Sequence record: MK799832.1
Strand: one strand, 5' to 3'
Length of the DNA: 64,000 nucleotides
The notes beneath the pieces are model-generated. The model was not told where the DNA came from and ran no database searches. It saw nothing but the letters and a program-made list of their open reading frames with translations. The position numbers and the translations under genes are program-made. Numbering within the stretch: the stretch's first letter is position 1; each line of letters begins with the position of its first letter. Below, in pieces: positions 1 through 64,000 of this stretch.

Positions 1-43
1 AATTACATCTGCTTCGGAATCAATTGTATCATTATCAGCATAA
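1..43 (-). repeat. Copy A of 43-nt inverted repeat (gp14 3' end)
   Basis: Reverse complement TTATGCTGATAATGATACAATTGATTCCGAAGCAGATGTAATT matches 40501-40543 at 42/43 nt. Confidence 0.97.
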
Positions 44-1431
44 GGTGTGACTAAATCATCGGTATTATAACCACCAATCACGTACTTTGCACCCGACTCT
101 TGACCTGTTAATACTTCACCAATCTGGAAGTATCCATCAACAATACTGACTTCCATAATATCATTGACACCATCCCATTCCTTGACTCTTGCTGTTGTAC
201 TTGAGATAGAACCAGTTACAACTTCGTTAAAGATAAATGTTCCACCAATAGACACTACATTAGATACTGCAGGACCAGATAATGTGACGATTGGGGTAGA
301 ATCATAACCCTCACCACCATCAATTACATATACTGCAGTTACGATACCAGATGCACTGATCGTCGATACACCAACTGCCTGTCTAGACGGACGTGGGAAT
401 GCAGAATCAAATGTATAAGAGGTAGAATCGAATGTGTAGAATGAGGAATCCCAAAGAGGATAAGCACCTGAGGTATTACCAATAGTAACAGTTGGTGCTG
501 CTGAATAACCAGACCCACCATCTGTAACTCTAATGGATTGAATAGAACCTGCTGTAGAGATACCTGTTGTTGCTGCAAATCCAGTACCACCACCTCCATA
601 TACGGTAATCATAGGTGGTTCTGTATAACCACAACCAGCATTGGTTATCAGAATTGTTGGGATAACACCAGACTTACCCTTACAACCTGGATACTCATAG
701 GATACTGACGCAATGCCTGTTGCAGTTACACCACCTGGAGGAGCTGAAGAGAAACCTACAACTGGTTGGGCAGTATATCCTCTACCCATATTAGATATTG
801 TAATCTCATTGACTGCACCAGATGCACACCAATCCGCTTCTGCAGTTGCAGTAGAACCGACACCAATCAGGTTGAGTGTTTGAATATAACCAATTTGTGC
901 GATCTCATCATCAATATTATCGACACCAGTATCGATAACTTCATCTTCATATCTGAAGAGTTCACATCTCAACTCATAGACATATGTCTTCTTGAGTTGA
1001 TAGAAGGGTTGCTCATGTTCAACGAACTTAATCTCGAACAATCTATCTCCCAATGGGAAATAAATCAAATCACCTTCCTTGGGTCTAGAGGTCAATTCCA
1101 TGTTTGGAAGACCTTCAGTTAATGGTGCAATATAGTTCTCAAATCTCTCTTTTGAGATGATTAATTGGAGGTCATCTCTATTTTCAATACCAAATTTTGA
1201 CAGGATAGTGCCCTGTCCAGTGTATCCTTCGTAATTATCAACGTATGCTTCTAAAGGATATGCATTCTTGAATTCAGACTCAATAACTTCACGAATAACT
1301 GTATTAGTCGTGGCATATGTTCTTGGAAGATAATACACTTCCACACCATACATCTGCAACTGTTCGTTGACAAGACTCTGGATTAGGTTTTGTTCGGATC
1401 TTGTACCGTTAAGAAAGAAGGGATTTAACAT
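1..1431 (-). CDS. gp14: Neck protein gp14, runs off window start (12 C-terminal residues missing)
   Basis: Hand-translated, absent from the ORF track because there is no stop in the window. ATG at 1431 gives MLNPFFLNGTRSEQNLIQSLVNEQLQMYGVEVYYLPRTY; the last codons are PYADNDTIDSEADVI. Directly follows gp13. Confidence 0.93.
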   Translation of the reverse strand, partial: MLNPFFLNGTRSEQNLIQSLVNEQLQMYGVEVYYLPRTYATTNTVIREVIESEFKNAYPLEAYVDNYEGYTGQGTILSKFGIENRDDLQLIISKERFENYIAPLTEGLPNMELTSRPKEGDLIYFPLGDRLFEIKFVEHEQPFYQLKKTYVYELRCELFRYEDEVIDTGVDNIDDEIAQIGYIQTLNLIGVGSTATAEADWCASGAVNEITISNMGRGYTAQPVVGFSSAPPGGVTATGIASVSYEYPGCKGKSGVIPTILITNAGCGYTEPPMITVYGGGGTGFAATTGISTAGSIQSIRVTDGGSGYSAAPTVTIGNTSGAYPLWDSSFYTFDSTSYTFDSAFPRPSRQAVGVSTISASGIVTAVYVIDGGEGYDSTPIVTLSGPAVSNVVSIGGTFIFNEVVTGSISSTTARVKEWDGVNDIMEVSIVDGYFQIGEVLTGQESGAKYVIGGYNTDDLVTPYADNDTIDSEADVI

Positions 1432-1437
1432 AAGTCA

Positions 1438-2310
1438 TCACCCGATCATGTCAAGAGGTGGTAACTCATATGTGCTCATCATTCTTTCCTGAATCCTATC
1501 TAATTCTGCTTGTGCATCATCATATAGTTGTCTACCATTGAACTCAATACCACCAGGAAGTTTTACACCCTGGAATTTAATTAAGTTCTGACCCCACTGT
1601 CTCTTAATCAGTGCAGTCAGATATGGTTTAATGAATGAATCGTTGTAAATTCTTGCATAATCATTAGGATCATTCATTGCCCAACAATCAAGAATTAAAA
1701 ACTCACCAGCATTAAGATCACTGTAATCAACATCGATATACAATCGATCAGTTCTTTGATTGAATCGAATCTGTTTATGTGTGTTTAGAATAAAGTTAAT
1801 TGTCTCAAGGTAACCCATTGTCATTGAGTATGACAACAGATCAAAACCACCAGCACCCCAACCATTCAGTCCGATAAAATCATTCAACATATACTGGTAT
1901 CTTACGTTGAACATACCAGCACCCATTCCTGCAGGATATTGGTAGATCTTATTAACACCAATAATTGATGGAGGAATCTGAATGTAATTACTGTTCTGAT
2001 AATAAGTGAACGTGGTTGCAGTACCAGCAACACTCGCAGATGCTGTTATTGATGTGATACCAGTGGTTCCATTTTCATTCTGAGGTGCACCAGGTGGTCT
2101 TGCTCTACCTCTCTTGATATCCTCCTCGGTAAGTTCGTACTTCAAATAAACCTTAGTGACACCATCAAAGTGTCTCTCCTGGAAATACTGAATGGCATCA
2201 TCTACAAGATCTTCAATTTGTTCATCTGCAACGTTGATCTCCAATACTGGAGCACCCAATTGTCTTAAACAATAATCAATCAGTTCTTGTCTAGTACTAG
2301 GCTGTGCCAT
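1438..2310 (-). CDS. gp13: Neck protein gp13
   Basis: RQELIDYCLRQLGAPVLEINV N-terminus and LIKRQWGQNLIKFQGVKLPGGIEFNG C-terminal motif; position before gp14. Confidence 0.95.
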   Translation of the reverse strand: MAQPSTRQELIDYCLRQLGAPVLEINVADEQIEDLVDDAIQYFQERHFDGVTKVYLKYELTEEDIKRGRARPPGAPQNENGTTGITSITASASVAGTATTFTYYQNSNYIQIPPSIIGVNKIYQYPAGMGAGMFNVRYQYMLNDFIGLNGWGAGGFDLLSYSMTMGYLETINFILNTHKQIRFNQRTDRLYIDVDYSDLNAGEFLILDCWAMNDPNDYARIYNDSFIKPYLTALIKRQWGQNLIKFQGVKLPGGIEFNGRQLYDDAQAELDRIQERMMSTYELPPLDMIG

Positions 2311-2334
2311 CTATAATGAGACCTACTTATATGT

Positions 2335-2568
2335 CTATTTATTTAATAAATCGGTGATAGTATTAAGCATATTCTTAATATCTGTCACTTCAGTTTTTAA
2401 ATTACTTACCTCAGACTGAAGAGAGTCAAATTTCTTTTTATCCTCTCTCAGTTTTTCTCGGTTTCTCACATATGTTTCATAATCGATATTGTTTGTGTTA
2501 ACAATGGCCCCAGAATGGATGTCTCTATAATAGCCATCCATTCCATCAACGGGAATCATATTGTCCAT
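2335..2568 (-). CDS. Small hypothetical protein with coiled-coil-like C-terminus
   Basis: 77-aa ORF packed between the VrlC-like gene and gp13 on the coding strand. Confidence 0.75.
   Translation of the reverse strand: MDNMIPVDGMDGYYRDIHSGAIVNTNNIDYETYVRNREKLREDKKKFDSLQSEVSNLKTEVTDIKNMLNTITDLLNK
2336..2342 (-). promoter_or_regulatory. T4-type late promoter core ATAAATA upstream of gp13
   Basis: ATAAATA overlapping the upstream stop. The same core occurs at 11774-11780 and 13182-13188 (-) and at 44917, 45183, 46789, 55059, 57022, 60916, 62551 and 63908 (+). Confidence 0.65.
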
Positions 2569-2569
2569 A

Positions 2570-5500
2570 TTATGCGAATGAAAGTACTCTCAGGTTTCTG
2601 ATCATTGGTACAGTAGACTGATCTGTCGAAGTACCAATGATCTTAATTCTAAATGTCTTGAATGGTTTTACTTCATCAATAGTAAACTTGTACTCTTTAT
2701 ATTGATCTTGAGTTGGTTCTGGGACATAAGCATCAACCTTAGGAACTCTCTTATCAGGAGTACCATTGTTTGATGAAATGTCAAGAATAGCACCGTTAAT
2801 ATCAATATTCTTATAACCAGGGAAAGGAACAAAGATTGTCTCTTCTACTGGTACATCTTGATTAAGTGCATAGAATACTCTAATGTCACTGTAGTTTGAT
2901 ACGTAACCATCAAGTAGAACTTGTAATGATGATGCTGGATTCTCAAGAGTTACATTCTTAGATACATATGTGAATCTGTTAGGATCATCTTCAGTACCAT
3001 TAACTCTAAAGTCAGCAACATAATCTGTAACAGGGCGACTGATTCTGTTCATTGTATAAACAACAGATGCATTATCCAGGTCAATGACAGGACTGATTCT
3101 AGAGTTTCCAGACAGTAAAGTGAATTGCATTTCGAATGACTTATTACCAGCAAAGGTATCACCGCTCAACAGATTACTTTCGTTTTGTGCCGAAGCAACC
3201 ATTCTTTGACCATCAAAATAGTTCTTATCAAAGATTGTGACTTGTTTATATCCCTTGTCGAGATATGACTCCTGATTGCCAGATACACTCGAAGCAGAAA
3301 TCGTTCTAACTTGTGAGATGAGGTTTGTGCCTTGTGGTGTAATAGTGGTAACCTTAGGAGTAATCAAGTTATATGGTAAGTTGTAAGTACCCTTGACCAA
3401 TGGTCCGCCTGCAAGTTTGTTTTCCTTGAAGTAGAGTGGTGGGAATCCTGCAGCATTAGCAGGTGCTCTATTCGTACCATTTGCATTCATCTGAACCTTG
3501 ATATAATAGTAGTCAAGTCCAATAGGTGCTTCATCTAATTCACTTGAAACTACATTTGCAAGTAGATGTGAAGTATTGATTCTTCTAAGAGATACACCAT
3601 TCAACTCATACTTGTAGATAAGTTCACCAGAGGAGTGTGTTGCGATGGTTGTATTATCAATACCTCTTGTAACACCAGTCAGAGTTCTACCATTTACACC
3701 AGTGTAAGAAATAATCTCATCACCAATCTTCACATAACCTGGGTTGGTACCACCTACACCAAGATTTTCAAAGGTTTCAAAGTCTGTCGCCAAACCTTCG
3801 ATTGTGATGAAGGTTGTGGTGTCAAAACCATATTCTTGTGAAAGAGTATTAGGAACAAGGTCACTTCTAACGTCAGAGATTGTTACTCTGTTTACGTTAG
3901 AGTAGAGACCATGATTTCTCTGGAATACTCTGATGTAATTACCCTGTTCAGTAACATTGATAGGTGATACAGGAATAACATTTCCACCAACATCATTAAG
4001 TTCAGTTGTAAATCCAACACTGTTTTCATAATAAAGTGGGTATGCAGAGTTGGTTGTAAAGTTACCCTGTACGTTATCAAGTACAAGTGTATTATTACCA
4101 AGAAGTTCGTTGACAGAAAGTTGAATACCAGAACCTAGATTGACACTTCCAACTTGTACAGGTGTCAATACATCACCAACAACGTAACCAGTACCACCTG
4201 CTCTAACTACTGCAGCAGTTGCAACACCATTTTCAATTGTAATGTCAGCGGTGGCATTCACACCCTTACCAGTAACAGCAGTAAGTGCTACACCAGTGTA
4301 GGTGAAAGTTGCTGAAGAAGGTGTGTATCCAACACCAGCATTTGTAATCGTAAAGTTAGAAGTTACAGATCCTGCGAATGCAACCAGAGTACCTTGTGCT
4401 CCATTACCCAACTGTTTGACAGTTCTACCGACAACGAGACCACTATCACTTACAGTTGTTCCAAGACCAACTCTGATTTCTCTTGAGTTGACTGTCAAAC
4501 CATTAGGATCGATCTGTGCAAGATCTGATGGAAGTTCTGGGTTGTAGAATGAAACAGAACCCTGTGACTTGAAGTTTGCCACATAAAGATTGAACTTAAG
4601 ATCCTCATACTGAGAAGGTGTCCATACAGAAGCATTCTGAGACTTAAAGAGAGAACCAAGAAGTGGTTGCTCGGTAACCAGAATCTGACCTGCTTCTTGA
4701 CCCAATGTTGTTACATCAGCCTCACCAAGTCTACTAATCCAAACTCTGTATTCTGTAGAATGTGAGAGAAGAACCATTGCATATTCTTTCTCAGGGTTCA
4801 GATAAACTGGAGCATCAAGTGTTATAGTTGTTGCTACAGTACCATCATCACTGAGGTTTACATCTTTAGGATCTATACTCTTGAATGAGAAAGGAAGAAC
4901 TTTGTCGGTTGGGGTACCAAGATTGGTCTCTCTAATTTCGAAGAGAACAGGAATATTTTCATCCTTTGTTACAAAGAACAAATCAACTTTAGTGATGAAT
5001 ACACCCGTTGGATCATCAACTAAGAACGTTTGTGCAAGTGGGTCAATGCGTGGCGGAATGACACGTACAGATGTAGTAGATGTGGATTGTGTATCGGTGT
5101 TTGTATCTGTAATTGTAATCGTATTTGATGTTGCTGTATCTCCGATATTTCTTCTCTGAGTTAGATCAGCTCTTCTTACTGTTGCATTTCTAACAGAGAG
5201 AGTTGTTTCTTGAGTCGTATCAACATCACCTTGTGAATAGAAGATTGATTCACCAGCAGTTGATACAAGTCCTTCAATTGTACTGTTAGTTCTACTACTG
5301 GTGAGTCTGAAACTTGATCTACCAGTTTCAAAGATTGGGTTTGCGGGATTGTTAGGACTTGGGACAAAGTATGATGCTTGAAGTGTACCAACTCTATCCG
5401 TGATAAGTCTTACATTAGAAACCCTAGCCTGTGCACCACTAGATGCTCCAGTCAGGATCATTGATCTAGAAATCCATCCACTAAATTGTGGGAAGTCTTG

Positions 5501-8500
5501 TGACTGAAGACTAAATGTATCAATGTTCAGAATCGTTGATGATGCAGAGTAGATAGCTGGAATTGAAATATCCCTATTGTATGGATTACTATCATATACA
5601 TCTGTTGGACTATTGAATGGTCCATACTTATGGTTGGTTGTGGCAACTCTAAAGTCAATCGTAGGGATTGTAGAACCATTGGTGACCTGAGAACCACCAT
5701 CATCCATTCTACCTCTTACTGTCTCACCAACGACAAATGTTCCATGAATCATCTCAATTTCAATGAGTTTTGGTGTAACATAGTTGTTAACATCAACATC
5801 ATCAAAGAATGAATAGACTCTTGTAAATGGTTTGAATGATGTTGCAGTCACATCAATATTACGAGATCTCATAAAGTTGATGATCTCTCTTCTTACAACT
5901 CTACTACCAAGAGATTCTGTATCAATTCTCTCATTAACAAAGAACTGTCTTCCAGTTCTATTCTGTGAAAGATTGACAGACGTTGTTGCTCTTATATTAT
6001 TGTCTGTAGTTGTTGTATTTGTTGTCTGAGTTGTTGTATTTGTAGTTCTTACTTGACCCCTTCTTCTTGAACCTTGAGTATTAGTATTGGATGTTTGTCT
6101 TGTTGTAGAACTTGTCTGAGTTGATTGATTGTTTGACAATGAGGTGTTTACATCTACACCAACAGTCTGCCAAGAATTCCAAATAACAGGAGAAACACCT
6201 GCTCTTGAGCCATCTCTTCTTGTTCTAATATCTGCACCCAGAGCTTCAGCAACACCTCTGAACGAACCCTCCATCATTACATCATTGACTTCAAGTTCGT
6301 TTACATCAATCCAAACGTCAACTTCGGGAGTAAGTTCAATATTACCTTGCCAGAACTGAACAAGATATGGAGTTACATTTTCAGCTCTTGTTGCAAATGG
6401 TTGTTGTAACCAAGTTTCATCAGTATAATCAAGAGTCAGGATTCTACCACTCTTCTTGACATTTGCACCAACAACTTCTGCAAAGTTTGAATCTTGATTT
6501 GCGTCAGATGTAGTACCAATACCAGTTACTGCAGTTGTTCCCAGTTGAAGATTGAGTGCAGTAGTGTAGTGAGATGGTCTAAGAACACCTCTCTCAGTGT
6601 CAATACTGTTTCTGATACCAATACTTGTATCTTGAGGTTCAAGAGTTGTGAAGTTATCTACAAAGATACCAGACTTGAATCTGTTGTTTCCATTTGCGTC
6701 TTCAACGAAGAGATTGAGTGTATTCGTCTCAAGTTGATTTAATGAAGTATAATACTCTAGATTCTTGATTCTCTGTTCAAGTTTAGAGATATCACTCATT
6801 TGATATCTCTTATGTTCAATAAACTTAATTTCAGCGTCTGCAGTGTCGAAAAGATATGCTGGGAGGAATATATTAGCAATATTCATCACACCACTCAAAC
6901 TATCTGGAAGTCTAGGTTCATCGTCTGGTGCACCTTCAAGAACACTAAGAATACCTTCTTTATCAATGAAGACTCTATCTGCTCTTGGTAAGTAATAGTC
7001 ATATGTCACCGTCAGTGACTCGTCAGAAGCAATGATGTGACTTGATGATTGGAGATTACCATTCTGACCATCAGCAAAGTTTCTACCATCAAACTCAAAT
7101 GGTGACCTTACATTTTCAGCAACCACATAATCGGTGAGTCGTGGTCTTACATCAATAATATCAGATACTCTTACATCTTGGACTCCTCCAATTTCTGTTC
7201 CATAATTATAACCAACATAAGAGTTGATAGTTGTAATATCACCCTCGTCTGCATCATCATAAGAAGATGATGCAAAGTATACACGAAGTTTTCTAGCAGG
7301 AATCTGTGCTTCTCCTCTTCTCTCAATTCTAGAGTAATCGTAGAATGTTCCTCTTTGACCATTGAAGAATTTAAAGTCAGTAGTAACTTCTTTAGAACCC
7401 AGTTTTACATTTGATGAGACACCATTAACTGTTGAAGACTCAAAACTAATTACTTCTGAATTCTGGAATGTTGTGTCATTCAAATATGTGAAGTAAATCG
7501 CAGTATCATCAAGTTTCTGGAGATAAATTGCTTTTGCACCACTGGTTTGACCTGTGAGAATTTCTCCAATAATCAGGTCATTTGTCGTAGCAGTAATACC
7601 ATCAAGTTGTGATAATGTCATGTTAGGACATACTGGATCAGAATTGTCATCTGACTCAAAGATGCCGTAGATCTTATAGACATCAACAGTATTCAGTGAG
7701 ATTACTTCATCCTGAACTCTTGTACCATAAGGATAGTTACCAGTTGTTAAACCATCATCTAATGTAGTTGAACCAATACCAGATGCAGCCCTACTAGACT
7801 TATTGATAATCAAATCTTGGGACACGTTCTTCAGTTTTGTTTTTGAAGTAACGTCAGTCTTTCTGATTGTAGTAATCAGTTTGGTATTGGTATCATTAGA
7901 ACCAAGACCATTGATTTGAAGTGACTTTGAACCATTCGTAAATTCAAATCTATCTTCAGTCAGAACTTCAGTAGAACCATCAGATCTAATCAGAGTATAT
8001 CTCTCCTCATCAAATGGTAAGAATACTTCCTTATCCTCAGTATTAATGATAGGAGTAGAATTATTAGTAATGGAAGTTGTATATTGTCTTCTAATTACTA
8101 ATTCAGACCCAATAAGATTTACTGATGAGATATTGGTCTTAGGGAAAGCACTGTAAAGAGTGTCATTATTGGCCAAATTACCTGAACCAGGACCACCAAC
8201 CCCTTTGGTGGAGAGGAGTTCAAAGTTCTGAATAGTCTCTACACTGGTTGGAAGAGCACCATTACAAATACCAGAAACAGTAGTTACGGCTTCAACAGTA
8301 ATATTAGTCTGACCAACACCTGTTACTCTTGCAAAACTTGCTACATCTAAAGTTGGTCTAGAATATCTTACAATATTACCAACAGTAACGATACCTACGA
8401 ACGAGAAGCCAGGATCTGCAGGAATTGAAATCAGTGATGTGCTACCAGATTCTGCAGAAATATTTGCTGAACCAAAATTACGAACTCGTGACTGAATAGT

Positions 8501-10189
8501 ATCTCCAGTAAAGGTTGCAGCAGTTCCAACTACACCAAATACTGACTTAACATCAGATAATGAGAAATTTTTATCACTTGTAACAAATCTTGCATCATCC
8601 AATATCCCATTGAAGAGAAGTCTCTCCCCTTTATGGAATTCACCTTCAACATTATAAGCAGTTAGTGCAGTACCTGCTGTTACATTATGCTTAAGATAAC
8701 CCTTTGCACCACTTGACTCACCCTTGATAAAGGTTGACGTGGTAAGTGTGATTGGTTCGTTGAGTGTGATGTCAGTATATGTCTGAACATCAAATAATGA
8801 TAAATCCCATGTATTCAAGTTGGGGAATGCAGTATCATACGAACCACCTTCTAAAACAAAGTCATATACTCTTGCAATACCAATTTCTTTACCTGAGGAG
8901 GTCAATGAATTAACACCAACTCTCTGATCTCTCAAACTCAGAGTCAAAGATGTATTAATACCAATTGTTGCAGATCCACTAACTCTGTTTAAGTTGAGAG
9001 TTGGTCCAAAACCGAAATTAACTGCTTGATCTTCAATAGTTCTTGTAGTTCTTGGCTTTCTAAAGTCAATTAAAGTAGGAGCAATGGTTTCTACCTCATA
9101 TCCCCTTACATAAGCCTTACCAGGAGAGATTTTGTAGATACCAAGGTCGTCACTAGGAACATTACCAGATTGAGTGACTTGAGTCGAATTATAGATACCT
9201 CTATTTCCTTCATTGTTGTTAAGACTATTCTTAACTGAAGTTACAAACTCTTTTACGTAATAATCGCCAGATTCATCAAAAGTTCTACGTGCAAATTCGT
9301 CACCTAAGAAGTTATAATCAGTATTTTTGTTAATAAGACGTAAAACACCGTCTTTTACTTCCGATAATTGAACAAAATTCGACTCATCAAAACTATCAAG
9401 TGGCTTTTTCGACAAAGTTGTCGAAATTTTCAATCTATCGGCACCAGGAGCCGTAAAATTGTTAAATCCTTGGGCATTATCATTAAGTGAAGGGTCAACA
9501 TCAGAAGAAACGATCTCTTCAACAACATCTAAACCTACTCGATAGGATGGGACATTAGAATATTGGTCAAGAATCAGTGTTTGGGCACTAACATTGACAA
9601 AATACCCTCTCAGAAAGTAAACACCCTGAGATAAATTGAATGATGAACCAATAATTGCTGCATTTTGTGGAATTGTTGTTGCAAAACCTTCACCAGCAGA
9701 AATAAAGGTAGATGCATAAGTGATATTCTTACTAGTAAGGAGAACTTCACTGTCTAAAAACGTACTTACATCCTCATCAGAGTTTGCAGAATTCTCATAG
9801 TTCAAATAAAGGGTATATGTGCCTCTTTCGGACTCTTCGTCTGTGATATATGTGACAACTTTTGCGGTTACGCCAGATGTTGCACCAGTAATTGTGGTAC
9901 CAACAATTTGATCGAGATAAATGCCAACAGGAACACCCAAGAATTCGGGCTCAATCTGTACACCATAAAAATTCTGAATATATGTCAGATCACCAGGAAT
10001 TACTTTTGCACCTTCTTTGAAGAAGTGGTTACCCATCTCTTCAACTTGGTTTTGCAGAATAGACTGCAGACCAGTCAGTTCTCTTGCTTGAACAGGAAAA
10101 CCAGGTTTGAATAGAACCTTATAATAATTCGACTGGGGATCAAAGTCGTCAAAATATGGGGCGACATTGAGATTAGTTTCCTGTGGCAT
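2570..10189 (-). CDS. Large virion structural protein, VrlC/DUF4815-like
   Basis: 2539 aa; N-terminus TNLNVAPYFDDFDP...YYKVLFKPGFPVQARELTGLQSILQNQ is typical of this family; lies between gp8 and gp13. Confidence 0.85.
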   Translation of the reverse strand: MPQETNLNVAPYFDDFDPQSNYYKVLFKPGFPVQARELTGLQSILQNQVEEMGNHFFKEGAKVIPGDLTYIQNFYGVQIEPEFLGVPVGIYLDQIVGTTITGATSGVTAKVVTYITDEESERGTYTLYLNYENSANSDEDVSTFLDSEVLLTSKNITYASTFISAGEGFATTIPQNAAIIGSSFNLSQGVYFLRGYFVNVSAQTLILDQYSNVPSYRVGLDVVEEIVSSDVDPSLNDNAQGFNNFTAPGADRLKISTTLSKKPLDSFDESNFVQLSEVKDGVLRLINKNTDYNFLGDEFARRTFDESGDYYVKEFVTSVKNSLNNNEGNRGIYNSTQVTQSGNVPSDDLGIYKISPGKAYVRGYEVETIAPTLIDFRKPRTTRTIEDQAVNFGFGPTLNLNRVSGSATIGINTSLTLSLRDQRVGVNSLTSSGKEIGIARVYDFVLEGGSYDTAFPNLNTWDLSLFDVQTYTDITLNEPITLTTSTFIKGESSGAKGYLKHNVTAGTALTAYNVEGEFHKGERLLFNGILDDARFVTSDKNFSLSDVKSVFGVVGTAATFTGDTIQSRVRNFGSANISAESGSTSLISIPADPGFSFVGIVTVGNIVRYSRPTLDVASFARVTGVGQTNITVEAVTTVSGICNGALPTSVETIQNFELLSTKGVGGPGSGNLANNDTLYSAFPKTNISSVNLIGSELVIRRQYTTSITNNSTPIINTEDKEVFLPFDEERYTLIRSDGSTEVLTEDRFEFTNGSKSLQINGLGSNDTNTKLITTIRKTDVTSKTKLKNVSQDLIINKSSRAASGIGSTTLDDGLTTGNYPYGTRVQDEVISLNTVDVYKIYGIFESDDNSDPVCPNMTLSQLDGITATTNDLIIGEILTGQTSGAKAIYLQKLDDTAIYFTYLNDTTFQNSEVISFESSTVNGVSSNVKLGSKEVTTDFKFFNGQRGTFYDYSRIERRGEAQIPARKLRVYFASSSYDDADEGDITTINSYVGYNYGTEIGGVQDVRVSDIIDVRPRLTDYVVAENVRSPFEFDGRNFADGQNGNLQSSSHIIASDESLTVTYDYYLPRADRVFIDKEGILSVLEGAPDDEPRLPDSLSGVMNIANIFLPAYLFDTADAEIKFIEHKRYQMSDISKLEQRIKNLEYYTSLNQLETNTLNLFVEDANGNNRFKSGIFVDNFTTLEPQDTSIGIRNSIDTERGVLRPSHYTTALNLQLGTTAVTGIGTTSDANQDSNFAEVVGANVKKSGRILTLDYTDETWLQQPFATRAENVTPYLVQFWQGNIELTPEVDVWIDVNELEVNDVMMEGSFRGVAEALGADIRTRRDGSRAGVSPVIWNSWQTVGVDVNTSLSNNQSTQTSSTTRQTSNTNTQGSRRRGQVRTTNTTTQTTNTTTTDNNIRATTSVNLSQNRTGRQFFVNERIDTESLGSRVVRREIINFMRSRNIDVTATSFKPFTRVYSFFDDVDVNNYVTPKLIEIEMIHGTFVVGETVRGRMDDGGSQVTNGSTIPTIDFRVATTNHKYGPFNSPTDVYDSNPYNRDISIPAIYSASSTILNIDTFSLQSQDFPQFSGWISRSMILTGASSGAQARVSNVRLITDRVGTLQASYFVPSPNNPANPIFETGRSSFRLTSSRTNSTIEGLVSTAGESIFYSQGDVDTTQETTLSVRNATVRRADLTQRRNIGDTATSNTITITDTNTDTQSTSTTSVRVIPPRIDPLAQTFLVDDPTGVFITKVDLFFVTKDENIPVLFEIRETNLGTPTDKVLPFSFKSIDPKDVNLSDDGTVATTITLDAPVYLNPEKEYAMVLLSHSTEYRVWISRLGEADVTTLGQEAGQILVTEQPLLGSLFKSQNASVWTPSQYEDLKFNLYVANFKSQGSVSFYNPELPSDLAQIDPNGLTVNSREIRVGLGTTVSDSGLVVGRTVKQLGNGAQGTLVAFAGSVTSNFTITNAGVGYTPSSATFTYTGVALTAVTGKGVNATADITIENGVATAAVVRAGGTGYVVGDVLTPVQVGSVNLGSGIQLSVNELLGNNTLVLDNVQGNFTTNSAYPLYYENSVGFTTELNDVGGNVIPVSPINVTEQGNYIRVFQRNHGLYSNVNRVTISDVRSDLVPNTLSQEYGFDTTTFITIEGLATDFETFENLGVGGTNPGYVKIGDEIISYTGVNGRTLTGVTRGIDNTTIATHSSGELIYKYELNGVSLRRINTSHLLANVVSSELDEAPIGLDYYYIKVQMNANGTNRAPANAAGFPPLYFKENKLAGGPLVKGTYNLPYNLITPKVTTITPQGTNLISQVRTISASSVSGNQESYLDKGYKQVTIFDKNYFDGQRMVASAQNESNLLSGDTFAGNKSFEMQFTLLSGNSRISPVIDLDNASVVYTMNRISRPVTDYVADFRVNGTEDDPNRFTYVSKNVTLENPASSLQVLLDGYVSNYSDIRVFYALNQDVPVEETIFVPFPGYKNIDINGAILDISSNNGTPDKRVPKVDAYVPEPTQDQYKEYKFTIDEVKPFKTFRIKIIGTSTDQSTVPMIRNLRVLSFA

Positions 10190-10194
10190 ATCTC

Positions 10195-11754
10195 TTAGAA
10201 TTGCAAGATAACTTTAACGTCTTCTTTCTGTGAAGATGATCTGGTGACTGATGGCCTATTATCAACATAAATGATGTCACCAGAGTACTTTTGAGACTCT
10301 GGATTTGAAATTCCACTATTGAATTCCTGACCCAGATAGTAGGTACGACTATTTATTGTCGTAGATACACCTGAAAAGTTTTGGTCAATATTGAGTGTGT
10401 TACCTGAAGTTGGTGAGATTTGGATACTACCACCTGTTGTAGGTGATGATGTAAACTTCAATTGTTCAAAACCATATACAGGAACAACGTTCTGAGTGCC
10501 ATCAGTATTGAATCCTGCAGTCCTTCTGTCCTGCCAATACTTCAAAATACCAGTCTGTTGGTCATAAGAAACAACTCTACCGATGGCTGTTGAACCTAAA
10601 CCAACGGTTTGTGTAACAAAACTGTCTGCGGTAAAGACTGCTTCACTGTAACCAGTACCAACAAGCTTCAATGCATAGAGTGCACTGGCTTTATCTTTGG
10701 TCAAATTGGTTGTTGAGTTGTAATTTGTTGGATTTTTGACGATTCCAACCTGTGCAAACTGGTTTCCAGTGATAAAATCGGGATTTTGGGTGTCATTTTC
10801 AAATCTAGCATAAGAAAGTACGTTATAAGCACCCAATTCACGATAAATATCGGCACCATGACCACCTGGAGGAGGAATAATTACGTTAAAAACGGGTGCG
10901 ACACTGCCATTTGGGACACCACCATTCTCTAAATCGAGAGTTCCGAAGGAATATCCACTTCCTCCTCTTGAAATTGTCACAGATTCGACTTTTGAGTCGT
11001 TATTGATGACAACTGTAGCCTCTGCACCACGTCCATCTCCTAAAATTGGCACTCTTGTGTAGGTAACATTGGCAGTTCCGATGCCAACTCCACGATTTCT
11101 GATGGTAACAACCTTTAATTGACCACTTGTGCCTGCATTTTCTCTTACAGCAGAGTAAGAACTGTTGGTTTCCCAGTCAGTTGGGACTGCAATATAGTTT
11201 GTTGAGTCAAATTTGATGATTTGATTCGGCTTAATCGTATAAAGATACTTCCAAATATAACCATCACCACTGCTTCCAGCCTCTCTTGGCTCCAAATCTG
11301 TGAAATTTGGCTCGTCAAGAGAAGGACCACCTCTAAAACTATTCTCTGGATTAGCGTTATTGAACAGACAGATATAAACTTTATACTCACTATTCATTAC
11401 ATAATAGTTGGAGTCGTAAATGTCATACGATCCAGATGGTTGAGATGGGTTATCTCTATCAATATCATTCCTCCACATGTCATATGTGGTGCCAGATTGC
11501 CAGGTAATTTTCCTTACAACCTGGCTTACATCACCTGAATTAATCTTTTTAAGGGCCAACATGGTGTCCCAGTAATAGTTGGAGTCATCCAAACTATCTT
11601 TGGGGGCAGGTGGATTCGAGTTCCAATCACTCTGAAACTCAGGAGCATCTGGTAGACCAATCCACGCATAGTAAGAATTGGAAGAATCTTGTACAGAATC
11701 GACAAAATTCTTCGCATTCAAGATACGCAGTTGATCAGTAATTATCGCAGCCAT
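10195..11754 (-). CDS. gp8: Baseplate wedge subunit gp8
   Basis: MAAIITDQLRILNAKNF start, VYICLFNN...GDGYIWKYLYTI core and GDIIYVDNRPSVTRSSSQKEDVKVILQF end. Confidence 0.92.
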   Translation of the reverse strand: MAAIITDQLRILNAKNFVDSVQDSSNSYYAWIGLPDAPEFQSDWNSNPPAPKDSLDDSNYYWDTMLALKKINSGDVSQVVRKITWQSGTTYDMWRNDIDRDNPSQPSGSYDIYDSNYYVMNSEYKVYICLFNNANPENSFRGGPSLDEPNFTDLEPREAGSSGDGYIWKYLYTIKPNQIIKFDSTNYIAVPTDWETNSSYSAVRENAGTSGQLKVVTIRNRGVGIGTANVTYTRVPILGDGRGAEATVVINNDSKVESVTISRGGSGYSFGTLDLENGGVPNGSVAPVFNVIIPPPGGHGADIYRELGAYNVLSYARFENDTQNPDFITGNQFAQVGIVKNPTNYNSTTNLTKDKASALYALKLVGTGYSEAVFTADSFVTQTVGLGSTAIGRVVSYDQQTGILKYWQDRRTAGFNTDGTQNVVPVYGFEQLKFTSSPTTGGSIQISPTSGNTLNIDQNFSGVSTTINSRTYYLGQEFNSGISNPESQKYSGDIIYVDNRPSVTRSSSQKEDVKVILQF

Positions 11755-11779
11755 GTTTAGAGGACTTTTTTCTTATTTA

Positions 11780-13156
11780 TTATGATAATGTGAGACTTGT
11801 GGAACCGATACCAGCAACTGTAAATGTTAGAGTAGTTCCAGAGAACGTAATCTGAACACCTTGAGTAGATGCCGCACTTACAAATCCACCAATTGCAGTA
11901 ACAATACCAGTGTTATACTGATTAGTTGCCGTAACAACACCTAATGTCGATACACCAGTAACTACTAATGAATCTGCATTTATATTTGCAGTGTTTGCAA
12001 CACCAGTGTAACTAATTGTCGAAATACCAGAATTTGTGGTAACACTTATATTGGATCCAGCAGAGATAAGTGTAGTAATTCCTGTTACATTAGAAGCATC
12101 AGCACCAGTCAGAGTGGTAACTACACCAGTCAATCCAGAACCATCAGCCCCTGTAAGTGTTGTTACAACGCCAGTTAATCCTGATCCGTCAGCACCAGTC
12201 AAAGTGGTTACTACACCAGTAAGACCAGACCCATCAGCACCAGTCAGAGTGGTGACTACACCAGTCAGGTTCGATCCATCACCATAATATGTTGCACCAG
12301 TTACGATTCCAAGAGTAGAAATTCCAGTTACTCTGAAATAACCTAATACATCTGCACCACCATGTTTTGTTTCAAATCTCTTATTGTTGTTATAATACAG
12401 TTCAACACCATAATTTCCGTCAACGTTGGTTGACATTACTTGTGTTGTTCCAGCTCCACTAGTGAAGTTTTGGGTATCTGCCTTAATATTTAAATCACCT
12501 ACATTTACTCTAATGACATTTCCATCAGAGTCATTATGGAAGATAGTAAATTCTGATTGTTCTCCTAAGATAAATTGTTTATCATCAGTCATCAATAGAG
12601 ATGAACCAAGACTTACAACACCCGTAAGTGTAGATGCTCCTGAAACATTTATACTTCCTGCAGAATGACCTGCACCAACAAACATTGATCCGAAAGTACC
12701 AACACCCGTGATATTGATATTTCTACCTGTTACTTCATCATAGACAATATCATCAGATACATAAAGATCACCACCAACATACAAATCACCACCAGTGGTA
12801 GTAATACCACCTTGACTTGCAAGTGTAGTGACACCAGAAGTAAGAAGTGTAGTAACGGTAGTTACACCTAACGTTGTAATACCTGCTGCCTTTAGATTTC
12901 TAGAGATATCTACATCCGTCGTCGCAATGGAGACTGGAGTAGGTGCAGAAATTTCAACGTATCCTGTTGTTGTATTTACAGCAACATTTGTTCCTGCAGT
13001 GATGGTGGTTACAACACCTGTAGCAAGTGATGAACCGTCACCAATGAGATTATAGATCTCACTAAAGTTACTGTTGATTTTAATACCACCAGAAACTAGT
13101 GAATCACCTGTCCCATCATTAGGAGCTGAGCCAGTGTTAATACCTTGGTATGCCAT
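11780..13156 (-). CDS. Baseplate/tail-fibre connector-like protein (gp9/gp10-type N-terminus) with fibre repeats
   Basis: INTGSAPNDGTGDSL...KINSNFSEIY N-terminal motif; Gly/Thr-rich body with GDGSNLTG and 15-aa repeats. Confidence 0.7.
   Translation of the reverse strand: MAYQGINTGSAPNDGTGDSLVSGGIKINSNFSEIYNLIGDGSSLATGVVTTITAGTNVAVNTTTGYVEISAPTPVSIATTDVDISRNLKAAGITTLGVTTVTTLLTSGVTTLASQGGITTTGGDLYVGGDLYVSDDIVYDEVTGRNINITGVGTFGSMFVGAGHSAGSINVSGASTLTGVVSLGSSLLMTDDKQFILGEQSEFTIFHNDSDGNVIRVNVGDLNIKADTQNFTSGAGTTQVMSTNVDGNYGVELYYNNNKRFETKHGGADVLGYFRVTGISTLGIVTGATYYGDGSNLTGVVTTLTGADGSGLTGVVTTLTGADGSGLTGVVTTLTGADGSGLTGVVTTLTGADASNVTGITTLISAGSNISVTTNSGISTISYTGVANTANINADSLVVTGVSTLGVVTATNQYNTGIVTAIGGFVSAASTQGVQITFSGTTLTFTVAGIGSTSLTLS
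12101..12280 (-). repeat. Four tandem 45-nt units encoding GVVTTLTGAD(GSGLT)
   Basis: Units start at 12101, 12146, 12191 and 12236; near-identical in protein, diverged at third codon positions. Confidence 0.92.
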
Positions 13157-13190
13157 CTACTGTAGGATCCTTTTCTATGTTTTATTTATT

Positions 13191-16100
13191 TTAAGTTTGA
13201 TAGTTATTAAACTTCAAAGGTCTGAATCTCTGAACCAAAGGTGAGCTAGTAATACCCGTGTATGAATTAGGTGTAAATTCAAGCGCATCTGCGGTTGCTC
13301 TATTCAAGAATTGAATCTTACCCCATGTATATTCACCAAGATTTCTACCTCTCGTGAATCCAGCTACCGTAGTACCAAATCCAACGTTTGCAACCTCAAC
13401 TCTTCTAATTGCAGTTGTTCCAAGACCAACCGAAGTCAGATCAACTGTGGAGTTATAAGCAGCAGATACCTGATAGATATTGTCACTTGTACTTGTAGAC
13501 AGACCAAAGTTTGAAAGGTTAACCACGAAGTAGTCACCTGTTTGAAGTTGACTGATAGTAACTGCAGTACCTACAATATTAGGATCTCTCATGTAAGAGT
13601 CCTCTGGGATATGTAATTCAAGTGTTCCAAGAGCACCTGCAGATTGTGCATATCCAACAATCTGTCCAAGATCACCAAAGTAAGAACTGACTCCGATTTG
13701 TTCCCTTCTGGCATTAGGAACTTCAATCAAGATTGATGGTGGTTGTGTATAACCAGCACCTGCATTAGTGATTGTAATCGAAGTAACTGCAGTACCAGTA
13801 ACACTTGCTGTAGCAGTTGCTCTAGTTCCACCTACGATATCATCTGGTTCGGAGATTGAAACCGTTGGAGTCATTCCATCATAACCCTGACCACCTGTAG
13901 AAATTGTAAATCCAGTGACCGTACCTGCAACACTGACAGTTACAGTTGCAATTGCAGATGCAATTGGTGATTGATCAATAATAACAATTCTATCTTGATA
14001 ATCTAAGAGTGAAGTTTCATTTGTAGAATTGAAGAATGGTCTTACAGTGTCTGTATAAGCAACAGCACTTGAGGTTCCAACATAAGATGTCAGATATGCT
14101 GCAGGATAAATTGATGGTTCATACTCAACTCTATCCTTAGTTACAAAGTCACCATTGATAGTGATATCGTCAGTTTGCTTACACCATGTAAGCGGTCTTA
14201 CAAGTGCTTGATTTGTAGTAATACCAGGACCGTCATAAGGGAATGTTCTAACAGTATCAAGAGTTGTAATACCAACTACGGTTCTTGGTTCTTGATATAA
14301 ACCAAATCCTTGACCCTTAGTAGAATCATTCTTAAGTTGTAAAGTGTCACCTACCTTGACAGTTTCAAGAATATCAACCAGAACAACATCAACATCAGGT
14401 GTACCTTTGTAGAAGATGATCTTTGATGTGTCACCCTTTTTGGGAGCCTCTGTAAATTCAATGATAGAACCACCATTAAACTTATACGACTGATTTGGTA
14501 CCTGAAGAATGTCATTGATGGTAACAATCAGACATTGTGCAATGTTGATGTCGGAACCATCTGCGGTTTCAATAGCAAATCCAGCACCAGCGATAGTGAG
14601 TGGGAATCTCTTCTCTACACCATCGAACAAGGTATCGAGTTTATCAAATACATCGAGTTCACCGACCGTAAATCCATTGAATGTGTCACGATAGGTAGTT
14701 GAAACCGTGAGTTGGAATTCATCATATGTGTAACTTGTATCAGTCTGGATACCAGTTGTACCACCAATAGAGAGTCTTAATACCTCTCCATCACCATAAC
14801 CAAATCCACCACTTACAATATCAAAGTTAACAACACTTGAACCCTGACCAACTGTGATGTCTACACGAGCACCTGTACCCATTCCAGTTTGACCGTCCGC
14901 ATAGACCAGAGGAATATTTGAATAGGGAAGAGGTGCATCAATTACGATAAGAGGAGGGTTATTCTGATCAAGGTTTGCTCCAAAGTAACTGGTTGTGATT
15001 GCAACAACTTGTCCATTCTGAACGGTTGCTGTACCGATGTTCACAACTGTTGTGATGCCAGTTGAAGAAACTGCATAACCAACATTGACTGTTTGAACAC
15101 CAACTCTATATCCAGATCCAGGATTACCAATTTCAACAGATGTAATCGTACCACCACCAGATACAAAACATGATGCACCAGCAGATATCAATGGTTGATA
15201 TCCAAGACCTGGAGTAGACGCCACAGAGATGATTGTTCCACCTCTTGGAATCGTTGCCATATTAGGATCAGATTCTGAAGATACACTGTCACCAAGATAG
15301 GTGATACTTGTAATACCTGCGGTTTCTAGGAGTGTGAAGTCACCAGTGGTATTTTGAGCTCCCTGTGGTTCTTGTAAAATGTTAGAGTTAAGAATAATTG
15401 CCTGATTAGTTGCAAAACCAGTTACATTATTACCATTTTGTACAAGTGAGAAGAACTTAGTTTGACCATTGAACTGACTTTGAATATTGTCAAAAGTGTA
15501 ATTGGTGCTGTAAGTATCAACAGAATCATCAGTGATACCACTTCTCATAAATGTTCTACCTTGGAAAGTAGAATAAGTTGTGATACCAGACCAGTCAATA
15601 TTATCAGGACCTTGTGTAGTAGTGCTGAGTGGAGTTGCGCCGAATGGAGCTTCTACAAAGTGAAGTGTGTTATCGACAATATTGTAATTACCACCAAGAA
15701 GTTCAACGGATGTTCCGATGTTGTGTGTGGCAACACCAGTACCCATTTGACCTCTCAGAACTCTGAATTTGTTTGTTGCTCCAACACCAACGTCTTGAAG
15801 TAACATAATCTCACTATCAATCTTGATAATGTCATTTGCCTTGAATGATTGAATACCAACAACATCAAAGTCAACATCAAATACGACGTTTTGATCAAGT
15901 CTTGTAGATACATTGACTTCAGTTACAGGTGCCTGAATCATGTTATCAACAGCAACAAGAGCTCTAGCATTCTGGTTAGTTGCAGTCAACTTATGGAATG
16001 TACCAACACCAACAGAAGTCAGATCAAGTGCAATTGGTGATCCAGCAAGTGCATCAGTTGCACTCTTTGCAAATCCAACAGACTTATTACTGTATTTGAT

Positions 16101-19100
16101 GATGTAGAGTTCAGATGGTAACTTGTCTGTTGACACACCTGAAACAGTTGTCGTTGCAATACCGATAGCATTGGCAGTAGACAACTGTGAGTTCTCATAA
16201 CTATAATTTACCTTTTCACCAGTGACAAAGAAGTGATCTGGAATTGTTACCTGATTTGTTGACAGATTTACAATCGAGGAATCGTTACCAAGGAATGCTC
16301 TCTGGAAGATTGGGAGAGTATTATGTTTGAGGTTGAATGCTCTCTTCTTATCAAATTCAGTACCAGTATATGTTCCATAATCAGAGAACAGAATGTTATT
16401 TTGTAAAGCACTGATTGACGCAATACCAACAATATTGTTAAAGTTCTTCAGACCAATACCGAAGGTTCTAACAGCTACATCAATACTTGGATTTGGTGTA
16501 AACACCAGACTTACTGAGGTACCTGATGTAACAGCACCAACTGTTCCTAAACCAGAGTTAGTACCAATACGTCCATACTTAACAATGTTTTGGTTATTGG
16601 AGTCAAGAACATGACACTCAAACATCTCATATTCATTATTGGTGGTGTCATGGACAGTCACCATGAAGTATTCACCAGCAAATGGATCTTCATATGCTGC
16701 AATCTCATTTGCAACTGGAGAACCAGAAGCAGAGATTGACTTATAATATGATGAAAGGTTTGTAACACTCATCTCAGTAGTGTTAACACCTACTGCTGTA
16801 ATATTAGTTTCAATAGAAATGATATTGGCAGTAACTGCTGTTCCTACAGTCGGTACAATGTTAACATCAATAAATCCTCCACTAATATTTGCTGTGTATG
16901 TACCAAACCCAGATGAAATACCCTCAGTAGAATCCACATCTCCATATTGAAGAAGTTGTACATTTGTACCATCATGTAATACATTCAATTCAGTGTAGAA
17001 GTAGTTGTCTTCGGCATCTTCCAGTTGAACATGAAGTTTTGCAGATCTACTTACTGTTGGAACTTTTACCAGAGTGGTAGTTGTCGAAACTGGTACAGTT
17101 ACTGATGATGATGCAATAGAAACAATGTCACCAACTTGAGTTGAACCAACACTAGTCAGACTTTCAACACCACTAAATGTGAAGTATGAAATATCATAGT
17201 TGTTATATTCAAACAGGTTGGGGAAGAATGTAAGACCCCACTCACTGGTACCAGCACCGATGTAATCAAACGAACCCAGTGATTTACCCGTGTCGATAGT
17301 ACCGTATTGATTCACATAACCTGTTGTACCATCTTGAAGAACAGTTACTACACCGAACTGTTTTCTACTTCTCAGTTCTCTGTCCTGAACCAAAGTAAAG
17401 AACTTGTTCCATGCATACTTATTATCAAAGAAATCGACGATGGAATACTTTGTTTCTCTTGGATTACTATTAAACTCACCACTAAAGTCATCAATCTTAA
17501 GAACTCTGTTACCTCTTGATTCAAAGTAATCTACGAGAATTTTGTTTTCAAATACAATCTCATTAGAGATGGTTTTACCACCATTAATATCAAGAGTTAA
17601 TTCAGTAGCACCATCAAAGTCAGGGAAACAATTAAGCATTCCCTCCCCGATCAGATCAACAACGGTTTCAATCTGGAAATCAACTGCTGAAGCAATACCA
17701 GCAGCATTGTTGTCAATAACGAGATCAGCAAACTTCTCAAAACCTGCAGTGTGGTTCAGTGAACTAACTGCATCATCCCATGTCTCATATGGAACTCTTG
17801 ATTTGAGTGAATATGAAAAGTTCTGATAATATTCGTTGTTTGGAATGACTTGAAGATTGTCGTTCAGGAATCCAGAATTGGTCTGCCATCCATCTACGAA
17901 CGTTGCACCAACACCAAGTCTGATAGTCGAATCAAAATCAATATTACTGATAATGTTTGCTTTGTTTCCAGATGATTGGGACTCTAAAATTGTGCCAACT
18001 TCAAAATCGTCTTCAGACGAAACAAATAAATAACCACTTGTGGCATCAAATCTTTCAACCCTACCAACATAGCCAATATTAGTAACTCTTTCTCCCTCAA
18101 AGAAGTTTGTTGTGACGAGTTTTGAATCAAATATTGGGAAGAATGACTCAGGCGTTACAGAACCAGAAATGGAACTTGTAACTTGACCAGGGAATTCGCC
18201 TGGTGCAAGATAATCAGTCAGATTGTATTCAATATACGCATTTGCACCACCAATTTGACTATCGAGTGCAGTTACCTCAAACAACGAATAGTTATAATCT
18301 TCAGAGTTGTAACCTCTACCAGTAGTATTGAAACCAATTGCAACGTTCTCAACAATTACCTTCTCACCAACTTTAAATGGCCAATCTTTTACTTCACTAA
18401 ACTGTTTGGAGAAGGTAAGTCTGACAATCTTGTTGGTCGAGTTATAAGATACAGAACTTATGCTGAAACCATTTGTATTTTGAGTGGGAATAAATGTTGG
18501 TGGAACATTATTCAGTGATTTAGTGTTTTCGATAATATTGACTTCATTGTCACCAAGTTCATAATCAAGTTCGATATCAGTGATAACTTGATTAGTAAAT
18601 CCATCAATAACAATAAGATCAGGTGCCTGGCTGTAGTTGACACCACCAGATGAAATACCGATTGATTCAAAAGAACCAAGAGGATCTACTCTCAATACCT
18701 GTGGTAAATTACCTACAACATTAAGAGTCTTATCGGATGGATAACCAAAACCAATGTAGTTGAATTTAGTTCCTAGAACACTACCAATGGTGGTAGAGGA
18801 TGGTTGAATTAGTGCACCTGTACCATTCTTACTCGTAACTGAAGAGAAACCTGGGAGAGACTTATACCCTACGCCTTTGTTGAGTGCATTGATCTTGTTG
18901 ATTGGCCCATTTGCAGTCAATGATGAAGTATCATACTTCATAGTTGCATTGGTGGTACCATATGAGACTACAGTGTCGTAGTCAAAAGGAATATTATATT
19001 CAAAAGTATCTGATGTAACACCAACTACATTATAAATTCCATCAAATTTGTTTTTAGTAAGATTAATACTATTGTTATTGATAACAGTATCATCTTTAAA

Positions 19101-22100
19101 CAATCTCAACTTGACTGGAGGAATAATATCCAAATTGTCGGGACTGAATCCGTAGTAGAGATTATTTGGAATGTTATCACTCATAAACAGAGTGAGATTT
19201 GCAGTAGTATCTACACCAACCACACCAGACTTTGTAACCTCAAAGTTTCTATCAGTTCTTGTTGTCCAGAACTCATTGACTTCTTGTGAGTCACTATAGA
19301 TGAACATATCAAATGCAGAATAAGTAATACCCTTATCAACAAATGAAAGTGATGTATCAGATAAATCAAACTTGATGTATTGATTCTTTTGTGCCCTTAC
19401 TCCAGGGTTGATTTTGGAAAGGGTTCCCGTGGTGGCAGAACCAACATTTACAAAAGTAGGATTCTCACTCGATAGTTCTGAGAGATATTCGACCAGTTTA
19501 ATCTTATTATTCATATAAGAATAAACATAATACATTCCAGAGGCGGTCAAATTCTCTGATGGATCACCAGAGGTATAGATGACTTTATCACCAGTAAAAT
19601 ACTTGTTCTCAGGAACGTGGAATGAATTGTTGTTGGTATTGATACCAGTTGGTTGAATAGTGTCAGGATCAAATACGATTCTTCTATTGAAGTCATCATA
19701 CTTGACTTGAATGGTGGTAGTGGTTGTTGGATTGACATCAACAGTAATGATGTCACCTCTCTTCATACCATGTGTTTGTGCAGTAGATACCGTGACAACG
19801 TTTTGTGAAACTCTACCTTTGATTACAGATGTAATGTTAGTATTGAAACTATGATAACTTCCAAGACCTACAGCAGATTCGAAGTACAACAATCCACCTT
19901 TCTCAGAGTTAATACCAACATATTGACCAACAGAGTTAACACCAACTCTTTGAGTTGCTATACCAATAATATCTTTGGACAATGGAATCGCAAAAATATT
20001 TCTGGTCTCATCAAGATTAAATATAGGTGTACTTGTAATACCACTCCAACACGCAATAGATGTTCCACCATTGGTGTAATAGATCATTGGAGTGTTCAAT
20101 GACAACTTATGATCTGGGAGATAGATCTGTCGTTGATCAACTCTGACCTGTGTTAAACCAACACCTGGATTTGAGAATGTAATTGTAGTCGCAGTACCTA
20201 CAGTTGATGTACCTACACCAACTGCCTCGTTTGGAGTAAAGTATAACTGTTTATTAATTGTAAGATTTCTCTGAGTATTGATACCTGTTGAGAGGAATCT
20301 GAGTTTTCTAGGATCATCTCTAACAATAGTACCTGCAGAGTGGGCAACTGCAAGTGTTCCATCAACACCTCTAAGAACTCTGACTCTACCAGATTTTTCA
20401 TCAATGTTGAGAACTTTTAATTTTTCTCTTTCAATTCTGAGAATATCATTTGCTCTAATCGAATCCTCACCGAAAGGACCATTCATATAAACGTAGGTCA
20501 CAATACCAGTGACAGTATCAGTTCCTATTCCTAGTGATACATACCATCTTTCACTTGATACACCGACCGAATACGACCCAGCGAATCCTTTGTAGTATGA
20601 AGATACCCCATCAATGAAAATTGTATCTAATGGTAAGAAGTTGTGTGGAGCTGAAGTAATACCAACAAACCCATTAGCACTTCCTGTACTTGTAAACTCC
20701 ACATTTTCATAAGATGTAGTGGCAAGACTTACACTGTTTACATTCTTACCCTTAAGTTGAGATACTCTAAAGTTTGCATTTCTACCGCCAGTATTAGTTG
20801 AATTGAGTTCAACCCTATCACCAATCTTGTATCCATCACCTGGATCCAAAATAGCCATACCATCAACACTACCTGATGATGTTGCAGTAATGTCTAAAGA
20901 CTGATTTCTAAGTTTGTCTGAATTGTAAATGTAATCATATTGACTATTTCCGCCATTTGTGAAATAGTTCTTAGTATTTCTAAACCACCCATCTCCCACA
21001 ATATTGTAATGAGTTTGATTAGACGCTGACTTGAAGTTGAATGGAATTGGTAAGGAATTATAATCGTTTCCAATTACATATGGGAACAATGGTCTTCTGT
21101 AGTTATTAAATGGACCAGAAGAATCTACAGTATCAGAGATAGTACAGAAGTATGCATATACACCGTTTGGATAATCTGGTGTTACACAGAAACGACCATT
21201 GTGTTCATCAAGATCACCGTCACCAGCATAGATATAGTCATCTACAAAGAATCCGTTAGGGAATGCATTGTATGAAGGTCTATTGACAGGAGTATTCTTG
21301 AGTTTGTAACTTGTAACCATTCTACGAATGTTACCAGTTCCATCGATATTATCGAAACCGTATGGACCATAGATTGGATTACCATCGTACGCCCAACCTA
21401 CGATTGGTGAGTGATACAAACTATCAATTTCTTCTCCACCAACACTTAAAGTTAAGTCAAAAATACCATATTTGATATTGTCCTCCCCAAAACCATTTAA
21501 TGAGTTTAGTGACTCTCTTAATGGTCTAGGTGCATAAACTGCTGCATACTGAAGTGACTTGTTTGAAATGTTCTCCTCAATAATGCAGTCATCATCTTTA
21601 AAGTTGGAAAAGTTTCTTTCAAATAGGTTGATATTCCATCCTCTAATATTTGCCTGAGTTTTTGCACCAGATCCAGCAGGTATTACATCAATTGTGGTCT
21701 TACCAGTAACATATCCTGCACCACCTTTTTGAACATAGACACTTTCTATCTCACCATTATTAATGATTGGCACTAAGATTGCAAAATTACCTGTCTCACT
21801 TACAATGTTGAGATCAGGTGGTGCATTGTAACCAGAACCACCTGAGTTTACAATAACCTCAACAATCTTACCATTGTTGATAATTGGTGTTAGTTTTGCT
21901 TTTGAACCAGACTCAAAGGTGATTTCGGGTTGTCTTCTAAAATCAACAATAGTTGATGCACCATAACCAACACCACCATTGGTCAAGTCAATACTTAAGA
22001 TCTCTCCTCTAAAGACAGGTTGTAGTTTTGCTTCATAAAGAAGAATATTACCGATGAATGGATCATCACTAATCAACCAGTTTGCATCAGCACTAACCAA

Positions 22101-25100
22101 AACATAGTATGGATTTGTGATCTCTGCTTCAGTATCAGTCCATGCAAGTACTGATACAGGAGTGATAATATTCTCTTCAATTGGTGATTCAATAATATAA
22201 AGTTCTTGGAAGTCCTCGACAAAGGTCTTATCGAACGATGCTGCTGCACCTTCTACTTCAACAGTGATTGGTGGATAGTTAAATGAACCTACGCCCTGTT
22301 TTGTGAAGTTAATACAGATTCCTCTATCATAATAATAGTCTCTTTCTACAGATCCAGTACCAACTTCTGTCAGTGCAAATGCATCATCATTAATCTTTTT
22401 AACAAAATAATCTTTATCTTCACTCAGACCCTCAACTCTTGGAGTTCCTCTTGTATATCTTACAACTTCTTTCGATTTATAACCGTGATTTAAAATTTCA
22501 ACTCTATCTGATACTGTATTGATACCAGCTGTTGAAATAGTTCTCTTTTTGTTTTCGTAACCTACACCAGGATTAGTAACTACAACACTTGATACAACCT
22601 GCTTAAGTTCTTTTGCAACAAGATATTGCACACCATCACCATAACCTGCTAAATCAACAGTGTTGATACCTGCAAATACATCTCCTTTTGTGGTATGAAG
22701 TTGAATACTCTTTTGGCCAGTTACAAATACAAAATACTCACCACCAGTATTCAGTCCAACAATACCAGATGTATTTCTTGGTTCATAGATTACACTTTCA
22801 CCATCTAAGAATTTGTGATCGGTCTCAAATGTAATCTCATTTGTTGTGAGATTTACATCACTTGGGAAATTGGCGACGAAAGAATTTTCAAGTTTGATTG
22901 AAGTCATTCTTGGTTCTGCCTGTGCACCAGAACCATTACCACCCTTGATTGTAATCGTTGGTGGTGCATAATAACCCATACCAGGGTCAGTAACATCAAG
23001 CTTTACAAGTTGACCTTTTACGTTAGCAACACCTGTTGCACCAGTTCCTACCTCATCGACAATCTTTACTACTGGTGGATTGATAATATCGTATCCAGTT
23101 CCACCACTTGTCATAGTGAAGTCAAGAATATCACCATAATAAACACTACTGGATGACTTATAGTTTAACAACTCAAGACCATTAACAAAAATACCTGTAT
23201 ATCCTGAAGTTGTTTTCTCTATTCTCTTTCTATTAGTAGGACTTAGAATCTTTCTGTAGATACCCTGTGGTTGAATCGTTTTACCATAAAAATCAAGGTA
23301 ACTTAAAGAAGCATTTACTACAGACCCATTAAATGTAATATATGATTCTCTTGTAAGGTCTGCATTACTTCTTGCAAGTTTGATTTCACTTTCATTTACT
23401 CTGTAGACAAAGTAAGAACCAGTGGTAACTCCATCAAAACCATTACCTGCAGATTGGAAATATACTGAGTCACCTGTGTAGAAACCGTGATCGGGTAATG
23501 ATGTTGGGTTAGTTGGTAATGGTAAAATGTCGGTGCTCAGTAATGATGCAGAGAAAGTTACTTTCTTATCGTAAGTATTTGTCTCAATGTCATTATATTT
23601 TGGTAATGAGTTAGATGATATAAGAACATCACCATTAAACTTTGCATATGTATTCTGTACATTGGCAACAAAATTCTTGATATAAGAATGACTTGTAGAC
23701 GAACCCTTGAGTAATTGATTCTCAAGATAGAATGTACCTGAAAGATTGATCTGTTGTCCGAACCTTACATTAATCTCATTCTCTGATACAATTCTAGTGA
23801 CTGTTCCGAGGTTTGATACAGTGCCATCTTCGTTTTCATATCTGAGTTCATACCCCTCTTGGAAGAAGTGATCATTATAAAGTTTAAAGTTATATACGAA
23901 TGCATCAGCATCAATTACAGAACTTTCAGCAATTTTAAATTTTGTTTGGACGTTAAGGACATAGTTATTTGCTTTCTTTCCAGGTGCCTCATATCCAAAT
24001 GATTTAATCTCAATAGTGTCATTCTTTTTGAAGTAATATGTTGGATCGTTCTGTACAAAATCCTTCAGGGTAGATGTAAATCTAACCCTGATTTCTTGTG
24101 AGGTATCAATACCAACATAGGCATATGAGAAAGAATCTAACTTAACGTCAGACTTCTTATTCAATGAATTGGTCAGACCAGATACGTTAAAGAACTGGTT
24201 TGTGGTCTTTCCACTATATGCAACACCAATCGCATTACCATCAACATCATTGACGACTAATTTACCATATTCAGGAAAGTCAACGGTTGAATCAACATCA
24301 AGAACCGTTGAACCAAAACTTACAGAGGTAAGGAGTTTTGTAAGGGGGTTAGGTTCAAACTCACCAAAAATAGAACCTGTTACGTCAGTATCTCTTGCAA
24401 ATCCAGCATCAATACTAATCTGATAGAATTGATAATCATCATAAGGAATCTGTTGTACATTAGTTACAGATCCTCTTGCATTCGTTCTCTTTTGGAAGAT
24501 TGTAAGGTTCTGAAGATCTAATGGATCACCCTGAAGTTTCTCAACTACAAAGTCTTGAGTTACTCTATAGTTTGCATTAGAGGGAGTCAGAAGGAACTGT
24601 GATGGTTTGAGAATCTCTACATCTTCACCATACAGTGCTCTAAACAAGATTTCAAAGGACTGATCAGTGCCCTTTGAAGAATAAAAACTATCTGAGTTGT
24701 AGATAAAGTTTTTGGAGTTTAATCCACTATAAAAGTTGCGATCAGCAAAACCAGGAGTAAACTGTCCCTTAATCTTCTTAAAGAACTGTTTGAGGAAAAG
24801 AACGTTCAGGTTGACAACTTCTGTTCCAAGTAAATGAGTATCTGCTTCAGTCTGAGAGAATGTTAATTCATCTGGTGCACCTGTGGTGACATAGGTGGTG
24901 ATACCACTGAATCCTCTTCTACAGTTCTGAAACTCAGTGTCAGTCTTTGTTTCGTAGAATATAATTTCATTATCAATCTGAATGATACCGTTAGTCTCAG
25001 AGAAACCTTCTGTCGATACTACAGTAACAAATCTATCATTATAATCTAAAATTTCGGCAAGAGTCGTTGATTCGACAATATCGTATAATTCTTCTACCTT

Positions 25101-25265
25101 TACATACTGGTCAATATTGTTGATGATATCAACAGGACCACTTTGGTATTCTTGTGATACGTAATACTGCTCTAAAAAATCCGATAGGAGAGGAAAGTCT
25201 TCTCTAACGTATCTGGGAAGTTGACTAGCTACAATTTCCTGGAATTTGACTCTATCTACTGCCAT
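13191..25265 (-). CDS. gp7: Baseplate wedge initiator gp7-like giant protein
   Basis: 4024 aa following gp6; QLPRYVREDFPLLSDFLEQYY start, HSPIVGWAYDGNPIYGPYG...DLDEHNGRFCVTPDYPNGVYAYF module and EYYQNFSYSLKS motif. Confidence 0.85.
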   Translation of the reverse strand: MAVDRVKFQEIVASQLPRYVREDFPLLSDFLEQYYVSQEYQSGPVDIINNIDQYVKVEELYDIVESTTLAEILDYNDRFVTVVSTEGFSETNGIIQIDNEIIFYETKTDTEFQNCRRGFSGITTYVTTGAPDELTFSQTEADTHLLGTEVVNLNVLFLKQFFKKIKGQFTPGFADRNFYSGLNSKNFIYNSDSFYSSKGTDQSFEILFRALYGEDVEILKPSQFLLTPSNANYRVTQDFVVEKLQGDPLDLQNLTIFQKRTNARGSVTNVQQIPYDDYQFYQISIDAGFARDTDVTGSIFGEFEPNPLTKLLTSVSFGSTVLDVDSTVDFPEYGKLVVNDVDGNAIGVAYSGKTTNQFFNVSGLTNSLNKKSDVKLDSFSYAYVGIDTSQEIRVRFTSTLKDFVQNDPTYYFKKNDTIEIKSFGYEAPGKKANNYVLNVQTKFKIAESSVIDADAFVYNFKLYNDHFFQEGYELRYENEDGTVSNLGTVTRIVSENEINVRFGQQINLSGTFYLENQLLKGSSTSHSYIKNFVANVQNTYAKFNGDVLISSNSLPKYNDIETNTYDKKVTFSASLLSTDILPLPTNPTSLPDHGFYTGDSVYFQSAGNGFDGVTTGSYFVYRVNESEIKLARSNADLTRESYITFNGSVVNASLSYLDFYGKTIQPQGIYRKILSPTNRKRIEKTTSGYTGIFVNGLELLNYKSSSSVYYGDILDFTMTSGGTGYDIINPPVVKIVDEVGTGATGVANVKGQLVKLDVTDPGMGYYAPPTITIKGGNGSGAQAEPRMTSIKLENSFVANFPSDVNLTTNEITFETDHKFLDGESVIYEPRNTSGIVGLNTGGEYFVFVTGQKSIQLHTTKGDVFAGINTVDLAGYGDGVQYLVAKELKQVVSSVVVTNPGVGYENKKRTISTAGINTVSDRVEILNHGYKSKEVVRYTRGTPRVEGLSEDKDYFVKKINDDAFALTEVGTGSVERDYYYDRGICINFTKQGVGSFNYPPITVEVEGAAASFDKTFVEDFQELYIIESPIEENIITPVSVLAWTDTEAEITNPYYVLVSADANWLISDDPFIGNILLYEAKLQPVFRGEILSIDLTNGGVGYGASTIVDFRRQPEITFESGSKAKLTPIINNGKIVEVIVNSGGSGYNAPPDLNIVSETGNFAILVPIINNGEIESVYVQKGGAGYVTGKTTIDVIPAGSGAKTQANIRGWNINLFERNFSNFKDDDCIIEENISNKSLQYAAVYAPRPLRESLNSLNGFGEDNIKYGIFDLTLSVGGEEIDSLYHSPIVGWAYDGNPIYGPYGFDNIDGTGNIRRMVTSYKLKNTPVNRPSYNAFPNGFFVDDYIYAGDGDLDEHNGRFCVTPDYPNGVYAYFCTISDTVDSSGPFNNYRRPLFPYVIGNDYNSLPIPFNFKSASNQTHYNIVGDGWFRNTKNYFTNGGNSQYDYIYNSDKLRNQSLDITATSSGSVDGMAILDPGDGYKIGDRVELNSTNTGGRNANFRVSQLKGKNVNSVSLATTSYENVEFTSTGSANGFVGITSAPHNFLPLDTIFIDGVSSYYKGFAGSYSVGVSSERWYVSLGIGTDTVTGIVTYVYMNGPFGEDSIRANDILRIEREKLKVLNIDEKSGRVRVLRGVDGTLAVAHSAGTIVRDDPRKLRFLSTGINTQRNLTINKQLYFTPNEAVGVGTSTVGTATTITFSNPGVGLTQVRVDQRQIYLPDHKLSLNTPMIYYTNGGTSIACWSGITSTPIFNLDETRNIFAIPLSKDIIGIATQRVGVNSVGQYVGINSEKGGLLYFESAVGLGSYHSFNTNITSVIKGRVSQNVVTVSTAQTHGMKRGDIITVDVNPTTTTTIQVKYDDFNRRIVFDPDTIQPTGINTNNNSFHVPENKYFTGDKVIYTSGDPSENLTASGMYYVYSYMNNKIKLVEYLSELSSENPTFVNVGSATTGTLSKINPGVRAQKNQYIKFDLSDTSLSFVDKGITYSAFDMFIYSDSQEVNEFWTTRTDRNFEVTKSGVVGVDTTANLTLFMSDNIPNNLYYGFSPDNLDIIPPVKLRLFKDDTVINNNSINLTKNKFDGIYNVVGVTSDTFEYNIPFDYDTVVSYGTTNATMKYDTSSLTANGPINKINALNKGVGYKSLPGFSSVTSKNGTGALIQPSSTTIGSVLGTKFNYIGFGYPSDKTLNVVGNLPQVLRVDPLGSFESIGISSGGVNYSQAPDLIVIDGFTNQVITDIELDYELGDNEVNIIENTKSLNNVPPTFIPTQNTNGFSISSVSYNSTNKIVRLTFSKQFSEVKDWPFKVGEKVIVENVAIGFNTTGRGYNSEDYNYSLFEVTALDSQIGGANAYIEYNLTDYLAPGEFPGQVTSSISGSVTPESFFPIFDSKLVTTNFFEGERVTNIGYVGRVERFDATSGYLFVSSEDDFEVGTILESQSSGNKANIISNIDFDSTIRLGVGATFVDGWQTNSGFLNDNLQVIPNNEYYQNFSYSLKSRVPYETWDDAVSSLNHTAGFEKFADLVIDNNAAGIASAVDFQIETVVDLIGEGMLNCFPDFDGATELTLDINGGKTISNEIVFENKILVDYFESRGNRVLKIDDFSGEFNSNPRETKYSIVDFFDNKYAWNKFFTLVQDRELRSRKQFGVVTVLQDGTTGYVNQYGTIDTGKSLGSFDYIGAGTSEWGLTFFPNLFEYNNYDISYFTFSGVESLTSVGSTQVGDIVSIASSSVTVPVSTTTTLVKVPTVSRSAKLHVQLEDAEDNYFYTELNVLHDGTNVQLLQYGDVDSTEGISSGFGTYTANISGGFIDVNIVPTVGTAVTANIISIETNITAVGVNTTEMSVTNLSSYYKSISASGSPVANEIAAYEDPFAGEYFMVTVHDTTNNEYEMFECHVLDSNNQNIVKYGRIGTNSGLGTVGAVTSGTSVSLVFTPNPSIDVAVRTFGIGLKNFNNIVGIASISALQNNILFSDYGTYTGTEFDKKRAFNLKHNTLPIFQRAFLGNDSSIVNLSTNQVTIPDHFFVTGEKVNYSYENSQLSTANAIGIATTTVSGVSTDKLPSELYIIKYSNKSVGFAKSATDALAGSPIALDLTSVGVGTFHKLTATNQNARALVAVDNMIQAPVTEVNVSTRLDQNVVFDVDFDVVGIQSFKANDIIKIDSEIMLLQDVGVGATNKFRVLRGQMGTGVATHNIGTSVELLGGNYNIVDNTLHFVEAPFGATPLSTTTQGPDNIDWSGITTYSTFQGRTFMRSGITDDSVDTYSTNYTFDNIQSQFNGQTKFFSLVQNGNNVTGFATNQAIILNSNILQEPQGAQNTTGDFTLLETAGITSITYLGDSVSSESDPNMATIPRGGTIISVASTPGLGYQPLISAGASCFVSGGGTITSVEIGNPGSGYRVGVQTVNVGYAVSSTGITTVVNIGTATVQNGQVVAITTSYFGANLDQNNPPLIVIDAPLPYSNIPLVYADGQTGMGTGARVDITVGQGSSVVNFDIVSGGFGYGDGEVLRLSIGGTTGIQTDTSYTYDEFQLTVSTTYRDTFNGFTVGELDVFDKLDTLFDGVEKRFPLTIAGAGFAIETADGSDINIAQCLIVTINDILQVPNQSYKFNGGSIIEFTEAPKKGDTSKIIFYKGTPDVDVVLVDILETVKVGDTLQLKNDSTKGQGFGLYQEPRTVVGITTLDTVRTFPYDGPGITTNQALVRPLTWCKQTDDITINGDFVTKDRVEYEPSIYPAAYLTSYVGTSSAVAYTDTVRPFFNSTNETSLLDYQDRIVIIDQSPIASAIATVTVSVAGTVTGFTISTGGQGYDGMTPTVSISEPDDIVGGTRATATASVTGTAVTSITITNAGAGYTQPPSILIEVPNARREQIGVSSYFGDLGQIVGYAQSAGALGTLELHIPEDSYMRDPNIVGTAVTISQLQTGDYFVVNLSNFGLSTSTSDNIYQVSAAYNSTVDLTSVGLGTTAIRRVEVANVGFGTTVAGFTRGRNLGEYTWGKIQFLNRATADALEFTPNSYTGITSSPLVQRFRPLKFNNYQT

Positions 25266-25276
25266 TTGTTTTTCTA

Positions 25277-27319
25277 TTAGTAGGATGCTCTGCTAACGAT
25301 TGCGGTACCAAGTGGTTGTCGGGGAGTTGTGGTCAGAAGTGCCTGTTCTTGTTCAGGGGTTTCGACAGTAGTAATTGGTGTACCTCTTACTAATGCGTTT
25401 GATCCATAACTTGATGAAACAATGTAGTTTGTTCCTGATACATCATTTCCAGAGGAAATGTTGTCAGCAATAACATCGACTGTTGTATTATTTACATCCA
25501 ATTGTAGATAGAGATCTTGGAGACCAATCACATCATTAGAGTATGGAGTTGCCGATACCTCTACCAATGGTGTATTTCTATTTACGATGGTAGAAATGAT
25601 GTTAATTGGGTTGAGTTTGATTTCTCCCTTCTTGTAATCAATAGTACCTACGTTCTGTTTTACAATAATTGGTTCAGTAGGTGAATTAAGTTTGAAGAGG
25701 AATACCGTACCTTTCTCAAGGTCACCTGTGGGTTTATCACCAAGGTAAACCGTACCACTAATACCACTGACAGTGAAACCAGATGATTTGATATTGTAAC
25801 CAACTAGGTTTCCATCGAAGACTGCACTATGACCATGATTCTTCACATGGAAACGATTACCGAAGCATAATTCGTACTCAGCAAACTTATTAGGAGAAGC
25901 AACCATATCTCTTCTCATATTCACATTTGTGATGTTAGAAGTTACAGACTGATGGCTACTATCAATAACCTTTTGGAACTTGGAATATTTGAAACGAGCA
26001 CCAAACTGATTAAGTTCTGATGAATCAGCGTAAGCAGTCAAGTTCTGTAATACTACATTCTGAACGAATGATGCATTAGGTGCAAGGTTTGTATTGTAGT
26101 ATGTCTCACAATCTGCTTCAACATACAGATACTTCAGGTCAATGATCTCTGCTCGAATACCAGCAACTGAGTAACTTTTGATTCTCTGTTGAAGGTTTTG
26201 TTTGATTCCACTTGATAAGAAGACACCATTATATGGTTTGACACTGATGAACACCTTACCAAATTGTGGTGGGCTCAGATCCTCACCACCAAATGCTGAT
26301 ACTGATTCAGCTTCTGGGTAGATCTGTGGAATTAATGCTTCATAATCAGCAGCAGTGACTGCTCTGTTCTGTGATGCGTAAATCTGCGGTGCATACTTCT
26401 TAATCGATTCAACAGATTCAATTGATTTACCACCTGTTGATTGTAAGACCGTTTCAATAATCGATACACCAGAACTAATTCCTGCACCGTTATTATCGTT
26501 TAGGTTACCAATAAATTGAAAGTTTGCAATGTTGTTTCCACTAGCTCCATTACTTGTGATATAACTTGCTTCAATATAATTCTTATCTTCAAGTTTGACA
26601 CCAAAGACACCATCACCAAATAGTAATTCATATCTTTCTTGTGAAATCTCTTGAAGGAAATAAGCTCTGGTTGACTTAGTTACATCAAACAGACTTGTAA
26701 ACAATTCAAACTGTCTTGTTACAGTTGAACTCTGGGTGTCTCTTACAACGACATTCAAGAGATCAGTATCAATACCTGAGTTAGGAAGAATAAACTTCTG
26801 AAGTTTATTACTACCATCTACCGTAAAAGTTTGTTTAATGTATGTTCCTTCGTAGATATTAATATTTCTAAATGATGCAGTACCAGTTGAATCTACTGGA
26901 ACAGTAATATCATTTGGAATTGAGAATATAAAATTTCGACTCTTATTGACACCAGTTGATCTAGATGTCATGACTGCACCAGCCTTAAGTGTGACTGATA
27001 CTGCGGTTGTATTACTTACGTCTACATCAAAAGATACTTGGGCGGTTGATGCTTTTCTTGATCTAGGTACATACCCAATATTCCTCGCGAGAGACACCAC
27101 GTTCTCCCTCAACGTGGCGCTATCGATGAATACCTCATTAGATACCATATTGGCATTATATGAGGTGATATACGTATTATATGCTAACGTATCGATGATT
27201 GTGCTTAGATTCGATCCTTCAAAGTCGTAATCAGTGAAGTTTGAGTTCGAACGAAGATAGTCCTTGATAGACTCTTTGATCTGATCAAAATCTAAGTTGC
27301 TAAAATTAACTAGAGGCAT
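25277..27319 (-). CDS. gp6: Baseplate wedge subunit gp6
   Basis: NFSNLDFDQIKESIKDYLR...DFEGSNLSTIIDTLAYNT and QNRAVTAADYE motifs. Confidence 0.95.
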   Translation of the reverse strand: MPLVNFSNLDFDQIKESIKDYLRSNSNFTDYDFEGSNLSTIIDTLAYNTYITSYNANMVSNEVFIDSATLRENVVSLARNIGYVPRSRKASTAQVSFDVDVSNTTAVSVTLKAGAVMTSRSTGVNKSRNFIFSIPNDITVPVDSTGTASFRNINIYEGTYIKQTFTVDGSNKLQKFILPNSGIDTDLLNVVVRDTQSSTVTRQFELFTSLFDVTKSTRAYFLQEISQERYELLFGDGVFGVKLEDKNYIEASYITSNGASGNNIANFQFIGNLNDNNGAGISSGVSIIETVLQSTGGKSIESVESIKKYAPQIYASQNRAVTAADYEALIPQIYPEAESVSAFGGEDLSPPQFGKVFISVKPYNGVFLSSGIKQNLQQRIKSYSVAGIRAEIIDLKYLYVEADCETYYNTNLAPNASFVQNVVLQNLTAYADSSELNQFGARFKYSKFQKVIDSSHQSVTSNITNVNMRRDMVASPNKFAEYELCFGNRFHVKNHGHSAVFDGNLVGYNIKSSGFTVSGISGTVYLGDKPTGDLEKGTVFLFKLNSPTEPIIVKQNVGTIDYKKGEIKLNPINIISTIVNRNTPLVEVSATPYSNDVIGLQDLYLQLDVNNTTVDVIADNISSGNDVSGTNYIVSSSYGSNALVRGTPITTVETPEQEQALLTTTPRQPLGTAIVSRASY

Positions 27320-27721
27320 TTACCTAGTGGGTTGTAATGCAAATGATAATTGTTGTGGTGCTACGTCAATACCAATGATGTCATACCGAATGACTACATC
27401 GAAGGCATTATTGTCAAAGTTAGGGTTAACTTCAACTTCTCTCAATCGAACTCTTGGTTCAAAGTTATTAATCGTGTTCTCAATCTCAGATCGAATAGAA
27501 CTTGCTGTCAAGAAGTCTAAGTTTTCAAATAATAAGTTGGTGACATTTGATCCAATTGTTGGTTCAAATGGTTTCTCACCAGGAATGGTAAAGACTAAAT
27601 TACGAATTGAACGAGCAATAGCATTCTCGTTTCTCAGGATAATCACATCAGAATTGATCGGATTAACCTGAAAAGTAGCACTTACGTCTTTAAAAGCTTT
27701 ACTTATCCTTTGGACAGGCAC
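27320..27721 (-). CDS. gp25: Baseplate wedge subunit gp25 (GTG start)
   Basis: AIARSIRNLVFTIPGEKPFEPTIGS...IENTINNFEPRVRL; immediately upstream of gp6. Confidence 0.93.
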   Translation of the reverse strand: MPVQRISKAFKDVSATFQVNPINSDVIILRNENAIARSIRNLVFTIPGEKPFEPTIGSNVTNLLFENLDFLTASSIRSEIENTINNFEPRVRLREVEVNPNFDNNAFDVVIRYDIIGIDVAPQQLSFALQPTR

Positions 27722-27747
27722 TTAATTAATATACAACAATTCTCAGT

Positions 27748-27755
27748 TATTTATA
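27748..27755 (-). promoter_or_regulatory. Late promoter TATAAATA upstream of gp25
   Basis: Exact T4 gp55 consensus about 27 nt upstream of the gp25 start. Confidence 0.8.
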
Positions 27756-27771
27756 GGGGTATCCCGACAAA

Positions 27772-27927
27772 TCACTCAGTTAAAATTTGACTATTATCTT
27801 CATTCTCCCAGAAGTCTTTCCAGTCCACCTCAGATGCTTCATAGAAACCATCTTGACGGACTTTCTTCTGATTCTTTGGTGTCTTCTGATCGTGATTGAT
27901 CTCTCTCAAAAAGTTCTTGTTGTCCAT
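27772..27927 (-). CDS. Small hypothetical protein, 51 aa
   Basis: Hand-translated MDNKNFLREINHDQKTPKNQKKVRQDGFYEASEVDWKDFWENEDNSQILTE; fills the gap on the coding strand. Confidence 0.65.
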   Translation of the reverse strand: MDNKNFLREINHDQKTPKNQKKVRQDGFYEASEVDWKDFWENEDNSQILTE

Positions 27928-27940
27928 ATAAGTCTTTTAC

Positions 27941-28567
27941 TTATATATCCTTCACCTCGTACATATAATGATCAGAGGTTTCAATCTTCCTTTTGTTCTC
28001 TACACTATAGACTGTAGTATCAATCTCAAATCCAGGATTCTTTTCAATACGATTAAATGTCCAGGCATTATCATACCAAATGATTCGATTGTTAGGATAG
28101 GCGTAATAGTTACCAGTCTCTACTTTAAACAGGTGTGCACACTTATGTTCAGGTGTTTCTGAATAGTTGAGATCAGGTACACCTTTATTCTCCCAGGACC
28201 AATCTAAGGTGAACATATAATCACCCAATACCTTCTTACCATCAGGACGAATCAATTGTGCTTCAAGACCAGCAAGTCGATGTCGTCTTTGTACATCAAT
28301 ATAAGGACTGAAGCAATCCCAATACATGATCTGCTCTAAGGGTTCTATCTCGGCCTCTGGGTCCCAACAAAATGCATGTAGGGGTCTCCGTGTCCAATTG
28401 ACACCATTCTCCAGAAACGCTTCAAATAGAGGCACACGTTTCTCAATACTTGCCACACTATGAACATCGGCCTTAGTGACCTCTCCATGTCCTTTCTTGT
28501 GGTTATACAGAAACTCATTACGAATGTAACAAGACCAATCAGGTAAACTGTGATTTAAGTAAGCCAA
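27941..28567 (-). CDS. Hypothetical protein, 208 aa (TTG start)
   Basis: Long ORF on the coding strand overlapping the upstream SET gene stop; Trp/Cys/His-rich. Confidence 0.8.
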   Translation of the reverse strand: MAYLNHSLPDWSCYIRNEFLYNHKKGHGEVTKADVHSVASIEKRVPLFEAFLENGVNWTRRPLHAFCWDPEAEIEPLEQIMYWDCFSPYIDVQRRHRLAGLEAQLIRPDGKKVLGDYMFTLDWSWENKGVPDLNYSETPEHKCAHLFKVETGNYYAYPNNRIIWYDNAWTFNRIEKNPGFEIDTTVYSVENKRKIETSDHYMYEVKDI

Positions 28568-28929
28568 TTCCTTTCTCCTGGAAAATAATAATCAGTGAGT
28601 TCTTCGTCCTTAAGTATATCACGAACTGCATACAGTTTACCTGTACTTCGTTCATATGCTACATTCGGTTCATGTGAATGATTGATGTAATACTGTTGAC
28701 CTAACCGTTGTAGATCATCATCAATCCAATAACCATTACCATCATAATAAGTCATCTTCTCTAGATACTCTCTTATTTCAGATGATATCTGCCATTCACA
28801 TATTTGAACACACTTCTTAGGTTCAAAGATAATAGTATCTTTTGGAATATCCACTAAAGAAAAAACACCCACCCCGTCACAGACTTTACTGGGAGCGAGA
28901 TAGGTGTAAACAGTTAGATTATAACTCAA
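28555..28929 (-). CDS. SET-domain protein (lysine methyltransferase fold)
   Basis: GVGVFSLVDIPKDTII, YINHSHEPN and RDILKDEELTDYY match SET motifs; TTG start overlaps the upstream TGA. Confidence 0.8.
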   Translation of the reverse strand: MSYNLTVYTYLAPSKVCDGVGVFSLVDIPKDTIIFEPKKCVQICEWQISSEIREYLEKMTYYDGNGYWIDDDLQRLGQQYYINHSHEPNVAYERSTGKLYAVRDILKDEELTDYYFPGERNWLT

Positions 28930-29072
28930 CGTCCTTGACCACGATAACGCTTCTTCTTACCGTTTCGAGAGGAAGCTGACAACTTAGTGTGCTTACCACT
29001 ACCTTGACGTGATTTCTTTGGAGTTGACTCGATCATTGTTTGACCAGTCAGTGAACGTTTAAACTTTGCCAT
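28926..29072 (-). CDS. Small K/R-rich basic protein, 48 aa
   Basis: Hand-translated MAKFKRSLTGQTMIESTPKKSRQGSGKHTKLSASSRNGKKKRYRGQGR; GGAGG 6 nt upstream of the ATG. Confidence 0.8.
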   Translation of the reverse strand: MAKFKRSLTGQTMIESTPKKSRQGSGKHTKLSASSRNGKKKRYRGQGR

Positions 29073-29080
29073 AATACCTC

Positions 29081-29647
29081 CTAATATGGTTCAAAATAAT
29101 TTAAAACTTCATCAATGTGAAACACATAGCACGGAGCTGTTGTGTATCCATAGTATAACATCTTTTGTATCCTATGGGAACCATCCATTGATCTATATCT
29201 CTTTCCAGTAATCGTAGTAGTACCATCTAATAAGATACCTGGATATGTAATATCTGCTTCAATGACTCTACTACCACCACAACATGGACAATATAATGTA
29301 TCTGAGGTAGCTCCATATTTCTCTTCCTGATACCATTGAATATCAGAAATCGGAACATCCAGTAGTCTATCTGAATTACGCATCCAATTCAATCTTCTTA
29401 ATCGAATCCAATACCCTTCACCTACCTCTGGAATATACCAATTGGTTTCGGACTTGAATCCAGACTTATCATAATGTTGAAAACTATCACCCTCAAAGTA
29501 ATGAGAAAATAATAACTCATCATACCATCCATCATAACCATATAACTTTAATTCATTGTCTCGATAATCATCAATACAATAAATGTTACCAGGTATCAGT
29601 TCTGGATACTGTGAGAAACCATCATACAATACAAGTAATCCTTTCAT
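29081..29647 (-). CDS. Hypothetical protein with ParB/Srx-like C-terminal motif
   Basis: ADITYPGILL...YRSMDGSHRIQKM contains the DGxHR signature, preceded by CPCC. Confidence 0.55.
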   Translation of the reverse strand: MKGLLVLYDGFSQYPELIPGNIYCIDDYRDNELKLYGYDGWYDELLFSHYFEGDSFQHYDKSGFKSETNWYIPEVGEGYWIRLRRLNWMRNSDRLLDVPISDIQWYQEEKYGATSDTLYCPCCGGSRVIEADITYPGILLDGTTTITGKRYRSMDGSHRIQKMLYYGYTTAPCYVFHIDEVLNYFEPY

Positions 29648-29649
29648 AT

Positions 29650-29673
29650 AAAAAAAGGGGGGTCGAAACCCCC
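29650..29673 (-). terminator. Rho-independent terminator
   Basis: Minus strand GGGGGT-TTCG-ACCCCC followed by a T run. Confidence 0.9.
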
Positions 29674-29678
29674 ATACA

Positions 29679-30482
29679 TCAGATCACCCGAGTCTTCTCA
29701 TGACCCACTCGAATCCGTGGATCACACCAGATATCATATCCAGCTTCAATTGCATCAAGACAGAATGAAACGTCTTCACCACACATATCTTGAACTGCAC
29801 CACTTTCAAACACTTGCATCTTAGGAGCAAACCAAGGATACTTCATCTTCTCATTCTCAAAGACACCATTCTGAATCAGAACCCAACCGAATCCAGTGTA
29901 GTCAACAGTAAATGGCTTCTTACGCTTACTGATACCATCAACCATCTCATGGTTCATCACACCACCATTATTCCTGAAGTCATCTTCTTCCAACCAATGC
30001 GCAACAGAGGTTGTCCGCCCGTCCTCAGTCGAATACCAACCTGCAACGATTTCCTTCTCCTCACCTTCAGAGTTTAAAGCTAGGTCGCACAGCTGCCAGA
30101 ACTTCTCAGTGTTAAAAATAATATCAGAGTCAATCCACAACTGATAATCATAATTCAACTTACCATCCCAAGGAATCTGGTCAGGCCCTCTCAACACATT
30201 GGCGCCGAGACACTTACAACGTGCGAAGTTCACCATAGACGAGTAATCCTGACTGATCTGAATACTCATCTGGTTCTGTACAAGATCAAAACATAACTGT
30301 ACAAAATTCTTCATGAATGCATATGAACATCCACGTCCTGGAAGACAAAAAACAATTGCCTTCCCTCTCATCCTTTCTTTGATCGCTTCATAGTCCCACT
30401 CAGGACCTTTATCTTTCTTCTTTGGTTCTGAAGCTTTTACTGTAAAACCTTTAGCCATGAATTTGAAATCACTCCATTTCAA
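29679..30482 (-). CDS. GT-A fold glycosyltransferase-like protein
   Basis: IVFCLPG, WIDSDIIF (DxD), VDYTGFGWVLI, GEDVSFC and IRVGHEK motifs; true start probably MAKGF. Confidence 0.7.
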   Translation of the reverse strand: MKWSDFKFMAKGFTVKASEPKKKDKGPEWDYEAIKERMRGKAIVFCLPGRGCSYAFMKNFVQLCFDLVQNQMSIQISQDYSSMVNFARCKCLGANVLRGPDQIPWDGKLNYDYQLWIDSDIIFNTEKFWQLCDLALNSEGEEKEIVAGWYSTEDGRTTSVAHWLEEDDFRNNGGVMNHEMVDGISKRKKPFTVDYTGFGWVLIQNGVFENEKMKYPWFAPKMQVFESGAVQDMCGEDVSFCLDAIEAGYDIWCDPRIRVGHEKTRVI

Positions 30483-30538
30483 TTTTTATTATACCAAGTA
30501 TGTAGTCCTCTGTCAATCACTGAGGGTATCGGTAAACC

Positions 30539-30751
30539 CTACTGTGACGTGTCTGACAAATTACTGATATCCACTCCTTCTTGTAGTACATTCACTACCT
30601 CATATGAGAGATCCTCAGCTTGATAGTCAGTCTTCACTAGGCCCACCAGGTTCTTTAAAGTCTCCCAACTACTCCGAAAATTCTCTTCAGTCAAACTATG
30701 TAATACACACTCGTCCTTTAAGTATATGTGGTAGATCTTTGTAGAACTCAT
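30539..30751 (-). CDS. Hypothetical protein, 70 aa
   Basis: ORF on the coding strand upstream of the GT-like gene. Confidence 0.7.
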   Translation of the reverse strand: MSSTKIYHIYLKDECVLHSLTEENFRSSWETLKNLVGLVKTDYQAEDLSYEVVNVLQEGVDISNLSDTSQ

Positions 30752-30934
30752 AGATGCGCCGACCTTATGACAATTTTTTTATATATGGAATTTTTTTTAT
30801 ATGGGCAATATCTTAAGGCCGTTTGGGGACCTTTGTAGGTTAGGAAAGGCGCAATTTCTTTTAAGGGGGGGCTCTTTGCGGGATCCCCGCGGTACTCGAA
30901 GGCCCTAAAATACTGTCGAATTTGGCATAGTGTC

Positions 30935-30964
30935 ATTATAACATATAAGGCCACAGAGTGTCAA
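30935..30964 (-). promoter_or_regulatory. Host-like sigma70 promoter with extended -10
   Basis: TTGACA-18 nt-TATAAT with TG-n before the -10; inverted repeat GGCCACAG (30949-30956)/CTGTGGCC (30968-30975) brackets the -35. Confidence 0.8.
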
Positions 30965-30986
30965 GAACTGTGGCCCTGGTATGTTA

Positions 30987-31238
30987 TCACGCGAAGAGAT
31001 AAGTTCCGCGGTCGATGCGAGTAACTCCGCGTCCTTCTTTCACAGCTTTCAGGATAGCCATTTTAGTCATAAAGTTCCCGCAGCATTCAGTCTGCATCCA
31101 TGTGTCCCATGCACGGTTGTTGTTATACAGTGCACGCAGAGTAGGATACAACTCCTGCAGTGTATATGCACCGTTGAGTGATGGGATGATGTCGCGGACC
31201 CAATTGCGGATCTCTTTGTTAATTGCTTTGGTTTCCAT
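30987..31238 (-). CDS. Hypothetical protein, about 83 aa
   Basis: Start moved to METKAINKEIR (31238); the longer track version crosses a repeat-rich non-coding stretch. Confidence 0.65.
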   Translation of the reverse strand: METKAINKEIRNWVRDIIPSLNGAYTLQELYPTLRALYNNNRAWDTWMQTECCGNFMTKMAILKAVKEGRGVTRIDRGTYLFA

Positions 31239-31324
31239 GTGTTGAGTGTGTGGTGAGTAGTGTATACAAAGGGGGTTCATATAGGCCCCCTTATATAAGC
31301 CCTTCATATAGGGCCCTTATGTGA

Positions 31325-31477
31325 TCAGAACTCAAGCGGTTCGAGTGTAGGTTGGGCCTGGGGGATTTGCACCTGTTCGATGTTATCACTGTTCGTAGCG
31401 ATAGCCTCAAGGATGTTCAGGATTTGAGCACCATTGTTACCCTTACGAAGCAGAGAGATCATCAGATTGCGGGACAT
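31325..31477 (-). CDS. Small hypothetical protein, 50 aa
   Basis: Hand-translated MSRNLMISLLRKGNNGAQILNILEAIATNSDNIEQVQIPQAQPTLEPLEF. Confidence 0.65.
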   Translation of the reverse strand: MSRNLMISLLRKGNNGAQILNILEAIATNSDNIEQVQIPQAQPTLEPLEF

Positions 31478-31548
31478 GTGTTTGTGTGAGTTAGTGTGTG
31501 AATTGTGATGAGTTTAATGACATCATCAGGTCATACAGTAAGTGTAAC

Positions 31549-31665
31549 TCAGAGCAGCGCTTTGCGTTTGCGATTGATCTGAGAGGGCAGTACAGTAACT
31601 GTTACTTTCTTGCCATTAGCTTTGAGTTCATCAATGGACTTCAGCAGTTGTTGATAGTTGGTCAT
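31549..31665 (-). CDS. Small hypothetical protein, 38 aa
   Basis: MTNYQQLLKSIDELKANGKKVTVTVLPSQINRKRKALL, starting just downstream of motif copy 1. Confidence 0.6.
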   Translation of the reverse strand: MTNYQQLLKSIDELKANGKKVTVTVLPSQINRKRKALL

Positions 31666-31675
31666 GATGATTGCC

Positions 31676-31713
31676 GTGGTTACACTATAGGAGACCTTTG
31701 GAGGTGAGTAATT
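31676..31713 (-). promoter_or_regulatory. Repeated putative early promoter motif, copy 1
   Basis: AATTACTCACCTCCAAAGGTCTCCTATAGTGTAACCAC. Confidence 0.8.
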
Positions 31714-31768
31714 TTGAAGTCCTCAGAGTGTTACAGATAAGTGATACTGATTTGACACGATTGGGGGG

Positions 31769-31797
31769 TTGACAGAATAGGAAAGGCCTGATAGACT
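31769..31797 (+). promoter_or_regulatory. Plus-strand sigma70-like promoter
   Basis: TTGACA-17 nt-TAGACT, pointing antisense to all surrounding genes. Confidence 0.6.
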
Positions 31798-31983
31798 ACG
31801 GTCTTAGACGACTATAAGATCAGGCATTTAGCAGGGGGTTTATAGGCACTCATGAGATACTAGCGAGACCCTTTGTAGCACATTACAAGACACTTTCGCA
31901 AACATTCGCATACATTTATAAAAGGCTTTAATATACAAAAAAAGGCAAATAGCAGTATTTATTCACCTTTTTGGAGGGTAATT

Positions 31984-32169
31984 TCATTGTAACTTAGTGA
32001 AAGGATTACATGTTGTTCTTGTTACTGGATCACCTAATTGTTCTCTTGTTGGGATGTCATCATGTGGTCTGTAAGCTGATATAATAGGTGATAACAAGAG
32101 AGCTAATCTTTCATCCATTTGTGTATGTCTGAGGTGATAGATTTGATGGCCTTGTGCAGGGCGGTTCAT
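31984..32169 (-). CDS. Hypothetical protein, 61 aa
   Basis: ORF track; coding strand; cassette under motif copy 2. Confidence 0.55.
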   Translation of the reverse strand: MNRPAQGHQIYHLRHTQMDERLALLLSPIISAYRPHDDIPTREQLGDPVTRTTCNPFTKLQ

Positions 32170-32199
32170 GATGAATGAAATAAAGAATGATCTGCAGGT

Positions 32200-32517
32200 T
32201 CATACAGTAGTCATCTCCAGATAATCAGCTTCAGTTTGTAACTTCTTACCATTCCAAATATAGATCATTGGATCATCACAAGCACCATAATCTTCAACCT
32301 CTCCATCATCATTAAAAGTTACATAATCACGCAGTGAAACTACAACCATTGCGGTCTGATTACCAAGATGATTGATACATGCTTCGAGAGTGTAATCATC
32401 AAGATCACCACAAGCTGGAGTCCATTGAATATCAAGATCTTCGTTGCGATCTTCCTCTACAATATAACGGTGCTCATCTACAGAAAAGTCAAAGGCTTCG
32501 ATAGTGGCGAATTCCAT
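32200..32517 (-). CDS. Acidic hypothetical protein, 105 aa
   Basis: ATG 10 nt downstream of motif copy 2. Confidence 0.75.
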   Translation of the reverse strand: MEFATIEAFDFSVDEHRYIVEEDRNEDLDIQWTPACGDLDDYTLEACINHLGNQTAMVVVSLRDYVTFNDDGEVEDYGACDDPMIYIWNGKKLQTEADYLEMTTV

Positions 32518-32526
32518 GCGATTTAA

Positions 32527-32564
32527 GTGGTTGTACTATAGTGGACGTTTAGAGGTGAGTAACT
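32527..32564 (-). promoter_or_regulatory. Repeated motif, copy 2
   Basis: AGTTACTCACCTCTAAACGTCCACTATAGTACAACCAC. Confidence 0.8.
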
Positions 32565-32727
32565 TTGTAGAGTTATGATTGACTTACTTTATTGATAACA
32601 ACTCGATGAGCAGGGTATCTCGCTTCAACTAATTGTCTTATAAAGTCTCTATCAGAACGATCAGATTGAAGAGAAAACTCATGCCTTCTCCCCTTGTCAT
32701 CATTCCAATAACCAGTGCAATTGTAGA

Positions 32728-32982
32728 TCATTTGAAGAAATTAAGACGGTGGAGTTCAGTATAAGCGAAACGACGCATATTGTCATCCTCTGTTGTATGA
32801 TACAAATTGATCATACGTTGACAATAATCAGACCTCTTTGTAATCGGTGTGATACTTTGGCGTGAAGTGTAGCCAATGTCATTGTTACCATTGGTGCGAA
32901 CTTTAGGCCGGCCAAAGTTACCAGTGACATTACCAGTTGTTCTCAGTTTGGGCTTGATCTTTGAGAGATTTGAATCAGTCAT
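32728..32982 (-). CDS. Basic hypothetical protein, about 84 aa
   Basis: MTDSNLSKIKPKLRTTGNVTGNFGRPK; start placed at the ATG overlapping the upstream stop (ATGACTGA). Confidence 0.7.
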   Translation of the reverse strand: MTDSNLSKIKPKLRTTGNVTGNFGRPKVRTNGNNDIGYTSRQSITPITKRSDYCQRMINLYHTTEDDNMRRFAYTELHRLNFFK

Positions 32983-33112
32983 GAACTTCAGAGTTGTCAT
33001 CAATTACAGTTACAATTTGTCCGTCCTGAGTTAGAATTTCATACTGAGTTTGAAATGATGAAATATCAGCCTTTCCAACAATAATAGCAGTGGAGAGAAG
33101 AAATTCAATCAT
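32975..33112 (-). CDS. Small hypothetical protein, 45 aa, hydrophobic N-terminus
   Basis: Hand-translated MIEFLLSTAIIVGKADISSFQTQYEILTQDGQIVTVIDDNSEVHD. Confidence 0.6.
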   Translation of the reverse strand: MIEFLLSTAIIVGKADISSFQTQYEILTQDGQIVTVIDDNSEVHD

Positions 33113-33172
33113 CAGTTAAACCTTTGTACAAAAAGAACAATAAAAAAATGAGAAGAATAAAACCTATGGAGA

Positions 33173-33424
33173 TCATAACTCCCATAGCATTTCATTCATC
33201 TCATTCACATCAATGTTAGGATCATCCCAACGAACACCATCACCAGTGGTGAAGTCTCCGATGTTGTTCATACAAAGAATGAAACGATCCCATACACTTT
33301 CCAAACCCTCACGGTAAGTTACACATGCCTTGGCAGTGTTGTAGAGAAACTCATCATTGCCGATCCAAAGAGCAGCGTTCCAAGTTTCATAATTAGACCA
33401 ACCGTTGTAGGTAGAATCAGACAT
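33173..33424 (-). CDS. Hypothetical phage protein with YNGWxNYETWN motif
   Basis: YNGWSNYETWNAALW is a motif I recognise from small phage early proteins; function unknown. Confidence 0.8.
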   Translation of the reverse strand: MSDSTYNGWSNYETWNAALWIGNDEFLYNTAKACVTYREGLESVWDRFILCMNNIGDFTTGDGVRWDDPNIDVNEMNEMLWEL

Positions 33425-33523
33425 AGTAGAAAAAGAAATAAAGGTGGTGATTAAGTGTGGTTCAGAGAAACAAGTCAGAGAAGCAATCTAGAAGAGAGAA
33501 GTCTGAGCGAGAAGTCTGAACCC

Positions 33524-33557
33524 TTACACTATAGGTGACCTTTCGAGGTGAGTAATT
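33524..33557 (-). promoter_or_regulatory. Repeated motif, copy 3
   Basis: AATTACTCACCTCGAAAGGTCACCTATAGTGTAA. Confidence 0.8.
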
Positions 33558-33562
33558 CTGTG

Positions 33563-33766
33563 TCAGACCAAATCGTACTTGATTGATTTCACACAATAGC
33601 CAACATCATCAGCAATAATATCCATTAAATGCTCCTCATCTTTGGCATCCCATAATTCATCCTTTGTCTCATCAATGAGGCATTCTTGAGTAAATTCACC
33701 TGGAGGACCAAATTCCTCATCATTCCAATCAAACTCAATTTCAGTCACTTGATAAAACTTTTTCAT
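33563..33766 (-). CDS. Acidic hypothetical protein, about 67 aa
   Basis: MKKFYQVTEIEFDWND; the ATG overlaps the upstream stop (ATGA). Confidence 0.7.
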   Translation of the reverse strand: MKKFYQVTEIEFDWNDEEFGPPGEFTQECLIDETKDELWDAKDEEHLMDIIADDVGYCVKSIKYDLV

Positions 33767-33906
33767 TGACAATCAGGATGGGGTTGAGGTAGTGTGGCAC
33801 ATGCATTTTGATGTGCATTGTTGATCGATTGTGTGTCCCTTATCGCTAACAACACATTGATAAAAACAACAGCGATAAAGGGAAAAATAAAGAGATGAAT
33901 CTTCAT
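33763..33906 (-). CDS. Small membrane protein, 47 aa
   Basis: MKIHLFIFPFIAVVFINVLLAIRD...CATLPQPHPDCQ; start/stop overlaps with both neighbours. Confidence 0.65.
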   Translation of the reverse strand: MKIHLFIFPFIAVVFINVLLAIRDTQSINNAHQNACATLPQPHPDCQ

Positions 33907-34064
33907 CACATGCCATTCATAAAGTCATGAATTGCTTCCAAATACTCTTCTTTGGTCTCAAATGTGCGACCGTAGATAGTCTTTGGAAATTCGCCAAGTT
34001 TGGCGGGTTTGTTGACAGGATCTTTGCCCTGTGACTTGATTTGGTCGATGTAAGTGTTTCTCAT
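33906..34064 (-). CDS. Small hypothetical protein, 52 aa
   Basis: MRNTYIDQIKSQGKDPVNKPAKLGEFPKTIYGRTFETKEEYLEAIHDFMNGM; ATG directly abuts TATAGT of motif copy 4. Confidence 0.6.
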   Translation of the reverse strand: MRNTYIDQIKSQGKDPVNKPAKLGEFPKTIYGRTFETKEEYLEAIHDFMNGM

Positions 34065-34094
34065 ACTATAGTGGACCTTTCGAGGTGAGTAATT
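34065..34094 (-). promoter_or_regulatory. Repeated motif, copy 4
   Basis: AATTACTCACCTCGAAAGGTCCACTATAGT. Confidence 0.8.
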
Positions 34095-34099
34095 CTGTG

Positions 34100-34300
34100 T
34101 CAGTCTAATCTCTTGAAATGAACTGAATTAAACTGACCTGATTTGTTCTCTAATGTAATCTTAGTGTACCATGGTTGAATGTCAACACTCTCGACAACAT
34201 AGCGATGACCAACTATCAAATGAGATGGATAATCACTCGATGCCCATAACAACTGTTCATGAGTTGCTCCCTTAAATTCTACTATATCACCTGACTGCAT
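34100..34300 (-). CDS. Hypothetical protein, 66 aa
   Basis: ORF track; stop 5 nt from motif copy 4. Confidence 0.7.
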   Translation of the reverse strand: MQSGDIVEFKGATHEQLLWASSDYPSHLIVGHRYVVESVDIQPWYTKITLENKSGQFNSVHFKRLD

Positions 34301-34550
34301 TTATCATATCCTCCCACACTTCTTCGCCCATCATATCACTAATCTCCTCTTGCAAGTCAGTTTCATCATAATCTTTCATATTTGCTTCTATTTGTTCTGC
34401 TGCCCACTGACATAGAGTCTTGAGATCCATACCATCAACGATTAGCCAGGCATAGTCATTCTTTAGGTTATCAAGTTGTTCAGGTGTGAGTGTCATTGGA
34501 TCAGTGTAATGTGCGACAAAAGACATAAAAAAAGAGGGTAAAACCCTCAA
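34287..34550 (-). CDS. Acidic hypothetical protein (true start probably internal)
   Basis: ORF track; MTLTPEQLDNLKNDYAWLIVDGMD is a plausible real N-terminus. Confidence 0.65.
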   Translation of the reverse strand: MRVLPSFFMSFVAHYTDPMTLTPEQLDNLKNDYAWLIVDGMDLKTLCQWAAEQIEANMKDYDETDLQEEISDMMGEEVWEDMINAVR

Positions 34551-34891
34551 GCAAAAACATAACCAGAATGAAAATCTTCAACGTTGTAGACTTTACCAGT
34601 CACAGAAGATTCACCAATGAACTTGCGAACATACCAGAGAAAGTCTTTCTGGAAAACACCTTCACCAGCGATACAATACTCTTCGCAAAGTGCATTGAGT
34701 CGTGATTTAGTGGTGTTAGATTGCCAACCACCGTCAAAGATAGTCAGGCTAGTGTCATCAACCAGAGCAATTTTATTGCCGTGGAGATAAACAGTAGAAA
34801 CACCCATGTTAGTGACAACTTCAGTGTTTCCAGATTTCCAGTTCTTGTTGCCGTTGATGGCTTCAATCATCTGGGATTCAATCTTACGCAT
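34547..34891 (-). CDS. Hypothetical protein, 114 aa
   Basis: MRKIESQMIEAI...VYLHGNKIA...SNTTKSRLNAL; first gene after motif copy 5. Confidence 0.8.
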   Translation of the reverse strand: MRKIESQMIEAINGNKNWKSGNTEVVTNMGVSTVYLHGNKIALVDDTSLTIFDGGWQSNTTKSRLNALCEEYCIAGEGVFQKDFLWYVRKFIGESSVTGKVYNVEDFHSGYVFA

Positions 34892-34906
34892 GTGGTTTAG
34901 TGGTTC

Positions 34907-34940
34907 TTACACTATAGTGGACATTTCGAGGTGAGTAATT
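34907..34940 (-). promoter_or_regulatory. Repeated motif, copy 5
   Basis: AATTACTCACCTCGAAATGTCCACTATAGTGTAA. Confidence 0.8.
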
Positions 34941-34943
34941 CTG

Positions 34944-35561
34944 TCACTCAGTAATTTGTTCGACTTGAGTATTATCACCACCAAAGTTAGTGACTTCATG
35001 CAACTTACTTCCAGTAATGGTACCGCCAACCATCAATGAAATTGTGGAGATAAGTACAATCCAGAAACGAAGGTGAAAGTTTTTCTCTTGAGTAAACTTA
35101 GACCCATATTTGTAACCAACAAAGGCACCACCAAACATACCAACAAGAGGTGCCAATGCGTAGGCGACAAATCCACCAATACCAATGGCAGCGAGTATCA
35201 ACAATCCACCAACATCAGCACCAGAGAGTGAAGAACCCTCACCACTGTTAGTGTTGTTGTAACTGACACTATGTGTGCCACTAGATGTTACACCGCCACT
35301 GAATGAGTTGTTGATAGATTGTTGAGTTTGTTCGGCAGCACTTGTTCTATTTGCTCTTGTTTCTTCACGTTTTTGTTTCTCTTTCTCTCCCCATATCTGA
35401 GAGTCAATACATTTAACACCAGAAATCTTGGCACCAGGATAACGAGCTTCAAATATTTCCTTGGCACCAGCTGCGGTGTTTGGCCCCTCACAAGTGACAT
35501 AATGACCTGAATATCCATTCACAGAGTGAATACGACCTTGCCAAGTGTGAACGTTAGCCAT
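34944..35561 (-). CDS. Hypothetical membrane protein, 205 aa
   Basis: Soluble N-terminus, Ser/Gly-rich linker, hydrophobic Gly-rich segments LLILAAIGIGGFVAYALAPLVGMFGG and FWIVLISTISLMVGG. Confidence 0.75.
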   Translation of the reverse strand: MANVHTWQGRIHSVNGYSGHYVTCEGPNTAAGAKEIFEARYPGAKISGVKCIDSQIWGEKEKQKREETRANRTSAAEQTQQSINNSFSGGVTSSGTHSVSYNNTNSGEGSSLSGADVGGLLILAAIGIGGFVAYALAPLVGMFGGAFVGYKYGSKFTQEKNFHLRFWIVLISTISLMVGGTITGSKLHEVTNFGGDNTQVEQITE

Positions 35562-35576
35562 GATAAAAGAATTGCG

Positions 35577-35614
35577 TTGGTTGTACTATAAGAGACCTTT
35601 GAAGGTGAGTAATT
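35577..35614 (-). promoter_or_regulatory. Repeated motif, copy 6
   Basis: AATTACTCACCTTCAAAGGTCTCTTATAGTACAACCAA. Confidence 0.8.
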
Positions 35615-35742
35615 CTAAAGAGTGACAAGTGGCCTTACATTGTATCAAGGTAACCACACCAAAACATGATACAAATGCCACACATTATGGGCCTTACATG
35701 AGTGTTGTAACCACCACAGAAATTACACTCAATGCCCATCAA

Positions 35743-35925
35743 TCAAAAAGGATTAGTCCATTTGTGGTGTTGTTGTTTCGTGATTCTACCGTCATCAAGT
35801 AAACTATCAACCACATTTAGGAAGACAGCCCACTTCATGTCGCGAGTGAAAGTAATACCTTCCTCTTTACAATGAGTGTTCACAGTATTACGAACAACGC
35901 GTTGAACTTCAGTTTTTGTCATCAT
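35743..35925 (-). CDS. Hypothetical protein, 60 aa
   Basis: ORF track; ATGA overlap with the upstream ORF. Confidence 0.7.
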   Translation of the reverse strand: MMTKTEVQRVVRNTVNTHCKEEGITFTRDMKWAVFLNVVDSLLDDGRITKQQHHKWTNPF

Positions 35926-36086
35926 TTGATAGATTCGAGAATAGAACGACGAGCCTCATAGGCTTGAAATTGTGAATTGAATGTGGCGATCTTAGTAAAG
36001 TCTTCCCTCCAATAAAGAGCCCATTTGTGTGACCCTATCACACCTTTAGCGATGATAGGGTTATCAATACCGAGTGGATAAGTCAT
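35922..36086 (-). CDS. Small hypothetical protein, 54 aa
   Basis: Hand-translated MTYPLGIDNPIIAKGVIGSHKWALYWREDFTKIATFNSQFQAYEARRSILESIK; first gene after motif copy 7. Confidence 0.65.
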   Translation of the reverse strand: MTYPLGIDNPIIAKGVIGSHKWALYWREDFTKIATFNSQFQAYEARRSILESIK

Positions 36087-36095
36087 GCTAGTTCA

Positions 36096-36133
36096 GTGGT
36101 TACACTATAGGGGACATTTCAAGGTGAGTAATT
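36096..36133 (-). promoter_or_regulatory. Repeated motif, copy 7
   Basis: AATTACTCACCTTGAAATGTCCCCTATAGTGTAACCAC. Confidence 0.8.
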
Positions 36134-36286
36134 CTGTGTTAGACTAATTAAGAGATTTTGTTGACGTTGTGAATCAGAATCTTCCTTGAATGGTTCATAC
36201 TCAGGATGAGCATTTTCCCACCGTTTCAGATCATCATTCCATTCCTCTTGTTTTAACACATTGTCCCAAAAATTGTTGTAGTTCAT
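36119..36286 (-). CDS. Small hypothetical protein, 55 aa, reads into motif copy 7
   Basis: MNYNNFWDNVLKQEEWNDDLKRWENAHPEYEPF...; ATGA overlap upstream. Confidence 0.5.
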   Translation of the reverse strand: MNYNNFWDNVLKQEEWNDDLKRWENAHPEYEPFKEDSDSQRQQNLLISLTQNYSP

Positions 36287-36486
36287 TCTTCAACAACAGA
36301 TTGGATTACAAATTGTGGTTGATTTCGATTACAAGTTGCAATTGCTTCTTCTTTACTAGAAGCAATGTAACCTAGACAATCTCTCATTGTCCAACCATTA
36401 GCACGATGATGTTCACCGTAGATCAGAAACTTAGATTCTTTCATGTTATCAACCTCCGTAGACTTCTTCAGCCATAGGTGTATCAC
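36283..36486 (-). CDS. Hypothetical protein (true start probably MKESKF)
   Basis: ORF track; coding strand. Confidence 0.65.
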   Translation of the reverse strand: MIHLWLKKSTEVDNMKESKFLIYGEHHRANGWTMRDCLGYIASSKEEAIATCNRNQPQFVIQSVVEE

Positions 36487-36676
36487 TCATGCGATCGAGG
36501 TGATCCCAAAGTGTGTTTTTTTCACCAAACATTTCTTGGAAGAGATCAAGATCTTGACGATCATATTGATCTTTAACAATCCAAATCTCTTGTTCAATCC
36601 ATGCAAGTTCTGCACGAGCTTTATCTAGTTTCTTACGAAGTTCGTAAAGCTTTTGGTTTCTTTCTGTGAGTGTCAT
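36449..36676 (-). CDS. Hypothetical protein, 75 aa, coiled-coil-like
   Basis: First gene after motif copy 8. Confidence 0.7.
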   Translation of the reverse strand: MTLTERNQKLYELRKKLDKARAELAWIEQEIWIVKDQYDRQDLDLFQEMFGEKNTLWDHLDRMSDTPMAEEVYGG

Positions 36677-36685
36677 AATGATTCA

Positions 36686-36723
36686 GTGGTTACACTATAG
36701 TGGACATTTCGAGGTGAGTAATT
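36686..36723 (-). promoter_or_regulatory. Repeated motif, copy 8 (consensus)
   Basis: AATTACTCACCTCGAAATGTCCACTATAGTGTAACCAC. Confidence 0.8.
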
Positions 36724-36726
36724 CTG

Positions 36727-37317
36727 TTAGCCCAACAATACCTGAGGAAAGTATGGAGTCAGGTCAGAATCTACAATCTTATGTTCACAACTCACAAATT
36801 TCTTTCGTGATACATTCTTGACATAGATCAGGTGGTTAATGTCAATATCTTTGTAATCTTGTGGTCCACGTTTACGAATAAGACCAAAGGCTTCGTTCTC
36901 TTCGCGAGTGGAAACAACGACCTTTGAAAGTTTATCAATGTCTGTCAAAAAGTGAGTGATAAGATCATAAGAACGATCTTCCACAAACTTATCATAATGA
37001 TATGCAAATATAAACTTTGAACCACTACGAACTCCGCCGAAGTGTTCTTTAGTCAAACTGTGTCCGCCTTTGACTTTCATATCAATTACACTGGACAAAG
37101 TTTTGTCAGGATATTCACTCCACTTGACAAAAGCTTGTGGTGTCAACAATGCACCAGTGTCATCGATTTTATGAGAACTAGCCCAACAAATACCACCAGA
37201 AAGATCCTCTACAACCTTGAACATAGTCTCACGGGTGTAGATATTGACCTGCTCATCTGTCAAGGACATAATCAGTTTGAGCTGATTAGTTAGGAATCTT
37301 TTAGTGGTGGCAGTCAT
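36727..37317 (-). CDS. Hypothetical protein, 196 aa
   Basis: Sole gene between motif copies 9 and 8. Confidence 0.8.
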   Translation of the reverse strand: MTATTKRFLTNQLKLIMSLTDEQVNIYTRETMFKVVEDLSGGICWASSHKIDDTGALLTPQAFVKWSEYPDKTLSSVIDMKVKGGHSLTKEHFGGVRSGSKFIFAYHYDKFVEDRSYDLITHFLTDIDKLSKVVVSTREENEAFGLIRKRGPQDYKDIDINHLIYVKNVSRKKFVSCEHKIVDSDLTPYFPQVLLG

Positions 37318-37326
37318 CGGTTTAAT

Positions 37327-37362
37327 GTGGTTACTTAAGTGGACATTTAGAGGTGAGTAATT
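37327..37362 (-). promoter_or_regulatory. Repeated motif, copy 9
   Basis: AATTACTCACCTCTAAATGTCCACTTAAGTAACCAC. Confidence 0.75.
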
Positions 37363-37566
37363 CTATTTGAGCTCAATTCGGTCAATCAAGACCATACCAA
37401 GGTCAAAATATAGATCATCATCAATGTCACCAAGCTTTTCACGGAGAGCATCACCAACCATGTCGGTCATCATCTCCATATAACGCTCATCTTCATAGAT
37501 TTGATTGATAATATCCTCCTTCAATGCGTCGGCAAGTTTGGATACACATTTTGCAGAAAGTGCCAT
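37363..37566 (-). CDS. Acidic hypothetical protein, 67 aa
   Basis: Stop TAG directly abuts motif copy 9. Confidence 0.7.
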   Translation of the reverse strand: MALSAKCVSKLADALKEDIINQIYEDERYMEMMTDMVGDALREKLGDIDDDLYFDLGMVLIDRIELK

Positions 37567-37647
37567 GTCAGTTGTTAGTGAGAATGTTGATGATTGTGAT
37601 AAACATTACACCACACATGATGTAATAGATGAAACGAAAAATAGCCA

Positions 37648-37974
37648 TTATCGCATGTAAAGATAACCACCTGCCCAATCGGCACGTTGATAGCACTGTT
37701 CGCGGGATTCAATCCTCAGAAGATTGTAACGGACCCCTTTGGCTGGTGCTTTGAATGATGCAGGTTTGTAAACATCACCAGTCTTCTTATCAACAAAAGC
37801 ATGAACACTGCGGGAACCTGATTCGGTCTCCATGATTAGTTTGTGATACTTACGACCAGACTCAATGTAGAACTTATAGGCGCGGTCATAATTATGACAA
37901 CGAAGGTAATCTTCCATCAACACACTGCAAAGAATTTTGGCGTGTTTTTCAACAATTTGTGTGGGAGTGATCAT
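37648..37974 (-). CDS. Hypothetical phage protein with KPASFKAPAK motif
   Basis: GRKYHKL...VHAFVDKKTGDVYKPASFKAPAKGVRYNL is a motif I recognise from small phage proteins; function unknown. Confidence 0.8.
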   Translation of the reverse strand: MITPTQIVEKHAKILCSVLMEDYLRCHNYDRAYKFYIESGRKYHKLIMETESGSRSVHAFVDKKTGDVYKPASFKAPAKGVRYNLLRIESREQCYQRADWAGGYLYMR

Positions 37975-37982
37975 AACTTTGT

Positions 37983-38020
37983 GTGGTTACACTACTGTGG
38001 ACTTTTGGAGGTGAGTAATT
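37983..38020 (-). promoter_or_regulatory. Repeated motif, copy 10
   Basis: AATTACTCACCTCCAAAAGTCCACAGTAGTGTAACCAC. Confidence 0.75.
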
Positions 38021-38135
38021 CTGTCAACCGACGATTGATAGTGGCTACTTCTACACTACTGTGTGGGATTAGATATTTTTGATTTACCCACACAATCTTA
38101 CGAGTGTCAATATCTGATGCGATGTTGTAAGTCAT
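37992..38135 (-). CDS. Small hypothetical protein, 47 aa, reads into motif copy 10
   Basis: MTYNIASDIDTRKIVWVNQKYLIPHSSVEVATINRRLTELLTSKSPQ; ATGA overlap upstream. Confidence 0.5.
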   Translation of the reverse strand: MTYNIASDIDTRKIVWVNQKYLIPHSSVEVATINRRLTELLTSKSPQ

Positions 38136-38452
38136 TCAAGTTCCTCAATAGGGTTGGCGTAAAGATCATTCTCTGTGGTCACATCAGTGAACACATCTTC
38201 ATCATCATCAGAAAATAACAGATACAAAATCTCATCATTATCCTTGACATTCCACTCTTGATAGAGAGAAATAATGTCACCAGATACCCTATCTTTATTT
38301 TTCTTCTTCTCTAAAGATTTACCTAGTTTCTTGATTCGTTTCTCATATACAACTTGCTGATCATTGGCAAGATATTCAACTCTATCAAGATTGAAGATAA
38401 ACTTATTACCTTCAATCTCAAAGGTTTCGGAATTTGCGGTATCGAAATTCAT
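38132..38452 (-). CDS. Hypothetical protein, 106 aa
   Basis: ORF track; preceded by a sigma70-like promoter. Confidence 0.7.
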   Translation of the reverse strand: MNFDTANSETFEIEGNKFIFNLDRVEYLANDQQVVYEKRIKKLGKSLEKKKNKDRVSGDIISLYQEWNVKDNDEILYLLFSDDDEDVFTDVTTENDLYANPIEELE

Positions 38453-38473
38453 AATAATAATGTGGTTAATTCA

Positions 38474-38501
38474 ATTGTATCCTATAAACTACAGATGTCA
38501 A
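38474..38501 (-). promoter_or_regulatory. Host-like sigma70 promoter
   Basis: TTGACA-16 nt-TACAAT, overlapping the upstream stop. Confidence 0.55.
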
Positions 38502-38707
38502 TCTGCAGTGACAGTGGTGGCCTTGCCTACGTTAGATGGGCCTTTCCAGACCAAACCATCTTCCTCCCACTTAGCGATAAATGCACGACGAAGCATCATC
38601 AACTCATCATATCGTGATTGTTGGGAAGAAGTATAGTTGAAGTTTTGTGCCCTCCAAGTCTTACGCAGTTCTTGAAGTTCACGAATGATTTGAGAAGAAT
38701 TGTTCAT
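38498..38707 (-). CDS. Hypothetical protein, 69 aa
   Basis: ORF track; coding strand. Confidence 0.7.
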   Translation of the reverse strand: MNNSSQIIRELQELRKTWRAQNFNYTSSQQSRYDELMMLRRAFIAKWEEDGLVWKGPSNVGKATTVTAD

Positions 38708-38748
38708 GATGTTGTTCTTAGATTAAGTAAAATAAGTTAAGGTTTATG

Positions 38749-39006
38749 TCATTCAATACGAGTGATTACAACGTAATTGGAATCATCATCAAATTTAGGG
38801 GGATGGATCGTCCTCGTCACTTTGTAGCCCGTTTTCTTCAATGCACTAGGAATATCTGGGCCCCTGTAGTCTTCACAATAATCATCACAGCGAAGAATGA
38901 ATGACATTCCAATATCTAGTTGTTGCCATGGGTATTTCTGTTTACGACCCTTACTAGAAGCATAAAATAGTTCTTCAATTTGATGGGGGGTGTAGATTTC
39001 GGACAT
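38749..39006 (-). CDS. Hypothetical protein, 85 aa
   Basis: First gene after motif copy 11; contains KYPWQQLDIGMSF. Confidence 0.7.
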   Translation of the reverse strand: MSEIYTPHQIEELFYASSKGRKQKYPWQQLDIGMSFILRCDDYCEDYRGPDIPSALKKTGYKVTRTIHPPKFDDDSNYVVITRIE

Positions 39007-39014
39007 GATTAGAC

Positions 39015-39052
39015 GTGATTACAATAGAGTGGACGTTTGGAGGTGAGTAATT
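39015..39052 (-). promoter_or_regulatory. Repeated motif, copy 11
   Basis: AATTACTCACCTCCAAACGTCCACTCTATTGTAATCAC; overlaps the upstream TAA. Confidence 0.75.
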
Positions 39053-39602
39053 ATGAACCGAGACAGAATTGTCTGAGTTTCCGAGTAATAGAGGGTGCAG
39101 TGATGTCTTCCGACACAACATATGCCTCTAATTCTTCCAGAATAGTATCTTCATGAAGACCCTTGGCTTTCAGTCGCGAACGTAACTGAGCAAGACGTTC
39201 TTCATCATAAGATGGAGACAAAGACAAGAATTTAGCAAGTTCTTCTTCATTGAACATCGTTGTAGTTTTACCATCAGCAATATAACCACTTGCACAATCT
39301 TGGATTACATGATGTGCCTCATGTCGCAGTGTGTTGTAGTCATTCTCAGTCCATTTGTATTGTTTATTTGAACCTGGAATCATCTTGTCTTGACAGATAA
39401 CTAACATTCCAGAATAAGGATAGTAAATACCATCCATTTTCTTTCTGTCATTACAATGATTGAGATGATTGACCAAAGTAACTACACCAAGGTCTTGCAA
39501 AGTGTTCCACAATTCATTATGGTCATCATGAATGTCAGCCTTGGCAATACCAGGATTGAGAACTGTGGTTGCTGCGAGAAGAGAAAGGAATAGTTTTTTC
39601 AT
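39051..39602 (-). CDS. Putative exported zincin-like metallopeptidase
   Basis: Signal-peptide-like MKKLFLSLLAATTVLNPGIAKA; TLRHEAHHVIQDC (HExxH) with a distal EELEAY. Confidence 0.6.
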   Translation of the reverse strand: MKKLFLSLLAATTVLNPGIAKADIHDDHNELWNTLQDLGVVTLVNHLNHCNDRKKMDGIYYPYSGMLVICQDKMIPGSNKQYKWTENDYNTLRHEAHHVIQDCASGYIADGKTTTMFNEEELAKFLSLSPSYDEERLAQLRSRLKAKGLHEDTILEELEAYVVSEDITAPSITRKLRQFCLGS

Positions 39603-39607
39603 GTTAA

Positions 39608-39859
39608 TCAGAAGTCAGGTCCAAGAATTTGCATAATATCAGCAGGATCAGTACTGCCGAGATAAGTCTCAGTAAAGAGAATTGCTAGTTCTCTACTACC
39701 AAACTCAATCTCTACATTATCCCAGATCCTGTCATTATATACTTTGACAGTGATAGGTTGAACACCCGATTCTTCAATTGTTTCAGAAATATTAAAATAA
39801 ATGTCATCACCATCACTACAATCAAAGTCATAAGTGACTTTTACAGTTGACATAATCAT
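39608..39859 (-). CDS. Acidic hypothetical protein, about 81 aa
   Basis: ORF track; coupled to the upstream ORF. Confidence 0.65.
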   Translation of the reverse strand: MIMSTVKVTYDFDCSDGDDIYFNISETIEESGVQPITVKVYNDRIWDNVEIEFGSRELAILFTETYLGSTDPADIMQILGPDF

Positions 39860-40095
39860 TTTGATTCCTCCAGAGTAATAGTACGATACTGATTGATAAT
39901 AGTCTCTAGATTATCAATACAATATTGCATTGTGGCACGAGAGTAACCAGTAGCATAAGGATAACCCTGATCAGGATTATTCAATGCATCATGGGATACA
40001 TTCACTCCATCTTGAAGACTTTCGATGATTGTGATTAGTTTGGTGTCGATGTTCATGATAGGTAATAAAAAACCGCTGTAGGGGATCAGAGACAC
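39856..40095 (-). CDS. Hypothetical protein (true start probably MNIDTK)
   Basis: ORF track; contains GYPYATGYSRATM. Confidence 0.65.
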   Translation of the reverse strand: MSLIPYSGFLLPIMNIDTKLITIIESLQDGVNVSHDALNNPDQGYPYATGYSRATMQYCIDNLETIINQYRTITLEESK

Positions 40096-40112
40096 CTTAC
40101 AGCGGAGAATAG

Positions 40113-40322
40113 TCAGACAGTGGTCTTAGGACCAAACTCACGTTGATAAGAATCTTTCACATACTCAACAGTTTGTTGAATGAAAGGCTTGACATAATCA
40201 ACGAGTTGTTTTACATCTTCAATGAGCTTGTTAGTCTCATACTGATGAATCTCCCAACGTACTTTGATGTCGGCAAGATACTGTTGACGAGTAATAAGAA
40301 CTTGAGGAGTGGTTTGAGTCAT
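40113..40322 (-). CDS. Hypothetical protein, 69 aa
   Basis: First gene after motif copy 12. Confidence 0.7.
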   Translation of the reverse strand: MTQTTPQVLITRQQYLADIKVRWEIHQYETNKLIEDVKQLVDYVKPFIQQTVEYVKDSYQREFGPKTTV

Positions 40323-40328
40323 AGAAGT

Positions 40329-40369
40329 GTGGTCTCTACACTATAGGGGACATTTGGAGGTGAGTAATT
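40329..40369 (-). promoter_or_regulatory. Repeated motif, copy 12
   Basis: AATTACTCACCTCCAAATGTCCCCTATAGTGTAGAGACCAC. Confidence 0.8.
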
Positions 40370-40372
40370 CTG

Positions 40373-40500
40373 TCACCTCTTCTTTTTCTTGAGTTTGTTA
40401 ATCAATGTCATCGCAGATTGTCTGTTACGACATACTTTAACCACCACACCATTGTGAACAAACACAAGTTTAGTTGTTGAACCAACCAGTGGAATTGCAG
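40373..40500 (-). pseudogene. 5'-truncated small ORF cut by the strand-switch junction
   Basis: Frame ...AIPLVGSTTKLVFVHNGVVVKVCRNRQSAMTLINKLKKKKR* ends 3 nt before motif copy 12 like the other cassette genes, but has no ATG at its 5' end. Confidence 0.55.
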
Positions 40501-40582
40501 TTATGCTGATAATGATACAATTGAGTCCGAAGCAGATGTAATTATAGACTTCTCATCAAGTAATCCATTCGGTATGCCCTAA
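40501..40582 (+). other. gp14: Orphan 3' end of gp14 (copy B of the repeat plus the missing 12 codons and stop)
   Basis: Translates YADNDTIESEADVIIDFSSSNPFGMP*, the continuation of the gp14 frame that leaves the window at position 1. Confidence 0.92.
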
Positions 40583-40606
40583 ATAAAGGTATAGTGCTTC
40601 AAAATA

Positions 40607-41605
40607 ATGTTTGAGTATTTTTACAACGAGATCTTTAGATCCGTAATTATTGGATTTGGTTCCCTTTTTAATGGTATTCAAATCAAACATAAGGATGAGA
40701 ATGATGATACTCAGAGTATTATCAAAGTTCCTCTTGCTTATGGACCAACTCAGAAGTTTCTGGCAAGACTGAAACAGAATCCTGATTTGAATCATCCAGT
40801 TCAAATGACACTTCCCAGGATGTCATTTGAATTTACGAATCTCGCATACGATCCGTCAAGAAAGTCTACTCAAACACAGCAGTTTGTTGTAACATCAGCT
40901 GATGGTACAGAAGAAAGGAAGTCATATCTCCCAGTACCATATAATATGACAATCACTCTTTCAGTTTATACAAAACTGAATGATGATATGCTTCAAATTG
41001 TTGAACAGATTGTTCCATATTTCCAACCTGGTTATACTCTCCCTATCAAGTTTTTAGGTAACTTCAAAGAAGTTATGAATGTCCCCGTTGTACTTGACAA
41101 CATTGACATGACTGATGAGTATGAAGGTAACTTTGATACAAGAAGAGCTCTACTCTATACTTTCACATTTACTGCAAAGACCTATGTCTTCGGTCCTCTG
41201 AAGGATGTCTCTAACGATATCATTAAGAAGGTTACTGTTGGATACATTGCTGGATCCAAGTCCAATAAGTATGAGAGAGATGTTACTTATCAGGTCACAC
41301 CAAGAGCTATCAAAGATTATGATGGTGTAGTAGCAACATTACTTGCTGAAAATGTTGATATGAATGAAACTGTGATTGATGTTGAAAATGGTTCAGCAAT
41401 TCCAGAAGGTTCTTACATCTATATTGACCAAGAAGAGATGTATGTTGAGACCGTAGCAGACAATAAGTTGGTGGTAAGGAGAGCTGAAGATAAGTCTCCT
41501 CTTCAGAACCACGTTCTTGGTTCCAAGGTCTACACTATTAATAACAATGACAATGTACAGATAGAACTTGGAGACGATTTCGGGTTTGATGGTAATGTCT
41601 TCTGA
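40607..41605 (+). CDS. gp15: Tail sheath stabiliser/completion protein gp15
   Basis: YFYNEIFRSVIIGFGSLFN, KVPLAYGPTQKFLARL, LPRMSFE and QIVEQIVPYFQP motifs. Confidence 0.95.
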   Translation: MFEYFYNEIFRSVIIGFGSLFNGIQIKHKDENDDTQSIIKVPLAYGPTQKFLARLKQNPDLNHPVQMTLPRMSFEFTNLAYDPSRKSTQTQQFVVTSADGTEERKSYLPVPYNMTITLSVYTKLNDDMLQIVEQIVPYFQPGYTLPIKFLGNFKEVMNVPVVLDNIDMTDEYEGNFDTRRALLYTFTFTAKTYVFGPLKDVSNDIIKKVTVGYIAGSKSNKYERDVTYQVTPRAIKDYDGVVATLLAENVDMNETVIDVENGSAIPEGSYIYIDQEEMYVETVADNKLVVRRAEDKSPLQNHVLGSKVYTINNNDNVQIELGDDFGFDGNVF

Positions 41606-41614
41606 GGTTAACCC

Positions 41615-42043
41615 ATGGATAAGTATGAAAAGCTCAACGAAACATTTGATGTCGAACCGATTGAAGTTAAGACAGAAAAGAAGGATGATGTCGAAAGACA
41701 AATCACAAAATTTGAAAACTCCAACGAAGATATCCGTAAAGACTACGAGTATACTAGGGGTAATTTATATTCGATCATTGAAAAAGGACAAGAAGCAATC
41801 AACGGTATCTTAGAACTTGCTCAAGAGAGTGAAATGCCTCGTGCATATGAAGTTGCAGGTCAGTTGATTAAGAATGTCTCTGACGCAACTGATAAATTGA
41901 TGGATTTACAGAAAAAACTTAAAGATGTAAATGAGGAAGATAAGAAGGGACCTACTTCTGTAACTAATAATGCACTTTTTGTTGGCAGTACAGCAGATTT
42001 GCAAAAAATGTTGAAAAACGTCAACAAAGATCTAAATAGTTAA
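41615..42043 (+). CDS. gp16: Terminase small subunit gp16
   Basis: DYEYTRGNLYSIIEKGQEAI...PRAYEVAGQLIK...NNALFVGSTADLQKML; follows gp15. Confidence 0.88.
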   Translation: MDKYEKLNETFDVEPIEVKTEKKDDVERQITKFENSNEDIRKDYEYTRGNLYSIIEKGQEAINGILELAQESEMPRAYEVAGQLIKNVSDATDKLMDLQKKLKDVNEEDKKGPTSVTNNALFVGSTADLQKMLKNVNKDLNS

Positions 42044-42054
42044 AAAGATAAGAG

Positions 42055-42390
42055 ATGGCCGCTACTCCTGTTGTCAACATAGTCATTGCTCAAGGCACAG
42101 ACTTCAGTGAAAGTTTTACTTCTACTGAATCTGATGGAACTGCATCTAATTTGAGTGGATTCTCTGGTGTATCTAAAATTAAAAAGTATCCAGGTTCACC
42201 ATCATCCGAATCATTTTCTGTCTCTATTGTTGGACTAACTGGTGAAGTTTCAATTGCAATGACAGCAGGCAAAACCGTAAATCTGAAACCAGGTAGATAT
42301 TATTATGATGTAGTATTGACATCTGGTAGTGGTGCGGTTTCAAGAATGGTAGAGGGGTCTGCTATGGTAACCGCTGGTATTTCGACCTAA
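42055..42390 (+). CDS. Small virion-associated beta-sandwich-like protein
   Basis: NIVIAQGTDFSESF...GRYYYDVVLT...RMVEGSAMVTAGIS pattern. Confidence 0.7.
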   Translation: MAATPVVNIVIAQGTDFSESFTSTESDGTASNLSGFSGVSKIKKYPGSPSSESFSVSIVGLTGEVSIAMTAGKTVNLKPGRYYYDVVLTSGSGAVSRMVEGSAMVTAGIST

Positions 42391-42716
42391 TGGCAACTGT
42401 AAGAAAAGGTGCCTCTGGTGCCAAGAGTATCTCTAAAAAACAAACAGTAACATCCACAGTCAGAAATGTAAGACAACCGACCACCATTGGTGACATGGCT
42501 GACACAAATTTTGGTGTCCTTGATGAAACAAAAGATGGTTTATTTGTCACGTTTAATAATGTGACTAAAACATTTGAACTGACTACAGCAGACACATTAC
42601 TTTCAAGAGCAACTGAAGACTCTGATCTCCCAGATGAGTTCATTTCACAAGTTGAATCTGAGATTAATCTTGGTGACATTGGTGATCTTGGTGATATTGA
42701 TGGAGGTGGATTCTAA
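42390..42716 (+). CDS. Acidic hypothetical protein ending DGGGF
   Basis: ORF track; paralogous to the next ORF. Confidence 0.75.
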   Translation: MATVRKGASGAKSISKKQTVTSTVRNVRQPTTIGDMADTNFGVLDETKDGLFVTFNNVTKTFELTTADTLLSRATEDSDLPDEFISQVESEINLGDIGDLGDIDGGGF

Positions 42717-42955
42717 TGCCATTAAGAATAGTCGATACCTCAGATATTTCTTCAGAGGATAGAAACATTCCTGCAGTTCTTCAATACGATGCAGCTGCAG
42801 GAAGATTTAGGTTGAAACATATAGTTAATAACTCATCAATTCTGACATTAGCAGTCGAAGATAATGATTTGGATGATTCTTTTATGGCTCAACTTGAGAC
42901 TGAACTTGATACAGATAAAATCACCACAAGAAGATATGACGGTGGATCGTTCTAA
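42716..42955 (+). CDS. Acidic hypothetical protein ending DGGSF
   Basis: ORF track; shares A(T/V)EDxDLxDxFxxQxExE with the previous ORF. Confidence 0.75.
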   Translation: MPLRIVDTSDISSEDRNIPAVLQYDAAAGRFRLKHIVNNSSILTLAVEDNDLDDSFMAQLETELDTDKITTRRYDGGSF

Positions 42956-43008
42956 TTCTAAATAATATTATAAAAAGTGTATCTTTATACGAAGAAGGAG
43001 GGTAGCTC

Positions 43009-44901
43009 GTGGCAGCACCAGTAATTCAGTTTAAGAGAGGTGTATTAGCCAACCTCCCTGCCCTTCGTGCGGGTGAGCCTGGTTTTACAACCGATTCATA
43101 TGATTTGTATGTTGGTGTAAACTCTACCAGTGCATTAAACCAATTTGTTGGTTCTGGTAGATATTGGTCAGTAGGTACTGCATCCACTGGTAGTGGTGTA
43201 AAGCTTGTCGAAGGTACAAGTAATGGAACCAATGCAATCACCATCAAGGCACCAAATAGCCTTTCTGGTGATCTGACCTATACTATGCCAGGAACCGATG
43301 GTTCTAATGGTGATGCATTAGTAACGGATGGTTCGGGTAACCTTTCTTTCAGCACAATCAATTCCACTATCACTCTGGCAGCAGATAGTGGTGCTAATGA
43401 CACCTATACTACTGGTGAAACTCTTACCTTCACAGGTACATCAAATGAGATTGTTACTACTGTATCTAACAATACAATAACATTCTCACAACCTAATGAT
43501 GTAACCATTGGTAATGATCTCACAGTTACTAATAACATCGCTGTTACTGGTACTGTTGATGGAAGAGATATTGCTGATGATGGAGCTGCAATTGATAACT
43601 TAGTAACAACCACTGGTGTTGCTAAAGACTCAACTCACCTCGGAACCTTCACTGGTTCAACCATCAGTGATAATGGTACTATCAAGGCAGCACTTCAAGA
43701 AGTTGAAACTTCTCTTGAAACTGTAACTGGTGGTAATGCTGCTGCAGCAACTGTTGCTGTTGCTGCAACGACTACTGATGCATCACACTTCTTGACTTTT
43801 GTTGATGCTAACAATGCATCTAAGACACAAGAAGCACTTCATACTGACGCTGGTGTTTATTATAATCCCTCCAGCAACACTCTGACAGCAGCCAACATTA
43901 GTGGTACTTTGACTGGTAATGTTACTGGTAACGTTACTGGTACAGCAACCACTGCTACTAATGTTTCGTTCTTACCAGAACTGTCCAGCTCTACAACACA
44001 CTTTGTTGCATTTGGTGCACAAACATTAACAGGCACCGATTTAAAGCGTGATACTGGATTAACATATGTACCTTCCACTAATACTTTAGGTGTTACAGTT
44101 GCTGACATTGGTACTGCAACCATTGACAGTTTAACAATTACCAGTGGAACTGCAATCACATCTGTTGATACTGATCTTACATCTGTATCTGGATCTGATG
44201 ATACTCTTGCTTCAGCTAAGGCTATCAAGGCATACGTTGATTCTCAAGTAACTGCACAGGATCTTGACCTCGCTGGTGATTCTGGAACTGGTGCTGTTGA
44301 CCTCGACTCTCAGTCACTGACTATTGCTGGTACTTCAAACGAAGTTGAAACTTCTGCATCTGGTCAGACTGTCACCATCGGTCTTCCTGCAGCTGTTACC
44401 GTTACAACCTCAGTAACAACTCCAACTGTCAAGGCAAGTGCAGTTCAAGCAAATGATGGTACTTCTGCTATCGCTATCACCGATTCAACTGGTGCTGTTG
44501 AATGTGCTCAAAACCTGACTGTTCAAGGTAACCTGATTGTTAATGGTTCTACCACACAGGTCAATACTTCACAAACAACCATTGAAGACCAACTCCTGGA
44601 ACTGGGTATGGTTGATGGTTCTGCACCATCTTCTGACCTGAATAAGGATATTGGTGTTATCTTCAACTACTTCACATCTTCTGCTAAGAAGGCCGCAGTA
44701 TACTGGGATGACTCAACTTCAAGAATTGTTGTTTCATCTGATGTATCCGAATCTTCAGGTGTTCTAACTTCAGCTACAGCTGGTGCTCTTGAAATTGGTT
44801 CTCTCCATATTGGTGGATGTAGTGGTGTTCAGGAAGTTATCAAGTGTTCGAGTGGTGAGGTTCTGATTGAGAATGCAACCATCGATGGTGGCACATTCTG
44901 A
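43009..44901 (+). CDS. Tail-fibre-like structural protein ending DGGTF (GTG start)
   Basis: IQFKRG...L.AGEPGFTTD N-terminal fibre motif; Thr/Gly/Ser-rich with repeated LAADSG/LAGDSG...TSNEIVT/TSNEVET modules. Confidence 0.75.
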   Translation: MAAPVIQFKRGVLANLPALRAGEPGFTTDSYDLYVGVNSTSALNQFVGSGRYWSVGTASTGSGVKLVEGTSNGTNAITIKAPNSLSGDLTYTMPGTDGSNGDALVTDGSGNLSFSTINSTITLAADSGANDTYTTGETLTFTGTSNEIVTTVSNNTITFSQPNDVTIGNDLTVTNNIAVTGTVDGRDIADDGAAIDNLVTTTGVAKDSTHLGTFTGSTISDNGTIKAALQEVETSLETVTGGNAAAATVAVAATTTDASHFLTFVDANNASKTQEALHTDAGVYYNPSSNTLTAANISGTLTGNVTGNVTGTATTATNVSFLPELSSSTTHFVAFGAQTLTGTDLKRDTGLTYVPSTNTLGVTVADIGTATIDSLTITSGTAITSVDTDLTSVSGSDDTLASAKAIKAYVDSQVTAQDLDLAGDSGTGAVDLDSQSLTIAGTSNEVETSASGQTVTIGLPAAVTVTTSVTTPTVKASAVQANDGTSAIAITDSTGAVECAQNLTVQGNLIVNGSTTQVNTSQTTIEDQLLELGMVDGSAPSSDLNKDIGVIFNYFTSSAKKAAVYWDDSTSRIVVSSDVSESSGVLTSATAGALEIGSLHIGGCSGVQEVIKCSSGEVLIENATIDGGTF

Positions 44902-44922
44902 ACCTAAAATTATAAAATAAAT

Positions 44923-44949
44923 AAGAGGGTAGCAATACCCTCTTTTTTT
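44923..44949 (+). terminator. Rho-independent terminator
   Basis: AAGAGGGTA-GCAA-TACCCTCTT followed by a T run. Confidence 0.9.
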
Positions 44950-45186
44950 ATGAATGAAAATGATGTAAAGTATTTGATTTCATCATATCAAACTACTTCT
45001 AATGACTTGTTCACCCAGTCGATTGCAACAAATGCAAAGATCAGACAGTTGAATGATTTGGTTGAAGCACTCACGGCAAAGGTCAGAGAACAAGAAGCAC
45101 AGATAGAATCTTTAAAGTCTGCGGACCAAAAACCTAAGACTACTAGAGCAAAGAAGACCACTGGTGACGGTGGTACGTTCGAATAA
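44950..45186 (+). CDS. Small coiled-coil protein ending DGGTFE
   Basis: ORF track; heptad-like middle section. Confidence 0.75.
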   Translation: MNENDVKYLISSYQTTSNDLFTQSIATNAKIRQLNDLVEALTAKVREQEAQIESLKSADQKPKTTRAKKTTGDGGTFE

Positions 45187-45235
45187 ATATTAATACACTT
45201 ATATAAGTGTTTTACGGTATATACCAGGTGTTATA

Positions 45236-46789
45236 ATGGCGGCTCCAAAGGTAAAGTTTAAGCGCTCATCTGTAGCGGGAAAGATTCCTGCACTCTCGAA
45301 TCTGGAGACGGGCGAATTAGCACTTAATACTTACGACGGTAAATTATTTTTAAAAGTAGATACTGGTGGTATTGGTATTGGAACCACCGTATCTACTGTT
45401 AATCCCTGGACGGAAAACTATGGTGCGTCAGGGATAAGTTATGGTGGTCAAGTAGATATAACTGGTGTTACCACATTCAGAAGTGATGTAAATTTTGATG
45501 GAGGAATTGTCTCTGCAGGAATTGTCACTGCACTTAGATATGAATCCACACAGGGAGGTATAAGTAATTTCTATGCAGGTAACGAAGCAGGAAGTAATGC
45601 TGGATCAGGTGCCGTTCAAAACACTGGTGTTGGTCAAAACGCATTACAAGATCTAACCACTGGAGACTATAATAGTTCCTTTGGAGCATCATCTGGTTTA
45701 AACATTACTGAAGGTTATAGTAACGTTACTATCGGTGCATATTCTGGTGACACTTTGACAACAGGTTATGAAAATACACTTGTTGGAACTAATGCTGGAG
45801 GAACTTTAGACTCTGGTAGAATAAGAAATACTTTTATTGGTGCAAATTCTGGATATGCAGCAAATAATGCTGATTATGGTACTTTTGTAGGACACTCTGC
45901 TGGTTACAATTGTGAAGGTGACTATAATGTTGCCCTTGGATATCAAGCAGGTTATAATTCATCATCAAGTTATGCAATCAATATTGGTGCATATGCAGGC
46001 ACTAATTCTTCAAATAGTTTATATAATATTTCTATTGGATATGTTGCTGGAAATGATTTAGAGGGAACTGGTAATATTGCTCTTGGTTATGAGACTTTAA
46101 GATATCATAATGGGGGTGGTGATTATAATATTGCCTTAGGATATCAAGCCAAAAGACTTGATGGATCTGATAGTAGTTATAATGTTGCTATCGGTTATCA
46201 GGCAATGTATGGTGCTAGTGATACGACTGGTGACTACAATATTGCTATTGGTAATCAGGCAGGACATGATATTACTTCAGGAAGTGGTAATATTTTATTA
46301 GGAAGTCAGGCGGGAGATTCTATAACCTCGGGATCTAGTAATGTTGTTATTGTTGGTGGAGAGGGATCGACAATTGATGTTGATAGTGCCACGGAAGATG
46401 GACAACTTGTCATAGGTTATGGTTCAACTTCATGGATAACTGGAAATAAAGATAGAGAAGTAACGATCGCTGGAGTTGCAACGGTATATGGTGCTACTGG
46501 GATCATAAGTGCAACAAAATATTATGGTGATGGTTCAAGTCTAACTGGTATCTCTGCTGGTGCAGGTGGTACTGAAAATGTATCATCAAATACTACTATC
46601 TCAGGAATTATTACTGCATCTTCACAGTTCTATCCACCAACACTAACAACGTCCGAGAGAGATGCATTAACTGTAACTCAAGGTGCATTGATTTTTAATA
46701 CGACCGAGAACAAAGTACAGATGTATCTTGGTTCTGAATGGAAATCATTAGCATTCGAACTGAATACCTATACATCAATCGGTATCTGA
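45236..46789 (+). CDS. Fibre/adhesin-like protein with YadA-head-type repeats
   Basis: KFKRS...GELALNTYDGKLF N-terminus; many N-x-A-(L/I)-G-Y-x-A repeats of about 14 aa; GDGSSLTG motif. Confidence 0.72.
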   Translation: MAAPKVKFKRSSVAGKIPALSNLETGELALNTYDGKLFLKVDTGGIGIGTTVSTVNPWTENYGASGISYGGQVDITGVTTFRSDVNFDGGIVSAGIVTALRYESTQGGISNFYAGNEAGSNAGSGAVQNTGVGQNALQDLTTGDYNSSFGASSGLNITEGYSNVTIGAYSGDTLTTGYENTLVGTNAGGTLDSGRIRNTFIGANSGYAANNADYGTFVGHSAGYNCEGDYNVALGYQAGYNSSSSYAINIGAYAGTNSSNSLYNISIGYVAGNDLEGTGNIALGYETLRYHNGGGDYNIALGYQAKRLDGSDSSYNVAIGYQAMYGASDTTGDYNIAIGNQAGHDITSGSGNILLGSQAGDSITSGSSNVVIVGGEGSTIDVDSATEDGQLVIGYGSTSWITGNKDREVTIAGVATVYGATGIISATKYYGDGSSLTGISAGAGGTENVSSNTTISGIITASSQFYPPTLTTSERDALTVTQGALIFNTTENKVQMYLGSEWKSLAFELNTYTSIGI

Positions 46790-46805
46790 TAAATAATTAA
46801 AATCT

Positions 46806-48098
46806 TTGATCAAAATGCAGGAAGGTAATCTCCACAAGTGGTTCAAAGGATCCAAATCTAAAGATGGTAAAAGTGGTTGGGTTAATGTTGTGACAGGTGG
46901 TACCTGTGCAAGTGATGAACCTGGTGAGGGTACACCAAAGTGTGTTTCTTCATCTAAAAGAGCGAGTATGACTCCTGCAGAAAGAAAATCTGCTCAAAGA
47001 AGAAAGAAGGCTGCAGACCCCAATCAACAACAAAAGAGTGGTGCTGCAAAACCAACTTACGTTTCAACCGACAAACCTAAGAAGAAAATGAAAGAAGAAA
47101 CCTTTAACGAAGAGGATAAGAAGGGTAAGGGTTCGGGCAAGAAAGATGCTTGTTACCATAAGGTCAAGTCACGTTATTCCGTATGGCCTTCTGCATATGC
47201 TTCTGGGGCATTGGTAAAGTGTCGTAAGAAGGGTGCTAAAAACTGGGGTAGTTCAACCAAGAAAGAAGAGTTCTTGGCACTCCCTGAGTTCACAGAACTC
47301 CAAATCGATGCCATGAGAAAGAATGGTATTGAAGTAGAAGTTGTTGATGAAGCTTGTTGGAAAACCCACGAACAAAGAGGTATGAAGAAAAAGGGTAACC
47401 GTATGGTCCCTAACTGTGTACCAAAGGGAAGTGTGAGAGAACAAGTTATTGCAAAACTCAAAGGTGAACTTCCACTCAAAGATGCCATTGAGGAGTCAAC
47501 CAGAGTTCCAGCACAGACTGGCAATGTTTATGCTGTAGCATTTACCTGGAGAGGTAAGTATATGATGATGAAGCTCTTCTTCCCTGAAGTGAAGAAACCA
47601 TCAAGAAATGAAGTTCAGGATGCACTTGCAAAAGTCTATCCAGGTTGTATGGTTCAAAGATTTGACCTTACAACATTCCAACCTACAGATGCAGTTCTGA
47701 ATGTAGGTGTAAAAGAAGGGAGTGAGTTAAAGTATTGTCCAAAGTGTAAGAAGTTGGAAACTAGATCTGACTGTGCATATGGTGGTTCCTACTGGGATGA
47801 GAATGCTAAAGAAGTAAGCACTAATGATGATGGTTCTATGGAAGTCTCGGAAGGAGCAGCCTGGACTCGTAAAGAGGGACAAAACAAAGAGGGAGGATTA
47901 AATGAGAAGGGTCGTAAGTCCTACGAGAGAGATAACCCTGGCTCTGATTTAAAAGCACCATCAAAGAAAGTTGGTAATAAGAGAAGAGCATCTTTCTGTG
48001 CAAGAATGAAAGGTATGAAGAAGAAATTGACTTCTTCCAAAACTGCTAACGATCCCGATAGCAGAATCAATAAGTCCCTTAGAGCATGGAACTGTTGA
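46806..48098 (+). CDS. Multi-module basic/Cys-containing late protein, 430 aa (start probably ATG 46815)
   Basis: Short modules (GTCASD...PKCV, DACY...WPSAYASGALVKC, ACW...VPNCVP, GGLNEKGR...RRASFCARM...RAWNC) joined by Glu-containing linkers. Confidence 0.75.
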   Translation: MIKMQEGNLHKWFKGSKSKDGKSGWVNVVTGGTCASDEPGEGTPKCVSSSKRASMTPAERKSAQRRKKAADPNQQQKSGAAKPTYVSTDKPKKKMKEETFNEEDKKGKGSGKKDACYHKVKSRYSVWPSAYASGALVKCRKKGAKNWGSSTKKEEFLALPEFTELQIDAMRKNGIEVEVVDEACWKTHEQRGMKKKGNRMVPNCVPKGSVREQVIAKLKGELPLKDAIEESTRVPAQTGNVYAVAFTWRGKYMMMKLFFPEVKKPSRNEVQDALAKVYPGCMVQRFDLTTFQPTDAVLNVGVKEGSELKYCPKCKKLETRSDCAYGGSYWDENAKEVSTNDDGSMEVSEGAAWTRKEGQNKEGGLNEKGRKSYERDNPGSDLKAPSKKVGNKRRASFCARMKGMKKKLTSSKTANDPDSRINKSLRAWNC

Positions 48099-48099
48099 T

Positions 48100-48417
48100 A
48101 TGAAAAGTTTTCAAGATTTTCTTCAAGAAAGTGTCAATATTCAACATGTTGACACACTTATCGTAAATGGTTCCGATTCAAACACTCAAAGTGTAGGTGA
48201 AGAGTTTTCTGCAGATGTAATGTATCAAGGTAGTATTCATAGAATTTCTATGGTTACTGAAAATGGTATTCCATCAAGAAATCAACTTGCAGAGTTTCTT
48301 CAAGATGAGTATCCTGGTGCAATTGTTCAACAGATTTATGTGAGAGAAAACTCTGATAAATCAATAAAGATTAAAGACGATAAAAGGTATCATCCAGCAA
48401 AATTAGATTGGGTATAA
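48100..48417 (+). CDS. Hypothetical late protein with capsid-targeting-like N-terminus
   Basis: Starts MKSFQDFLQE. Confidence 0.7.
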   Translation: MKSFQDFLQESVNIQHVDTLIVNGSDSNTQSVGEEFSADVMYQGSIHRISMVTENGIPSRNQLAEFLQDEYPGAIVQQIYVRENSDKSIKIKDDKRYHPAKLDWV

Positions 48418-48420
48418 ATT

Positions 48421-49980
48421 ATGGCTCAGTGGAATAAGATTAATCAAGATTATCTAAACCAAGAAAGAAGTTTATTTGAAGTATACATGTGTGCCGACAG
48501 ATACGGCAACATTGATAACTGTGGTGGAACTGCAAGTGGAAGTGGTGCATTTGGAGAACAAATTGTCTCTCAAATTTATCCAATATTTCAACTTGATGCC
48601 ATATATGGTTTAAACTCAGATAGGTTTGAATTATTTACAAATGGGACTGGTATAACCACTTCTTCAACTCTCATGCAAGTTGAAAGTGGAACTGGTGCTT
48701 ATGGGTATGGTGTTATTCGTTCTAAAAGAGCAGTAAGATATCGTCCAGGACAAGGTGCTCTTGGAAGATTTACAGCACAGTTTTCTGGTATTGCAACAGG
48801 GTATACACAAAGAGCAGGTTTCTTCTCTCAAGAACAAGCACTTCAGGTCGGATACAGCACTGAAGGAAAGTTTGGTTTTTTAAGAGCAAATGGTGGTAAG
48901 GCACATATTCATAGATTTCTCATCACAACACCAGCGAGTGGTACAGAAAATATTACAGTAACACTTGCTGGAATTGCAACCACTGTTAGTATTGGTGCAG
49001 GAACATCAACTCAAAATGCAACTGGTATTGGAACACACACATATAATGGATGGATAGTTGATCGTCAAAATGGATATCTAGATTTCTTATCTACAACTGT
49101 TGGTCCATTATCAGGAACATTTTCAATCGTAAGTGATGGTGATCTTGTAGCAACAGGATCAACCTCTCAGGTAGGAGTAAATCAAACAAATGAATGGACA
49201 TACCAAGAAGATTGGAATCACGATACTTTAACTGGTGTTGGTGGAAGTACAAATCCATCTAATATGAAAATAGATCCAACAAAGTTAAATGTATATCAAA
49301 TTAATTATCGTTGGTTGGGTGTTGGTGAAATAAGACTAGCTGTTGAGAATCAACAAACTGGCGATATTATGCCTGTCCATCATGTGCATTATACTAACCA
49401 AAATAATAATGTCCACTTAGATAATCCATCACTCAAAATTGGTTATGTAGCTGCTGAATTAGATGGCAATACTGGTGCTGGTGTAACAGTATCTGGCGCA
49501 TCTATGATGGGTGCGATTGAAGGTCTTGTGAATACAACAACTAATCCAATCGCTGCCTTTAGATCAAAGACTGGTGGAATGAATACCACTAACATAAAAT
49601 ACCATCTTTTAAGTTTAAAGGGTAGTTTGATTGACAATAATAAAATTAATCAGAGAGAACTCTTAATCAAAAAAGTAAGTGCTCTAACAACAGCATCATC
49701 AACAGCACCTTGTTTTCTATACTTATATCTTGATGCTCCAACTGACAATCCTCTTGATTATGAACCTCTTGGAAATGCATCATCATATTCAAGATCTGAT
49801 GCTCAAATTATTGGTGGAGAACCAATAGCAGTATTTTGTGTCACAAACGGTGCTCCAGAAACAATTGATCTTGAGTCACTAAGAATTGTTTTACCACCAC
49901 AAAAAACACTTACAATGGCAATTTCTTCTGCTTCTAACCTACAAGTGGCAGAATGTGCTGTTACTTTTATTGAGGATTGA
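48421..49980 (+). CDS. Hypothetical structural protein, 519 aa
   Basis: Beta-rich Gly/Thr composition; late region just before gp17. Confidence 0.7.
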   Translation: MAQWNKINQDYLNQERSLFEVYMCADRYGNIDNCGGTASGSGAFGEQIVSQIYPIFQLDAIYGLNSDRFELFTNGTGITTSSTLMQVESGTGAYGYGVIRSKRAVRYRPGQGALGRFTAQFSGIATGYTQRAGFFSQEQALQVGYSTEGKFGFLRANGGKAHIHRFLITTPASGTENITVTLAGIATTVSIGAGTSTQNATGIGTHTYNGWIVDRQNGYLDFLSTTVGPLSGTFSIVSDGDLVATGSTSQVGVNQTNEWTYQEDWNHDTLTGVGGSTNPSNMKIDPTKLNVYQINYRWLGVGEIRLAVENQQTGDIMPVHHVHYTNQNNNVHLDNPSLKIGYVAAELDGNTGAGVTVSGASMMGAIEGLVNTTTNPIAAFRSKTGGMNTTNIKYHLLSLKGSLIDNNKINQRELLIKKVSALTTASSTAPCFLYLYLDAPTDNPLDYEPLGNASSYSRSDAQIIGGEPIAVFCVTNGAPETIDLESLRIVLPPQKTLTMAISSASNLQVAECAVTFIED

Positions 49981-49986
49981 TTTTTT

Positions 49987-51654
49987 ATGAGTAATGATGT
50001 ATATTTGGGTAATCCTCTTCTCAAGAAGGCGAATACCCCAATTGAGTTTACTAAAGAACAGATTGAGGAATACATTAAGTGTAAGGATGACCCAGTTTAC
50101 TTTGCACAAAACTATGTACAGATTGTGACCTTGGACCATGGTCTTCAACCATTTAAGACTTATGAATTCCAAGAAAAACTTATCAACAACTTCCACAACA
50201 ACAGATTTAACATCTGTAAAATGCCACGACAGACAGGTAAGTCCACTACTTGTGTATCTTATCTTTTACATTATGCTATTTTCAACGATAGTGTTAATAT
50301 TGGTATCCTAGCAAACAAAGCCACGACAGCTCGTGAATTGTTAGGTAGACTAGCAACAGCATATGAGAACCTTCCTAAATGGATGCAACAAGGTATTCTT
50401 GTATGGAACAAAGGTAACATTGAATTAGAAAATGGCTCAAAGATACTGGCTGCTTCTACGTCTGCAAGTGCTGTCCGAGGCATGTCGTTTAACATTCTCT
50501 TCCTCGACGAATTTGCGTTCGTTCCAAACCATATTGCAGATGCCTTCTTTGCCTCTGTTTATCCTACTATTACTTCTGGTAAATCAACGAAAGTAATTAT
50601 CGTCTCTACCCCACACGGTATGAATCATTTCTACCGTATGTGGCATGATGCCGAAAAAGGTAAGAATGAATATATACCAACAGACGTTCATTGGTCTGAA
50701 GTCCCTGGAAGGGACGAAGTCTGGAAAGAACAGACTATTAAGAACACGTCTGAACAACAATTCAAAATTGAGTTTGAGTGTGAGTTCCTTGGTTCTGTCG
50801 ATACACTGATTGCACCCAGTAAACTGAAAACTCTTGTATACGATAACCCAATCAAACAGAGTGCTGGATTAGATGTCCATGAAGAACCAAAATCAGACCA
50901 TGACTATGTGGTTACTGTTGATGTCGCTAGAGGTGTTGGAGAAGACTACTCTGCATTTATCGTCGCTGATATCACAACTTTTCCCCATAAGATAGTAGCA
51001 AAGTATCGTAATAATACCATCAAACCGATGTTGTTTCCCAACATTATTTGGGAGATTGCAAAGTCATATAACAATGCATTCATTCTATGTGAGGTCAATG
51101 ATATTGGAGACCAGATTGCTGCTATTCTTCAATATGACTTAGAATATCAGAACCTACTTATGTGTGCAATGAGAGGTAGAGCAGGTCAGGTTGTTGGTCA
51201 GGGTTTCTCTGGAACAAAAACCCAACTTGGTGTCAAGATGTCAAAGACTGTCAAGAAGGTTGGTGCACTTAACCTCAAGACAATGATTGAGGAGAATAAA
51301 CTCATATTCAATGACTATGAGATTATCTCAGAACTGACAACCTTTATCTCTAAAGGAAACTCATTCGAGGCAGAAGAAGGTTGTAATGATGACCTTGCAA
51401 TGTGTCTTGTCATCTATGCATGGTTAGTTGCTCAGGACTACTTCAAAGAGTTGACTGACCAGGACGTTAGAAAGAGATTATATGAGGAACAGAAGAACCA
51501 GATTGAACAAGACATGGCACCATTTGGTTTTATGAATGATGGTCTAGATGAAGGGTCTTTTGTTGACACAGATGGTGATAGGTGGTCTACAGCAAGTCCA
51601 TATGATGAGTATGGTACCAATGCTGGTGGATGGACACTTTGGACTAATTACTAA
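49987..51654 (+). CDS. gp17: Terminase large subunit gp17
   Basis: YLGNPLLKK start, Walker A PRQTGKST, Walker B ILFLDEFAF, nuclease VDVARG and NDDLAM motifs. Confidence 0.98.
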   Translation: MSNDVYLGNPLLKKANTPIEFTKEQIEEYIKCKDDPVYFAQNYVQIVTLDHGLQPFKTYEFQEKLINNFHNNRFNICKMPRQTGKSTTCVSYLLHYAIFNDSVNIGILANKATTARELLGRLATAYENLPKWMQQGILVWNKGNIELENGSKILAASTSASAVRGMSFNILFLDEFAFVPNHIADAFFASVYPTITSGKSTKVIIVSTPHGMNHFYRMWHDAEKGKNEYIPTDVHWSEVPGRDEVWKEQTIKNTSEQQFKIEFECEFLGSVDTLIAPSKLKTLVYDNPIKQSAGLDVHEEPKSDHDYVVTVDVARGVGEDYSAFIVADITTFPHKIVAKYRNNTIKPMLFPNIIWEIAKSYNNAFILCEVNDIGDQIAAILQYDLEYQNLLMCAMRGRAGQVVGQGFSGTKTQLGVKMSKTVKKVGALNLKTMIEENKLIFNDYEIISELTTFISKGNSFEAEEGCNDDLAMCLVIYAWLVAQDYFKELTDQDVRKRLYEEQKNQIEQDMAPFGFMNDGLDEGSFVDTDGDRWSTASPYDEYGTNAGGWTLWTNY

Positions 51655-51884
51655 TGGACCTTGACGAACAACTAGAACTCAATCACCTCTTTCTGACTGA
51701 TAGAAAGTGTAAGAATTGTGGTGAAGTCAAGAACCTTGTGGATGGTTTCTACAGAACAAGAAAAGATAGAGGAGCAGTCCCATCGTCGTATTCATACATC
51801 TGTAAGGAGTGTTTCATTGAAGGTGTCAAGGAAAGAAAGAAGGATAGATGTCCAAAGTCTCGGTGGGAATATCCAGATTGGTAG
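51654..51884 (+). CDS. Small CxxC...CxxC zinc-binding protein
   Basis: RKCKNCGEVK...FYRTRK...YICKEC. Confidence 0.7.
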   Translation: MDLDEQLELNHLFLTDRKCKNCGEVKNLVDGFYRTRKDRGAVPSSYSYICKECFIEGVKERKKDRCPKSRWEYPDW

Positions 51885-51965
51885 TTTACGTCATGTTTAC
51901 CCTCTCAAAACAGTCAAATTTCTAAATATTAGTAGTTAAACTGAGACCCATAGGAGAGAGAAAAC

Positions 51966-54395
51966 ATGGCTACTCCTCAATTATCTCCAGGAGTATTAGT
52001 CAGGGAAGTTGACTTAACTGTTGGAAGAGCTGAGAACGTTCTTGACAACATTGGTGCAATTGCTGGTCCATTCCCAATCGGACCTGTCAATGAGCCAATT
52101 ACTATTGAGACACAACAACAATTCCTGGATACTTTTGGTCAGCCAATTGGCACTGACAGACAGTATGAGTACTGGATGACAGGTAATTCATTCCTCTCTT
52201 ATGGTGGAATCCTCAAAGTTGTCAGAGTATCTGGCACAAGTCTGAACAACGGTAATGCAGGTGTTGGTGCAGCATCAACAACTGGTCTTCTTATCGAAAA
52301 TGTTGATGACTACGAACTCAACCATAGAAGCGACACAAGCTACTACTGGGCATCAAGAAACCCTGGTACATGGGCAAACAGCCTGAAGGTTTGTACCATC
52401 GATAACAAGTCTGACCAAATCGTCAGTGTTGCTACTACTAACCCTGGTGCATCAAACCTGGTTGTTGGTTACGGTGTATCTGCTGCTAGAAACAGCATAT
52501 CAATCCCTGAAGCTGGTGCAGTTAATTCTTTCTCTGGTCACCTCAAGGGTATCATCACAGGTGTTAACACTGACGCACAGAACGGTAACAGCACAATCGA
52601 AGTTAGAGTTCTTGAGAGAGTATTCCCAACCTCCGAAGATTATCTGACTATCGGTGTTACAACTACTTCTGCAACTGGAGCTGCTGGTACTACAATCGTT
52701 AGTGTAAACAGCACATCAGGTATTACAACTGGCAATTATTTCTTGGCTCCTGGTAGTGGTTCAATCGAAATTACTGGTTTCGTTGCTGACACTTCAGTCA
52801 CATTGTCTGCTGGTATTGCAGCTTCACTCCCAACTGTAGGTACAGCAGTTACCTTCCAGAACCTGGTTTCTACCGCTGGTACAGTTACTCCTGTTACTTA
52901 TCAACAGTACAACCAAGCAGCATCATTCGTTGAAGCTGACATTCTTAATGTTACCAACAATTCGGGAACGGCAAGTGGTACAGTTACCGCTGGCGCAGTT
53001 AAGGATTGGTACGGTGAACAGACACTGGGTCTTACCAACTCAACAGTTTACTGGAGAAACGTTGCAGAGAGACCTGTTGATAACCAGTATGTCACCTCTA
53101 GAGGTGGTAAGAATGATGGTATTCACGTCGTTGTTGTTGATGACACTGGAGACGTAACTGGTGTTCAGGGTAACATCCTTGAGACCTTCACATCTCTGTC
53201 TAAAGCACAAGACGCAGTCGCGGATGGCGACAATCCAACTAAGACCTACTATAAGGATTACATCGCACTGAACTCCAACTTCATCTTTGCTGGTTATAAC
53301 CCATCACAAGCTGAAGATACTTATTGGAATACACTTCCAACTGCATCTGGGTTCTCTACTAACTTCACTCCATATACCGTATCCGAAGGTCTCTGGGGTC
53401 AGGAAGCTTTAGCTACTAAGTTCTCCTCTATCGGTAATGTAAGTTACACACTCTTGGGTGGTGTTGACTACAGTGCTAACAAGGGTATGAGTGCTGACCT
53501 TTCTGACTTGGTAAATGGTTACCAACTGTTTGCTGATAAGGATGAGATTGCCGTTGACTACCTCCTCATGGGTCCAGGTCTTGCAGTCGAAAGTCAGTCA
53601 CAAGCAAAAGCTAACTATCTGATTTCTCTTGCAGAAGGTAGAAAGGATTGTATTGCAACTATCTCCCCACACAGAGATAACGTTGTTAATGTAACCAGCT
53701 CTGCTACTCAAACACAGAACGTACTTCAGTTCTATAGCCCATTGTCATCTTCGTCTTACGCGATCTTCGACACAGGTTATAAGTACACCTTCGACAGATT
53801 CAACAACCAATTCCGTTACATCCCAACTAACGGTGACGTTGCTGGTCTTTGTGTCAGAACTTCTATTGAAGCTTATCCATGGTTCTCACCTGCTGGTCTC
53901 CAGAGAGGAAACCTGAATAACGCAGTCAAGATGGCATATAACCCATCGAAGAATCAAAGAGATGAGCTCTACGGAGCAAGAATCAACTCCATCATTTCTC
54001 AGAGGGGTTCTGGTATTGTTCTCTTTGGTGATAAGACAGCTCTGGCTTACTCATCTGCGTTCGACAGAATCAACGTAAGAAGATTGTTCCTTACAGTAGA
54101 ACAAGCACTTGAGGGTGCTGCTAACTCACAACTCTTTGAACTCAATGATGACAACACGAGAGCTAATTTCGTGAACATTGTTGAACCATACCTCAGAGAT
54201 GTTCAGGCAAAGAGAGGTCTGTATGACTTCCTCGTAGTTTGTGACGAAACAAACAATACACCTGACATCATTGACAACAATGAGTTCAGAGCTGACATCT
54301 TCCTGAAGCCAACCAAGTCTATCAACTACATCACCCTGACATTCGTTGCCACCAGAACTGGTGTTGACTTCCAGGAAGTTGTAGGGACTGTTTGA
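51966..54395 (+). CDS. gp18: Tail sheath protein gp18
   Basis: QLSPGVLVREVDLT start; WFSPAGLQRG, GDKT...SAFDRINVRRLF and KPTKSINYITLTFVATRTG motifs. Confidence 0.97.
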   Translation: MATPQLSPGVLVREVDLTVGRAENVLDNIGAIAGPFPIGPVNEPITIETQQQFLDTFGQPIGTDRQYEYWMTGNSFLSYGGILKVVRVSGTSLNNGNAGVGAASTTGLLIENVDDYELNHRSDTSYYWASRNPGTWANSLKVCTIDNKSDQIVSVATTNPGASNLVVGYGVSAARNSISIPEAGAVNSFSGHLKGIITGVNTDAQNGNSTIEVRVLERVFPTSEDYLTIGVTTTSATGAAGTTIVSVNSTSGITTGNYFLAPGSGSIEITGFVADTSVTLSAGIAASLPTVGTAVTFQNLVSTAGTVTPVTYQQYNQAASFVEADILNVTNNSGTASGTVTAGAVKDWYGEQTLGLTNSTVYWRNVAERPVDNQYVTSRGGKNDGIHVVVVDDTGDVTGVQGNILETFTSLSKAQDAVADGDNPTKTYYKDYIALNSNFIFAGYNPSQAEDTYWNTLPTASGFSTNFTPYTVSEGLWGQEALATKFSSIGNVSYTLLGGVDYSANKGMSADLSDLVNGYQLFADKDEIAVDYLLMGPGLAVESQSQAKANYLISLAEGRKDCIATISPHRDNVVNVTSSATQTQNVLQFYSPLSSSSYAIFDTGYKYTFDRFNNQFRYIPTNGDVAGLCVRTSIEAYPWFSPAGLQRGNLNNAVKMAYNPSKNQRDELYGARINSIISQRGSGIVLFGDKTALAYSSAFDRINVRRLFLTVEQALEGAANSQLFELNDDNTRANFVNIVEPYLRDVQAKRGLYDFLVVCDETNNTPDIIDNNEFRADIFLKPTKSINYITLTFVATRTGVDFQEVVGTV

Positions 54396-54426
54396 TTATA
54401 GTAAATAATAAAAGGAGGATTTACCA

Positions 54427-55059
54427 ATGGCAGAAACAAAAACCCTATCACAATTTAAATCAAGACTGGCGGGCGGTGGGGCCCGCCCCAACCTATTCGA
54501 AGTCTCGATTCCTACCTTCCCATCAGCAATTGCTGATGCATGGGGTAGTGGTGATCAGTCAGAAAATGGAACTTTCAAGTTCCTCTGTAAGGCTGCACAA
54601 CTTCCTGCTTCAAACACCAGCTCTTTCCAAGTTCCTTTCAGAGGTAGAAATCTGAAGGTTGCTGGTGACAGAACGTTTGATGCATGGACAGTTACAATCA
54701 TCAATGATGAGGACTTCCAACTCAGAACTGCGTTTGAAAGATGGGCAAATACCATCAGTAAACTGGATGATGCAACTGGTGTTACCAACCCATCATCTTA
54801 CATGACTGATGCATATGTCACTCAACTGGGTAGAGGTGCTGAGAGATTTGCCACCACTAATGAAGGTGGTAACTCAGCAGTCCTGAGAACTTACAAGTTC
54901 TATGACATCTTCCCAACCAGAATTAGTGAGATTGCACTGAGCTATGACGACGGTGATCAACTCGAAACCTTCGATGTTGAATTCGATATTCAGTATTTCA
55001 CTATCGGCAATTCACTGCAGTCTACTGGTGGTAACGCTGGTGAAGTTCTGATTGAGTGA
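54427..55059 (+). CDS. gp19: Tail tube protein gp19
   Basis: GGGARPNLFEV, VPFRGRNLKVAGDRTFDAWTVTIINDEDF motifs. Confidence 0.97.
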   Translation: MAETKTLSQFKSRLAGGGARPNLFEVSIPTFPSAIADAWGSGDQSENGTFKFLCKAAQLPASNTSSFQVPFRGRNLKVAGDRTFDAWTVTIINDEDFQLRTAFERWANTISKLDDATGVTNPSSYMTDAYVTQLGRGAERFATTNEGGNSAVLRTYKFYDIFPTRISEIALSYDDGDQLETFDVEFDIQYFTIGNSLQSTGGNAGEVLIE

Positions 55060-55094
55060 TAAATAACTAGACAAGACAGTCTAGTTTAATCATA

Positions 55095-56777
55095 ATGGCC
55101 AGATTATTTGGTTTTTCAATTGAAGATAACGAAAAGACCCCTTCTGGCGTAGTCTCTCCGATCCCACCTTCTAATCAAGATGGATCTGAGAACTTCGCTA
55201 GTAGTGGGTTTTTTGGTAGTTATAACTTAGATATTGAGGGTCTCTACAAAAATGAGACCGATCTAATCAGAAGATATAGACAGATGGCACTCTATCCCGA
55301 GTGTGATAGTGCGATTGAAGATATTGTAAACGAAGCAATTGTAGCTGATACAAACGATTCACCTGTAAAGATTGAACTGTCCAATCTGAATGCAAGTGAT
55401 AAAATTAAAAAGATTGTAAGAGAAGAGTTTAGTTATATTCTCGAACTTCTTGACTTTGATAAGAAGGCACATGAGATTTTCCGTAACTGGTATATTGACG
55501 GAAGACTCTACTATAACAAGGTCATCGACCAAAAGAATCCTCAAGAAGGTATTCAAGAACTCCGATATATTGACGCATCTAAGATTAGATATGTCCGTAA
55601 GTTAAAGAAACAGGGTAAAGATAGTCTTCAACATGCAAGAGATGACTTTGGTGCATCAAACAATCTCGCATTTAACTTCCCAGAGGTAGAAGAGTTCTTC
55701 ATGTACACACCAGACATGGGAACATCCCGTGCTGGTTATGGTGGGAATCCACAAAAGGGTATCAAGATGACCCGTGATTCTGTCACCTATTGTACTTCTG
55801 GTTTGGTAGATAGAAACAAAGGACTCACATTGTCCTGGATGCATAAGGCAATCAAACCACTCAATCAGTTGATGATGATTGAGGATTCATTGGTTATCTA
55901 CAGACTTTCAAGAGCACCAGAACGTAGAATTTTCTACATTGACGTTGGTAATCTTCCTAAGGTAAAGGCAGAACAATACCTTCGTGATGTCATGATGCGT
56001 TATAGAAACAAGATGGTCTATGACGCAAACACTGGTGAGATGCGTGATGACAAGAAGTTTATGTCCATGATGGAAGACTTCTGGCTTCCTAGAAGAGAAG
56101 GTGGTCGTGGTACTGAGATTACTACACTTCCTGGTGGTCAAAACCTTGGTGAAATTACTGATATTAACTACTTCCAGAGAAAACTTTACAGAGCTCTGAA
56201 TGTTCCTGAGACTAGAATCGAAGGTGACACTGGTTTCTCAATGGGTCGTTCTTCTGAAATCTTGAGAGATGAAATCAAGTTCTCCAAGTTTGTTGGTAGA
56301 ATGAGAAAGAGATTCTCAGCAATGTTCAGTGACATGTTGAGAACACAATTGATTCTGAAGAATATTGTCACTCCTGAAGATTGGGAGTATATGGCAGATC
56401 ATATTCAGTATGACTTCCTGTATGACAATCATTTTGCAGAACTCAAGAATGCAGAACTCACTACCGAGAGATTGAACCTTGCTGCTCTTGCAGAACCTTA
56501 TGTTGGTAAGTATTACTCACAGGATTATGTAAGAAGAAATATTCTCCGTCAGACTGATGAAGAGATTATTGAACAGGATGAACTGATTGAAAAGGAAATT
56601 GAAAATGGTGTAATTCCTGATCCTAATGCGATGGTTGATCCAATGACAGGTATGCCACCTGCACCTGGTATGCCTCCTGCAGGGGGTGCACCAATTGATC
56701 CAATGCAGGCACCAACTTCACCTAAAGATCCAGAGGCTCCTGGTGCAACCAAGAATCCTCCTGGTGGTGAAATCTAA
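55095..56777 (+). CDS. gp20: Portal vertex protein gp20
   Basis: IYRLSRAPERRIFYIDVGNLPKVKAEQYL and EDFWLPRREGGRGTEITTLPGGQNLG motifs. Confidence 0.98.
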   Translation: MARLFGFSIEDNEKTPSGVVSPIPPSNQDGSENFASSGFFGSYNLDIEGLYKNETDLIRRYRQMALYPECDSAIEDIVNEAIVADTNDSPVKIELSNLNASDKIKKIVREEFSYILELLDFDKKAHEIFRNWYIDGRLYYNKVIDQKNPQEGIQELRYIDASKIRYVRKLKKQGKDSLQHARDDFGASNNLAFNFPEVEEFFMYTPDMGTSRAGYGGNPQKGIKMTRDSVTYCTSGLVDRNKGLTLSWMHKAIKPLNQLMMIEDSLVIYRLSRAPERRIFYIDVGNLPKVKAEQYLRDVMMRYRNKMVYDANTGEMRDDKKFMSMMEDFWLPRREGGRGTEITTLPGGQNLGEITDINYFQRKLYRALNVPETRIEGDTGFSMGRSSEILRDEIKFSKFVGRMRKRFSAMFSDMLRTQLILKNIVTPEDWEYMADHIQYDFLYDNHFAELKNAELTTERLNLAALAEPYVGKYYSQDYVRRNILRQTDEEIIEQDELIEKEIENGVIPDPNAMVDPMTGMPPAPGMPPAGGAPIDPMQAPTSPKDPEAPGATKNPPGGEI

Positions 56778-56803
56778 ATACAAATTGTAGATACATTATT
56801 TTT

Positions 56804-57022
56804 ATGGACGAACTTATGGATATGCTCGTCAGTCCCGACGAGTCTTCATCACAAATTAGTGATAAAATCAAGGATATCCTTTTTGCTAAAAGTGCAGAAA
56901 AGATTGAAGCAAACCGTCCCAACGTAGCAGCATCCATCTTTGATGCACCTGAAGTTGAGGCAGAAGAAGAGATCGAAACTGAAGCTTCTTATGGTGAAGC
57001 TGAAGAAGAGACCGAAGAATAA
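56804..57022 (+). CDS. Small acidic prohead-core-like protein
   Basis: 72 aa, Glu-rich tail, between gp20 and gp21. Confidence 0.65.
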   Translation: MDELMDMLVSPDESSSQISDKIKDILFAKSAEKIEANRPNVAASIFDAPEVEAEEEIETEASYGEAEEETEE

Positions 57023-57053
57023 TAAATAAGTATTATAGAACTATTGAAACATA

Positions 57054-57602
57054 ATGTCAGCTTCTAGACCCGTAGGGATCAATACTACATTAACCACTGG
57101 CACTGGTTCTACTCAATCTAGTGCAATTCAACAGCAATGCGATTCACTAAGGATTGTAGCAGAGAGTGCTGGTGTTTATGTCACGTATGGTGGAAACCCT
57201 ACTGCAACCAATGAGCATTTCTACGTACCTACTTTTGATACGGCAGAAATTTCTCTTGGTCCTGTATCAGCACAGAAAGTTGTTGGTATCACAACTGGTA
57301 CTACAACTACTATTGATTTCCCACAGGGAACTGGAAGCCCATTTGATGTAGGTGACATGGTTACACTTACAGTCTCAGGTCAGTCTAACTTTGACTTTGA
57401 GCATCAAGAAGTTACTGCTGTCAACAATACTTCTGGTGTTGGTGGTTATTTCAGCACAAGAATTACTGTTAACTATAACTCTAGTTCTGTTACCGATGTA
57501 TTTACATCACCTGACGCAACATTGAGAAAGTCTTTCAAAGTTGCAGTCAAGACAGAATCTGGAACAGGTAAGGCCTTTATCCAACAAGTACAAAGATCCT
57601 GA
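57054..57602 (+). CDS. Hypothetical structural protein, 182 aa
   Basis: ORF track; late promoter at 57022. Confidence 0.75.
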   Translation: MSASRPVGINTTLTTGTGSTQSSAIQQQCDSLRIVAESAGVYVTYGGNPTATNEHFYVPTFDTAEISLGPVSAQKVVGITTGTTTTIDFPQGTGSPFDVGDMVTLTVSGQSNFDFEHQEVTAVNNTSGVGGYFSTRITVNYNSSSVTDVFTSPDATLRKSFKVAVKTESGTGKAFIQQVQRS

Positions 57603-57607
57603 GAACA

Positions 57608-58258
57608 ATGAAACTAATCAGAGAAGAAATCGAGTCAGTTGATTTTATCGTCGAAGAGAAGGGCGGTAAGAAACATATGTACATTGAGGGTATCTTCCTT
57701 CAGGGTAACATCTGTAATCGTAATGGCAGAATGTATCAAATGGAAGGCCTGAGAAAGGAAGTCCAAAGATACACAGAAAACCATATTAATTCTGGGAGGG
57801 CTCTTGGAGAACTCGGACACCCAGACGGCCCGACTGTTAATCTTGATCGCGTCAGTCACAAAATTATTTCACTCAAAGAAGACGGAAATAATTTCATTGG
57901 TAAAGCAAAAATCTTATCAACACCAATGGGTAACATTGCGAAGTCACTCATCGGAGAAGGAGTTAAATTGGGTGTTTCTAGTAGAGGTATTGGGTCACTC
58001 AAGCAAACCAGAGAAGGTGTAAACATTGTTGGTGACGACTTCATGTTAGCAACTGCTGCTGATATCGTTGCTGATCCTTCTGCACCAGATGCTTTCGTTG
58101 AAGGTATTATGGAAGGAAAAGAGTGGGTTTGGGATGGTGGTATCCTCAGAGAACAGGCCGCCAAGAAAACCTACAAGCAGATCAACACTCTTGTAACTCA
58201 AGGTCAACTTGATGAGAAGAAACTTGATCTGTTCAATAACTTTTTAAACAATCTTTGA
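57608..58258 (+). CDS. gp21: Prohead protease gp21
   Basis: IEGIFLQG...NRNGRMY, ALGELGHP, GVSSRGIGSL and ADIVADPSAPDAFV motifs. Confidence 0.97.
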   Translation: MKLIREEIESVDFIVEEKGGKKHMYIEGIFLQGNICNRNGRMYQMEGLRKEVQRYTENHINSGRALGELGHPDGPTVNLDRVSHKIISLKEDGNNFIGKAKILSTPMGNIAKSLIGEGVKLGVSSRGIGSLKQTREGVNIVGDDFMLATAADIVADPSAPDAFVEGIMEGKEWVWDGGILREQAAKKTYKQINTLVTQGQLDEKKLDLFNNFLNNL

Positions 58259-58280
58259 TAAGTTATTGAAATATACAATT

Positions 58281-58288
58281 TATAAATA
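58281..58288 (+). promoter_or_regulatory. Late promoter TATAAATA upstream of gp22
   Basis: Exact gp55 consensus. Confidence 0.8.
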
Positions 58289-58325
58289 AATATAGATTAA
58301 AAAAGGTTAATCGGAGTAACTTCAA

Positions 58326-59384
58326 ATGTCTCGTGGAGATTTACAAGAAATGGAGCAATCTAAAACTGCTGTGAACGCGAACGCTAAACCTGCTGAAGGT
58401 ATGCCTAAGCTTTCCAGCCCAGGCGAAGGCCTGTCAACTTCCTACGAAGATCTCGGTGGTCCTACCCCTGAGAACTACAAACCAGACAACGATTCTGCAA
58501 AGCTCAGAGAGCCTAAGATCGCTACTGTCAAGGATGTGGTCAATAAGGGTGCAAAAGCTGCTGATCCAATGAAGAAAATGGCTAAGGAAGAAATCGAAAC
58601 CGAAGAGGAAGTCCTCGAAGAGGAAGAGATTGTATCCGAAGAAGAAGTTACCGAAGAGACTGTTGACATCGAAGAGGACGTAAATGCACTCCTCGGTGGT
58701 GAAGAGCTCTCTGAAGAATTCAAAGAAAAGGCACGTGTCATCTTTGAAGCTGCATTAACCTCAAAAATCAAAGAAATCCAGGAATCCCTGGAAGTCCAGT
58801 ACGCTGAGCGTCTGGATGAGGAGAGACAAGCCCTTAAGGGTGAACTCACCGAGAGAGTTGACGCATATCTCGAATATGTCTGCGAAGAGTGGATGACCGA
58901 GAATGAGTTGGCTATCGAACATGGTCTCAAGACCGAAATGACTGAATCCTTCCTGTCTGGCATGAAGGGTCTTTTTGAAGAACATTATGTAACTATCCCT
59001 GAAGAAAAATATGATGTACTTGAGAGCATGGTAGAAAAACTTGATGATATGGAGACTAAACTCAATGAGCAGATTGAGAAGAACATTGGTCTGAACAGAA
59101 GACTCGCTGAGTCCACTGCTGACACCGTTCTTTCAATCGTCTCTGAAGGTCTTGCTGAGACCCAGAAAGAGAAGCTCGCTTCACTTGCTGAAAGTGTAGA
59201 GTTTGAAAGTGAAGAAGAATATCGTGAAAAGCTGGAGACCCTGAAGGAGTCATACTTCTCCAAGGCACCTTCCGCGAAATCTGAAGCACCTCAGACAATC
59301 TCTGAAAGTGTAGATTCAACCCCTGCTCCTACCTCTACAGGTATGGAACAGTACATGAGAGCACTTGGTGCATTCAAAAAGTGA
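58326..59384 (+). CDS. gp22: Prohead scaffold protein gp22
   Basis: Glu-rich coiled coil; FKEKARVIFEAAL, VDAYLEYVCEEWM and YREKLETLKESYF motifs. Confidence 0.95.
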   Translation: MSRGDLQEMEQSKTAVNANAKPAEGMPKLSSPGEGLSTSYEDLGGPTPENYKPDNDSAKLREPKIATVKDVVNKGAKAADPMKKMAKEEIETEEEVLEEEEIVSEEEVTEETVDIEEDVNALLGGEELSEEFKEKARVIFEAALTSKIKEIQESLEVQYAERLDEERQALKGELTERVDAYLEYVCEEWMTENELAIEHGLKTEMTESFLSGMKGLFEEHYVTIPEEKYDVLESMVEKLDDMETKLNEQIEKNIGLNRRLAESTADTVLSIVSEGLAETQKEKLASLAESVEFESEEEYREKLETLKESYFSKAPSAKSEAPQTISESVDSTPAPTSTGMEQYMRALGAFKK

Positions 59385-59427
59385 ATTTAACATTCATTCA
59401 AACAAACTAACTATTAGGTAAAAGCAA

Positions 59428-60858
59428 ATGTTTCAATCCGAACATCTGCAGGAAAAGTGGAGTCCACTTCTCGACTATGAAGGTCTTGATCCCATCAAGG
59501 ACACTCACAGAAGAGCTGTAACCGCAGTCCTGCTCGAAAACCAAGAAAAATTCCTCCGTGAGGAGCAAGCATTCCAGTCAGGTATCAACCTGATGGAAAC
59601 CCCAACCAACGCTGCTAACGCTGCTGGTGCATCTGGTGGTTTTGGTGCTGATTCACCAGCTGCTGGTCCTACCGCTGGTTTCGACCCTGTTCTGATCTCC
59701 CTGATCAGACGCGCAATGCCTAACCTGGTCGCATATGACCTCGCAGGCGTTCAGCCAATGAACGGTCCTACTGGCCTGATCTTCGCAATGAGATCTCGCT
59801 ACGAGAACCAGTCTGGCTCCGAGACCTTCTACAACGAAGTCGATACCGCATTCTCTGGTCAGGATGACGGCTTCAACCTGACCGCAGGCATGTCTGATGC
59901 TAATGCTGGTCTGGGTACAACCGCACAGTCTGGTACCAACCCTTCAGTACTCAACCCTGTTGGTACTGCATCATCCACTGGCTACAACGTAGGCCAGGGT
60001 ATGGTAACTGGTGACGCTGAGAACCTGGGTTCAGGTACTGGCGATCACTTCAACCAGATGGCATTCTCGATCGAGAAAGTCACTGTAACCGCTAAGTCAA
60101 GAGCACTCAAGGCTGAGTACTCCTTGGAACTGGCACAAGACCTCAAGGCAATCCATGGTCTGAATGCTGAGGCTGAGTTGGCAAACATTCTCTCAACCGA
60201 GATTCTTGCTGAAATCAACCGCGAAGTCATCAGAACCATCTATAAGACTGCTGAGCAAGGTGCCGTTTCTAACACTGCAACTGCTGGTGTATTTGACCTC
60301 GACGTTGACTCCAACGGTCGTTGGTCTGTTGAGAAGTTCAAGGGTCTTCTGTTCCAGATCGAGAGAGACGCTAACGCGATTGCTCAAAGAACTCGTCGTG
60401 GCAAGGGCAACATGATTCTGTGTTCCGCAGACGTTGCTTCCGCACTGACCATGGCTGGTATCCTCGACTACACCCCAGCACTCAACGCTAACCTGAACGT
60501 TGACGACACTGGCAACACCTTCGCTGGTACCATCAACGGTAAGTTCCGCGTCTACATCGACCCATATTCTGCTAACCTGTCTGCTGCTAACGCTGCAACC
60601 AACGGTGGTAACCAGTACTATGTCGTCGGTTATAAGGGTTCTTCACCTTATGACGCTGGTCTGTTCTATTGTCCTTATGTTCCTCTCCAGATGGTTCGTG
60701 CCGTCGGTGAGAACACCTTCCAGCCAAAAATCGGCTTCAAGACCCGTTACGGTCTCGTTGCTAACCCATTCGCTGAAGGTATTGACCAAGGTCTTGGCAG
60801 ACTCAGAGTTAACTCCAACCGTTACTACAGACGTGTTGCTGTTAAGAACCTCATGTGA
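59428..60858 (+). CDS. gp23: Major capsid protein gp23
   Basis: GVQPMNGPTGLIFAMRSRY, KSRALKAEYSLELAQDLKAIHGL and FQPKIGFKTRYG motifs. Confidence 0.99.
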   Translation: MFQSEHLQEKWSPLLDYEGLDPIKDTHRRAVTAVLLENQEKFLREEQAFQSGINLMETPTNAANAAGASGGFGADSPAAGPTAGFDPVLISLIRRAMPNLVAYDLAGVQPMNGPTGLIFAMRSRYENQSGSETFYNEVDTAFSGQDDGFNLTAGMSDANAGLGTTAQSGTNPSVLNPVGTASSTGYNVGQGMVTGDAENLGSGTGDHFNQMAFSIEKVTVTAKSRALKAEYSLELAQDLKAIHGLNAEAELANILSTEILAEINREVIRTIYKTAEQGAVSNTATAGVFDLDVDSNGRWSVEKFKGLLFQIERDANAIAQRTRRGKGNMILCSADVASALTMAGILDYTPALNANLNVDDTGNTFAGTINGKFRVYIDPYSANLSAANAATNGGNQYYVVGYKGSSPYDAGLFYCPYVPLQMVRAVGENTFQPKIGFKTRYGLVANPFAEGIDQGLGRLRVNSNRYYRRVAVKNLM

Positions 60859-60882
60859 TCCATCACAAGAGATCGTAACCAA

Positions 60883-60908
60883 GGGACCCGCAAGGGTCTC
60901 TTTTTTTA
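60883..60908 (+). terminator. Rho-independent terminator after gp23
   Basis: GGGACCC-GCAA-GGGTCTC followed by a T run. Confidence 0.9.
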
Positions 60909-60943
60909 TGCGTTGATAAATAGAAGAAAAGTATCTTTGATCG

Positions 60944-62551
60944 ATGTCAAATATTCTCACTAATAATATTAACCCTAGAAGTGGTAATAAGATTACTATT
61001 GGTGGGGTTAATGACAGAGTATCTATTGCTGGTACTCTGACTTATGAAGATGTCACCAGTGTAGATTCTGTTGGTGTCATTACTGCAAGACAAGGTGTAG
61101 TAATTGGTACAGGGACATCTATTGGTAATCCTGCTAATAATGAGTTAGGTTTATATACAAATTCTTCAGAGCGTCTACGCATCGACAGCAGCGGCAGGTT
61201 GTTGGTTGGAGTAACAAGCGGCAGAACGTTTGCCTCATTTGCTCCTGGTGGTGGAAATTTACAAGTTGAGGGAACTGTTTATCAAAATTCGTCTATGAGT
61301 TTGACGAACAATCAAAATGGAAGCGACGGCGGTTATTTGTTGTTTGGAAAAAGTAGAGGTACATCAGTCGGCTCAAGTACAATTGTTGCTAATGATGATC
61401 AGTTAGGTGCCCTTTGGTTTTCAGGTGCAGACGGATCACAGCTAGCAAGAGGGGCAGAAATTGTAGCGGCTGTAGATGGAACGCCGGGCGCTGACGACAT
61501 GCCAGGCCGTTTGGTATTTAAAACCAGCGCCGACGGCTCTATTACCCCGACAGAAAGGATGCGCATCGACAGCTCTGGCCGCATGTTGATTGGTACGGCT
61601 ACTGCGCGTAGCAATTTCTATGATTCAACTAATTCCCCTTATATTCAACTTGAAGGAGCTGATAACAATAGTTCAGGTATAGCACTTATTCAAAATTATG
61701 ACGCAGATACTTTAGGGGCTGCACTTGTACTGGCAAAAAACAACTCCCAAACAAAAGGGACAAATGTACTGGTTGATATCAATGACACATGTGGCCAAAT
61801 CAGTTTCCAAGGCAATGATGGTACGCACTTCATAGAGGCTGCACGTATTGCCGCTCAGATAGACGACACCCCTGGCGCTAATGATATGCCAGGTCGTTTA
61901 GTGTTTTATACCACCAATAATAATGGCACTGGTGCGGCAGAACGGATGAGACTTACTCATACCTCAGACCCCACATTGCTTATTGGATGTACAAGCAACA
62001 GCAGCGCCGATGACGACGGTGTTAAAATTAGAGGATCCAGTTCTTCAACTGTAGACGTAGTTATAAACGCAGCATCAAATATCAATCTTAATCATGTTTA
62101 CAACGTAAACGCCACAAACAATGGCTATAGATATTATTTGTCCGCAGATGGTGGTATTAGAAATTTTTCTTCTAATAATAGTAACATTTCCGATGAACGT
62201 GAAAAGAAAAACATTGAAACACTTGACAGTACTTGGAGTTGTCTAAAAAACTGGGAACTCAAAAAGTTCCACTATAATGGACAAGCAGATACAGAGGACA
62301 AAAAGTATGGTGTTATAGCACAACAAGTTGCTCCACACTGTCCAGAAGTAATTAGTGATTGGGTCACACAAAAAGCATCAGATGCTGTTCTTGATGCTGA
62401 TGGCAACATCGTTACTCCTGCCAAAGAAGAAATCGTCCGTATGGGTGTTAAAGAACAACAGATGATGTGGATGGCAATCAGGGCCCTTCAAGAAGCACAG
62501 ACTAGAATTGAAACCCTGGAAGCTCAGGTTGCAGAACTTCAAGATAACTGA
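60944..62551 (+). CDS. Tail fibre/spike-like protein with C-terminal S74-type intramolecular chaperone
   Basis: Two ERxRIDSSGR...DMPGRLVF modules; SDEREKKNIE...YGVIAQQV chaperone motif and a terminal coiled coil. Confidence 0.8.
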   Translation: MSNILTNNINPRSGNKITIGGVNDRVSIAGTLTYEDVTSVDSVGVITARQGVVIGTGTSIGNPANNELGLYTNSSERLRIDSSGRLLVGVTSGRTFASFAPGGGNLQVEGTVYQNSSMSLTNNQNGSDGGYLLFGKSRGTSVGSSTIVANDDQLGALWFSGADGSQLARGAEIVAAVDGTPGADDMPGRLVFKTSADGSITPTERMRIDSSGRMLIGTATARSNFYDSTNSPYIQLEGADNNSSGIALIQNYDADTLGAALVLAKNNSQTKGTNVLVDINDTCGQISFQGNDGTHFIEAARIAAQIDDTPGANDMPGRLVFYTTNNNGTGAAERMRLTHTSDPTLLIGCTSNSSADDDGVKIRGSSSSTVDVVINAASNINLNHVYNVNATNNGYRYYLSADGGIRNFSSNNSNISDEREKKNIETLDSTWSCLKNWELKKFHYNGQADTEDKKYGVIAQQVAPHCPEVISDWVTQKASDAVLDADGNIVTPAKEEIVRMGVKEQQMMWMAIRALQEAQTRIETLEAQVAELQDN

Positions 62552-62576
62552 TAAATACTCATAAACCACTTATAGG

Positions 62577-62738
62577 ATGATGGCATCTTTTATAAAGAAA
62601 GTGATCTGTGACAAAGAGGTATATTACAAAGGTAGAGAACAGTGGACTGATAAGTTTTCAGAAAGAAAACAATTCACCACTGAAGCTGATGCCAGAGAAG
62701 AATATATCAGGTATGCAGGTCTTGTAGTAAACGAATAA
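62577..62738 (+). CDS. Small hypothetical protein, 53 aa
   Basis: Hand-translated MMASFIKKVICDKEVYYKGREQWTDKFSERKQFTTEADAREEYIRYAGLVVNE; stop 1 nt before gp3. Confidence 0.65.
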   Translation: MMASFIKKVICDKEVYYKGREQWTDKFSERKQFTTEADAREEYIRYAGLVVNE

Positions 62739-62739
62739 A

Positions 62740-63288
62740 ATGACACAACCTCTTACAAACCAGATATCTGATAGAAACTTTCTACAGGCTACTGGATTTA
62801 GTTTCACTGTCAACAGGGCACCTAAACTTGGATTCTTTGGTAATGCAATCAATGTACCTGGTCTTGTCATGGGAACCTTGGTACAACCAAGTTATACGAG
62901 ACAGATTCCAAGACCTGGCGATATCTTAGAATTCAATGACTTAAGAATTCGTTTCTTGATTGACGCAGGTCTTGAGAACTATATGGAGATTCAAACCTGG
63001 TTAAGAGGTATTGGTTTCCCTGAAAGTCTTGATGAGATTTATGCATTCCAAAAGACTGGTCCCGTCAAACAGACACCCAACAGCGAGATTAACTTGTTCT
63101 CTGATGGAACCCTCACTATCCTGAACGGTATCAATAGACCAGTGTTTGCGGTCAAGTTTAAGGACTTATTCCCTACCACATTGTCAGACATTCAGTTTGA
63201 CGCAACAGGAACCGATGTGGAATACTTGACAGCTGATGTCACCTTCAAGTATTCTAACTATACTATAGAAGCATTTGAGTGTTGCTAA
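62740..63288 (+). CDS. gp3: Tail tube terminator gp3
   Basis: NFLQATGFSF...PGDILEFNDLRIRFLIDAGLENY...LFPTTLSDIQFD; lies before uvsY. Confidence 0.85.
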   Translation: MTQPLTNQISDRNFLQATGFSFTVNRAPKLGFFGNAINVPGLVMGTLVQPSYTRQIPRPGDILEFNDLRIRFLIDAGLENYMEIQTWLRGIGFPESLDEIYAFQKTGPVKQTPNSEINLFSDGTLTILNGINRPVFAVKFKDLFPTTLSDIQFDATGTDVEYLTADVTFKYSNYTIEAFECC

Positions 63289-63723
63289 ATGATTGACCTA
63301 CCTACACTTCAACAGATGTGGGAAAAGGATTCTAAAATTGACATTGACAACTTACATACCGAGTCTTTGAACATTCCAGTTCTGCACTCCAAATATTATG
63401 ACATTTATAATAACCTCATGTTGTTGAGGAAGAAAGCAGAACAACAAAAGAAGAATGTAAGACACGAGAGATATGAATACTATTCGGGTAAAGCAGACCC
63501 TGATGTTTATGTCAAAGATCCGTTTCCTAAAAAGATCCGAGATAAAGACACTATGCAAAAATATCTGGACGCTGATGAGAGACTCTCAGGAATTTCGTTG
63601 AAGATTGAATATTACGATGTAATGCTACGATACATAGAAGAGATTCTTAAACAGATTGGGAATCGAACGTATCAAATCAAAAACAGTATTGAGTTCATGA
63701 GATTTAGTTCAGGGTTAGGTTAA
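63289..63723 (+). CDS. uvsY: Recombination mediator UvsY
   Basis: MWEKDSKID...LHSKY...RYEYYSGKA...YLDADERL...IKNSIEFMRF motifs. Confidence 0.9.
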   Translation: MIDLPTLQQMWEKDSKIDIDNLHTESLNIPVLHSKYYDIYNNLMLLRKKAEQQKKNVRHERYEYYSGKADPDVYVKDPFPKKIRDKDTMQKYLDADERLSGISLKIEYYDVMLRYIEEILKQIGNRTYQIKNSIEFMRFSSGLG

Positions 63724-63908
63724 TGGAAGAAGAAAGACCTTATGTAGAATTAGATTTAGATATTGAAGATGTCTATCTTATCTACAACTCTGTGAAGTTT
63801 CATTATGAGAAGTGGCCTGGTGGTCATCCTGATGAACAAGCAAGACTAAATTTTATGAAAAACTTTCTGTATCGGATTGTTTTACAATATAAGTTTGAAA
63901 ATATGTAA
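63723..63908 (+). CDS. Hypothetical protein, 61 aa
   Basis: Coupled to uvsY (TAATG). Confidence 0.65.
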   Translation: MEEERPYVELDLDIEDVYLIYNSVKFHYEKWPGGHPDEQARLNFMKNFLYRIVLQYKFENM

Positions 63909-63937
63909 TAAATACTTGTAGGTGAGAACCTACATGT

Positions 63938-64000
63938 ATGGCTGATTTGACTATAGAAAAGGTAAACGAAGTTTACCTAAAGATTACGACAGAACCACAC
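63938..64000 (+). CDS. uvsW: Start of UvsW helicase (partial)
   Basis: Only MADLTIEKVNEVYLKITTEPH is visible; the call rests on this N-terminus and its position after uvsY. Confidence 0.7.
   Translation, partial: MADLTIEKVNEVYLKITTEPH

Follow-up and report, generated by a model that had tools for sequence, protein, structure and literature searches.

The apparent 40.5-kb inversion in the genome record of Synechococcus phage S-B05 is almost certainly an artefact of contig assembly and deposition

GenBank record MK799832.1, titled "complete genome" (208,857 bp), describes the cyanophage Synechococcus phage S-B05, and its first 40,500 bases lie inverted relative to the block that follows them. 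This arrangement raises the question of whether the phage itself carries an inversion or whether the record was put together in the wrong orientation. Bases 1-64000 of the record were analysed (hereafter the window, 64,000 nucleotides in all), and base 1 of the window is also the first base of the public record. The longest inverted repeat of the window was found at this locus: positions 40501-40543 match the reverse complement of positions 1-43 at 42 of 43 positions, as had been claimed from the sequence in the original prediction. Judged from its length, such a match cannot be a product of chance in 64 kb. The copy at 1-43 (minus strand) holds gp14 codons (...YADNDTIDSEADVI), and the copy at 40501-40543 (plus strand) forms the first 43 nt of the next block and has the sequence found in all relatives. 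The sole mismatch, A versus C at window base 19, changes GAT (Asp) to GAG (Glu); C stands at this position in phages RB11-B and RN05-S and in two environmental contigs described below, and A is present only in the copy at 1-43.

The gene interrupted at this repeat encodes the neck protein gp14. An open frame of 477 codons (1-1431, minus strand) runs off base 1 and matches the T4 neck protein family (Pfam PF11649, E 1.8e-32) and the head-closure protein Hc2 (phrog_460, E 1.3e-125); gp14 is unannotated in MK799832.1. Directly upstream on the same strand lies gp13, the neck protein or head-tail adaptor (1438-2310, minus strand; phrog_211, E 1.4e-45, and the record's annotation). On the other side of the breakpoint, the plus-strand translation of 40502-40582 reads YADNDTIESEADVIIDFSSSNPFGMP followed by a stop, which is the 3' end of gp14 with 26 codons; the 12 codons and stop missing from the first fragment therefore sit at 40544-40582, on the opposite strand, and are absent from the inverted segment. 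The gp14 stop is separated by 24 nt from the ATG of gp15 (tail sheath stabiliser, 40607-41605, plus strand; PF16724, E 4.4e-84), which is followed by gp16 (terminase small subunit, 41615-42043, plus strand). The 477 and 12 codons add up to 489 aa; the intact gp14 of RB11-B is equally long and has the same ending. The expectation that gp14 leaves the window in frame, that its missing end lies just before gp15 and that joining the two restores both a 489-aa protein and the order gp13-gp14-gp15 was thus borne out in each part.

Once the first segment is reversed, S-B05 matches exactly the canonical T4-like module gp13-gp14-gp15-gp16-gp17. RB11-B and RN05-S carry this module as well, and in Prochlorococcus phage P-HM2 and Escherichia phage RB14 the genes gp13-gp14-gp15-gp16 share a strand. 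The cyanophage gp14 is 489 aa long, whereas that of the T4-type phage RB14 has 256 aa (771-nt CDS), and the likeness between cyanophage and T4-type gp14 is limited to the N-terminal ~175-220 residues.

A second S-B05 deposit bears directly on the nature of the breakpoint. MH920638.1, titled "partial genome" and exactly 40,500 bp long, is 100% identical to window positions 1-40500; two of its CDSs are marked incomplete, that at 1-1431 (gp14) on the low side and that at 40373-40500 on the high side. Because the segment equals a separately deposited sequence with partial CDSs at both of its ends, 40500/40501 is a contig boundary. This segment, referred to here as contig 1, holds gp14, gp13, VrlC-like and baseplate genes, and a cluster of early genes. 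The 43-nt inverted repeat is, on the sequence evidence, the overlap of contig 1 with the next contig.

The arrangement at the junction was compared with that in close relatives and in environmental sequences. In RB11-B, RN05-S and S-B43 (95-99% identical), gp13-gp14-gp15 is uninterrupted, and window positions 40501-42500 and 1-3000 map next to each other in all three, on opposite strands and with an overlap of exactly 43 nt. For the sister phage S-B43, Nanopore sequencing had been employed (PMC12783734). An 83-nt pattern diagnostic of the canonical junction has a single occurrence in each of RB11-B and RN05-S, and a search of the S-B05 record for this pattern found none. RB11-B and RN05-S were submitted in the same batch (accessions PV261924 and PV261925) and hence are only partly independent of one another. 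The canonical junction, with the 43-nt overlap merged, also occurs in two independent environmental contigs, IMGVR_UViG_3300032087_003937 and BCSF01000111.1. A 40-mer spanning 40500/40501 had no match in IMG/VR.

Logan contigs from four marine metagenomes were also aligned to window positions 37801-43500; the results given here are for the best contigs listed, with 216 more beyond these, and contigs lose rare variants. Among the contigs listed, none from the four metagenomes bridged 40500/40501, and in three of the four metagenomes a listed contig departs from the window precisely at this point. The match of the X1 contig ends at 40500 and is followed by 939 nt unlike the window; the loose end of the X2 contig before 40501 equals the reverse complement of window positions 44-73, so that the body of gp14 runs straight into 40501; and the X4 contig begins at 40501, preceded by 23 unaligned letters. 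The contig end, the metagenome contigs and the IMG/VR search all point to 40500..40501 as an artificial join.

The right end of contig 1 displays the same type of damage with a different partner. A small ORF of 67 aa is cut here: its 3' part (41 codons and stop) occupies 40373-40500 on the minus strand, and its 5' part begins at record position 158737 on the plus strand, in agreement with the earlier claim that the ORF loses its 5' end at the junction. Like gp14, this ORF is whole after correction. The terminal 102 nt of contig 1 (40399-40500), annotated by the depositors as a repeat_region, are repeated in inverted orientation at record 158813-158914 with 101 of 102 positions identical. RB11-B carries a merged version of this overlap with one substitution, and from the equivalent of position 40500, RB11-B, RN05-S and S-B43 all run into the helicase cluster. 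The 102-nt overlap has no nearby partner; its copy lies 118 kb away, differs from the 43-nt overlap at the left end, and identifies the sequence that truly adjoins contig 1 on the right.

These features recur throughout the record. RB11-B and RN05-S are colinear from end to end; compared with either of them, the S-B05 record breaks at an identical set of 12 block boundaries. Six boundary pairs have end overlaps of 37-102 nt: the two at the ends of contig 1 and four others of 37-93 nt. The boundaries near record 74540-74562 and near 206528 are without a duplicated overlap, and a 3.1-kb stretch at record 203385-206528 is unique to S-B05. Block boundaries cut nrdB, gp53 and the gp43 DNA polymerase, the pieces of which are 95 kb apart, and gp44 loses its 3' end where the record stops. 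Even in a circularised record, the last base (208857) would be 14 nt away from completing gp44, and this end has a separate 93-nt overlap with another part of the record. Judging from these block comparisons, the join at 40500/40501 is one of 12 comparable mis-joins in MK799832.1.

Taken together, these data indicate that the apparent 40.5-kb inversion is almost certainly an artefact of assembly and deposition, in which contigs were left unmerged and placed in the wrong order and orientation, and is not biology. The S-B05 genome would have been assembled into a dozen or so contigs, the ends of which overlapped their true neighbours by tens of bases; MK799832.1 would then have been made by writing the contigs consecutively, presumably by hand or by an automatic step, with overlaps unmerged and with order and orientation wrong. 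Contig 1 would have been placed first, in the orientation opposite to that of the next block. As a consequence of this opposite orientation, the shared 43 nt would show as an inverted repeat (1-43 and 40501-40543), gp14 would fall into two parts, 477 codons that run off base 1 and, at 40544-40582, the remaining 12 codons with the stop, and the other end of contig 1 would abut sequence that it never touched in the phage. The real genome would run from the reverse complement of 44-40500 into 40501 and onward, with gp13-gp14-gp15-gp16 on one strand, and at the other end from 40500 into record positions 158812 and below, read as the reverse complement, through the 5' part of the small ORF, an HNH endonuclease and a helicase. 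The original prediction had favoured overlapping contigs joined in the wrong orientation, and the partial-genome deposit, the relatives, and the environmental and metagenome contigs all support that choice. The locus shares with contig-concatenation artefacts breakpoints that coincide with contig ends, ends that duplicate tens of bases of true neighbours, genes interrupted where contigs meet, absence of the joins from relatives and independent assemblies, and recurrence across the record; no difference was seen among the features tested. For other phages, a sister publication of that group reports SOAPdenovo, SPAdes and ABySS assemblies merged with CISA; on DNA extraction and gap filling it refers to the paper describing S-B05 (its reference 27; Arch Virol 2020, doi 10.1007/s00705-020-04595-6). 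The DNA of S-B05 itself presumably lacks the junction given in the record; the public sequencing runs located were all metagenomes, available as contigs.

A real 40.5-kb inversion in S-B05, produced by homologous recombination between inverted 43-nt copies of the gp14 3' end, was also considered. The repeat stands precisely at the boundary, as this explanation would have it, and the single mismatch could be read as divergence of two real copies; however, the inverted segment is exactly the separately deposited contig of 40,500 bp. Recombination of this kind would be expected to leave one repeat shared by both borders, and continuous flanks, but the borders of contig 1 carry different overlaps, the left copy starts at base 1 of the record, the partner of the right border is the distant copy at 158813-158914, and the record ends inside gp44. 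Moreover, such an inversion would leave gp14 without its last 12 codons and stop, the same signature at other boundaries would split gp43, nrdB and gp53, and the junction is present in none of the five close relatives or environmental contigs. A real inversion between inverted repeats was rejected on the differing overlaps and the identity with the deposited contig, and is considered very improbable. It is more improbable still that S-B05, or a subpopulation of it, truly carries the inverted segment with a C-terminally truncated gp14, in which case the match with the deposited contig would come from assemblers breaking at the inverted repeat.

A programmed invertible segment of the Mu G or P1 C type, in which a site-specific invertase acts on short inverted repeats, would account for the short inverted repeat, and for that at one border only. 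The Mu G (Gin) and P1 C (Cin) segments measure ~3-4 kb and are flanked on both sides by one and the same repeat; a serine invertase gene adjoins them, and each orientation yields an intact, alternative tail-fibre gene. The S-B05 segment resembles them in having a short inverted repeat, in belonging to a tailed phage and in lying close to tail and virion genes, but it is 40.5 kb long, more than 10 times the length of known invertible segments such as those of Mu and P1, and the overlaps at its borders differ. The annotation of record positions 1-45000 contains no invertase or recombinase, and none of the 10 ORFs of 105-630 aa near the junction had a recombinase match in Pfam. In addition, the orientation in the record truncates both gp14 and the small ORF, which is not a switch between two intact genes, and the relatives are fixed in one orientation. 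With no recombinase found in that annotation or those ORFs and with gp14 destroyed, this explanation was rejected as scarcely credible. The converse reading, that RB11-B and RN05-S were mis-assembled and that the S-B05 order is true, could draw on their shared submission batch, but it is just as implausible. At the gp14 junction it is refuted by the independent contigs: S-B43, the IMG/VR contig, a metagenome contig of the JGI collection and Logan contigs from independent studies reproduce the relatives' junction. The order of RB11-B and RN05-S also agrees with the gp13-gp16 order of P-HM2 and RB14, and conserved genes (gp14, gp43, gp44, nrdB and gp53) are intact only in that order.

The apparent inversion is thus without biological significance, and the value of the finding lies in curation. 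MK799832.1 is labelled a complete genome, yet it almost certainly consists of about a dozen unmerged contigs scrambled in order and orientation, in which genes including gp14, gp43, gp44, nrdB and gp53 are interrupted or joined into chimeric ORFs. Analyses of synteny, gene content, genome size or rearrangement that use this record take over its false inversions and its lack of core genes; comparisons of cyanomyoviruses and of jumbo phages include it (PMC7472177; PMC7824862). In genome scans, a contig overlap should be presumed when a repeat reaches precisely to base 1 of a record, unless shown otherwise.

The repeated element of the early-gene cluster was also examined. No conserved RNA structure was predicted in this element, and Rfam and tRNA scans of the window returned nothing. 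The array of early-promoter-like elements lies on a single strand in RB11-B and RN05-S, but in the S-B05 record it is divided between 12 elements on the plus strand (31684-40340) and two on the minus strand (156037 and 156965), a further point in favour of the artefact.

The apparent inversion of the 40.5-kb segment at window 1-40500 (contig 1) is almost certainly an artefact of assembly or deposition and not a real feature. Window 1-3000 and 39500-42500 were 100% identical to the same coordinates of MK799832.1 by megablast against a phage collection; this record is the linear, 208,857-bp "complete genome" of Synechococcus phage S-B05 (Kyanoviridae; host Synechococcus sp. MW02). The first 64,000 bases of the whole record are exactly equal to the window, so record and window begin at the same base, which answers the opening check suggested in the original prediction. 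A separate deposit, MH920638.1 ("Synechococcus phage S-B05, partial genome"), is exactly 40,500 bp long and 100% identical to window 1-40500. Its CDS 1-1431, annotated as T4-like gp14, is flagged incomplete at the low end, and its CDS 40373-40500 at the high end; MK799832.1 omits both partial CDSs and labels 40399-40500 a repeat_region instead. The match to this 40,500-bp deposit with partial terminal CDSs identifies 40500/40501 as the end of an assembly contig.

What the original prediction had described at this junction was borne out. It had paired the reverse complement of 1-43 with 40501-40543, with one Asp/Glu mismatch; in a repeat search this pair was the longest of the window's inverted repeats (43 nt, 98% complementary), and the sole mismatch was at base 19, where the left copy has A and the right copy C (GAT, Asp, versus GAG, Glu). 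The gene said to leave the window in frame at base 1 is a 477-codon open frame on the minus strand (1-1431) and is indeed gp14, matching PF11649 (T4 neck protein, E 1.8e-32) and phrog_460 (head closure Hc2, E 1.3e-125), with gp13 (1438-2310) directly upstream. The gp14 3' end also lies where it had been placed: plus-strand 40502-40582 translates to YADNDTIESEADVIIDFSSSNPFGMP followed by a stop, and gp15 (40607-41605; PF16724, E 4.4e-84) begins 24 nt after this fragment and is followed by gp16. Joining 477 and 12 codons yields the anticipated 489 aa, equal in length and C-terminus to the uninterrupted gp14 of RB11-B (PV261925.1), a close relative. The minus-strand ORF at 40373-40500 lacks its 5' end, as had been noticed, and is the CDS flagged incomplete at its high end in MH920638.1.

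The canonical arrangement was found in relatives and in environmental sequences. S-B43 (MN018232.1), RN05-S (PV261924.1) and RB11-B, which are 95-99% identical and were isolated on the same host strain, match window 40501-42500 and 1-3000 on opposite strands with an overlap of exactly 43 nt (in S-B43, at 19456-21455 and 21413-24412). An 83-nt string for the canonical junction, in which the reverse complement of window 44-63 is followed by the 43-nt overlap and then by window 40544-40563, has a single copy in each of RB11-B and RN05-S and is absent from the S-B05 record. A 39-nt pattern over 40543/40544 matched one contig in IMG/VR (IMGVR_UViG_3300032087_003937) and one from a metagenome (BCSF01000111.1); each joins the gp14 body to the gp15 side without a break, and the two alignments overlap by 43 nt. 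A 40-mer spanning 40500/40501 had no match in IMG/VR. Prochlorococcus phage P-HM2 and Escherichia phage RB14 carry gp13, gp14, gp15 and gp16 as neighbours on one strand. RB11-B, RN05-S and the two environmental contigs all have C at the mismatch position, as does the 40501-40543 copy, so the A at base 19 is confined to the terminal 19 nt of contig 1 and is most simply a contig-end error.

A search of public runs with window 38500-42500 found none of the S-B05 isolate, but many marine metagenomes containing 70-82% of the sampled 31-mers. Fourteen runs from nine studies (marine, seawater, sediment and viral metagenomes) contained 71-82%, indicating that near-identical phages are widespread in the sampled waters. 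Logan contigs of four marine metagenomes were aligned to window 37801-43500, giving many pieces beyond the matches listed, and none among the matches listed bridged 40500/40501. One metagenome (X1) held a 1092-nt contig whose first 153 letters lie on 40348-40500 and whose remaining 939 are unlike the window. In another (X2), the loose end just before 40501 is a 30-mer identical to the reverse complement of window 44-73, meaning that the gp14 body continues directly into 40501; in a third (X4), a contig match begins at 40501, preceded by 23 unaligned letters. These contigs, which come from metagenomes and not from S-B05 reads, support the absence of the record-type join without proving it.

The right end of contig 1 has a different partner. 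Its last 102 nt (40399-40500) match, in reverse complement, record 158813-158914 (101/102 identical), the other annotated repeat_region of MK799832.1, and the merged right junction (window 40379-40500 plus the reverse complement of record 158793-158812) was found in RB11-B with one substitution. A 67-aa ORF of RB11-B (MHYT...KKKKR) is present in S-B05 as two pieces with the 102-nt overlap in common, the 5' part starting at record 158737 on the plus strand and the 3' tail at window 40373-40398. The equivalent of window 40500 leads into a helicase cluster in RB11-B, RN05-S and S-B43; in the S-B05 record this cluster occupies the opposite strand at about 157010-158188. The true right-hand neighbour of contig 1 is adjoined by a gene for an HNH or homing endonuclease (record 158283-158765), which is also found in RB11-B (locus L010:18560-19042); RN05-S and S-B43 lack it at that site, so near-identical phages differ in whether they carry it there.

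At its two borders, the 40.5-kb segment thus has different overlaps with different partners, which fits contig ends and not an inversion at paired inverted repeats. A real inversion of that kind, the alternative in the original prediction, draws on the 43-nt inverted repeat, but it calls for one repeat shared by both borders and for uninterrupted DNA outside them, and neither is present; closing the record into a circle would put base 1 next to a truncated gp44 at 208857. An invertible segment of the Gin/Cin type would require an invertase and two functional orientations; the record orientation destroys gp14, no recombinase is annotated in record 1-45000, and none was detected in ten ORFs near the junction. 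The possibility that the relatives are the mis-assembled ones fails, because their order leaves conserved genes intact and independent contigs repeat it.

The same pattern continues along the remainder of MK799832.1. RN05-S and RB11-B are colinear throughout, differing only in the start point of the linear record, and the positions at which S-B05 departs from one are also those at which it departs from the other. Its "complete genome" is made up of about 13 blocks, scrambled in order and orientation versus RB11-B and RN05-S. In record coordinates, and with orientation relative to RB11-B, these are 1-40500 (+), 40501-74562 (-), 74540-100593 (+), 100592-121231 (-), 121232-141269 (+), 141940-158914 (-), 158915-169353 (-), 169352-188600 (-), 188602-195814 (-), 196112-199871 (+), 199869-203384 (+), 203385-206528 (3.1 kb, with no nucleotide match in RB11-B or RN05-S) and 206529-208857 (-). 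Besides the 43-nt and 102-nt overlaps, four further pairs of block ends have sequence in common: 100523-100593/188530-188600 (71 nt, inverted), 121163-121231/158915-158983 (69 nt, direct), 188600-188636/199872-199908 (37 nt, inverted) and 199779-199871/208765-208857, at the record's very end (93 nt, inverted), for an overall range of 37-102 nt; the boundaries at about 74540-74562 and about 206528 showed no overlap. The break in DNA polymerase gp43 falls at RB11-B 86911/86912, and its pieces are 95 kb apart in the S-B05 record; nrdB and the baseplate wedge protein gp53 are cut at block boundaries, gp44 is cut 14 nt short of its end at the record's last base, and further genes cut or fused at boundaries include speD and a tail-fibre-like gene. 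It is implausible that a phage would have all of these genes split. We infer that contigs were written end to end, which would account for every cut gene in the record. The overlapping, mis-oriented contigs favoured by the original prediction are thus supported by MH920638.1, the different end overlaps and the relatives, and this reading applies to the whole record. Beyond correcting or flagging MK799832.1, the apparent inversion is of low interest.

The 3.1-kb stretch at 203385-206528 forms, with the speD 3' end, a 1070-aa ORF annotated 'adenosylmethionine decarboxylase proenzyme', which is probably a chimera across a false join. S-B43 matches window 38000-40500 only from 39013 on and there adjoins plus-strand carbohydrate-binding and tail-fibre genes; the break (S-B43 locus 202564-211051, around locus position 3501-3540) falls at a copy of a repeated early-gene element at window 39023. 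S-B43 comes from the same laboratory as S-B05, has an earlier partial-genome deposit (MH920637.1, 33,652 bp) and may contain mis-joins of its own.

The early-gene element (30 nt as searched; conserved over 30-40 nt) has 12 plus-strand copies in window 31684-40369, with 0 expected by chance. All 12-13 copies in RB11-B and RN05-S form one array on one strand; in the S-B05 record, the array goes on with two opposite-strand copies at 156037 and 156965, as it should if contig 1 continues, inverted, in the block that ends at 158914. Every gap between genes of the minus-strand early-gene cluster contains the element (RNA sense ..AATTACTCACCTC..AAA.GTCCACTATAGTGTAACCAC...), most copies end about 10-20 nt before an ATG, and a TATAGT hexamer within it resembles a -10 box; no conserved secondary structure was predicted from the 12-copy alignment. 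It looks like a putative early promoter cassette, conserved in RB11-B and RN05-S. Two 12/12 sigma-70 consensus promoters, each with a TG extension, are on the minus strand at 30488-30516 and 30935-30964, in or beside the 30.5-32.0-kb region, which has only short ORFs and a slightly higher G+C (0.43).

Elsewhere in the window, a 630-aa tail-fibre-like protein (43009-44901, plus strand) has an N-terminal Pfam Mtd_N domain (major tropism determinant N-terminal domain, E 1.1e-8). The ORF annotated 'PurM' (27941-28567, minus strand) had no Pfam match at E up to 0.01, and this annotation may be unreliable. Four to five tandem 45-nt (15-codon) units occupy 12081-12281 within a 458-aa minus-strand ORF (11780-13156). 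Three genes at record 105755-108377 carry the annotations methyltransferase, asparagine-synthase-like and DNA-cytosine methyltransferase; by annotation alone, the trio resembles the cmoA and cmoX neighbourhood with which the sister phage S-B43 makes 5-glycylcarboxymethylcytosine (PMC12783734). Hypermodification of the DNA might be one cause of a fragmented short-read assembly.

Follow-up and report, generated by a model that had tools for sequence, protein, structure and literature searches.

Synechococcus phage S-B05 belongs to the Kyanoviridae, has a genome of 208,857 bp (record MK799832.1) and infects Synechococcus sp. MW02. The window, that is, the whole stretch of 64,000 nucleotides of this record that was analysed, contains a gene for a small SET-domain protein (referred to here as SET-A) whose start overlaps the end of a gene for a 48-aa basic peptide. 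The two open reading frames (ORFs) are the deposited coding sequences QCW22836.1 and QCW22837.1, with identical coordinates and tblastn identities of 99-100%. On the minus strand throughout, the locus has a variable early-gene region on one side and the baseplate module gp25-gp6-gp7 on the other. Its features, read from 5′ to 3′ on that strand, are as follows:

29658..29673, minus strand: intrinsic-terminator-like hairpin with a T-run (terminator scan)
29081..29647, minus strand: 188-aa ORF 5′ of the peptide gene (phrog_35149, E 1.3e-14; without a Pfam match)
29077..29082, minus strand: AGGAGG Shine-Dalgarno motif, 4 nt 5′ of the peptide ATG and overlapping the stop of the 188-aa ORF
28926..29072, minus strand: 48-aa basic protein, ATG start, a core cyanomyovirus gene by its distribution (phrog_516, E 3.2e-24)
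28926..28929, minus strand: TTGA overlap, combining the TGA stop of the peptide and the TTG start of the SET gene (sequence read)
28555..28929, minus strand: SET-A, predicted 124-aa minimal SET-domain methyltransferase, TTG start (Pfam PF00856, AF2, Foldseek)
28555..28567, minus strand: 13-nt overlap of the SET 3′ end with the TTG start of the PurM-like gene
27941..28567, minus strand: ‘PurM-like’ orphan, 208 aa, TTG start (phrog_3704, E 2.2e-52)
27748..27755, minus strand: T4-type late-promoter motif TATAAATA, 27 nt 5′ of gp25 (motif match)
27320..27721, minus strand: gp25 baseplate wedge (Pfam GPW_gp25, E 3.5e-15; PHROG baseplate wedge family)
25277-27319, minus strand: gp6, next after gp25 (Pfam Gp6-like domains; PHROG baseplate wedge family)

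The late-promoter motif is the sole minus-strand match within the 64-kb window, and no promoter for the peptide and SET unit is evident in the S-B05 sequence. Further upstream, a glycosyltransferase-like gene is flanked by a perfect sigma-70-type promoter (30516-30488) and by the hairpin at 29673-29658, which terminates it and adjoins the start of the 188-aa ORF. Among the loci of the synteny table, this ORF is found in the S-B05 record only. The initial annotation of the locus, made from the letters alone, had described both ORFs with their sizes and had placed the TTG start over the peptide stop, as the coordinates and the TTGA overlap confirm; every sequence string that it quoted is found here. 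It does not mention the 13-nt overlap at the 3′ end of the SET gene. The peptide has 9 lysines and 6 arginines, as had been counted, together with a single glutamate and no aspartate (pI 12.0), and is rich in glycine and serine.

The SET-A protein matches the Pfam SET profile (PF00856), scoring 50.5 bits where the cut-off is 22.4 (E 3.2e-13), over profile positions 1-104 of 105. The match spans residues 19-115 and corresponds to the SET core alone, without pre-SET or post-SET domains; family members in 33 related loci measure 121-126 aa. With Foldseek, an AF2 model (pLDDT 85.9) matched 104 PDB chains at E<=1e-3, with SET or PR domains throughout among the matches listed. VIA-align returned 169 chains at Z>=8, the best being SMYD3 (10.9), with chlorovirus vSET at 10.7 and MLL1 at 10.4, and the matches in BFVD are SET proteins from giant viruses and uncultured tailed phages. 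The motifs in S-B05 read G19-V-G21, N83-H84-S85-x-x-P88-N89 and E109-E110-L111-T-D-Y-Y115. Among 51 diverse family members, aligned at 48-87% identity, G19, G21, Y80, Y81, N83, N89, E110, L111 and Y115 are invariant, H84 is conserved in at least 90%, and P88 is replaced by glutamate in one sub-clade. The family profile also matches the SET chains of MLL4 and MLL3 (E ~1e-5), with Y115 aligned to their catalytic tyrosine. The SET motifs listed in the initial annotation are present, but the invariant catalytic tyrosine is Y115 and not Y114. Profile, fold and conserved catalytic motifs all agree with the minimal SET domain that it saw in the 124-aa ORF, and the identity of SET-A as a genuine SET domain is well supported.

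None of the 33 related loci fetched has an interrupted SET-A ORF, and the median pairwise dN/dS is ~0.22, which, together with the Pfam E-value, makes SET-A more than a chance resemblance. Purifying selection of this kind implies a useful function in infected Synechococcus, and SET-A is probably an active lysine methyltransferase, judging from its residues and its modelled fold. An alternative is that it methylates a small molecule, as the SET-fold enzyme BurB does, and so serves as an auxiliary metabolic gene, or that it has lost catalysis and is a mere binding module. Auxiliary metabolic genes are abundant in cyanophages, and BurB (9l4v), a SET-fold protein in complex with S-methylmethionine, is among the Foldseek matches (E 2.2e-4). 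However, BurB stands in 28th place and does not surpass dozens of histone and non-histone lysine methyltransferases, and it is protein lysine methyltransferases that profile and structure match best. Purifying selection and the invariance of all canonical SAM-binding and catalytic residues speak against a dead domain; on sequence and model, SET-A looks catalytically competent. This alternative is accordingly given very little weight, and a non-protein substrate is likewise considered highly improbable.

Judged by its occurrence in sequence records, SET-A is an accessory gene that marine T4-like cyanophages carry rarely and sporadically. A tblastn search found it in 7 phage records from three lineages, namely the S-B05 group, Sf-CH1b (64% identity) and SynMITS9220M01 (50%), and no PHROG family was found for it. 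When 5.8 billion proteins were searched by words, the family came out as 168 clusters at 90% identity, mostly of ~120-127 aa; among the matches listed, nearly all carry PF00856 and nearly all come from marine metagenomes. The S-B05-type locus was detected in sequencing runs of 10 independent studies, no RNA run among them, and the family is common in the environment. When 185,579 species genomes were scanned by pattern, three SET-A-like matches emerged, two of which are short cyanophage contigs mis-binned within metagenome-assembled genomes (MAGs). The third, a Thermoanaerobaculia SET domain 32% identical to SET-A, is the closest cellular relative found; examined for a fusion partner, it is a lone SET domain at the C-terminal end of a ~600-aa open frame of uncertain start. 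No cyanobacterial donor of SET-A is evident among these genomes.

The peptide has a much wider distribution, with 443 phage records (tblastn) against the 7 of SET-A and more than 449 loci in IMG/VR. Its 443 records are all from phages of Synechococcus or Prochlorococcus or from marine viruses. Its core and C-terminal motifs are strongly conserved (112 loci). It has no Pfam or NCBIfam match and falls in unnamed clusters only in the ESM Atlas; on its sequence distribution, it is a core gene of the Kyanoviridae. Between this gene and gp25 lies a slot whose contents vary by phage: a PurM-like gene (in about half), denV, small ORFs, SET-A, a second type of SET gene (SET-B), an 87-aa membrane ORF, or an ATE_C-like (arginyl-transferase-like) gene. 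The gp25 late promoter forms the downstream border of the slot. In SET-less loci making up roughly one third of the sample, gp25 follows ~72 nt 3′ of the peptide and the ATAAATA motif overlaps the peptide stop codon. In SET-less phages with another gene in the slot, the peptide gene likewise runs into its successor: the two share 4 nt in S-CAM1 and 1 nt in S-RSM4. As read from these sequences, stop/start chaining is a trait of the slot and not of SET, and the neighbourhood therefore fails to single out the peptide as a substrate.

The initial annotation had proposed the adjacent peptide or a host protein as the substrate. In the first case SET-A and the peptide would form a dedicated writer-substrate pair, in which the enzyme methylates the 48-aa protein at one or several lysines; translational coupling would supply it beside an abundant substrate, and the modification would tune DNA or RNA binding or packaging. 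Linkage was counted in 33 loci representing ~11 sequence lineages, and the peptide lies directly 5′ of SET-A in 29 of these loci (~9 of the 11 lineages). Of the 30 SET loci in which the peptide was found, 10 show the TTGA-type 4-nt overlap, and the remaining adjacent pairs are separated by gaps of 4-9 nt. The order peptide-SET-PurM-like-gp25 is also kept in three divergent SET-A clades known from assemblies (L123, L126 and L127). Besides this adjacency, a pair of this kind is suggested by the contrast between an acidic enzyme and a very basic, glycine/serine-rich peptide, and by K19 and K41 of the peptide, which are conserved in all SET-bearing loci. Chlamydia, Methanosarcina and chlorovirus encode SET enzymes that target basic chromatin proteins.

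Against the pairing, these two lysines are equally conserved in loci without SET, and K20 or K29 is replaced in several SET-bearing loci. Peptides adjoining SET are 52-94% identical to that of S-B05 and share no distinguishing residue. SET-A is found in none of the 80 most similar peptide loci (69-83% identity; the best 80 of more than 449), one of which carries a different SET. As the nearest peptide relatives lack SET-A, while SET-bearing loci have peptides of down to 52% identity, the two genes do not co-vary. Two SET lineages are without an adjacent peptide. In L024, a 149-aa ORF separates the peptide from SET-A, and its closest relative (L023), with 150 nt of upstream sequence and no peptide in it, is inferred to be alike. 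In L016 and L022 (contigs of 45.6 and 37.8 kb), no peptide occurs anywhere on the contigs, which are fragments ~20% complete. Overlaps of this sort are common to the slot in general, as S-CAM1 and S-RSM4 illustrate. SET-B lies far from the peptide in P-SSM7, and it also occurs in a Pelagibacter phage, with no peptide detected in pelagiphages by tblastn. A dedicated pair is thus rather unlikely. The initial annotation's own caveat, that such peptides are general at this locus and that the SET gene may be an independent insertion, is borne out by the 443 records against 7. The peptide as substrate finds no comparative support in distribution (with the 80 nearest peptide loci lacking SET-A and two contigs lacking the peptide), co-variation or slot architecture; in chemical terms it is still a reasonable candidate, though of low probability.

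If anything, the sequences tie SET-A more closely to the PurM-like orphan than to the peptide. This gene adjoins SET-A on the 3′ side in all 33 of the first-sampled loci, with an identical 13-nt overlap in 32 of them and in the divergent locus L123. Its S-type, 86-98% identical to the S-B05 protein, is present in 32 of the 33 loci, where gp25 ranges from 39 to 98% identity; it occurs in just one of the 80 SET-less peptide loci nearest to the S-B05 peptide. On a gp25 tree of 94 loci, which were sampled by similarity and aligned over 133 columns only, the SET/PurM-like pair is scattered, and the presence of SET-A costs 12 changes, at least 8 of them forced by well-supported branches. SET-A has therefore been repeatedly gained, lost or exchanged, usually together with the S-type PurM-like gene. 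These patterns could reflect a two-gene module that moves as a unit from one cyanophage backbone to another, in which the S-type protein would be the substrate of SET-A or its adaptor (specificity) subunit.

Several loci do not fit such a module. The S-type gene occurs without SET in L062 and, at 72% identity, in DSL-LC02; in L062 an ATG and a ribosome-binding site of its own start the gene, a hairpin lies 5′ of it, and no SET remnant was found there. SynMITS9220M01 and L126 pair their SET with a distant PurM-like type (~32% identity), and the SET and PurM-like genes of L127 are separated by an ATE_C-like gene of 160 aa (Pfam E 2.2e-6). The PurM-like family is also widespread in SET-less phages, with 112 records that include pelagiphages. 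We consider a module of this kind improbable. As for the protein itself, the phrog_3704 orphan has no match in Pfam (AIRS/PurM included), NCBIfam or the ESM Atlas, and its profile matches no PDB sequence at E<=10. The label ‘PurM’ is thus unsupported by Pfam, NCBIfam and PDB-profile searches. An AF2 model built from a 34-sequence alignment has a pLDDT of 37.5, too low for use.

The reading that we prefer, with a probability of roughly 0.6, is that SET-A is a functional SAM-dependent protein-lysine methyltransferase, encoded by a sporadic accessory gene in the peptide-to-gp25 slot and directed at a basic protein. The gene would occupy the variable slot that runs from the core phrog_516 gene to the gp25 late promoter. 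Translation would be driven by the strong AGGAGG of the peptide cistron, so the SET protein would probably be made at a low level, by re-initiation. It would most likely mono- or oligo-methylate lysines in a basic, flexible segment of an infected-cell protein. Since SET-A is itself acidic (pI 4.6; family range 4.3-5.2), a basic substrate is plausible. Because the SET gene is rare and sits in a variable slot beside a near-universal peptide, its neighbourhood is poor evidence for the substrate. A host protein is the leading candidate, at slightly less than even odds. SET-fold proteins with non-histone partners occur in cyanobacterium-derived systems, for example Rubisco LSMT and PAP7 on the plastid RNA polymerase (PMC11561172), which makes a host target plausible. 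Another phage protein, the PurM-like neighbour included, is possible but clearly less probable, and the neighbouring 48-aa peptide is an unlikely target.

Some observations weigh against the preferred reading. Adjacency to the peptide in 29 of 33 loci and in L123, L126 and L127 exceeds what might be expected of a random insert at a hot spot. Basic disordered tails are typical SET substrates and the peptide fits this description well, with a charge complementary to that of the enzyme. The contigs without the peptide are incomplete fragments, the sampling of SET-A loci is biased by pattern and similarity, and both the activity and the target of SET-A are inferred. A version in which SET-A methylates the conserved lysines of the 48-aa protein, or the host nucleoid or transcription machinery (‘writer plus tail’), is given a low probability. 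If true, no functional system of protein-lysine methylation would have been described for a bacteriophage before, and this one would provide tunable, lineage-specific lysine-methyl regulation in infections by SET-bearing phages.

The SET lysine methyltransferases of eukaryotes and giant viruses, and those of a few bacterial pathogens and archaea, have been studied well. No study of SET domains in cyanophages or tailed phages was found in the full-text literature searched, and the SET-A gene is not discussed in the papers on Sf-CH1b and on jumbo phages. The Sf-CH1b homologue bears the automatic GenBank label ‘SET domain-containing protein-lysine N-methyltransferase’. The kind of enzyme is known already, and what is new is an uncharacterised phage member. 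Its target would reveal whether lysine methylation by phages serves host takeover or virion maturation. The slot, which is prone to recombination and extends from a core small basic protein to the gp25 late promoter, is also an aid to reading the plasticity of cyanophage genomes, with the caution that overlap-coupled neighbours in such slots are an unsafe basis for proposing enzyme-substrate pairs.

Among phages, the nearest counterpart in kind is SET-B (phrog_28741; 98 aa; Pfam SET E 6.9e-11), which is found in P-SSM7, P-RSM6 and Pelagibacter phage Kolga and weakly matches NCBIfam AnkI/LegAS4. Like SET-A, it is a minimal SET of marine phages, and in one contig (L109) it occupies the same slot between the peptide and gp25. 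However, it is only 34% identical to SET-A over 65 residues, is placed elsewhere in P-SSM7, and has no tie to the peptide or to the PurM-like gene. Of the solved structures, the best sequence and profile matches are MLL3 and MLL4 (KMT2C/KMT2D), at E 1e-5 over SET-A residues 8-117, which align with SET-A at the catalytic tyrosine and at the NHS..PN motifs. The MLL enzymes depend on WRAD partners and on a post-SET zinc cluster, unlike SET-A, which ends 9 residues past the catalytic tyrosine with a conserved E-R-D/N-W tail.

Chlorovirus vSET (PBCV-1 A612L; PDB 3kma) resembles SET-A in being virus-encoded, in its size of ~120 residues and in lacking a pre-SET or cysteine-rich post-SET domain, and the GxG, NH and catalytic-tyrosine motifs are common to both. 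It superposes on the SET-A model with an rmsd of 2.1 over 70 residues and ranks third in Foldseek. Even so, vSET is only 20-27% identical to SET-A, no closer than the SET domains of MLL and SMYD proteins, and no special kinship was found between the two: the VIA Z of vSET ties with those of SMYD3 and MLL1 (10.4-10.9), and it has no sequence-level PDB match to SET-A. vSET forms a dimer and methylates histone H3K27 of its eukaryotic host, whereas the cyanobacterial host of S-B05 has no histones. The SET-A family, unlike vSET, is specific to marine cyanomyoviruses.

SET enzymes of prokaryotes offer a likeness by kind. Methanosarcina Go1-SET acts on MC1-alpha, Chlamydia cpnSET on Hc1/Hc2, and Legionella LegAS4/RomA is a prokaryotic SET methyltransferase that acts on host histones; Methanosarcina was also the sole control genome with a SET match here. 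SET-A is likened to these enzymes by kind, and not on the ground of a specific sequence relationship. What they exemplify is the type of activity proposed for it, that of small, non-eukaryotic SET proteins which methylate lysine-rich basic proteins.

In many loci that lack the SET-domain methyltransferase gene (L041, L046, L049, L064 and L067 among them), an ATAAATA motif overlaps the TAA stop codon of the gene encoding the lysine- and arginine-rich basic peptide. This is the T4-type late-promoter motif for gp25, the baseplate wedge gene, which lies approximately 72 nt further downstream in those loci. The end of the core peptide gene there is thus the exact start of the baseplate late unit.

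In phage S-B05, two genes precede that of the peptide, and an orphan gene lies downstream of the SET gene (SET-A):

30516-30488 (-), predicted promoter of the glycosyltransferase-like gene; perfect TTGACA-17-TATAAT with an extended -10 TG
29679-30482 (-), glycosyltransferase-like gene (phrog_1574)
29673-29658 (-), its terminator; GC-rich hairpin followed by a T-run
29081-29647 (-), 188-aa ORF (phrog_35149), separating the peptide gene from the glycosyltransferase-like one
27941-28567 (-), PurM-like gene (phrog_3704)

With its flanking promoter and terminator, the glycosyltransferase-like gene appears to be a self-contained early transcription unit. The 188-aa ORF has no Pfam match and, among all loci examined, occurs in the S-B05 record only. 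Two motifs stand out in its product: CPCCGG, and DGSHR, which may resemble ParB/Srx-type domains.

The PurM-like gene is annotated as “PurM” and carries the PHROG label “ferredoxin”; Pfam, NCBIfam and PDB profile searches returned no AIRS/PurM match, and AF2 could not fold the protein (pLDDT only 37.5). Its orphan family is present in 112 phage records, pelagiphages and Flavobacterium phages among them. The version found beside SET-A (S-type) is 86-98% conserved, which is unusually high, and shares ~30% identity with the common type.

The SET-A locus of SynMITS9220M01 (MT408532.1) was re-read as follows:

3870-4372 (L003), basic-protein and SET genes

The deposited annotation omits the 44-aa basic-protein gene, calling instead a 92-aa ORF in a different frame, and of the SET gene it keeps just an internal ORF of 64 aa. 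At full length the SET protein has 123 aa, begins at a TTG start and aligns end-to-end with that of S-B05. Cyanophage SET-A fragments were also found in a 2.4 kb contig of a “Methanobacteriota archaeon” MAG (L117, WTHQ01000031.1), together with S-type PurM-like and gp25 genes, and in a 2.9 kb contig of a Flavobacteriaceae MAG (L118, RFXU01000219.1). Both look like phage DNA mis-binned into MAGs.

A second minimal SET family of marine phages, SET-B (phrog_28741; 98 aa; Pfam SET E 6.9e-11), is carried by an IMG/VR contig (L109), P-SSM7, P-RSM6 and Pelagibacter phage Kolga:

2969-3265 (L109), SET-B gene, in the same peptide-to-gp25 slot as SET-A

An 87-aa hydrophobic ORF precedes it there, while the SET-B gene of P-SSM7 is ~110 kb distant from the peptide gene.

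One SET-A lineage, represented by two Logan contigs, has the gene order SET, ATE_C-like, PurM-like:

646-1128 (L127/L128), ATE_C-like gene, 160 aa (Pfam ATE_C E 2.2e-6, over the cut-off)

ATE_C is the C-terminal domain of arginine-tRNA-protein transferase, and its adjoining SET thus makes neighbours of two putative protein-modifying enzymes.

Follow-up and report, generated by a model that had tools for sequence, protein, structure and literature searches.

Analysis of a window of 64,000 nucleotides from record MK799832.1, which belongs to the marine T4-like cyanomyovirus Synechococcus phage S-B05, revealed an array of small genes carrying 12 near-identical copies of an element of about 45 bases. 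Judging from their sequence and position, these copies are probably promoter cassettes, lineage-specific and of an early class, that serve the small pre-replicative genes of a T4-like cyanophage. Most genes of the array are ORFans, and some belong to conserved Kyanoviridae families with no function assigned; gene 37648-37974 is a DUF7717 member and gene 34547-34891 belongs to the Pfam family Kyano_Gp96. Only one convincing intrinsic terminator (34534-34548) was detected within the array. The features of the window are the following, with ATG distances counted from the hexamer of each copy.

31325..40322, minus strand: small-gene array, 28 annotated small genes and a few unannotated ones
40325..40375, minus strand: copy 1 (core low end 40349), first of the leftward array; ATG at +17 nt, gene 40113-40322
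39008..39058, minus strand: copy 2 (core low end 39032), hexamer TCTATT; ATG at +16 nt, gene 38749-39006
37976..38026, minus strand: copy 3 (core low end 38000), hexamer AGTAGT; ATG at +16 nt, gene 37648-37974
37318..37368, minus strand: copy 4 (core low end 37342), hexamer TTAAGT, 1-nt deletion; ATG at +15 nt, gene 36727-37317
36679..36729, minus strand: copy 5 (core low end 36703), nearest to the consensus, hexamer TATAGT; ATG at +17 nt, gene 36449-36676
36089..36139, minus strand: copy 6 (core low end 36113); ATG at +17 nt, gene 35922-36086
35570..35620, minus strand: copy 7 (core low end 35594); ATG at +23 nt, gene 34944-35561
34896..34946, minus strand: copy 8 (core low end 34920); ATG at +19 nt, gene 34547-34891
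34050..34100, minus strand: copy 9 (core low end 34074); the annotated ATG of gene 33906-34064 abuts TATAGT (offset 0)
33513..33563, minus strand: copy 10 (core low end 33537); ATG at 33424, beyond an insert of about 90 nt
32520..32570, minus strand: copy 11 (core low end 32544); ATG at +17 nt, gene 32200-32517
31669..31719, minus strand: copy 12 (core low end 31693); ATG at +18 nt, opening an unannotated ORF of 38 aa (31549-31665)
30828..30846, minus strand: decayed copy TTCCTAACCTACAAAGGTC, two mismatches, hexamer absent downstream, probably non-functional
38474..38501, minus strand: sigma-70 consensus promoter of the contrast class, TTGACA-16-TACAAT, inside the array
30516-30488 and 30964-30935, minus strand: two sigma-70 promoters of the contrast class, TTGACA-N17/18-TATAAT, 12/12 hexamer positions

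The motif TTACTCACCT-NN-AAA-N-GTC, searched as the pattern TTACTCACCTNNAAANGTC, has 12 exact matches in the window; they span 31693 to 40367 and share the minus strand, whereas dinucleotide-preserving shuffles gave a mean of 0.14 and a maximum of 1. A position-weight scan was clearly bimodal, with the 12 copies scoring 46-71 bits and the rest of the window at most 8 bits. Since the start-to-start distances are 519-1317 bp, the 12 co-oriented copies spaced by about 0.5-1.3 kb in the preliminary description were confirmed, and so were its invariant blocks, because TTACTCACCT, AAA, GTC and the internal spacing are fixed in every copy of the window; its consensus corresponds to the minus strand, on which the genes of the array are encoded. 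Copy 1, for example, reads TGACAGAA-TTACTCACCT-CC-AAA-T-GTC-CCC-TATAGT-GTAGAGACCAC. Nine of the 12 copies have TATAGT as hexamer, the others TCTATT, AGTAGT or TTAAGT; TTGACAGAA stands 5' of the AGTAGT hexamer of copy 3, the TTAAGT copy has also lost one base 3' of the hexamer, and the insert of copy 10 contains CAGACTTCTC-like repeats. The likeness between copies is limited to about 35-65 nt, with unrelated flanks. Two additional exact copies lie beyond the window on the plus strand (genome positions 156039 and 156967) and, as relatives show, are part of the same gene array. The 14 genomic copies are all carried by the coding strand, and the box at the -35 position (TTACTCACCT in the S-B05 and SynMITS9220M01 lineages) is invariant in 14/14 although the hexamer varies. 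Such a pattern points to selection acting on the box itself, and not to simple homogenisation of the entire cassette; gene conversion could in principle produce box uniformity within a genome.

The elements are tightly packed between genes. An ATG is found 15-23 nt past the hexamer in 10/12 copies, and in 8/12 the upstream stop codon falls 3-13 nt 5' of the box or within the element. The copies had been described as intergenic, which is not strictly so: in copy 6 the TGA of the upstream gene 36119-36286 is inside the element (CCT-TGA-AAT), and several other upstream stops sit in the ACAGAA part just 5' of the element. In copy 2, the TAA of the upstream gene overlaps the AA directly 5' of TTACTC. 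The predicted transcript leaders after the element are short, G-poor and CA-rich, and lack a Shine-Dalgarno sequence. A similar arrangement was observed in IMG/VR, where all copies are on one strand in 125 of 126 stretches. The ATG offsets of the environmental copies are bimodal: the start codon directly abuts TATAGT in 102 of 378 copies (27%), almost none lies at 1-13 nt, and a second cluster follows at 14-25 nt. The offset-0 ATG is in frame with a long ORF in 102 of 103 copies, and a second nearby ATG is absent in about 59 of 109 offset-0 copies, a set that includes those of SynMITS9220M01. Even for an orthologous gene (DUF6267) the offset is 18 in S-B05 and 0 in SynMITS9220M01 and S-SM2. 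With a start 7 nt past the hexamer, a flush ATG would be missing from the transcript, which speaks against the promoter reading, and such genes would rely on read-through from an upstream cassette; this could serve them, since a further cassette precedes almost every offset-0 copy by no more than 2.5 kb.

The geometry of the element, ATTACT-N17-TATAGT, is canonical for sigma-70, and some 7 nt past the hexamer comes a conserved C-A, where we infer that transcription starts. Among the 376 unique environmental copies, a TAnnnT hexamer begins at element positions 20-24 in 336, and the expected start shows C in 64% and A in 73%. ATTACT agrees with TTGACA at only 3/6 positions and with TTTACW, the early -35 consensus of T4/PST, at 5/6; the PeSL (promoter-early stem-loop) promoters of T4/PST read TTTACW-N17-TAYWAT (PMC4122927). 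The earlier label of a non-sigma-70 element was thus overstated on the S-B05 sequence alone. The TTGACA promoters noted previously at 30959 and 38496 do exist (30964-30935 and 38501-38474, minus strand), and the perfect TTGACA-N17/18-TATAAT promoters of the S-B05 genome are a class of their own, distinct from the element, as had been proposed. The two within 30488..30964 are just downstream of the array, ahead of genes leading to purM, and perfect sigma-70 promoters in this phage have longer leaders, with GGAG in three visible cases.

A comparison across phages and environmental contigs showed that the element consists of a common core and a variable box. The core TAAAG-N-GT-YCC-TATAGT is common to more than 120 IMG/VR contig stretches and, written as AAA-(N)GT-YYC-TATAGT-RTRA with the C-A about 7 nt past the hexamer, to many cyanomyovirus lineages. 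The box comprises 10-12 bp, and 12 bp separate it from the hexamer that follows. In the 46 contigs carrying three or more copies, box identity is about 93% within a contig versus about 47% between contigs, and 29 distinct consensus boxes were identified. The orthologous DUF6267 gene is preceded by TTACTCACC in S-B05 and SynMITS9220M01 and by GGGGGGTCG in S-SM2, with an identical core. SynMITS9220M01 has 12 copies in its helicase ... purM/baseplate small-gene region, and in S-SM2 the element occupies the syntenic region. The S-B05-type element was found in five phage records plus SynMITS9220M01, and none of the isolates examined carries more than one of the three element types. The full element had no match in 185,579 bacterial and archaeal species genomes (596 Gb), where a 19-base version gave six single chance-level matches, none of them in cyanobacteria. 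The phage-specific promoter-class anatomy that had been suggested is therefore upheld by the coding-strand location, the fixed short ATG distance, the -10-like hexamer and the absence from cellular genomes. Synechococcus MW02 is the listed host of S-B05, which has the TTACTCACC type, and also of S-MS29 and QB2, which have the Syn9 type. The wholesale swapping of the box between phage lineages, with a constant core, gives indirect support to a non-host box reader.

We propose that each cassette would launch a further transcript in the same direction, which continues into the downstream genes, giving nested transcripts, as expected from a cassette every 0.5-1.3 kb with almost no terminators. The cassette would act in two parts. 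The core would be read by the host RNA polymerase, since it is constant across phage lineages, and the lineage-specific box at the -35 position by a putative factor co-evolving with the phage, since the box is uniform within a genome and different between lineages. This candidate reader might be an activator replacing -35 recognition, as in the MotA-box promoters of T4, or a phage repressor that shuts the promoter class off. The early timing is presumed; for a genuinely immediate-early class, any phage-encoded activator would need to be delivered with the virion.

Ordinary strong host-sigma-70 promoters like those of T4 early genes, with ATTACT/TATAGT read by the holoenzyme alone and no phage-specific reader, are a rather unlikely explanation. 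The 17-nt spacer, the TAnnnT hexamer and the C-A at the expected start are canonical, T4 early promoters are likewise conserved beyond -35 and -10 (PMC2988021), and the S-B05 geometry resembles that of the PeSL promoters (PMC4122927). The extra conserved positions would then tune polymerase contacts or be kept alike by inter-copy recombination, as in mobile PeSL-type cassettes, and several indels and swaps that distinguish S-B05, RB11-B and RN05-S begin or end at an element or no more than 17 nt away from one. However, the -35 box changes fully between lineages on the same host genus, which the conserved region 4 of the host sigma factor should not tolerate, the box is better conserved than the hexamer within S-B05, and the perfect TTGACA promoters stand apart. 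Breakpoints are also not enriched at elements (6/20 boundaries versus about one third of junctions carrying an element), and no PeSL-like stem-loop adjoining the element was found. A non-canonical geometry like that of T7-group promoters (CACTATAG), in which the RNA 5' end would fall where TATAG ends, appears improbable. It would turn flush ATGs into starts of leaderless mRNAs and give the other genes leaders of 16-27 nt, the reader being a non-sigma-70 enzyme or factor, possibly virion-delivered. The bimodal offsets, the in-frame flush ATGs and the offset shift of the DUF6267 ortholog are in line with such a start, CACTATAG is present in 6/12 S-B05 copies, and, as a long, sharply conserved, lineage-specific promoter, the element would resemble those of single-subunit polymerases. 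However, a search of 10 large, poorly annotated S-B05 proteins against Pfam and PHROGs returned no RNA-polymerase domain, those given a family being mostly tail fibres or peptidases, and no such RNA polymerase is known from T4-like phages. Moreover, conservation reaches about -27, past the range of T7-type promoters, and constraint on the 3' part of the element (RTRA.CA), leaving one ATG slot, could also account for the gap at 1-13 nt, with offset-0 genes possibly served by read-through.

The short fixed distance to start codons, and upstream genes ending right at the element, which would therefore itself be transcribed from upstream promoters, would also suit a processing site or translation-initiation signal acting in the RNA of polycistronic transcripts. 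This is very improbable, as fold z-scores of -1.7 to +1.9 and predicted structures that differ between copies revealed no conserved secondary structure, Rfam gave no match for the element, and the sequence is conserved without covariation. In addition, the most strongly conserved stretch, located 18-28 nt 5' of the hexamer, is replaced entirely from one lineage to another, a degree of change that neither a host ribosome nor a host RNase would tolerate. It is also highly unlikely that the element lacks promoter activity and serves mainly in recombination, as the boundary of a mobile cassette, or solely as an operator. Some swaps and indels between close relatives do end flush with elements. Copy 6 and its upstream gene 36119-36286 are missing in RB11-B and RN05-S, and in RB11-B the unit of copy 7 and its gene is swapped for a different cassette, the swapped segment (35624-34955) being bounded by two consecutive elements, with boundaries 4 and 9 nt from copies 7 and 8. 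The box uniformity within a genome would fit as well. However, recombination requires neither strict co-orientation with genes nor a tight ATG distance, the -10-like hexamer is conserved across lineages, and breakpoints are no more frequent here than at gene junctions generally.

An early-gene regulatory element of the T4-like cyanophages Syn9 and P-TIM40 was reportedly described by Doron et al. 2016, ISME J 10:1437; it is said to be conserved, non-host-like and located before small genes of the hyperplastic region, with host-like sigma-70 promoters as a separate class. The equivalent region of Syn9 carries a different repeat, AAGGTGnCAC-N~25-CGTGTATTCTATAAGAGTCAAAGG, which occurs in 117 phage records and has no match in the S-B05 window; conversely, the 68 kb of Syn9 examined contain TTACTCACCT-NN-AAA no more often than expected by chance. 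The overlap with a Syn9 motif that had been anticipated does not extend to the sequence of this repeat, which may or may not be the published motif. The two repeats share the syntenic slot (helicase ... purM/baseplate), CA-rich leaders and the distance from hexamer to ATG (17-21 nt in Syn9).

The S-B05 element resembles T4 early promoters in its many unusually conserved copies, its consensus beyond -35/-10, the small early genes and the T4-type genome, and T4-type early promoters have TTTACW at -35 and a 17-nt spacer (PMC4122927); they match host sigma-70 excellently, whereas the S-B05 box is not host-like and varies between lineages. In T4 middle promoters, which depend on sigma appropriation by AsiA/MotA, a MotA box of 9-10 bp is followed after 12 +/- 1 bp by a sigma-70-type -10 (PMC2988021), and the S-B05 box similarly replaces the -35 and ends 12 bp before TATAGT. 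However, it is unrelated to TGCTT, its timing is presumed early, and motA and asiA are reportedly absent from cyanophages (PMC5780444). Like the PeSLs of T4-like phages (Arbiol 2010; Comeau 2014, PMC4122927), it is a repeated, conserved promoter cassette between small ORFs of the hyperplastic region and is tied to indels and swaps, but it lacks a stem-loop or terminator half, the preceding genes stop at its edge or within it, and its association with breakpoints is not above that of gene junctions generally. T7-group promoters are also long, sharply conserved and phage-specific, contain the same 8-mer CACTATAG, and differ at their specificity-determining positions between related phages; unlike them, the S-B05 type varies at -16 to -27 instead of -8 to -12, and a polymerase gene of this kind was not found among the large S-B05 ORFs scanned. 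The S-B05 element is one version of a wider cyanophage family that combines a core with a lineage-differing upstream box such as TTACTCACCT or GGGGGGTCGC.

The window matches Synechococcus phage S-B05 (MK799832.1) at 100% identity and corresponds to positions 1-64000 of its genome. S-B05 is a T4-like cyanomyovirus (Kyanoviridae) of 208,857 bp whose isolation host is Synechococcus sp. MW02. Between its purM/baseplate-wedge genes and the plus-strand tail and terminase genes lies an array of 28 annotated small genes on the minus strand (31325-40322). The motif TTACTCACCT-NN-AAA-N-GTC has 12 exact matches in the window, all on the minus strand between 31693 and 40367, against a mean of 0.14 matches in dinucleotide-preserving shuffles, and a weight matrix generated from these copies scored them at 46-71 bits and every other site at 8 bits or less. 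The full element spans about 45 nt, (TG)ACAGAA-TTACTCACCT-YN-AAA-N-GTC-YMC-TATAGT-GTAACCAC, and consists of a box at the -35 position and a core that ends in the hexamer TATAGT. The box, AAA and GTC show no variation among the window copies and the block spacing is constant, as the preliminary description had stated; TATAGT is found in 9 of the 12. The co-oriented repeat described there is confirmed by the exact copies and the clean weight-matrix gap, and it was extended by two further copies, the only ones in the rest of the genome (156039 and 156967, plus strand), ahead of a DUF6267 gene and a helicase gene. In all 14 copies the box is identical, the hexamer being less conserved. Likeness between copies stops within about 35-65 nt, the flanking sequences being unrelated, and a decayed copy lacking the hexamer is present at 30828.

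The 14 copies are all on the coding strand of a small-gene region that is syntenic with 43-54 kb of Syn9, 36-50 kb of SynMITS9220M01 and 47-57 kb of S-SM2, all of them cyanophages. In both close relatives, RB11-B and RN05-S, the small-gene array is followed without interruption by the genes for the HNH endonuclease, the helicase and DUF6267. The S-B05 record carries inverted repeats of 102 bp with one mismatch (40399-40500 and 158813-158914, the latter being 8813-8914 of L007, the genome stretch from 150 kb on), and the 118-kb segment between them has the opposite orientation to that in both relatives. The gene order of the relatives and this inversion together indicate that the 14 copies form one co-oriented array. 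The inversion could be real or an assembly join; a second S-B05 record (MH920638; 40,500 bp) has its terminus exactly at the 102-bp repeat. In S-B43 (L141 8290-9740), a truncated UDP-glucose 4-epimerase gene adjoins small array genes, which suggests another rearrangement or an assembly join in that record.

The placement of the element, its orientation, its hexamer and its distance to start codons make the role of promoter cassette, proposed earlier, a well supported reading of the sequence. An ORF-opening ATG is located 15-23 nt past the hexamer in 10 of the 12 copies; in the other two, one ATG is flush with the hexamer, that is, directly at its end (34064), and one lies beyond a 90-nt repeat-containing insert. 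The geometry is that of a bacterial promoter, with ATTACT, 17 nt, TATAGT and a conserved C-A about 7 nt downstream. The hexamer fits the -10 form TAnnnT (of 376 environmental copies, 336 have such a hexamer starting at element positions 20-24), and ATTACT at 17 nt agrees with TTGACA at 3 of 6 positions, so that a -10-like hexamer without a TTGACA-type -35 (spacing 16-18 nt), as first perceived, holds. A sigma-70 consensus scan requiring at least 4 of 6 positions called no copy of the element, and in other lineages the -35 position is filled by unrelated sequences. TAAAGT, upstream of the core, was ruled out as an alternative -10 since its second position varies. The copies had been called intergenic, which does not strictly hold: in 8 of the 12 the upstream stop codon is 3-13 nt ahead of the box or within the element, the latter at 36119. 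Because the upstream stops abut or enter the element, a terminator has no room, and a scan of the window found no terminator-like site beside any copy. A cassette repeated along such a terminator-poor array would produce nested read-through transcripts.

Leaders behind the element are short, G-poor and CA-rich. The array's only long leader holds the insert of about 90 nt (33424-33512, minus strand), with imperfect CAGACTTCTC-type repeats, between the copy at 33537 and its ATG. The sole convincing intrinsic terminator within the array (34534-34548, minus strand; GAGGGTTTTACCCTC followed by a T-run) comes after the Kyano_Gp96 gene with no element adjacent. An ORF of 38 amino acids (31549-31665, minus strand), unannotated in GenBank, starts 18 nt past the copy at 31693, and the element in front of it argues that it is a real gene; further short unannotated ORFs occur in 31477-31984 and 33763-33909.

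True TTGACA promoters had been noted apart from the element, and the consensus scan recovered them within the following set:

30964-30935, minus strand: sigma-70 promoter matching all 12 hexamer positions (TTGACA-N17/18-TATAAT)
30516-30488, minus strand: sigma-70 promoter matching all 12 hexamer positions (TTGACA-N17/18-TATAAT)
38501-38474, minus strand: near-perfect sigma-70 promoter

More promoters of this class were detected by the same scan in the 150-173 kb small-gene region of S-B05. Their leaders measure 20-35 nt, with GGAG present in the three cases with a visible leader, in contrast to the short, CA-rich leaders of the element, which indicates that S-B05 has two distinct kinds of transcription unit. 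A segment of 570 bp without annotated genes (30752-31324), in or beside which the two perfect sigma-70 promoters lie, has a G+C content of 0.43, compared with about 0.38 for the phage.

BLAST with the consensus located the element in five records of the S-B05 group (two of S-B05, RN05-S, RB11-B and S-B43), at 8-14 places each, and the only other, more distant match was SynMITS9220M01. This phage has 12 copies of TTACTCACCT-CT-AAAG-T-GT-CCC-TATAGT in the syntenic helicase ... purM region; relative to S-B05 the GT is displaced by one base and the distance from box to hexamer is equal. S-SM2 has the same proximal half, TAAAG-C-GT-CCC-TATAGT-RT-RAGCA, with a wholly different distal block, GGGGGGTCGCC, its box being GGGGGGTCGC. 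The DUF6267 orthologues show this swap, as the same core is preceded by TTACTCACC in S-B05 and SynMITS9220M01 and by GGGGGGTCG in S-SM2. At four S-SM2 sites (L012 10595-10625, 11529-11560, 12001-12030 and 12566-12600) GGGGGGTCGCC can pair with the core GCGTCCC in a hairpin of 3+3 bp around a T-T mismatch (-10.6 kcal/mol); the lineage version, or dialect, with TTACTCACC has no such hairpin.

In the same slot Syn9 carries a different repeat, AAGGTGnCAC, then about 25 nt, then CGTGTATTCTATAAGAGTCAAAGG, with 17-21 nt from hexamer to ATG and CA-rich leaders similar to those of S-B05; sequence of this type is present in 117 cyanophage records. The suggestion that the class might be partly known through Syn9 stands for the syntenic slot and the leaders and fails for the sequence: at up to 3 mismatches the window holds no match to the Syn9 repeat as reconstructed here, which we presume to be the published motif, and the S-B05 box occurs only at chance level in the 68 kb of Syn9 scanned. 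Among the isolates examined, the S-B05/SynMITS9220M01, S-SM2 and Syn9 repeat types are mutually exclusive. A box AAGTGTCCAC / AGGTGGCACA about 35 nt upstream of the Syn9 hexamer (L009/L010 46304-46361, 48572-48629, 51014-51071 and 53010-53067) resembles the core AAAGTGTCCC that abuts the hexamer in S-B05-type elements, and the two might represent one binding site, common to both types and differently spaced. Doron et al. 2016 are reported to have assigned the early genes of Syn9 and P-TIM40 to a novel element and the middle genes to host-like promoters. Full-text searches retrieved no publication quoting TTACTCACC in a cyanophage context or the Syn9 early motif, and the works citing Doron et al. 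2016 give no sequence.

Two IMG/VR scans using the box plus TATAGT as query returned 90 stretches spaced as in SynMITS9220M01 and 37 spaced as in S-B05, with 526 copies (391 unique) and up to 14 per stretch; in 125 of 126 stretches all copies are on one strand. A third scan with the proximal core alone (TAAAG-N-GT-NCC-TATAGT-RT) returned at least 120 stretches. Among the core-only matches listed, great diversity is seen in the 11-12 nt at the -35 position, with examples such as ACTTGGATCCT, GGGGGGACGC, CTCCGGGGCCT, ACTGAGGCTT, GTTAGTAACCT, GTTAGGATCGT, ATAGCTCACCT and CAGGGAGCCC. In the 46 stretches with three or more copies among these listed matches, a box is on average 93% identical to the consensus of its own stretch, the consensus boxes of different stretches are 47% alike, and at least 29 distinct boxes occur. 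This lineage-specific box on a shared core is the most interesting result of our analysis. Judged by sequence, the S-B05 element is one dialect of a broader cyanomyovirus promoter-cassette family with few cultured carriers. A host promoter class was rejected, since a search of 185,579 bacterial and archaeal species, with one genome for each, gave no match to the full element; shortened to 19 bases, the element had six single matches in these genomes, in MAGs of Bacteroidia and Spirochaetales, which is close to chance expectation.

For 378 unique environmental copies, the offset was determined from the hexamer end to the first ATG that begins an ORF of 30 or more codons. It is 0 in 102 copies (27%), almost never 1-13 nt, and 14-25 nt in the rest. 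The offset-0 ATG is in frame with a long ORF in 102 of 103 copies, and in about 59 of 109 (the set enlarged by SynMITS9220M01 copies) there is no second ATG within 30 nt. The DUF6267 protein starts MTSTHIEHPED at offset 18 in S-B05, and at offset 0 it starts MKNTHIEHPED in SynMITS9220M01 and MKNTHLQHPED in S-SM2. Flush starts are found at 34062-34064 (minus strand) of the window, at 9902, 10835, 11573 and 13295 of stretch L008 and at 9688, 10611 and 11545 of S-SM2 (L012). The N-termini of flush-start genes tend to M-[KSNT]-[NT]-T because the downstream consensus of the element, ATGARCAACAC, extends into the coding sequence. A conserved C-A is present at the expected start site, about 7 nt past the -10, and yet the start codons that are flush with the hexamer in 27% of copies argue against a start there; if TATAGT is a -10 box, flush-start genes would be untranslatable from their own cassette and must rely on read-through. 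Nearly all offset-0 copies have another cassette within 2.5 kb upstream, so read-through is possible, but the proportions are alike in offset-0 (76 of 81) and other copies (142 of 156) and do not discriminate between read-through and an own promoter. If instead the 5' end were at the end of TATAG, as in T7-group promoters, flush-start mRNAs would have no leader. Another explanation for the gap at 1-13 nt is sequence constraint on the 3' part of the element (RTRA.CA), which leaves one ATG-compatible slot.

The constancy of the core across phage lineages suggests that this part would be read by the conserved host polymerase. The box is invariant within a genome, shared by the diverged S-B05 and SynMITS9220M01 and replaced wholesale elsewhere, which points to a co-evolving, phage-specified factor as its reader. 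That factor might be an activator, and for an immediate-early class it would have to enter with the virion, like the T4 Alt protein; alternatively, it might be a repressor, produced early, by which the class is shut off. Early timing is plausible from the position in the hyperplastic region, the separate host-like promoter class and the scheme reported for Syn9/P-TIM40, and the need for a special factor is likewise plausible. No candidate box-reading protein emerged from the large poorly annotated S-B05 proteins and ten array proteins examined; in the latter, which are ORFans or members of function-unknown Kyanoviridae families (Kyano_Gp96, DUF7717, DUF6267), no DNA-binding domain was seen. 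Compared by eye through their consensus sequences, NtcA (GTA-N8-TAC), Pho box, HLR1/RpaB, CRP, LexA and ECF-type -35/-10 sites do not fit the invariant positions. The full proposal would be a two-part early promoter whose -35-position box is a lineage-specific dialect (at least 29 on one core) with a co-evolving phage protein as its reader. This protein would either come in with the virion and turn on the first genes, or be produced early, shutting these genes off and silencing the early genes of related phages that co-infect the cell. Transcription might also start at the end of TATAG, which would leave a quarter of the genes leaderless. Taken as a whole, we consider this proposal rather unlikely.

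Alternatively, the element could be an ordinary host sigma-70 promoter whose copies recombination keeps alike, in the style of the promoter-early stem-loop (PeSL) cassettes of T4-like phages (PMC4122927). Comparison of S-B05 with RB11-B and RN05-S identified 10 distinct events; in five of them a boundary falls at most 17 nt from an element, and two consecutive elements bound one cassette swap. However, 6 of the 20 boundaries are at elements, approximately the share of gene junctions that carry one, so breakpoints are no commoner at elements than across gene junctions as a whole. What weakens this explanation is that boxes are swapped wholesale between lineages, including some with the same strain as isolation host, and that the stem-loop half is absent. 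Two indels between the three arrays are HNH homing endonuclease genes (158283-158765 of the S-B05 genome, that is, L007 8283-8765, and L140 2557-3060 of RN05-S), and neither has its breakpoint at an element.

Two other explanations fare less well than a box read by a phage factor. Six of the 12 S-B05 copies contain the T7-group CACTATAG core, but a promoter for a T7-type single-subunit polymerase lacks its enzyme, as Pfam/PHROGs showed no RNA-polymerase domain in 10 large poorly annotated S-B05 proteins, a set exclusive of the window's two giant structural proteins. A role of the element at the RNA level is disfavoured: six copies from three phages have no shared fold and ordinary z-scores, and the window has no Rfam match.

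A large part of marine Synechococcus and Prochlorococcus dies through infection by T4-like cyanophages. These phages lack the T4 proteins that reprogram host RNA polymerase, and the element offers a concrete, testable handle on how they turn their first genes on and off. Contigs of uncultured cyanophages hold both its parts, the constant core and the swappable box, in abundance, and comparison is possible among three cultured groups (the S-B05 group, SynMITS9220M01 and S-SM2), with the core in common and boxes that differ among groups. A phage factor reading the box would, if it exists, amount to a new specificity system for a bacterial RNA polymerase and possibly to a means by which co-infecting phages compete. 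The element also marks real gene starts in ORFan-rich regions, unannotated ones included, and, being compact, might be of use as a portable promoter in the engineering of marine cyanobacteria and their phages.

With the early element of Syn9/P-TIM40 type the S-B05 element shares the hyperplastic small-gene region, co-orientation with the genes and many copies per genome; the sequences differ, provided that the Syn9 repeat reconstructed here is the published motif. Like PeSL, it is a conserved promoter of early type that recurs between the small ORFs of a hyperplastic region; unlike PeSL, it has no adjacent conserved stem-loop (the terminator half), upstream stop codons abutting the element instead. 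In T4 middle promoters, a MotA box 12 +/- 1 bp upstream of a sigma-70-type -10 replaces the -35 (PMC2988021). T4-like cyanophages have three temporal classes and lack motA, asiA and T4-type middle promoters (PMC5780444), and the S-B05 box is unrelated to (a/t)(a/t)(a/t)TGCTTtA, but its arrangement is alike, as TTACTCACCT stands in place of a -35 element and is followed by 12 bp and then TATAGT.

Follow-up and report, generated by a model that had tools for sequence, protein, structure and literature searches.

Promoter-like direct repeats in the small-gene region of cyanophage S-B05: a probable stem-loop-less variant of PeSL cassettes

The repeat array and its surroundings

The window analysed here, 64,000 nucleotides in length, comprises nt 1-64000 of the genome record of Synechococcus phage S-B05, a T4-like cyanomyovirus. 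Within it, an element of ~45 nt recurs in 12 copies between 31.67 and 40.37 kb, all in one orientation (the gene strand, minus) and spaced as direct repeats at one every 0.5-1.3 kb (Table 1). The array lies among small ORFs in the helicase...purM-gp25 region, as it does in SynMITS9220M01, S-SM2 and Syn9. The preliminary description of this DNA, which placed the array at 33524-40375, covered 10 of the 12 copies; the others are found at 31670-31714 and 32522-32565. From 31701 to 40369, always on the minus strand, the 13-mer AATTACTCACCTC is found nine times exactly and three times with a single mismatch. With up to 2 mismatches allowed, 15 occurrences were seen against 2.3 in dinucleotide shuffles, and none of 100 shuffles reached 15. 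A profile made from the copies gave 12 strong matches (E 1e-9 to 5e-15); no match of similar strength lies anywhere else in the window.

Table 1. Element copies and associated features in the window.
Feature	Position	Strand	Remarks
Copy 1	31670..31714	-	Box at 31701-31713; ATG of a 38-aa ORF 18 nt past TATAGT
Copy 2 (AGTT variant)	32522..32565	-	TAA stop 8 nt upstream; predicted to drive QCW22843
Copy 3	33518..33559	-	QCW22847 stop 5 nt upstream; a replacement relative to RB11-B breaks at the 5' edge, as do metagenome contigs (33562)
Copy 4 ("class 0")	34055..34096	-	Start codon of QCW22848 (34064) abuts TATAGT
Terminator-like hairpin with U tract	34534..34548	-	3' of QCW22851; no adjoining element
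Copy 5	34899..34942	-	QCW22852 stop 3 nt upstream; an allelic replacement relative to RB11-B has its downstream boundary at the 5' edge
Copy 6 (CCTT variant)	35571..35616	-	Present in S-B05 and RN05-S; site lacks the element in RB11-B
Two tandem hairpin units	35619..35742	-	Upstream of copy 6; the replacement relative to RB11-B has its other boundary at their 3' end
Copy 7	36091..36135	-	QCW22855 terminates within the element; this gene and the copy are missing from RB11-B, RN05-S and contigs of three metagenomes
Copy 8 (nearest to consensus)	36682..36725	-	QCW22858 stop 3 nt upstream
Copy 9 (TTAAGT replacing TATAGT)	37323..37364	-	TAG stop adjoins AATT
Copy 10 (AGTAGT variant)	37979..38022	-	QCW22861 terminates within the element; partner in the hybrid joint 33529>37996
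Copy 11 (TCTATT variant)	39010..39053	-	Stop overlaps AATT; the RN05-S deletion and the 3.6-kb replacement in S-B43 both break at the 3' edge
Terminator-like hairpin with U tract	~40072..40104	-	3' of QCW22868
Copy 12	40327..40371	-	Predicted to drive QCW22868
"repeat_region" of the record, 102 nt	40399..40500	.	Homology to relatives ends at 40500

In relatives, the array extends upstream beyond copy 12 with two further copies. Homology of S-B05 to all relatives ends at 40500 and picks up, inverted, at ~158.9 kb of the record. This break is either a contig join or an inversion, and the true upstream part of the array therefore lies outside the window.

The gene content of the array offers few functional clues. 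Of its ten largest proteins, three have Pfam matches to families of unknown function (Kyano_Gp96, DUF7717 and DUF7249) and one more matches uncharacterized PHROG families only; the other six have no match in either collection, and no recombinase was found among the ten by this matching. Annotation of the window and of the remaining S-B05 genome likewise includes no integrase or other site-specific recombinase, which agrees with what had been reported for the window. The genome carries annotated homologues of UvsX, UvsY and gp46/47. In its 209-kb record no RNA polymerase gene is annotated, nor are MotA and AsiA.

The array was initially taken for a set of recombining cassettes because upstream stop codons dock directly onto the element. 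The minus-strand reading and the ORF list confirm the contexts themselves: TGA-CACAG-AATT at 33563 and 34100, TGA-CAG-AATT at 34944 and 40373, TAA-CAG-AATT at 36727, TAG-AATT at 37363 and TAATT at 39051, together with two ORFs that read into the element (36119 and 37992) and end inside it. In 10 of the 12 copies the upstream stop lies at most 8 nt away or within the element, the exceptions being the copies at 31701 and 35602. As evidence for cassettes, however, this docking carries no weight, since it reflects ordinary compaction. Gaps have a median of 5 nt at junctions without an element as against 50 nt at junctions with one, where the gap is the length of the element. The closeness of stops to the element comes from this compaction and from the A/T-rich flank ahead of the conserved box, which often supplies the stop triplet.

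The assertion that there is no room for terminators applies to the docked junctions but not to the whole array, which holds two terminator-like hairpins with U tracts elsewhere. That the element lacks a stem-loop was borne out by folding: the 45 nt upstream of the elements (-6.7 kcal/mol) fold no better than background (-5.3 +/- 3.3 kcal/mol), and the element is itself less structured than background (-2.3 vs -6.1 kcal/mol). Copy 6 (35602), preceded by a 124-nt spacer with two hairpins, is the sole site in the array where stem-loops precede an element.

The element family

Read on the gene strand, the element consists of an 11-nt box, TTACTCACCTC, a spacer of 11 nt (xAAAxGTCCxC in S-B05), TATAGT, 5-6 nt and then a conserved CA, placed 7 nt on from TATAGT, and an ATG, usually ~17-22 nt from TATAGT. 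Across 125 loci spanning 1.1 Mb, drawn from isolates and viral contigs, the same family has 684 copies on the array strand and one on the opposite strand; 582 unique copies yield the consensus ttAaAG-TTACTCACCTC-cAAAgtg.cc-CTATAGT-GTaA.cac. The first ATG after TATAGT falls into two classes, at a distance of 0 or at ~14-24 nt without a fixed value, with a concentration at 15-23 nt. The former comprises 145 copies (about a fifth), including the S-B05 copy at 34082, and these abutting ATGs are in frame with a long ORF in 92-96% of cases; in only 57% of class-0 copies does another in-frame ATG lie at the normal spacing. A search of 596 Gb of genomes gave 19 scattered single matches only, none of them in marine picocyanobacteria; the element is not a host sequence.

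The box differs between lineages. TTACTCACCTC characterizes the type found in S-B05 and SynMITS9220M01. In S-SM2, AAGGGGGGTCGCC replaces GTTACTCACCTC with the remainder of the element kept, and the swapped-in 11-mer preserves the box geometry, GGGGGGTCGCC occupying the same position. Syn9 carries another block within a repeat of its own, also with a hexamer, TATAAG, ~18 nt before the ATG.

Recombination at and away from the element

We consider it rather probable that the element is the promoter of the small-gene region and, at the same time, portable homology available to the phage's own homologous recombination. The latter role is suggested because the same ~45 nt recur in direct orientation at such short intervals. 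A crossover within two direct copies would delete the intervening genes and one copy, leaving a chimeric element, and the reverse would insert them; one-sided exchanges would take an element as a single homology arm.

Viral contigs of the same family provided 10 distinct cases in which one genome has element-genes-element where a close relative (flanking proteins at least 85% identical) has a single element. Six of the 10 are cleanly chimeric, the single element combining the 5' flank of the first copy with the 3' flank of the second, and the crossover is confined to the 25-56 nt common to both. Independent contigs, 3-5 per side, back several of these cases, and one case includes the isolate SynMITS9220M01. 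Within arrays, the upstream neighbour is lost at element junctions in 32% of pairs of at least 95% identity, as against 8.7% at junctions without an element, a 3.7-fold excess. Synteny breaks per gene family show the same tendency at 80% identity or more (0.43 vs 0.25, p=0.003). At variable positions, copies within a genome resemble one another as much as orthologous copies do (0.654 in both comparisons) and more than paralogous copies between genomes (0.590). In distant relatives, the blocks between elements are permuted while the genes within a block remain together.

The nearest relatives of S-B05 provide a different picture. Gene order is collinear in the four close isolates. None of six indels or replacements among these isolates joins two elements, and three are gene-precise, falling at ATG/stop overlaps with 4-8 nt of microhomology. 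Element edges nevertheless serve as boundaries in RB11-B and S-B43, two replacements ending exactly at an element's 5' edge and one at its 3' edge. In metagenome contigs, element edges coincide with joints at 33562 (in two forms), 38020 and 39019. A hybrid of the copies at 33545 and 38008 (33529>37996) is represented by a single contig, of depth 5 and extending 25 nt on one of its sides; these data are assembled contigs, which can mis-join at repeats.

Such observations lend some credence to the alternative that the repeats are promoters only and that selection generates the cassette pattern, by admitting indels only at gene boundaries and keeping translationally coupled, promoterless genes together, the repeats having no mechanistic share in recombination. 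All six events in the nearest isolates are explicable without a crossover between elements, three of them through the microhomology noted above, and the share of isolate breakpoints at element junctions is about the share of junctions that bear an element (12/~32). Exact stretches shared between S-B05 copies are short (median 15 nt, maximum 38), and in 22 of the family's 60 distinct recent indels no element takes part. The break excess could, moreover, partly reflect selection holding co-translated gene pairs together. We nonetheless find it unlikely that the repeats act solely as promoters, given the six clean chimeric elements, the surplus of breaks among the most recent pairs and the homogenisation of copies within a genome.

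The proposal that units are gained, lost or shuffled through the repeats is partly upheld by the 10 cases and the break excess, but most indels do not join two elements; breakpoints within repeats, which had been suggested as a check, appear in the wider family and not as element-to-element events in the nearest isolates. The data support a moderate role in recombination, with the element as a preferred but not exclusive crossover point.

Reading the element as a promoter

TATAGT agrees with the -10 consensus at five of six positions, whereas the best -35 candidate, TTACTC, agrees at two of six. Because of this poor -35, a consensus sigma-70 scan picks out none of the copies. Taking TATAGT as the -10 hexamer and placing the start site at the CA 7 nt downstream would put the box at about -34 to -24, in the place of a -35 hexamer or of the T4 MotA box. 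The labels "promoter" and "early" are used here on the strength of anatomy and synteny. Since the docked junctions leave no terminators, transcripts would be expected to continue across several promoters.

The abutting ATG counts against this assignment, because a transcript begun 7 nt downstream would not contain it. One could instead envisage an element that acts as RNA, as a conserved 5' leader, a translation-initiation region or a processing site between the cistrons of one long transcript. The whole element would then be an intercistronic spacer wherever an in-frame ATG abuts TATAGT; the poor -35, the absence of a visible Shine-Dalgarno sequence at the S-B05 elements and the lack of structure, as in an initiation region, are in keeping with such a function. 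The two classes of ATG distance, one of them unfixed, suit a promoter better than the positioning of ribosomes, however, and TAnnnT with a conserved CA 7 nt on is the classic geometry of a -10 hexamer and start site. The Syn9 counterpart shares the distance from -10 to ATG, no Rfam family matches the element, and no pairing occurs inside it. An RNA function therefore strikes us as quite improbable.

Promotion by a phage-encoded single-subunit RNA polymerase, which would start at the G after TATA and leave class-0 mRNAs nearly leaderless, is hardly credible: ACTCAC and CACTATAG in the element may correspond to parts of the T7 promoter, but 11 extra bases set these pieces apart, no polymerase gene is annotated in the S-B05 record, and T4-like cyanophages transcribe with the host RNA polymerase.

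Under the promoter reading, the lack of a TTGACA match, conservation beyond what a -35 hexamer requires, absence from host-type genomes and the swap in S-SM2 together point to a phage- or lineage-specific reader. The box is thus probably recognized by such a factor and not by host sigma alone. It is possible, and we offer this only tentatively, that T4-like cyanophages possess a promoter family with an invariant 11-nt box at about -30 instead of a -35 hexamer, read by a putative specificity factor that varies between lineages and is phage-encoded or delivered with the virion. If so, the same repeats would both wire acquired genes into the early programme and supply the homology for their movement. 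A conserved hairpin, its loop complementary to GTAACCAC just after TATAGT, could constitute a further regulator.

Two questions are touched by these results: how marine cyanophages activate their first genes in the absence of the T4 factors, and how "ORFan" regions turn over. With hundreds of copies in viral contigs, the element is a precise and widespread sequence handle, useful for mapping the early transcription units of uncultured cyanophages and for seeking the factor that reads the box. It also permits a direct test of the idea, derived from coliphages, that repeated promoters are linkers of modular gene exchange.

Comparison with known systems

A direct array of short repeats between small genes, with docked stops at the cassette boundaries, recalls integrons and their attC sites, but repeats serving as attachment sites of a dedicated recombinase are close to negligible as an explanation: no integrase is annotated in the genome, folded attC-like sites are missing, the cassettes have putative promoters of their own, crossovers are homology-based and may lie at any point of the shared stretch, and many indels bypass the repeats.

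Syn9 provides another parallel. Its early genes reportedly carry a "novel regulatory element" (Doron et al. 2016, ISME J). Like S-B05, it has small unknown genes in the helicase-gp25 region and an upstream repeat ending in TATA(A/G)(G/T) ~18 nt before the ATG; the repeat sequence differs, and its upstream block lies farther from the hexamer.

The middle promoters of T4 combine a MotA box centred near -30 with a -10 hexamer and are read by host polymerase modified by MotA and AsiA. The S-B05 element resembles them in having a good -10 but no -35, and in the conserved box that precedes the -10 by ~11-13 nt. The 582 unique copies share an 11-nt box, an 11-nt spacer and TAnnnT, a correspondence with MotA-type promoters in geometry only, for the box sequence is unrelated to the MotA box. 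T4-like cyanophages are not known to encode homologues of MotA and AsiA. The Mot box has been described, as have "PmSL" cassettes built on middle promoters (PMC4122927).

The closest precedent, already invoked in the preliminary description, is that of the promoter-early stem-loop (PeSL) cassettes of the T4-type phages RB49/phi1, T4/PST and KVP40/nt-1, in which repeated early promoters mark a hyperplastic region, indels and replacements are located at the repeats, a deletion leaves a chimeric repeat, and phage homologous recombination is invoked, no dedicated recombinase being known (PMC2839356, PMC4122927). The notion of repeated-promoter cassettes is thus not new, having been described for T4-type coliphages; in the cyanophage S-PM2, a PeSL mechanism was judged unlikely (PMC4503421). 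In S-B05, the repeats (12, with two more in relatives) are clustered in a small-ORF region, co-oriented and directly upstream of ORFan genes. Breakpoints in repeats and chimeric repeats occur in part (10 events, six chimeric), and homologous recombination is again proposed where no dedicated recombinase is annotated. The likeness holds for behaviour, with several differences in structure: the putative S-B05 promoter has no adjoining stem-loop or terminator (copy 6 alone has hairpins upstream) and no Shine-Dalgarno sequence, its -35 position holds an invariant 11-mer that is not sigma-70-like, and its host is a cyanobacterium. We accordingly regard the array as a promoter array that doubles as portable homology, a stem-loop-less cyanophage variant of the PeSL cassettes.

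The repeat and its setting

The 8-kb array stretch matches Synechococcus phage S-B05 (MK799832.1) at 100% identity, and record and window positions agree; S-B05 is a 209-kb T4-like cyanomyovirus of the Kyanoviridae. From ~28 to 40.4 kb every gene lies on the minus strand and is small, almost all are annotated as hypothetical, and purM and the gp25/gp6 baseplate genes follow the array in the direction of transcription. Twelve copies of the ~45-nt element occur at 31670-40371, all on the gene (minus) strand, and no further copy was found in the rest of the 64 kb. Read on that strand, the layout is cAG, AATTACTCACCTC, one base, AAA, one base, GTCC, one base, C, TATAGT and GTAACCAC, with an ATG after 8-15 nt more. 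The absence of a stem-loop reported in the preliminary description was confirmed: no hairpin adjoins the elements, whose own folding is poorer than background. The array holds two terminator-like hairpins, both away from elements; that at 40072-40104 overlaps the annotated GTG start of QCW22867, a start probably called too long. An Rfam search of 30-41 kb gave nothing meaningful, and a full-text literature search with the box sequence returned unrelated primers only. On the opposite strand the box (GGTGAGTAA) may resemble a conserved 16S rRNA stretch near position 100 (GGGUGAGUAA), perhaps by chance.

Three of the ten largest array proteins hit functionally uncharacterised Pfam families (Kyano_Gp96, DUF7717, DUF7249), one more matches PHROG families of unknown function only, and six have no match in Pfam or PHROG. 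The array's small-gene region has the usual character of a hyperplastic region. The Kyano_Gp96 and DUF7717 genes are common to many other cyanophages, while neighbouring genes are not; over them (window 34500-34900 and 37700-37900) the depth of metagenome contigs rises several-fold, with many loose ends at 34691-34741.

A 102-nt 'repeat_region' is present twice, in inverted orientation. The homology of all three close relatives (RB11-B, RN05-S and S-B43) to the window ends exactly at 40500 and resumes, reversed, at ~158.9 kb of the record, and one partial S-B05 record terminates at 40500. The junction at 40500, where the tail-completion gene adjoins, must therefore have arisen either by a contig join or by a large inversion. 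Two further element copies lie at ~156.0 and 157.0 kb of the S-B05 record.

Coordinates of features in and around the S-B05 array and of related repeats (L-numbers denote compared loci)
Feature	Position	Strand	Remarks
Class-0 start of QCW22848	window 34062-34070		ATG abutting TATAGT
Intrinsic-terminator-like hairpin + U tract	window 34534-34548	minus	z -3.3
Two tandem hairpin units	window 35619-35742	minus	conserved flanks GGCAT ... ATGTAAGGCC; differing stems still paired
Intrinsic-terminator-like hairpin + U tract	window 40072-40104	minus	z -3.6
102-nt repeat_region, inverted pair	window 40399-40500; record 158813-158914 (L007:44813-44914)		
S-B43 replacement	window 35417-39012 vs L004:14416-17502		tail-fibre-like and carbohydrate-binding genes, on opposite strand, in place of array
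Homing-endonuclease gene	RN05-S, L003:2557-3060; S-B43, L004:11482-11985	opposite to array	absent from S-B05 and RB11-B
S-SM2 element	NC_015279 47371-61399 (L150)		~10 copies; box AAGGGGGGTCGCC; same spacing and same -10-proximal half
Syn9 repeat	NC_008296 43000-66000 (L130)		block AGGTGGCACA, ~34 nt, TATAAG with conserved flanks

Distribution of the element

The different cyanomyovirus SynMITS9220M01 carries 11 copies in the syntenic helicase-to-purM region, and the exact motif TTACTCACCTC-N11-TATAGT was found in at least 120 stretches of viral contigs, most with several copies. A profile search over 125 loci counted 684 copies on the array strand and 1 on the opposite strand, with a conserved stretch that starts 5 nt ahead of the box and ends at the CA 7 nt beyond TATAGT. 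The exact motif had 19 scattered single matches in bacterial and archaeal genomes totalling 596 Gb, none in marine picocyanobacteria; the element is therefore not a copy of a host promoter, and host mimicry was rejected. In S-SM2 the spacer, TATAGT and following bases are kept and GGGGGGTCGCC replaces TTACTCACCTC at the same spacing; upstream ORFs there continue across the G-rich box as far as the spacer's TAA. The repeat in the syntenic small-gene region of Syn9 is a different one, with an ATG ~18-19 nt after the TATAAG hexamer.

Stop codons at the element

The preliminary description had taken the docking of upstream stop codons onto the element as a sign of gene cassettes. The stop-codon contexts it quoted all agree with the ORF list and a reading of the minus strand, and in 10 of the 12 S-B05 copies the upstream stop lies within 8 nt of the element or inside it; the interpretation did not survive. 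Within arrays, the median gap is 5 nt at element-less junctions versus 50 nt, the element's own length, at element junctions. The commonest arrangement in the family is a stop codon, two bases and the box (133/460). A stop triplet stands at -5 to -3 in 60% of copies as part of an A/T-rich flank, and where present this triplet terminates a long ORF in 46% of copies (control triplets, 37%). Docking is therefore an ordinary result of compaction, to which the built-in stop triplets contribute, and in itself no cassette mark.

Recombination at the repeats

ORFs were called in the 125 oriented loci, all proteins were compared, and we asked whether the upstream neighbours of homologous genes were also homologous. 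Rates of neighbour loss and tests for chimeric elements were used in place of a metaplot of homology end points, which was dropped because a conserved repeat beside divergent genes piles end points at its edges under any mechanism. Counted over locus pairs, which are not independent events, and with crude ORF calls, the upstream neighbour within arrays was lost in 32% of gene pairs of ≥95% identity with an element in both loci versus 8.7% of those with none; the corresponding figures were 60% versus 44.5% at 80-95% identity and 78% versus 58% at 60-80%. With each gene family counted once, at ≥80% identity, loss was 0.43 with the element and 0.25 without (p=0.003), although selection keeping coupled genes together would also lower the element-less rates.

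Distinct indels between flanking proteins that were both ≥85% identical (n=60) were then classified, with the caveat that assemblers can skip between repeats. No element was involved in 22, and in another 22 genes were inserted just 5' of a retained element; ten opposed element-cassette-element to one element, three had genes inserted 3' of a retained element, and three had element(s) in the filled form only. Of the 10 element-cassette-element differences, 6 have a chimeric single element that joins the 5' flank of the first copy to the 3' flank of the second, with the switch inside the 10-40 nt common to both. A one-gene cassette of 638 nt is present in five contigs and absent in three, a three-gene cassette of 677 nt is absent in three contigs, and one event of this form involves the isolate SynMITS9220M01.

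The closest relatives are ~96% identical to S-B05 and collinear with it over the array. Two replacements relative to RB11-B have their ends precisely at the stop codon and 5' edge of an element, 33545 in one case and 34928 in the other (copies are named by position); one exchanges unrelated genes, the other a 33%-identical homologue between flanks 96-98% identical. A 3.6-kb replacement in S-B43 starts at the 3' edge of element 39040; it truncates the QCW22852 homologue, and that element now faces the 3' ends of convergent genes. Three further indels are gene-precise, at ATG/stop overlaps with microhomology (AAATGATG, ATGA, ATCATG), and no element-cassette-element versus one-element event was found among S-B05, RB11-B, RN05-S and S-B43. 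Exact identity shared by S-B05 copies has a median of only 15 nt. Homing-endonuclease genes are a further insertion, at 32961/32974; RB11-B has an HNH endonuclease further up the array.

At least about half of the array's words were found in 20 metagenome runs, and variants were read from the assembled contigs of four. Forms without QCW22855 and its element occur in three runs and forms without QCW22864 in two, and position 33562, where an element has its 5' edge, is the point of divergence of two different variants. In one contig the leader of copy 33545 is fused to the upstream part of copy 38008, which skips 4.47 kb; this hybrid joint is weak evidence, having a depth of 5 and only 25 nt to one side.

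Between more distant loci, 13% of the genes they share differ in order, a figure that paralogues may inflate. In locus L061 inter-element blocks are permuted relative to S-B05, and gene pairs inside a block stay together. Over 33 variable element positions, copies are as alike within a genome (0.654) as orthologous copies between genomes (0.654), and more so than non-orthologous copies between genomes (0.590); for S-B05 and SynMITS9220M01 the values are 0.61-0.62 within and 0.42 between. Such likeness fits exchange among copies or a lineage-specific reader.

The cassette idea holds in a moderate form: homologous exchange favours the repeats but is not confined to them.

A likely promoter

The likeliest role of the element is that of a lineage-specific promoter for the small-gene region. 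An ATG stands 14-24 nt after the TAnnnT hexamer in about two thirds of copies and CA 7 nt after it; with strict co-orientation of genes and no structure, this arrangement matches a bacterial promoter followed by a short leader. The box occupies the place of a -35 hexamer or T4 MotA box and is unlike TTGACA, and a sigma-70 consensus scan called none of the element copies, its total being at shuffle level. Its invariance, its absence from hosts and its wholesale swap in S-SM2 suggest that the box may be read by a specific factor other than host sigma alone. A T7-type promoter is hardly credible, no RNA polymerase gene being annotated in the genome. From synteny with Syn9 we infer that these would be early promoters; in 2016 Doron et al. 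reportedly described a novel element driving the Syn9 early genes, and no description of that motif was found in the other literature searched.

In 145 class-0 copies (L009-L128), including S-B05 copy 34082, the ATG directly follows TATAGT. This ATG shares the frame of the long ORF downstream in 92-96% of cases, copies that lack an abutting ATG show no frame preference, and a second in-frame ATG occurs at +12 to +24 in 57% of class-0 genes. A transcription start 7 nt after TATAGT would drop the class-0 ATG from the promoter's own transcript. Either each such gene has two starts, one on read-through transcripts and one on its own transcript, or that position simply does not tolerate an ATG out of frame, or the start site has been placed wrongly here. 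The stop triplet at -5 to -3 and the class-0 ATG share one frame, 33 nt apart.

The tandem hairpin units precede an element. They have 15 matches, spread over 12 loci and confined to the array strand; 11 of these stop 18-19 nt short of an element box. Viral contigs hold a third version of the stem, and the reverse complement of the loop GTGGTTAC is the GTAACCAC found after TATAGT in elements. The hairpin has no match in Rfam, its folding energy alone is not significant (z -0.84), and no counterpart with a matching loop was found in SynMITS9220M01 or S-SM2.

Comparison with known systems

An integron-like system, in which an integrase would act on folded sites, is most improbable: the elements form no folded sites and, as the preliminary description had stated for the window, no integrase is annotated, either there or in the rest of the genome record. 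In promoter geometry the nearest counterpart is the T4 middle promoter, whose box lies near -30.

In T4-type coliphages and vibriophages, hyperplastic regions contain promoter-early stem-loop (PeSL) cassettes: repeated early promoters at which crossovers take place without a dedicated recombinase and chimeric repeats are left behind (PMC2839356, PMC4122927); in cyanophage S-PM2 the PeSL mechanism was judged unlikely (PMC4503421). The resemblance to PeSL suggested at the outset extends to behaviour but not to anatomy, since of two defining parts of PeSL the stem-loop terminator is missing from the S-B05 element and the sigma-70 -35 box is apparently missing too; the element also differs in having no Shine-Dalgarno sequence. 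The array is a novel form of the PeSL-like behaviour already described, one that lacks the stem-loop.
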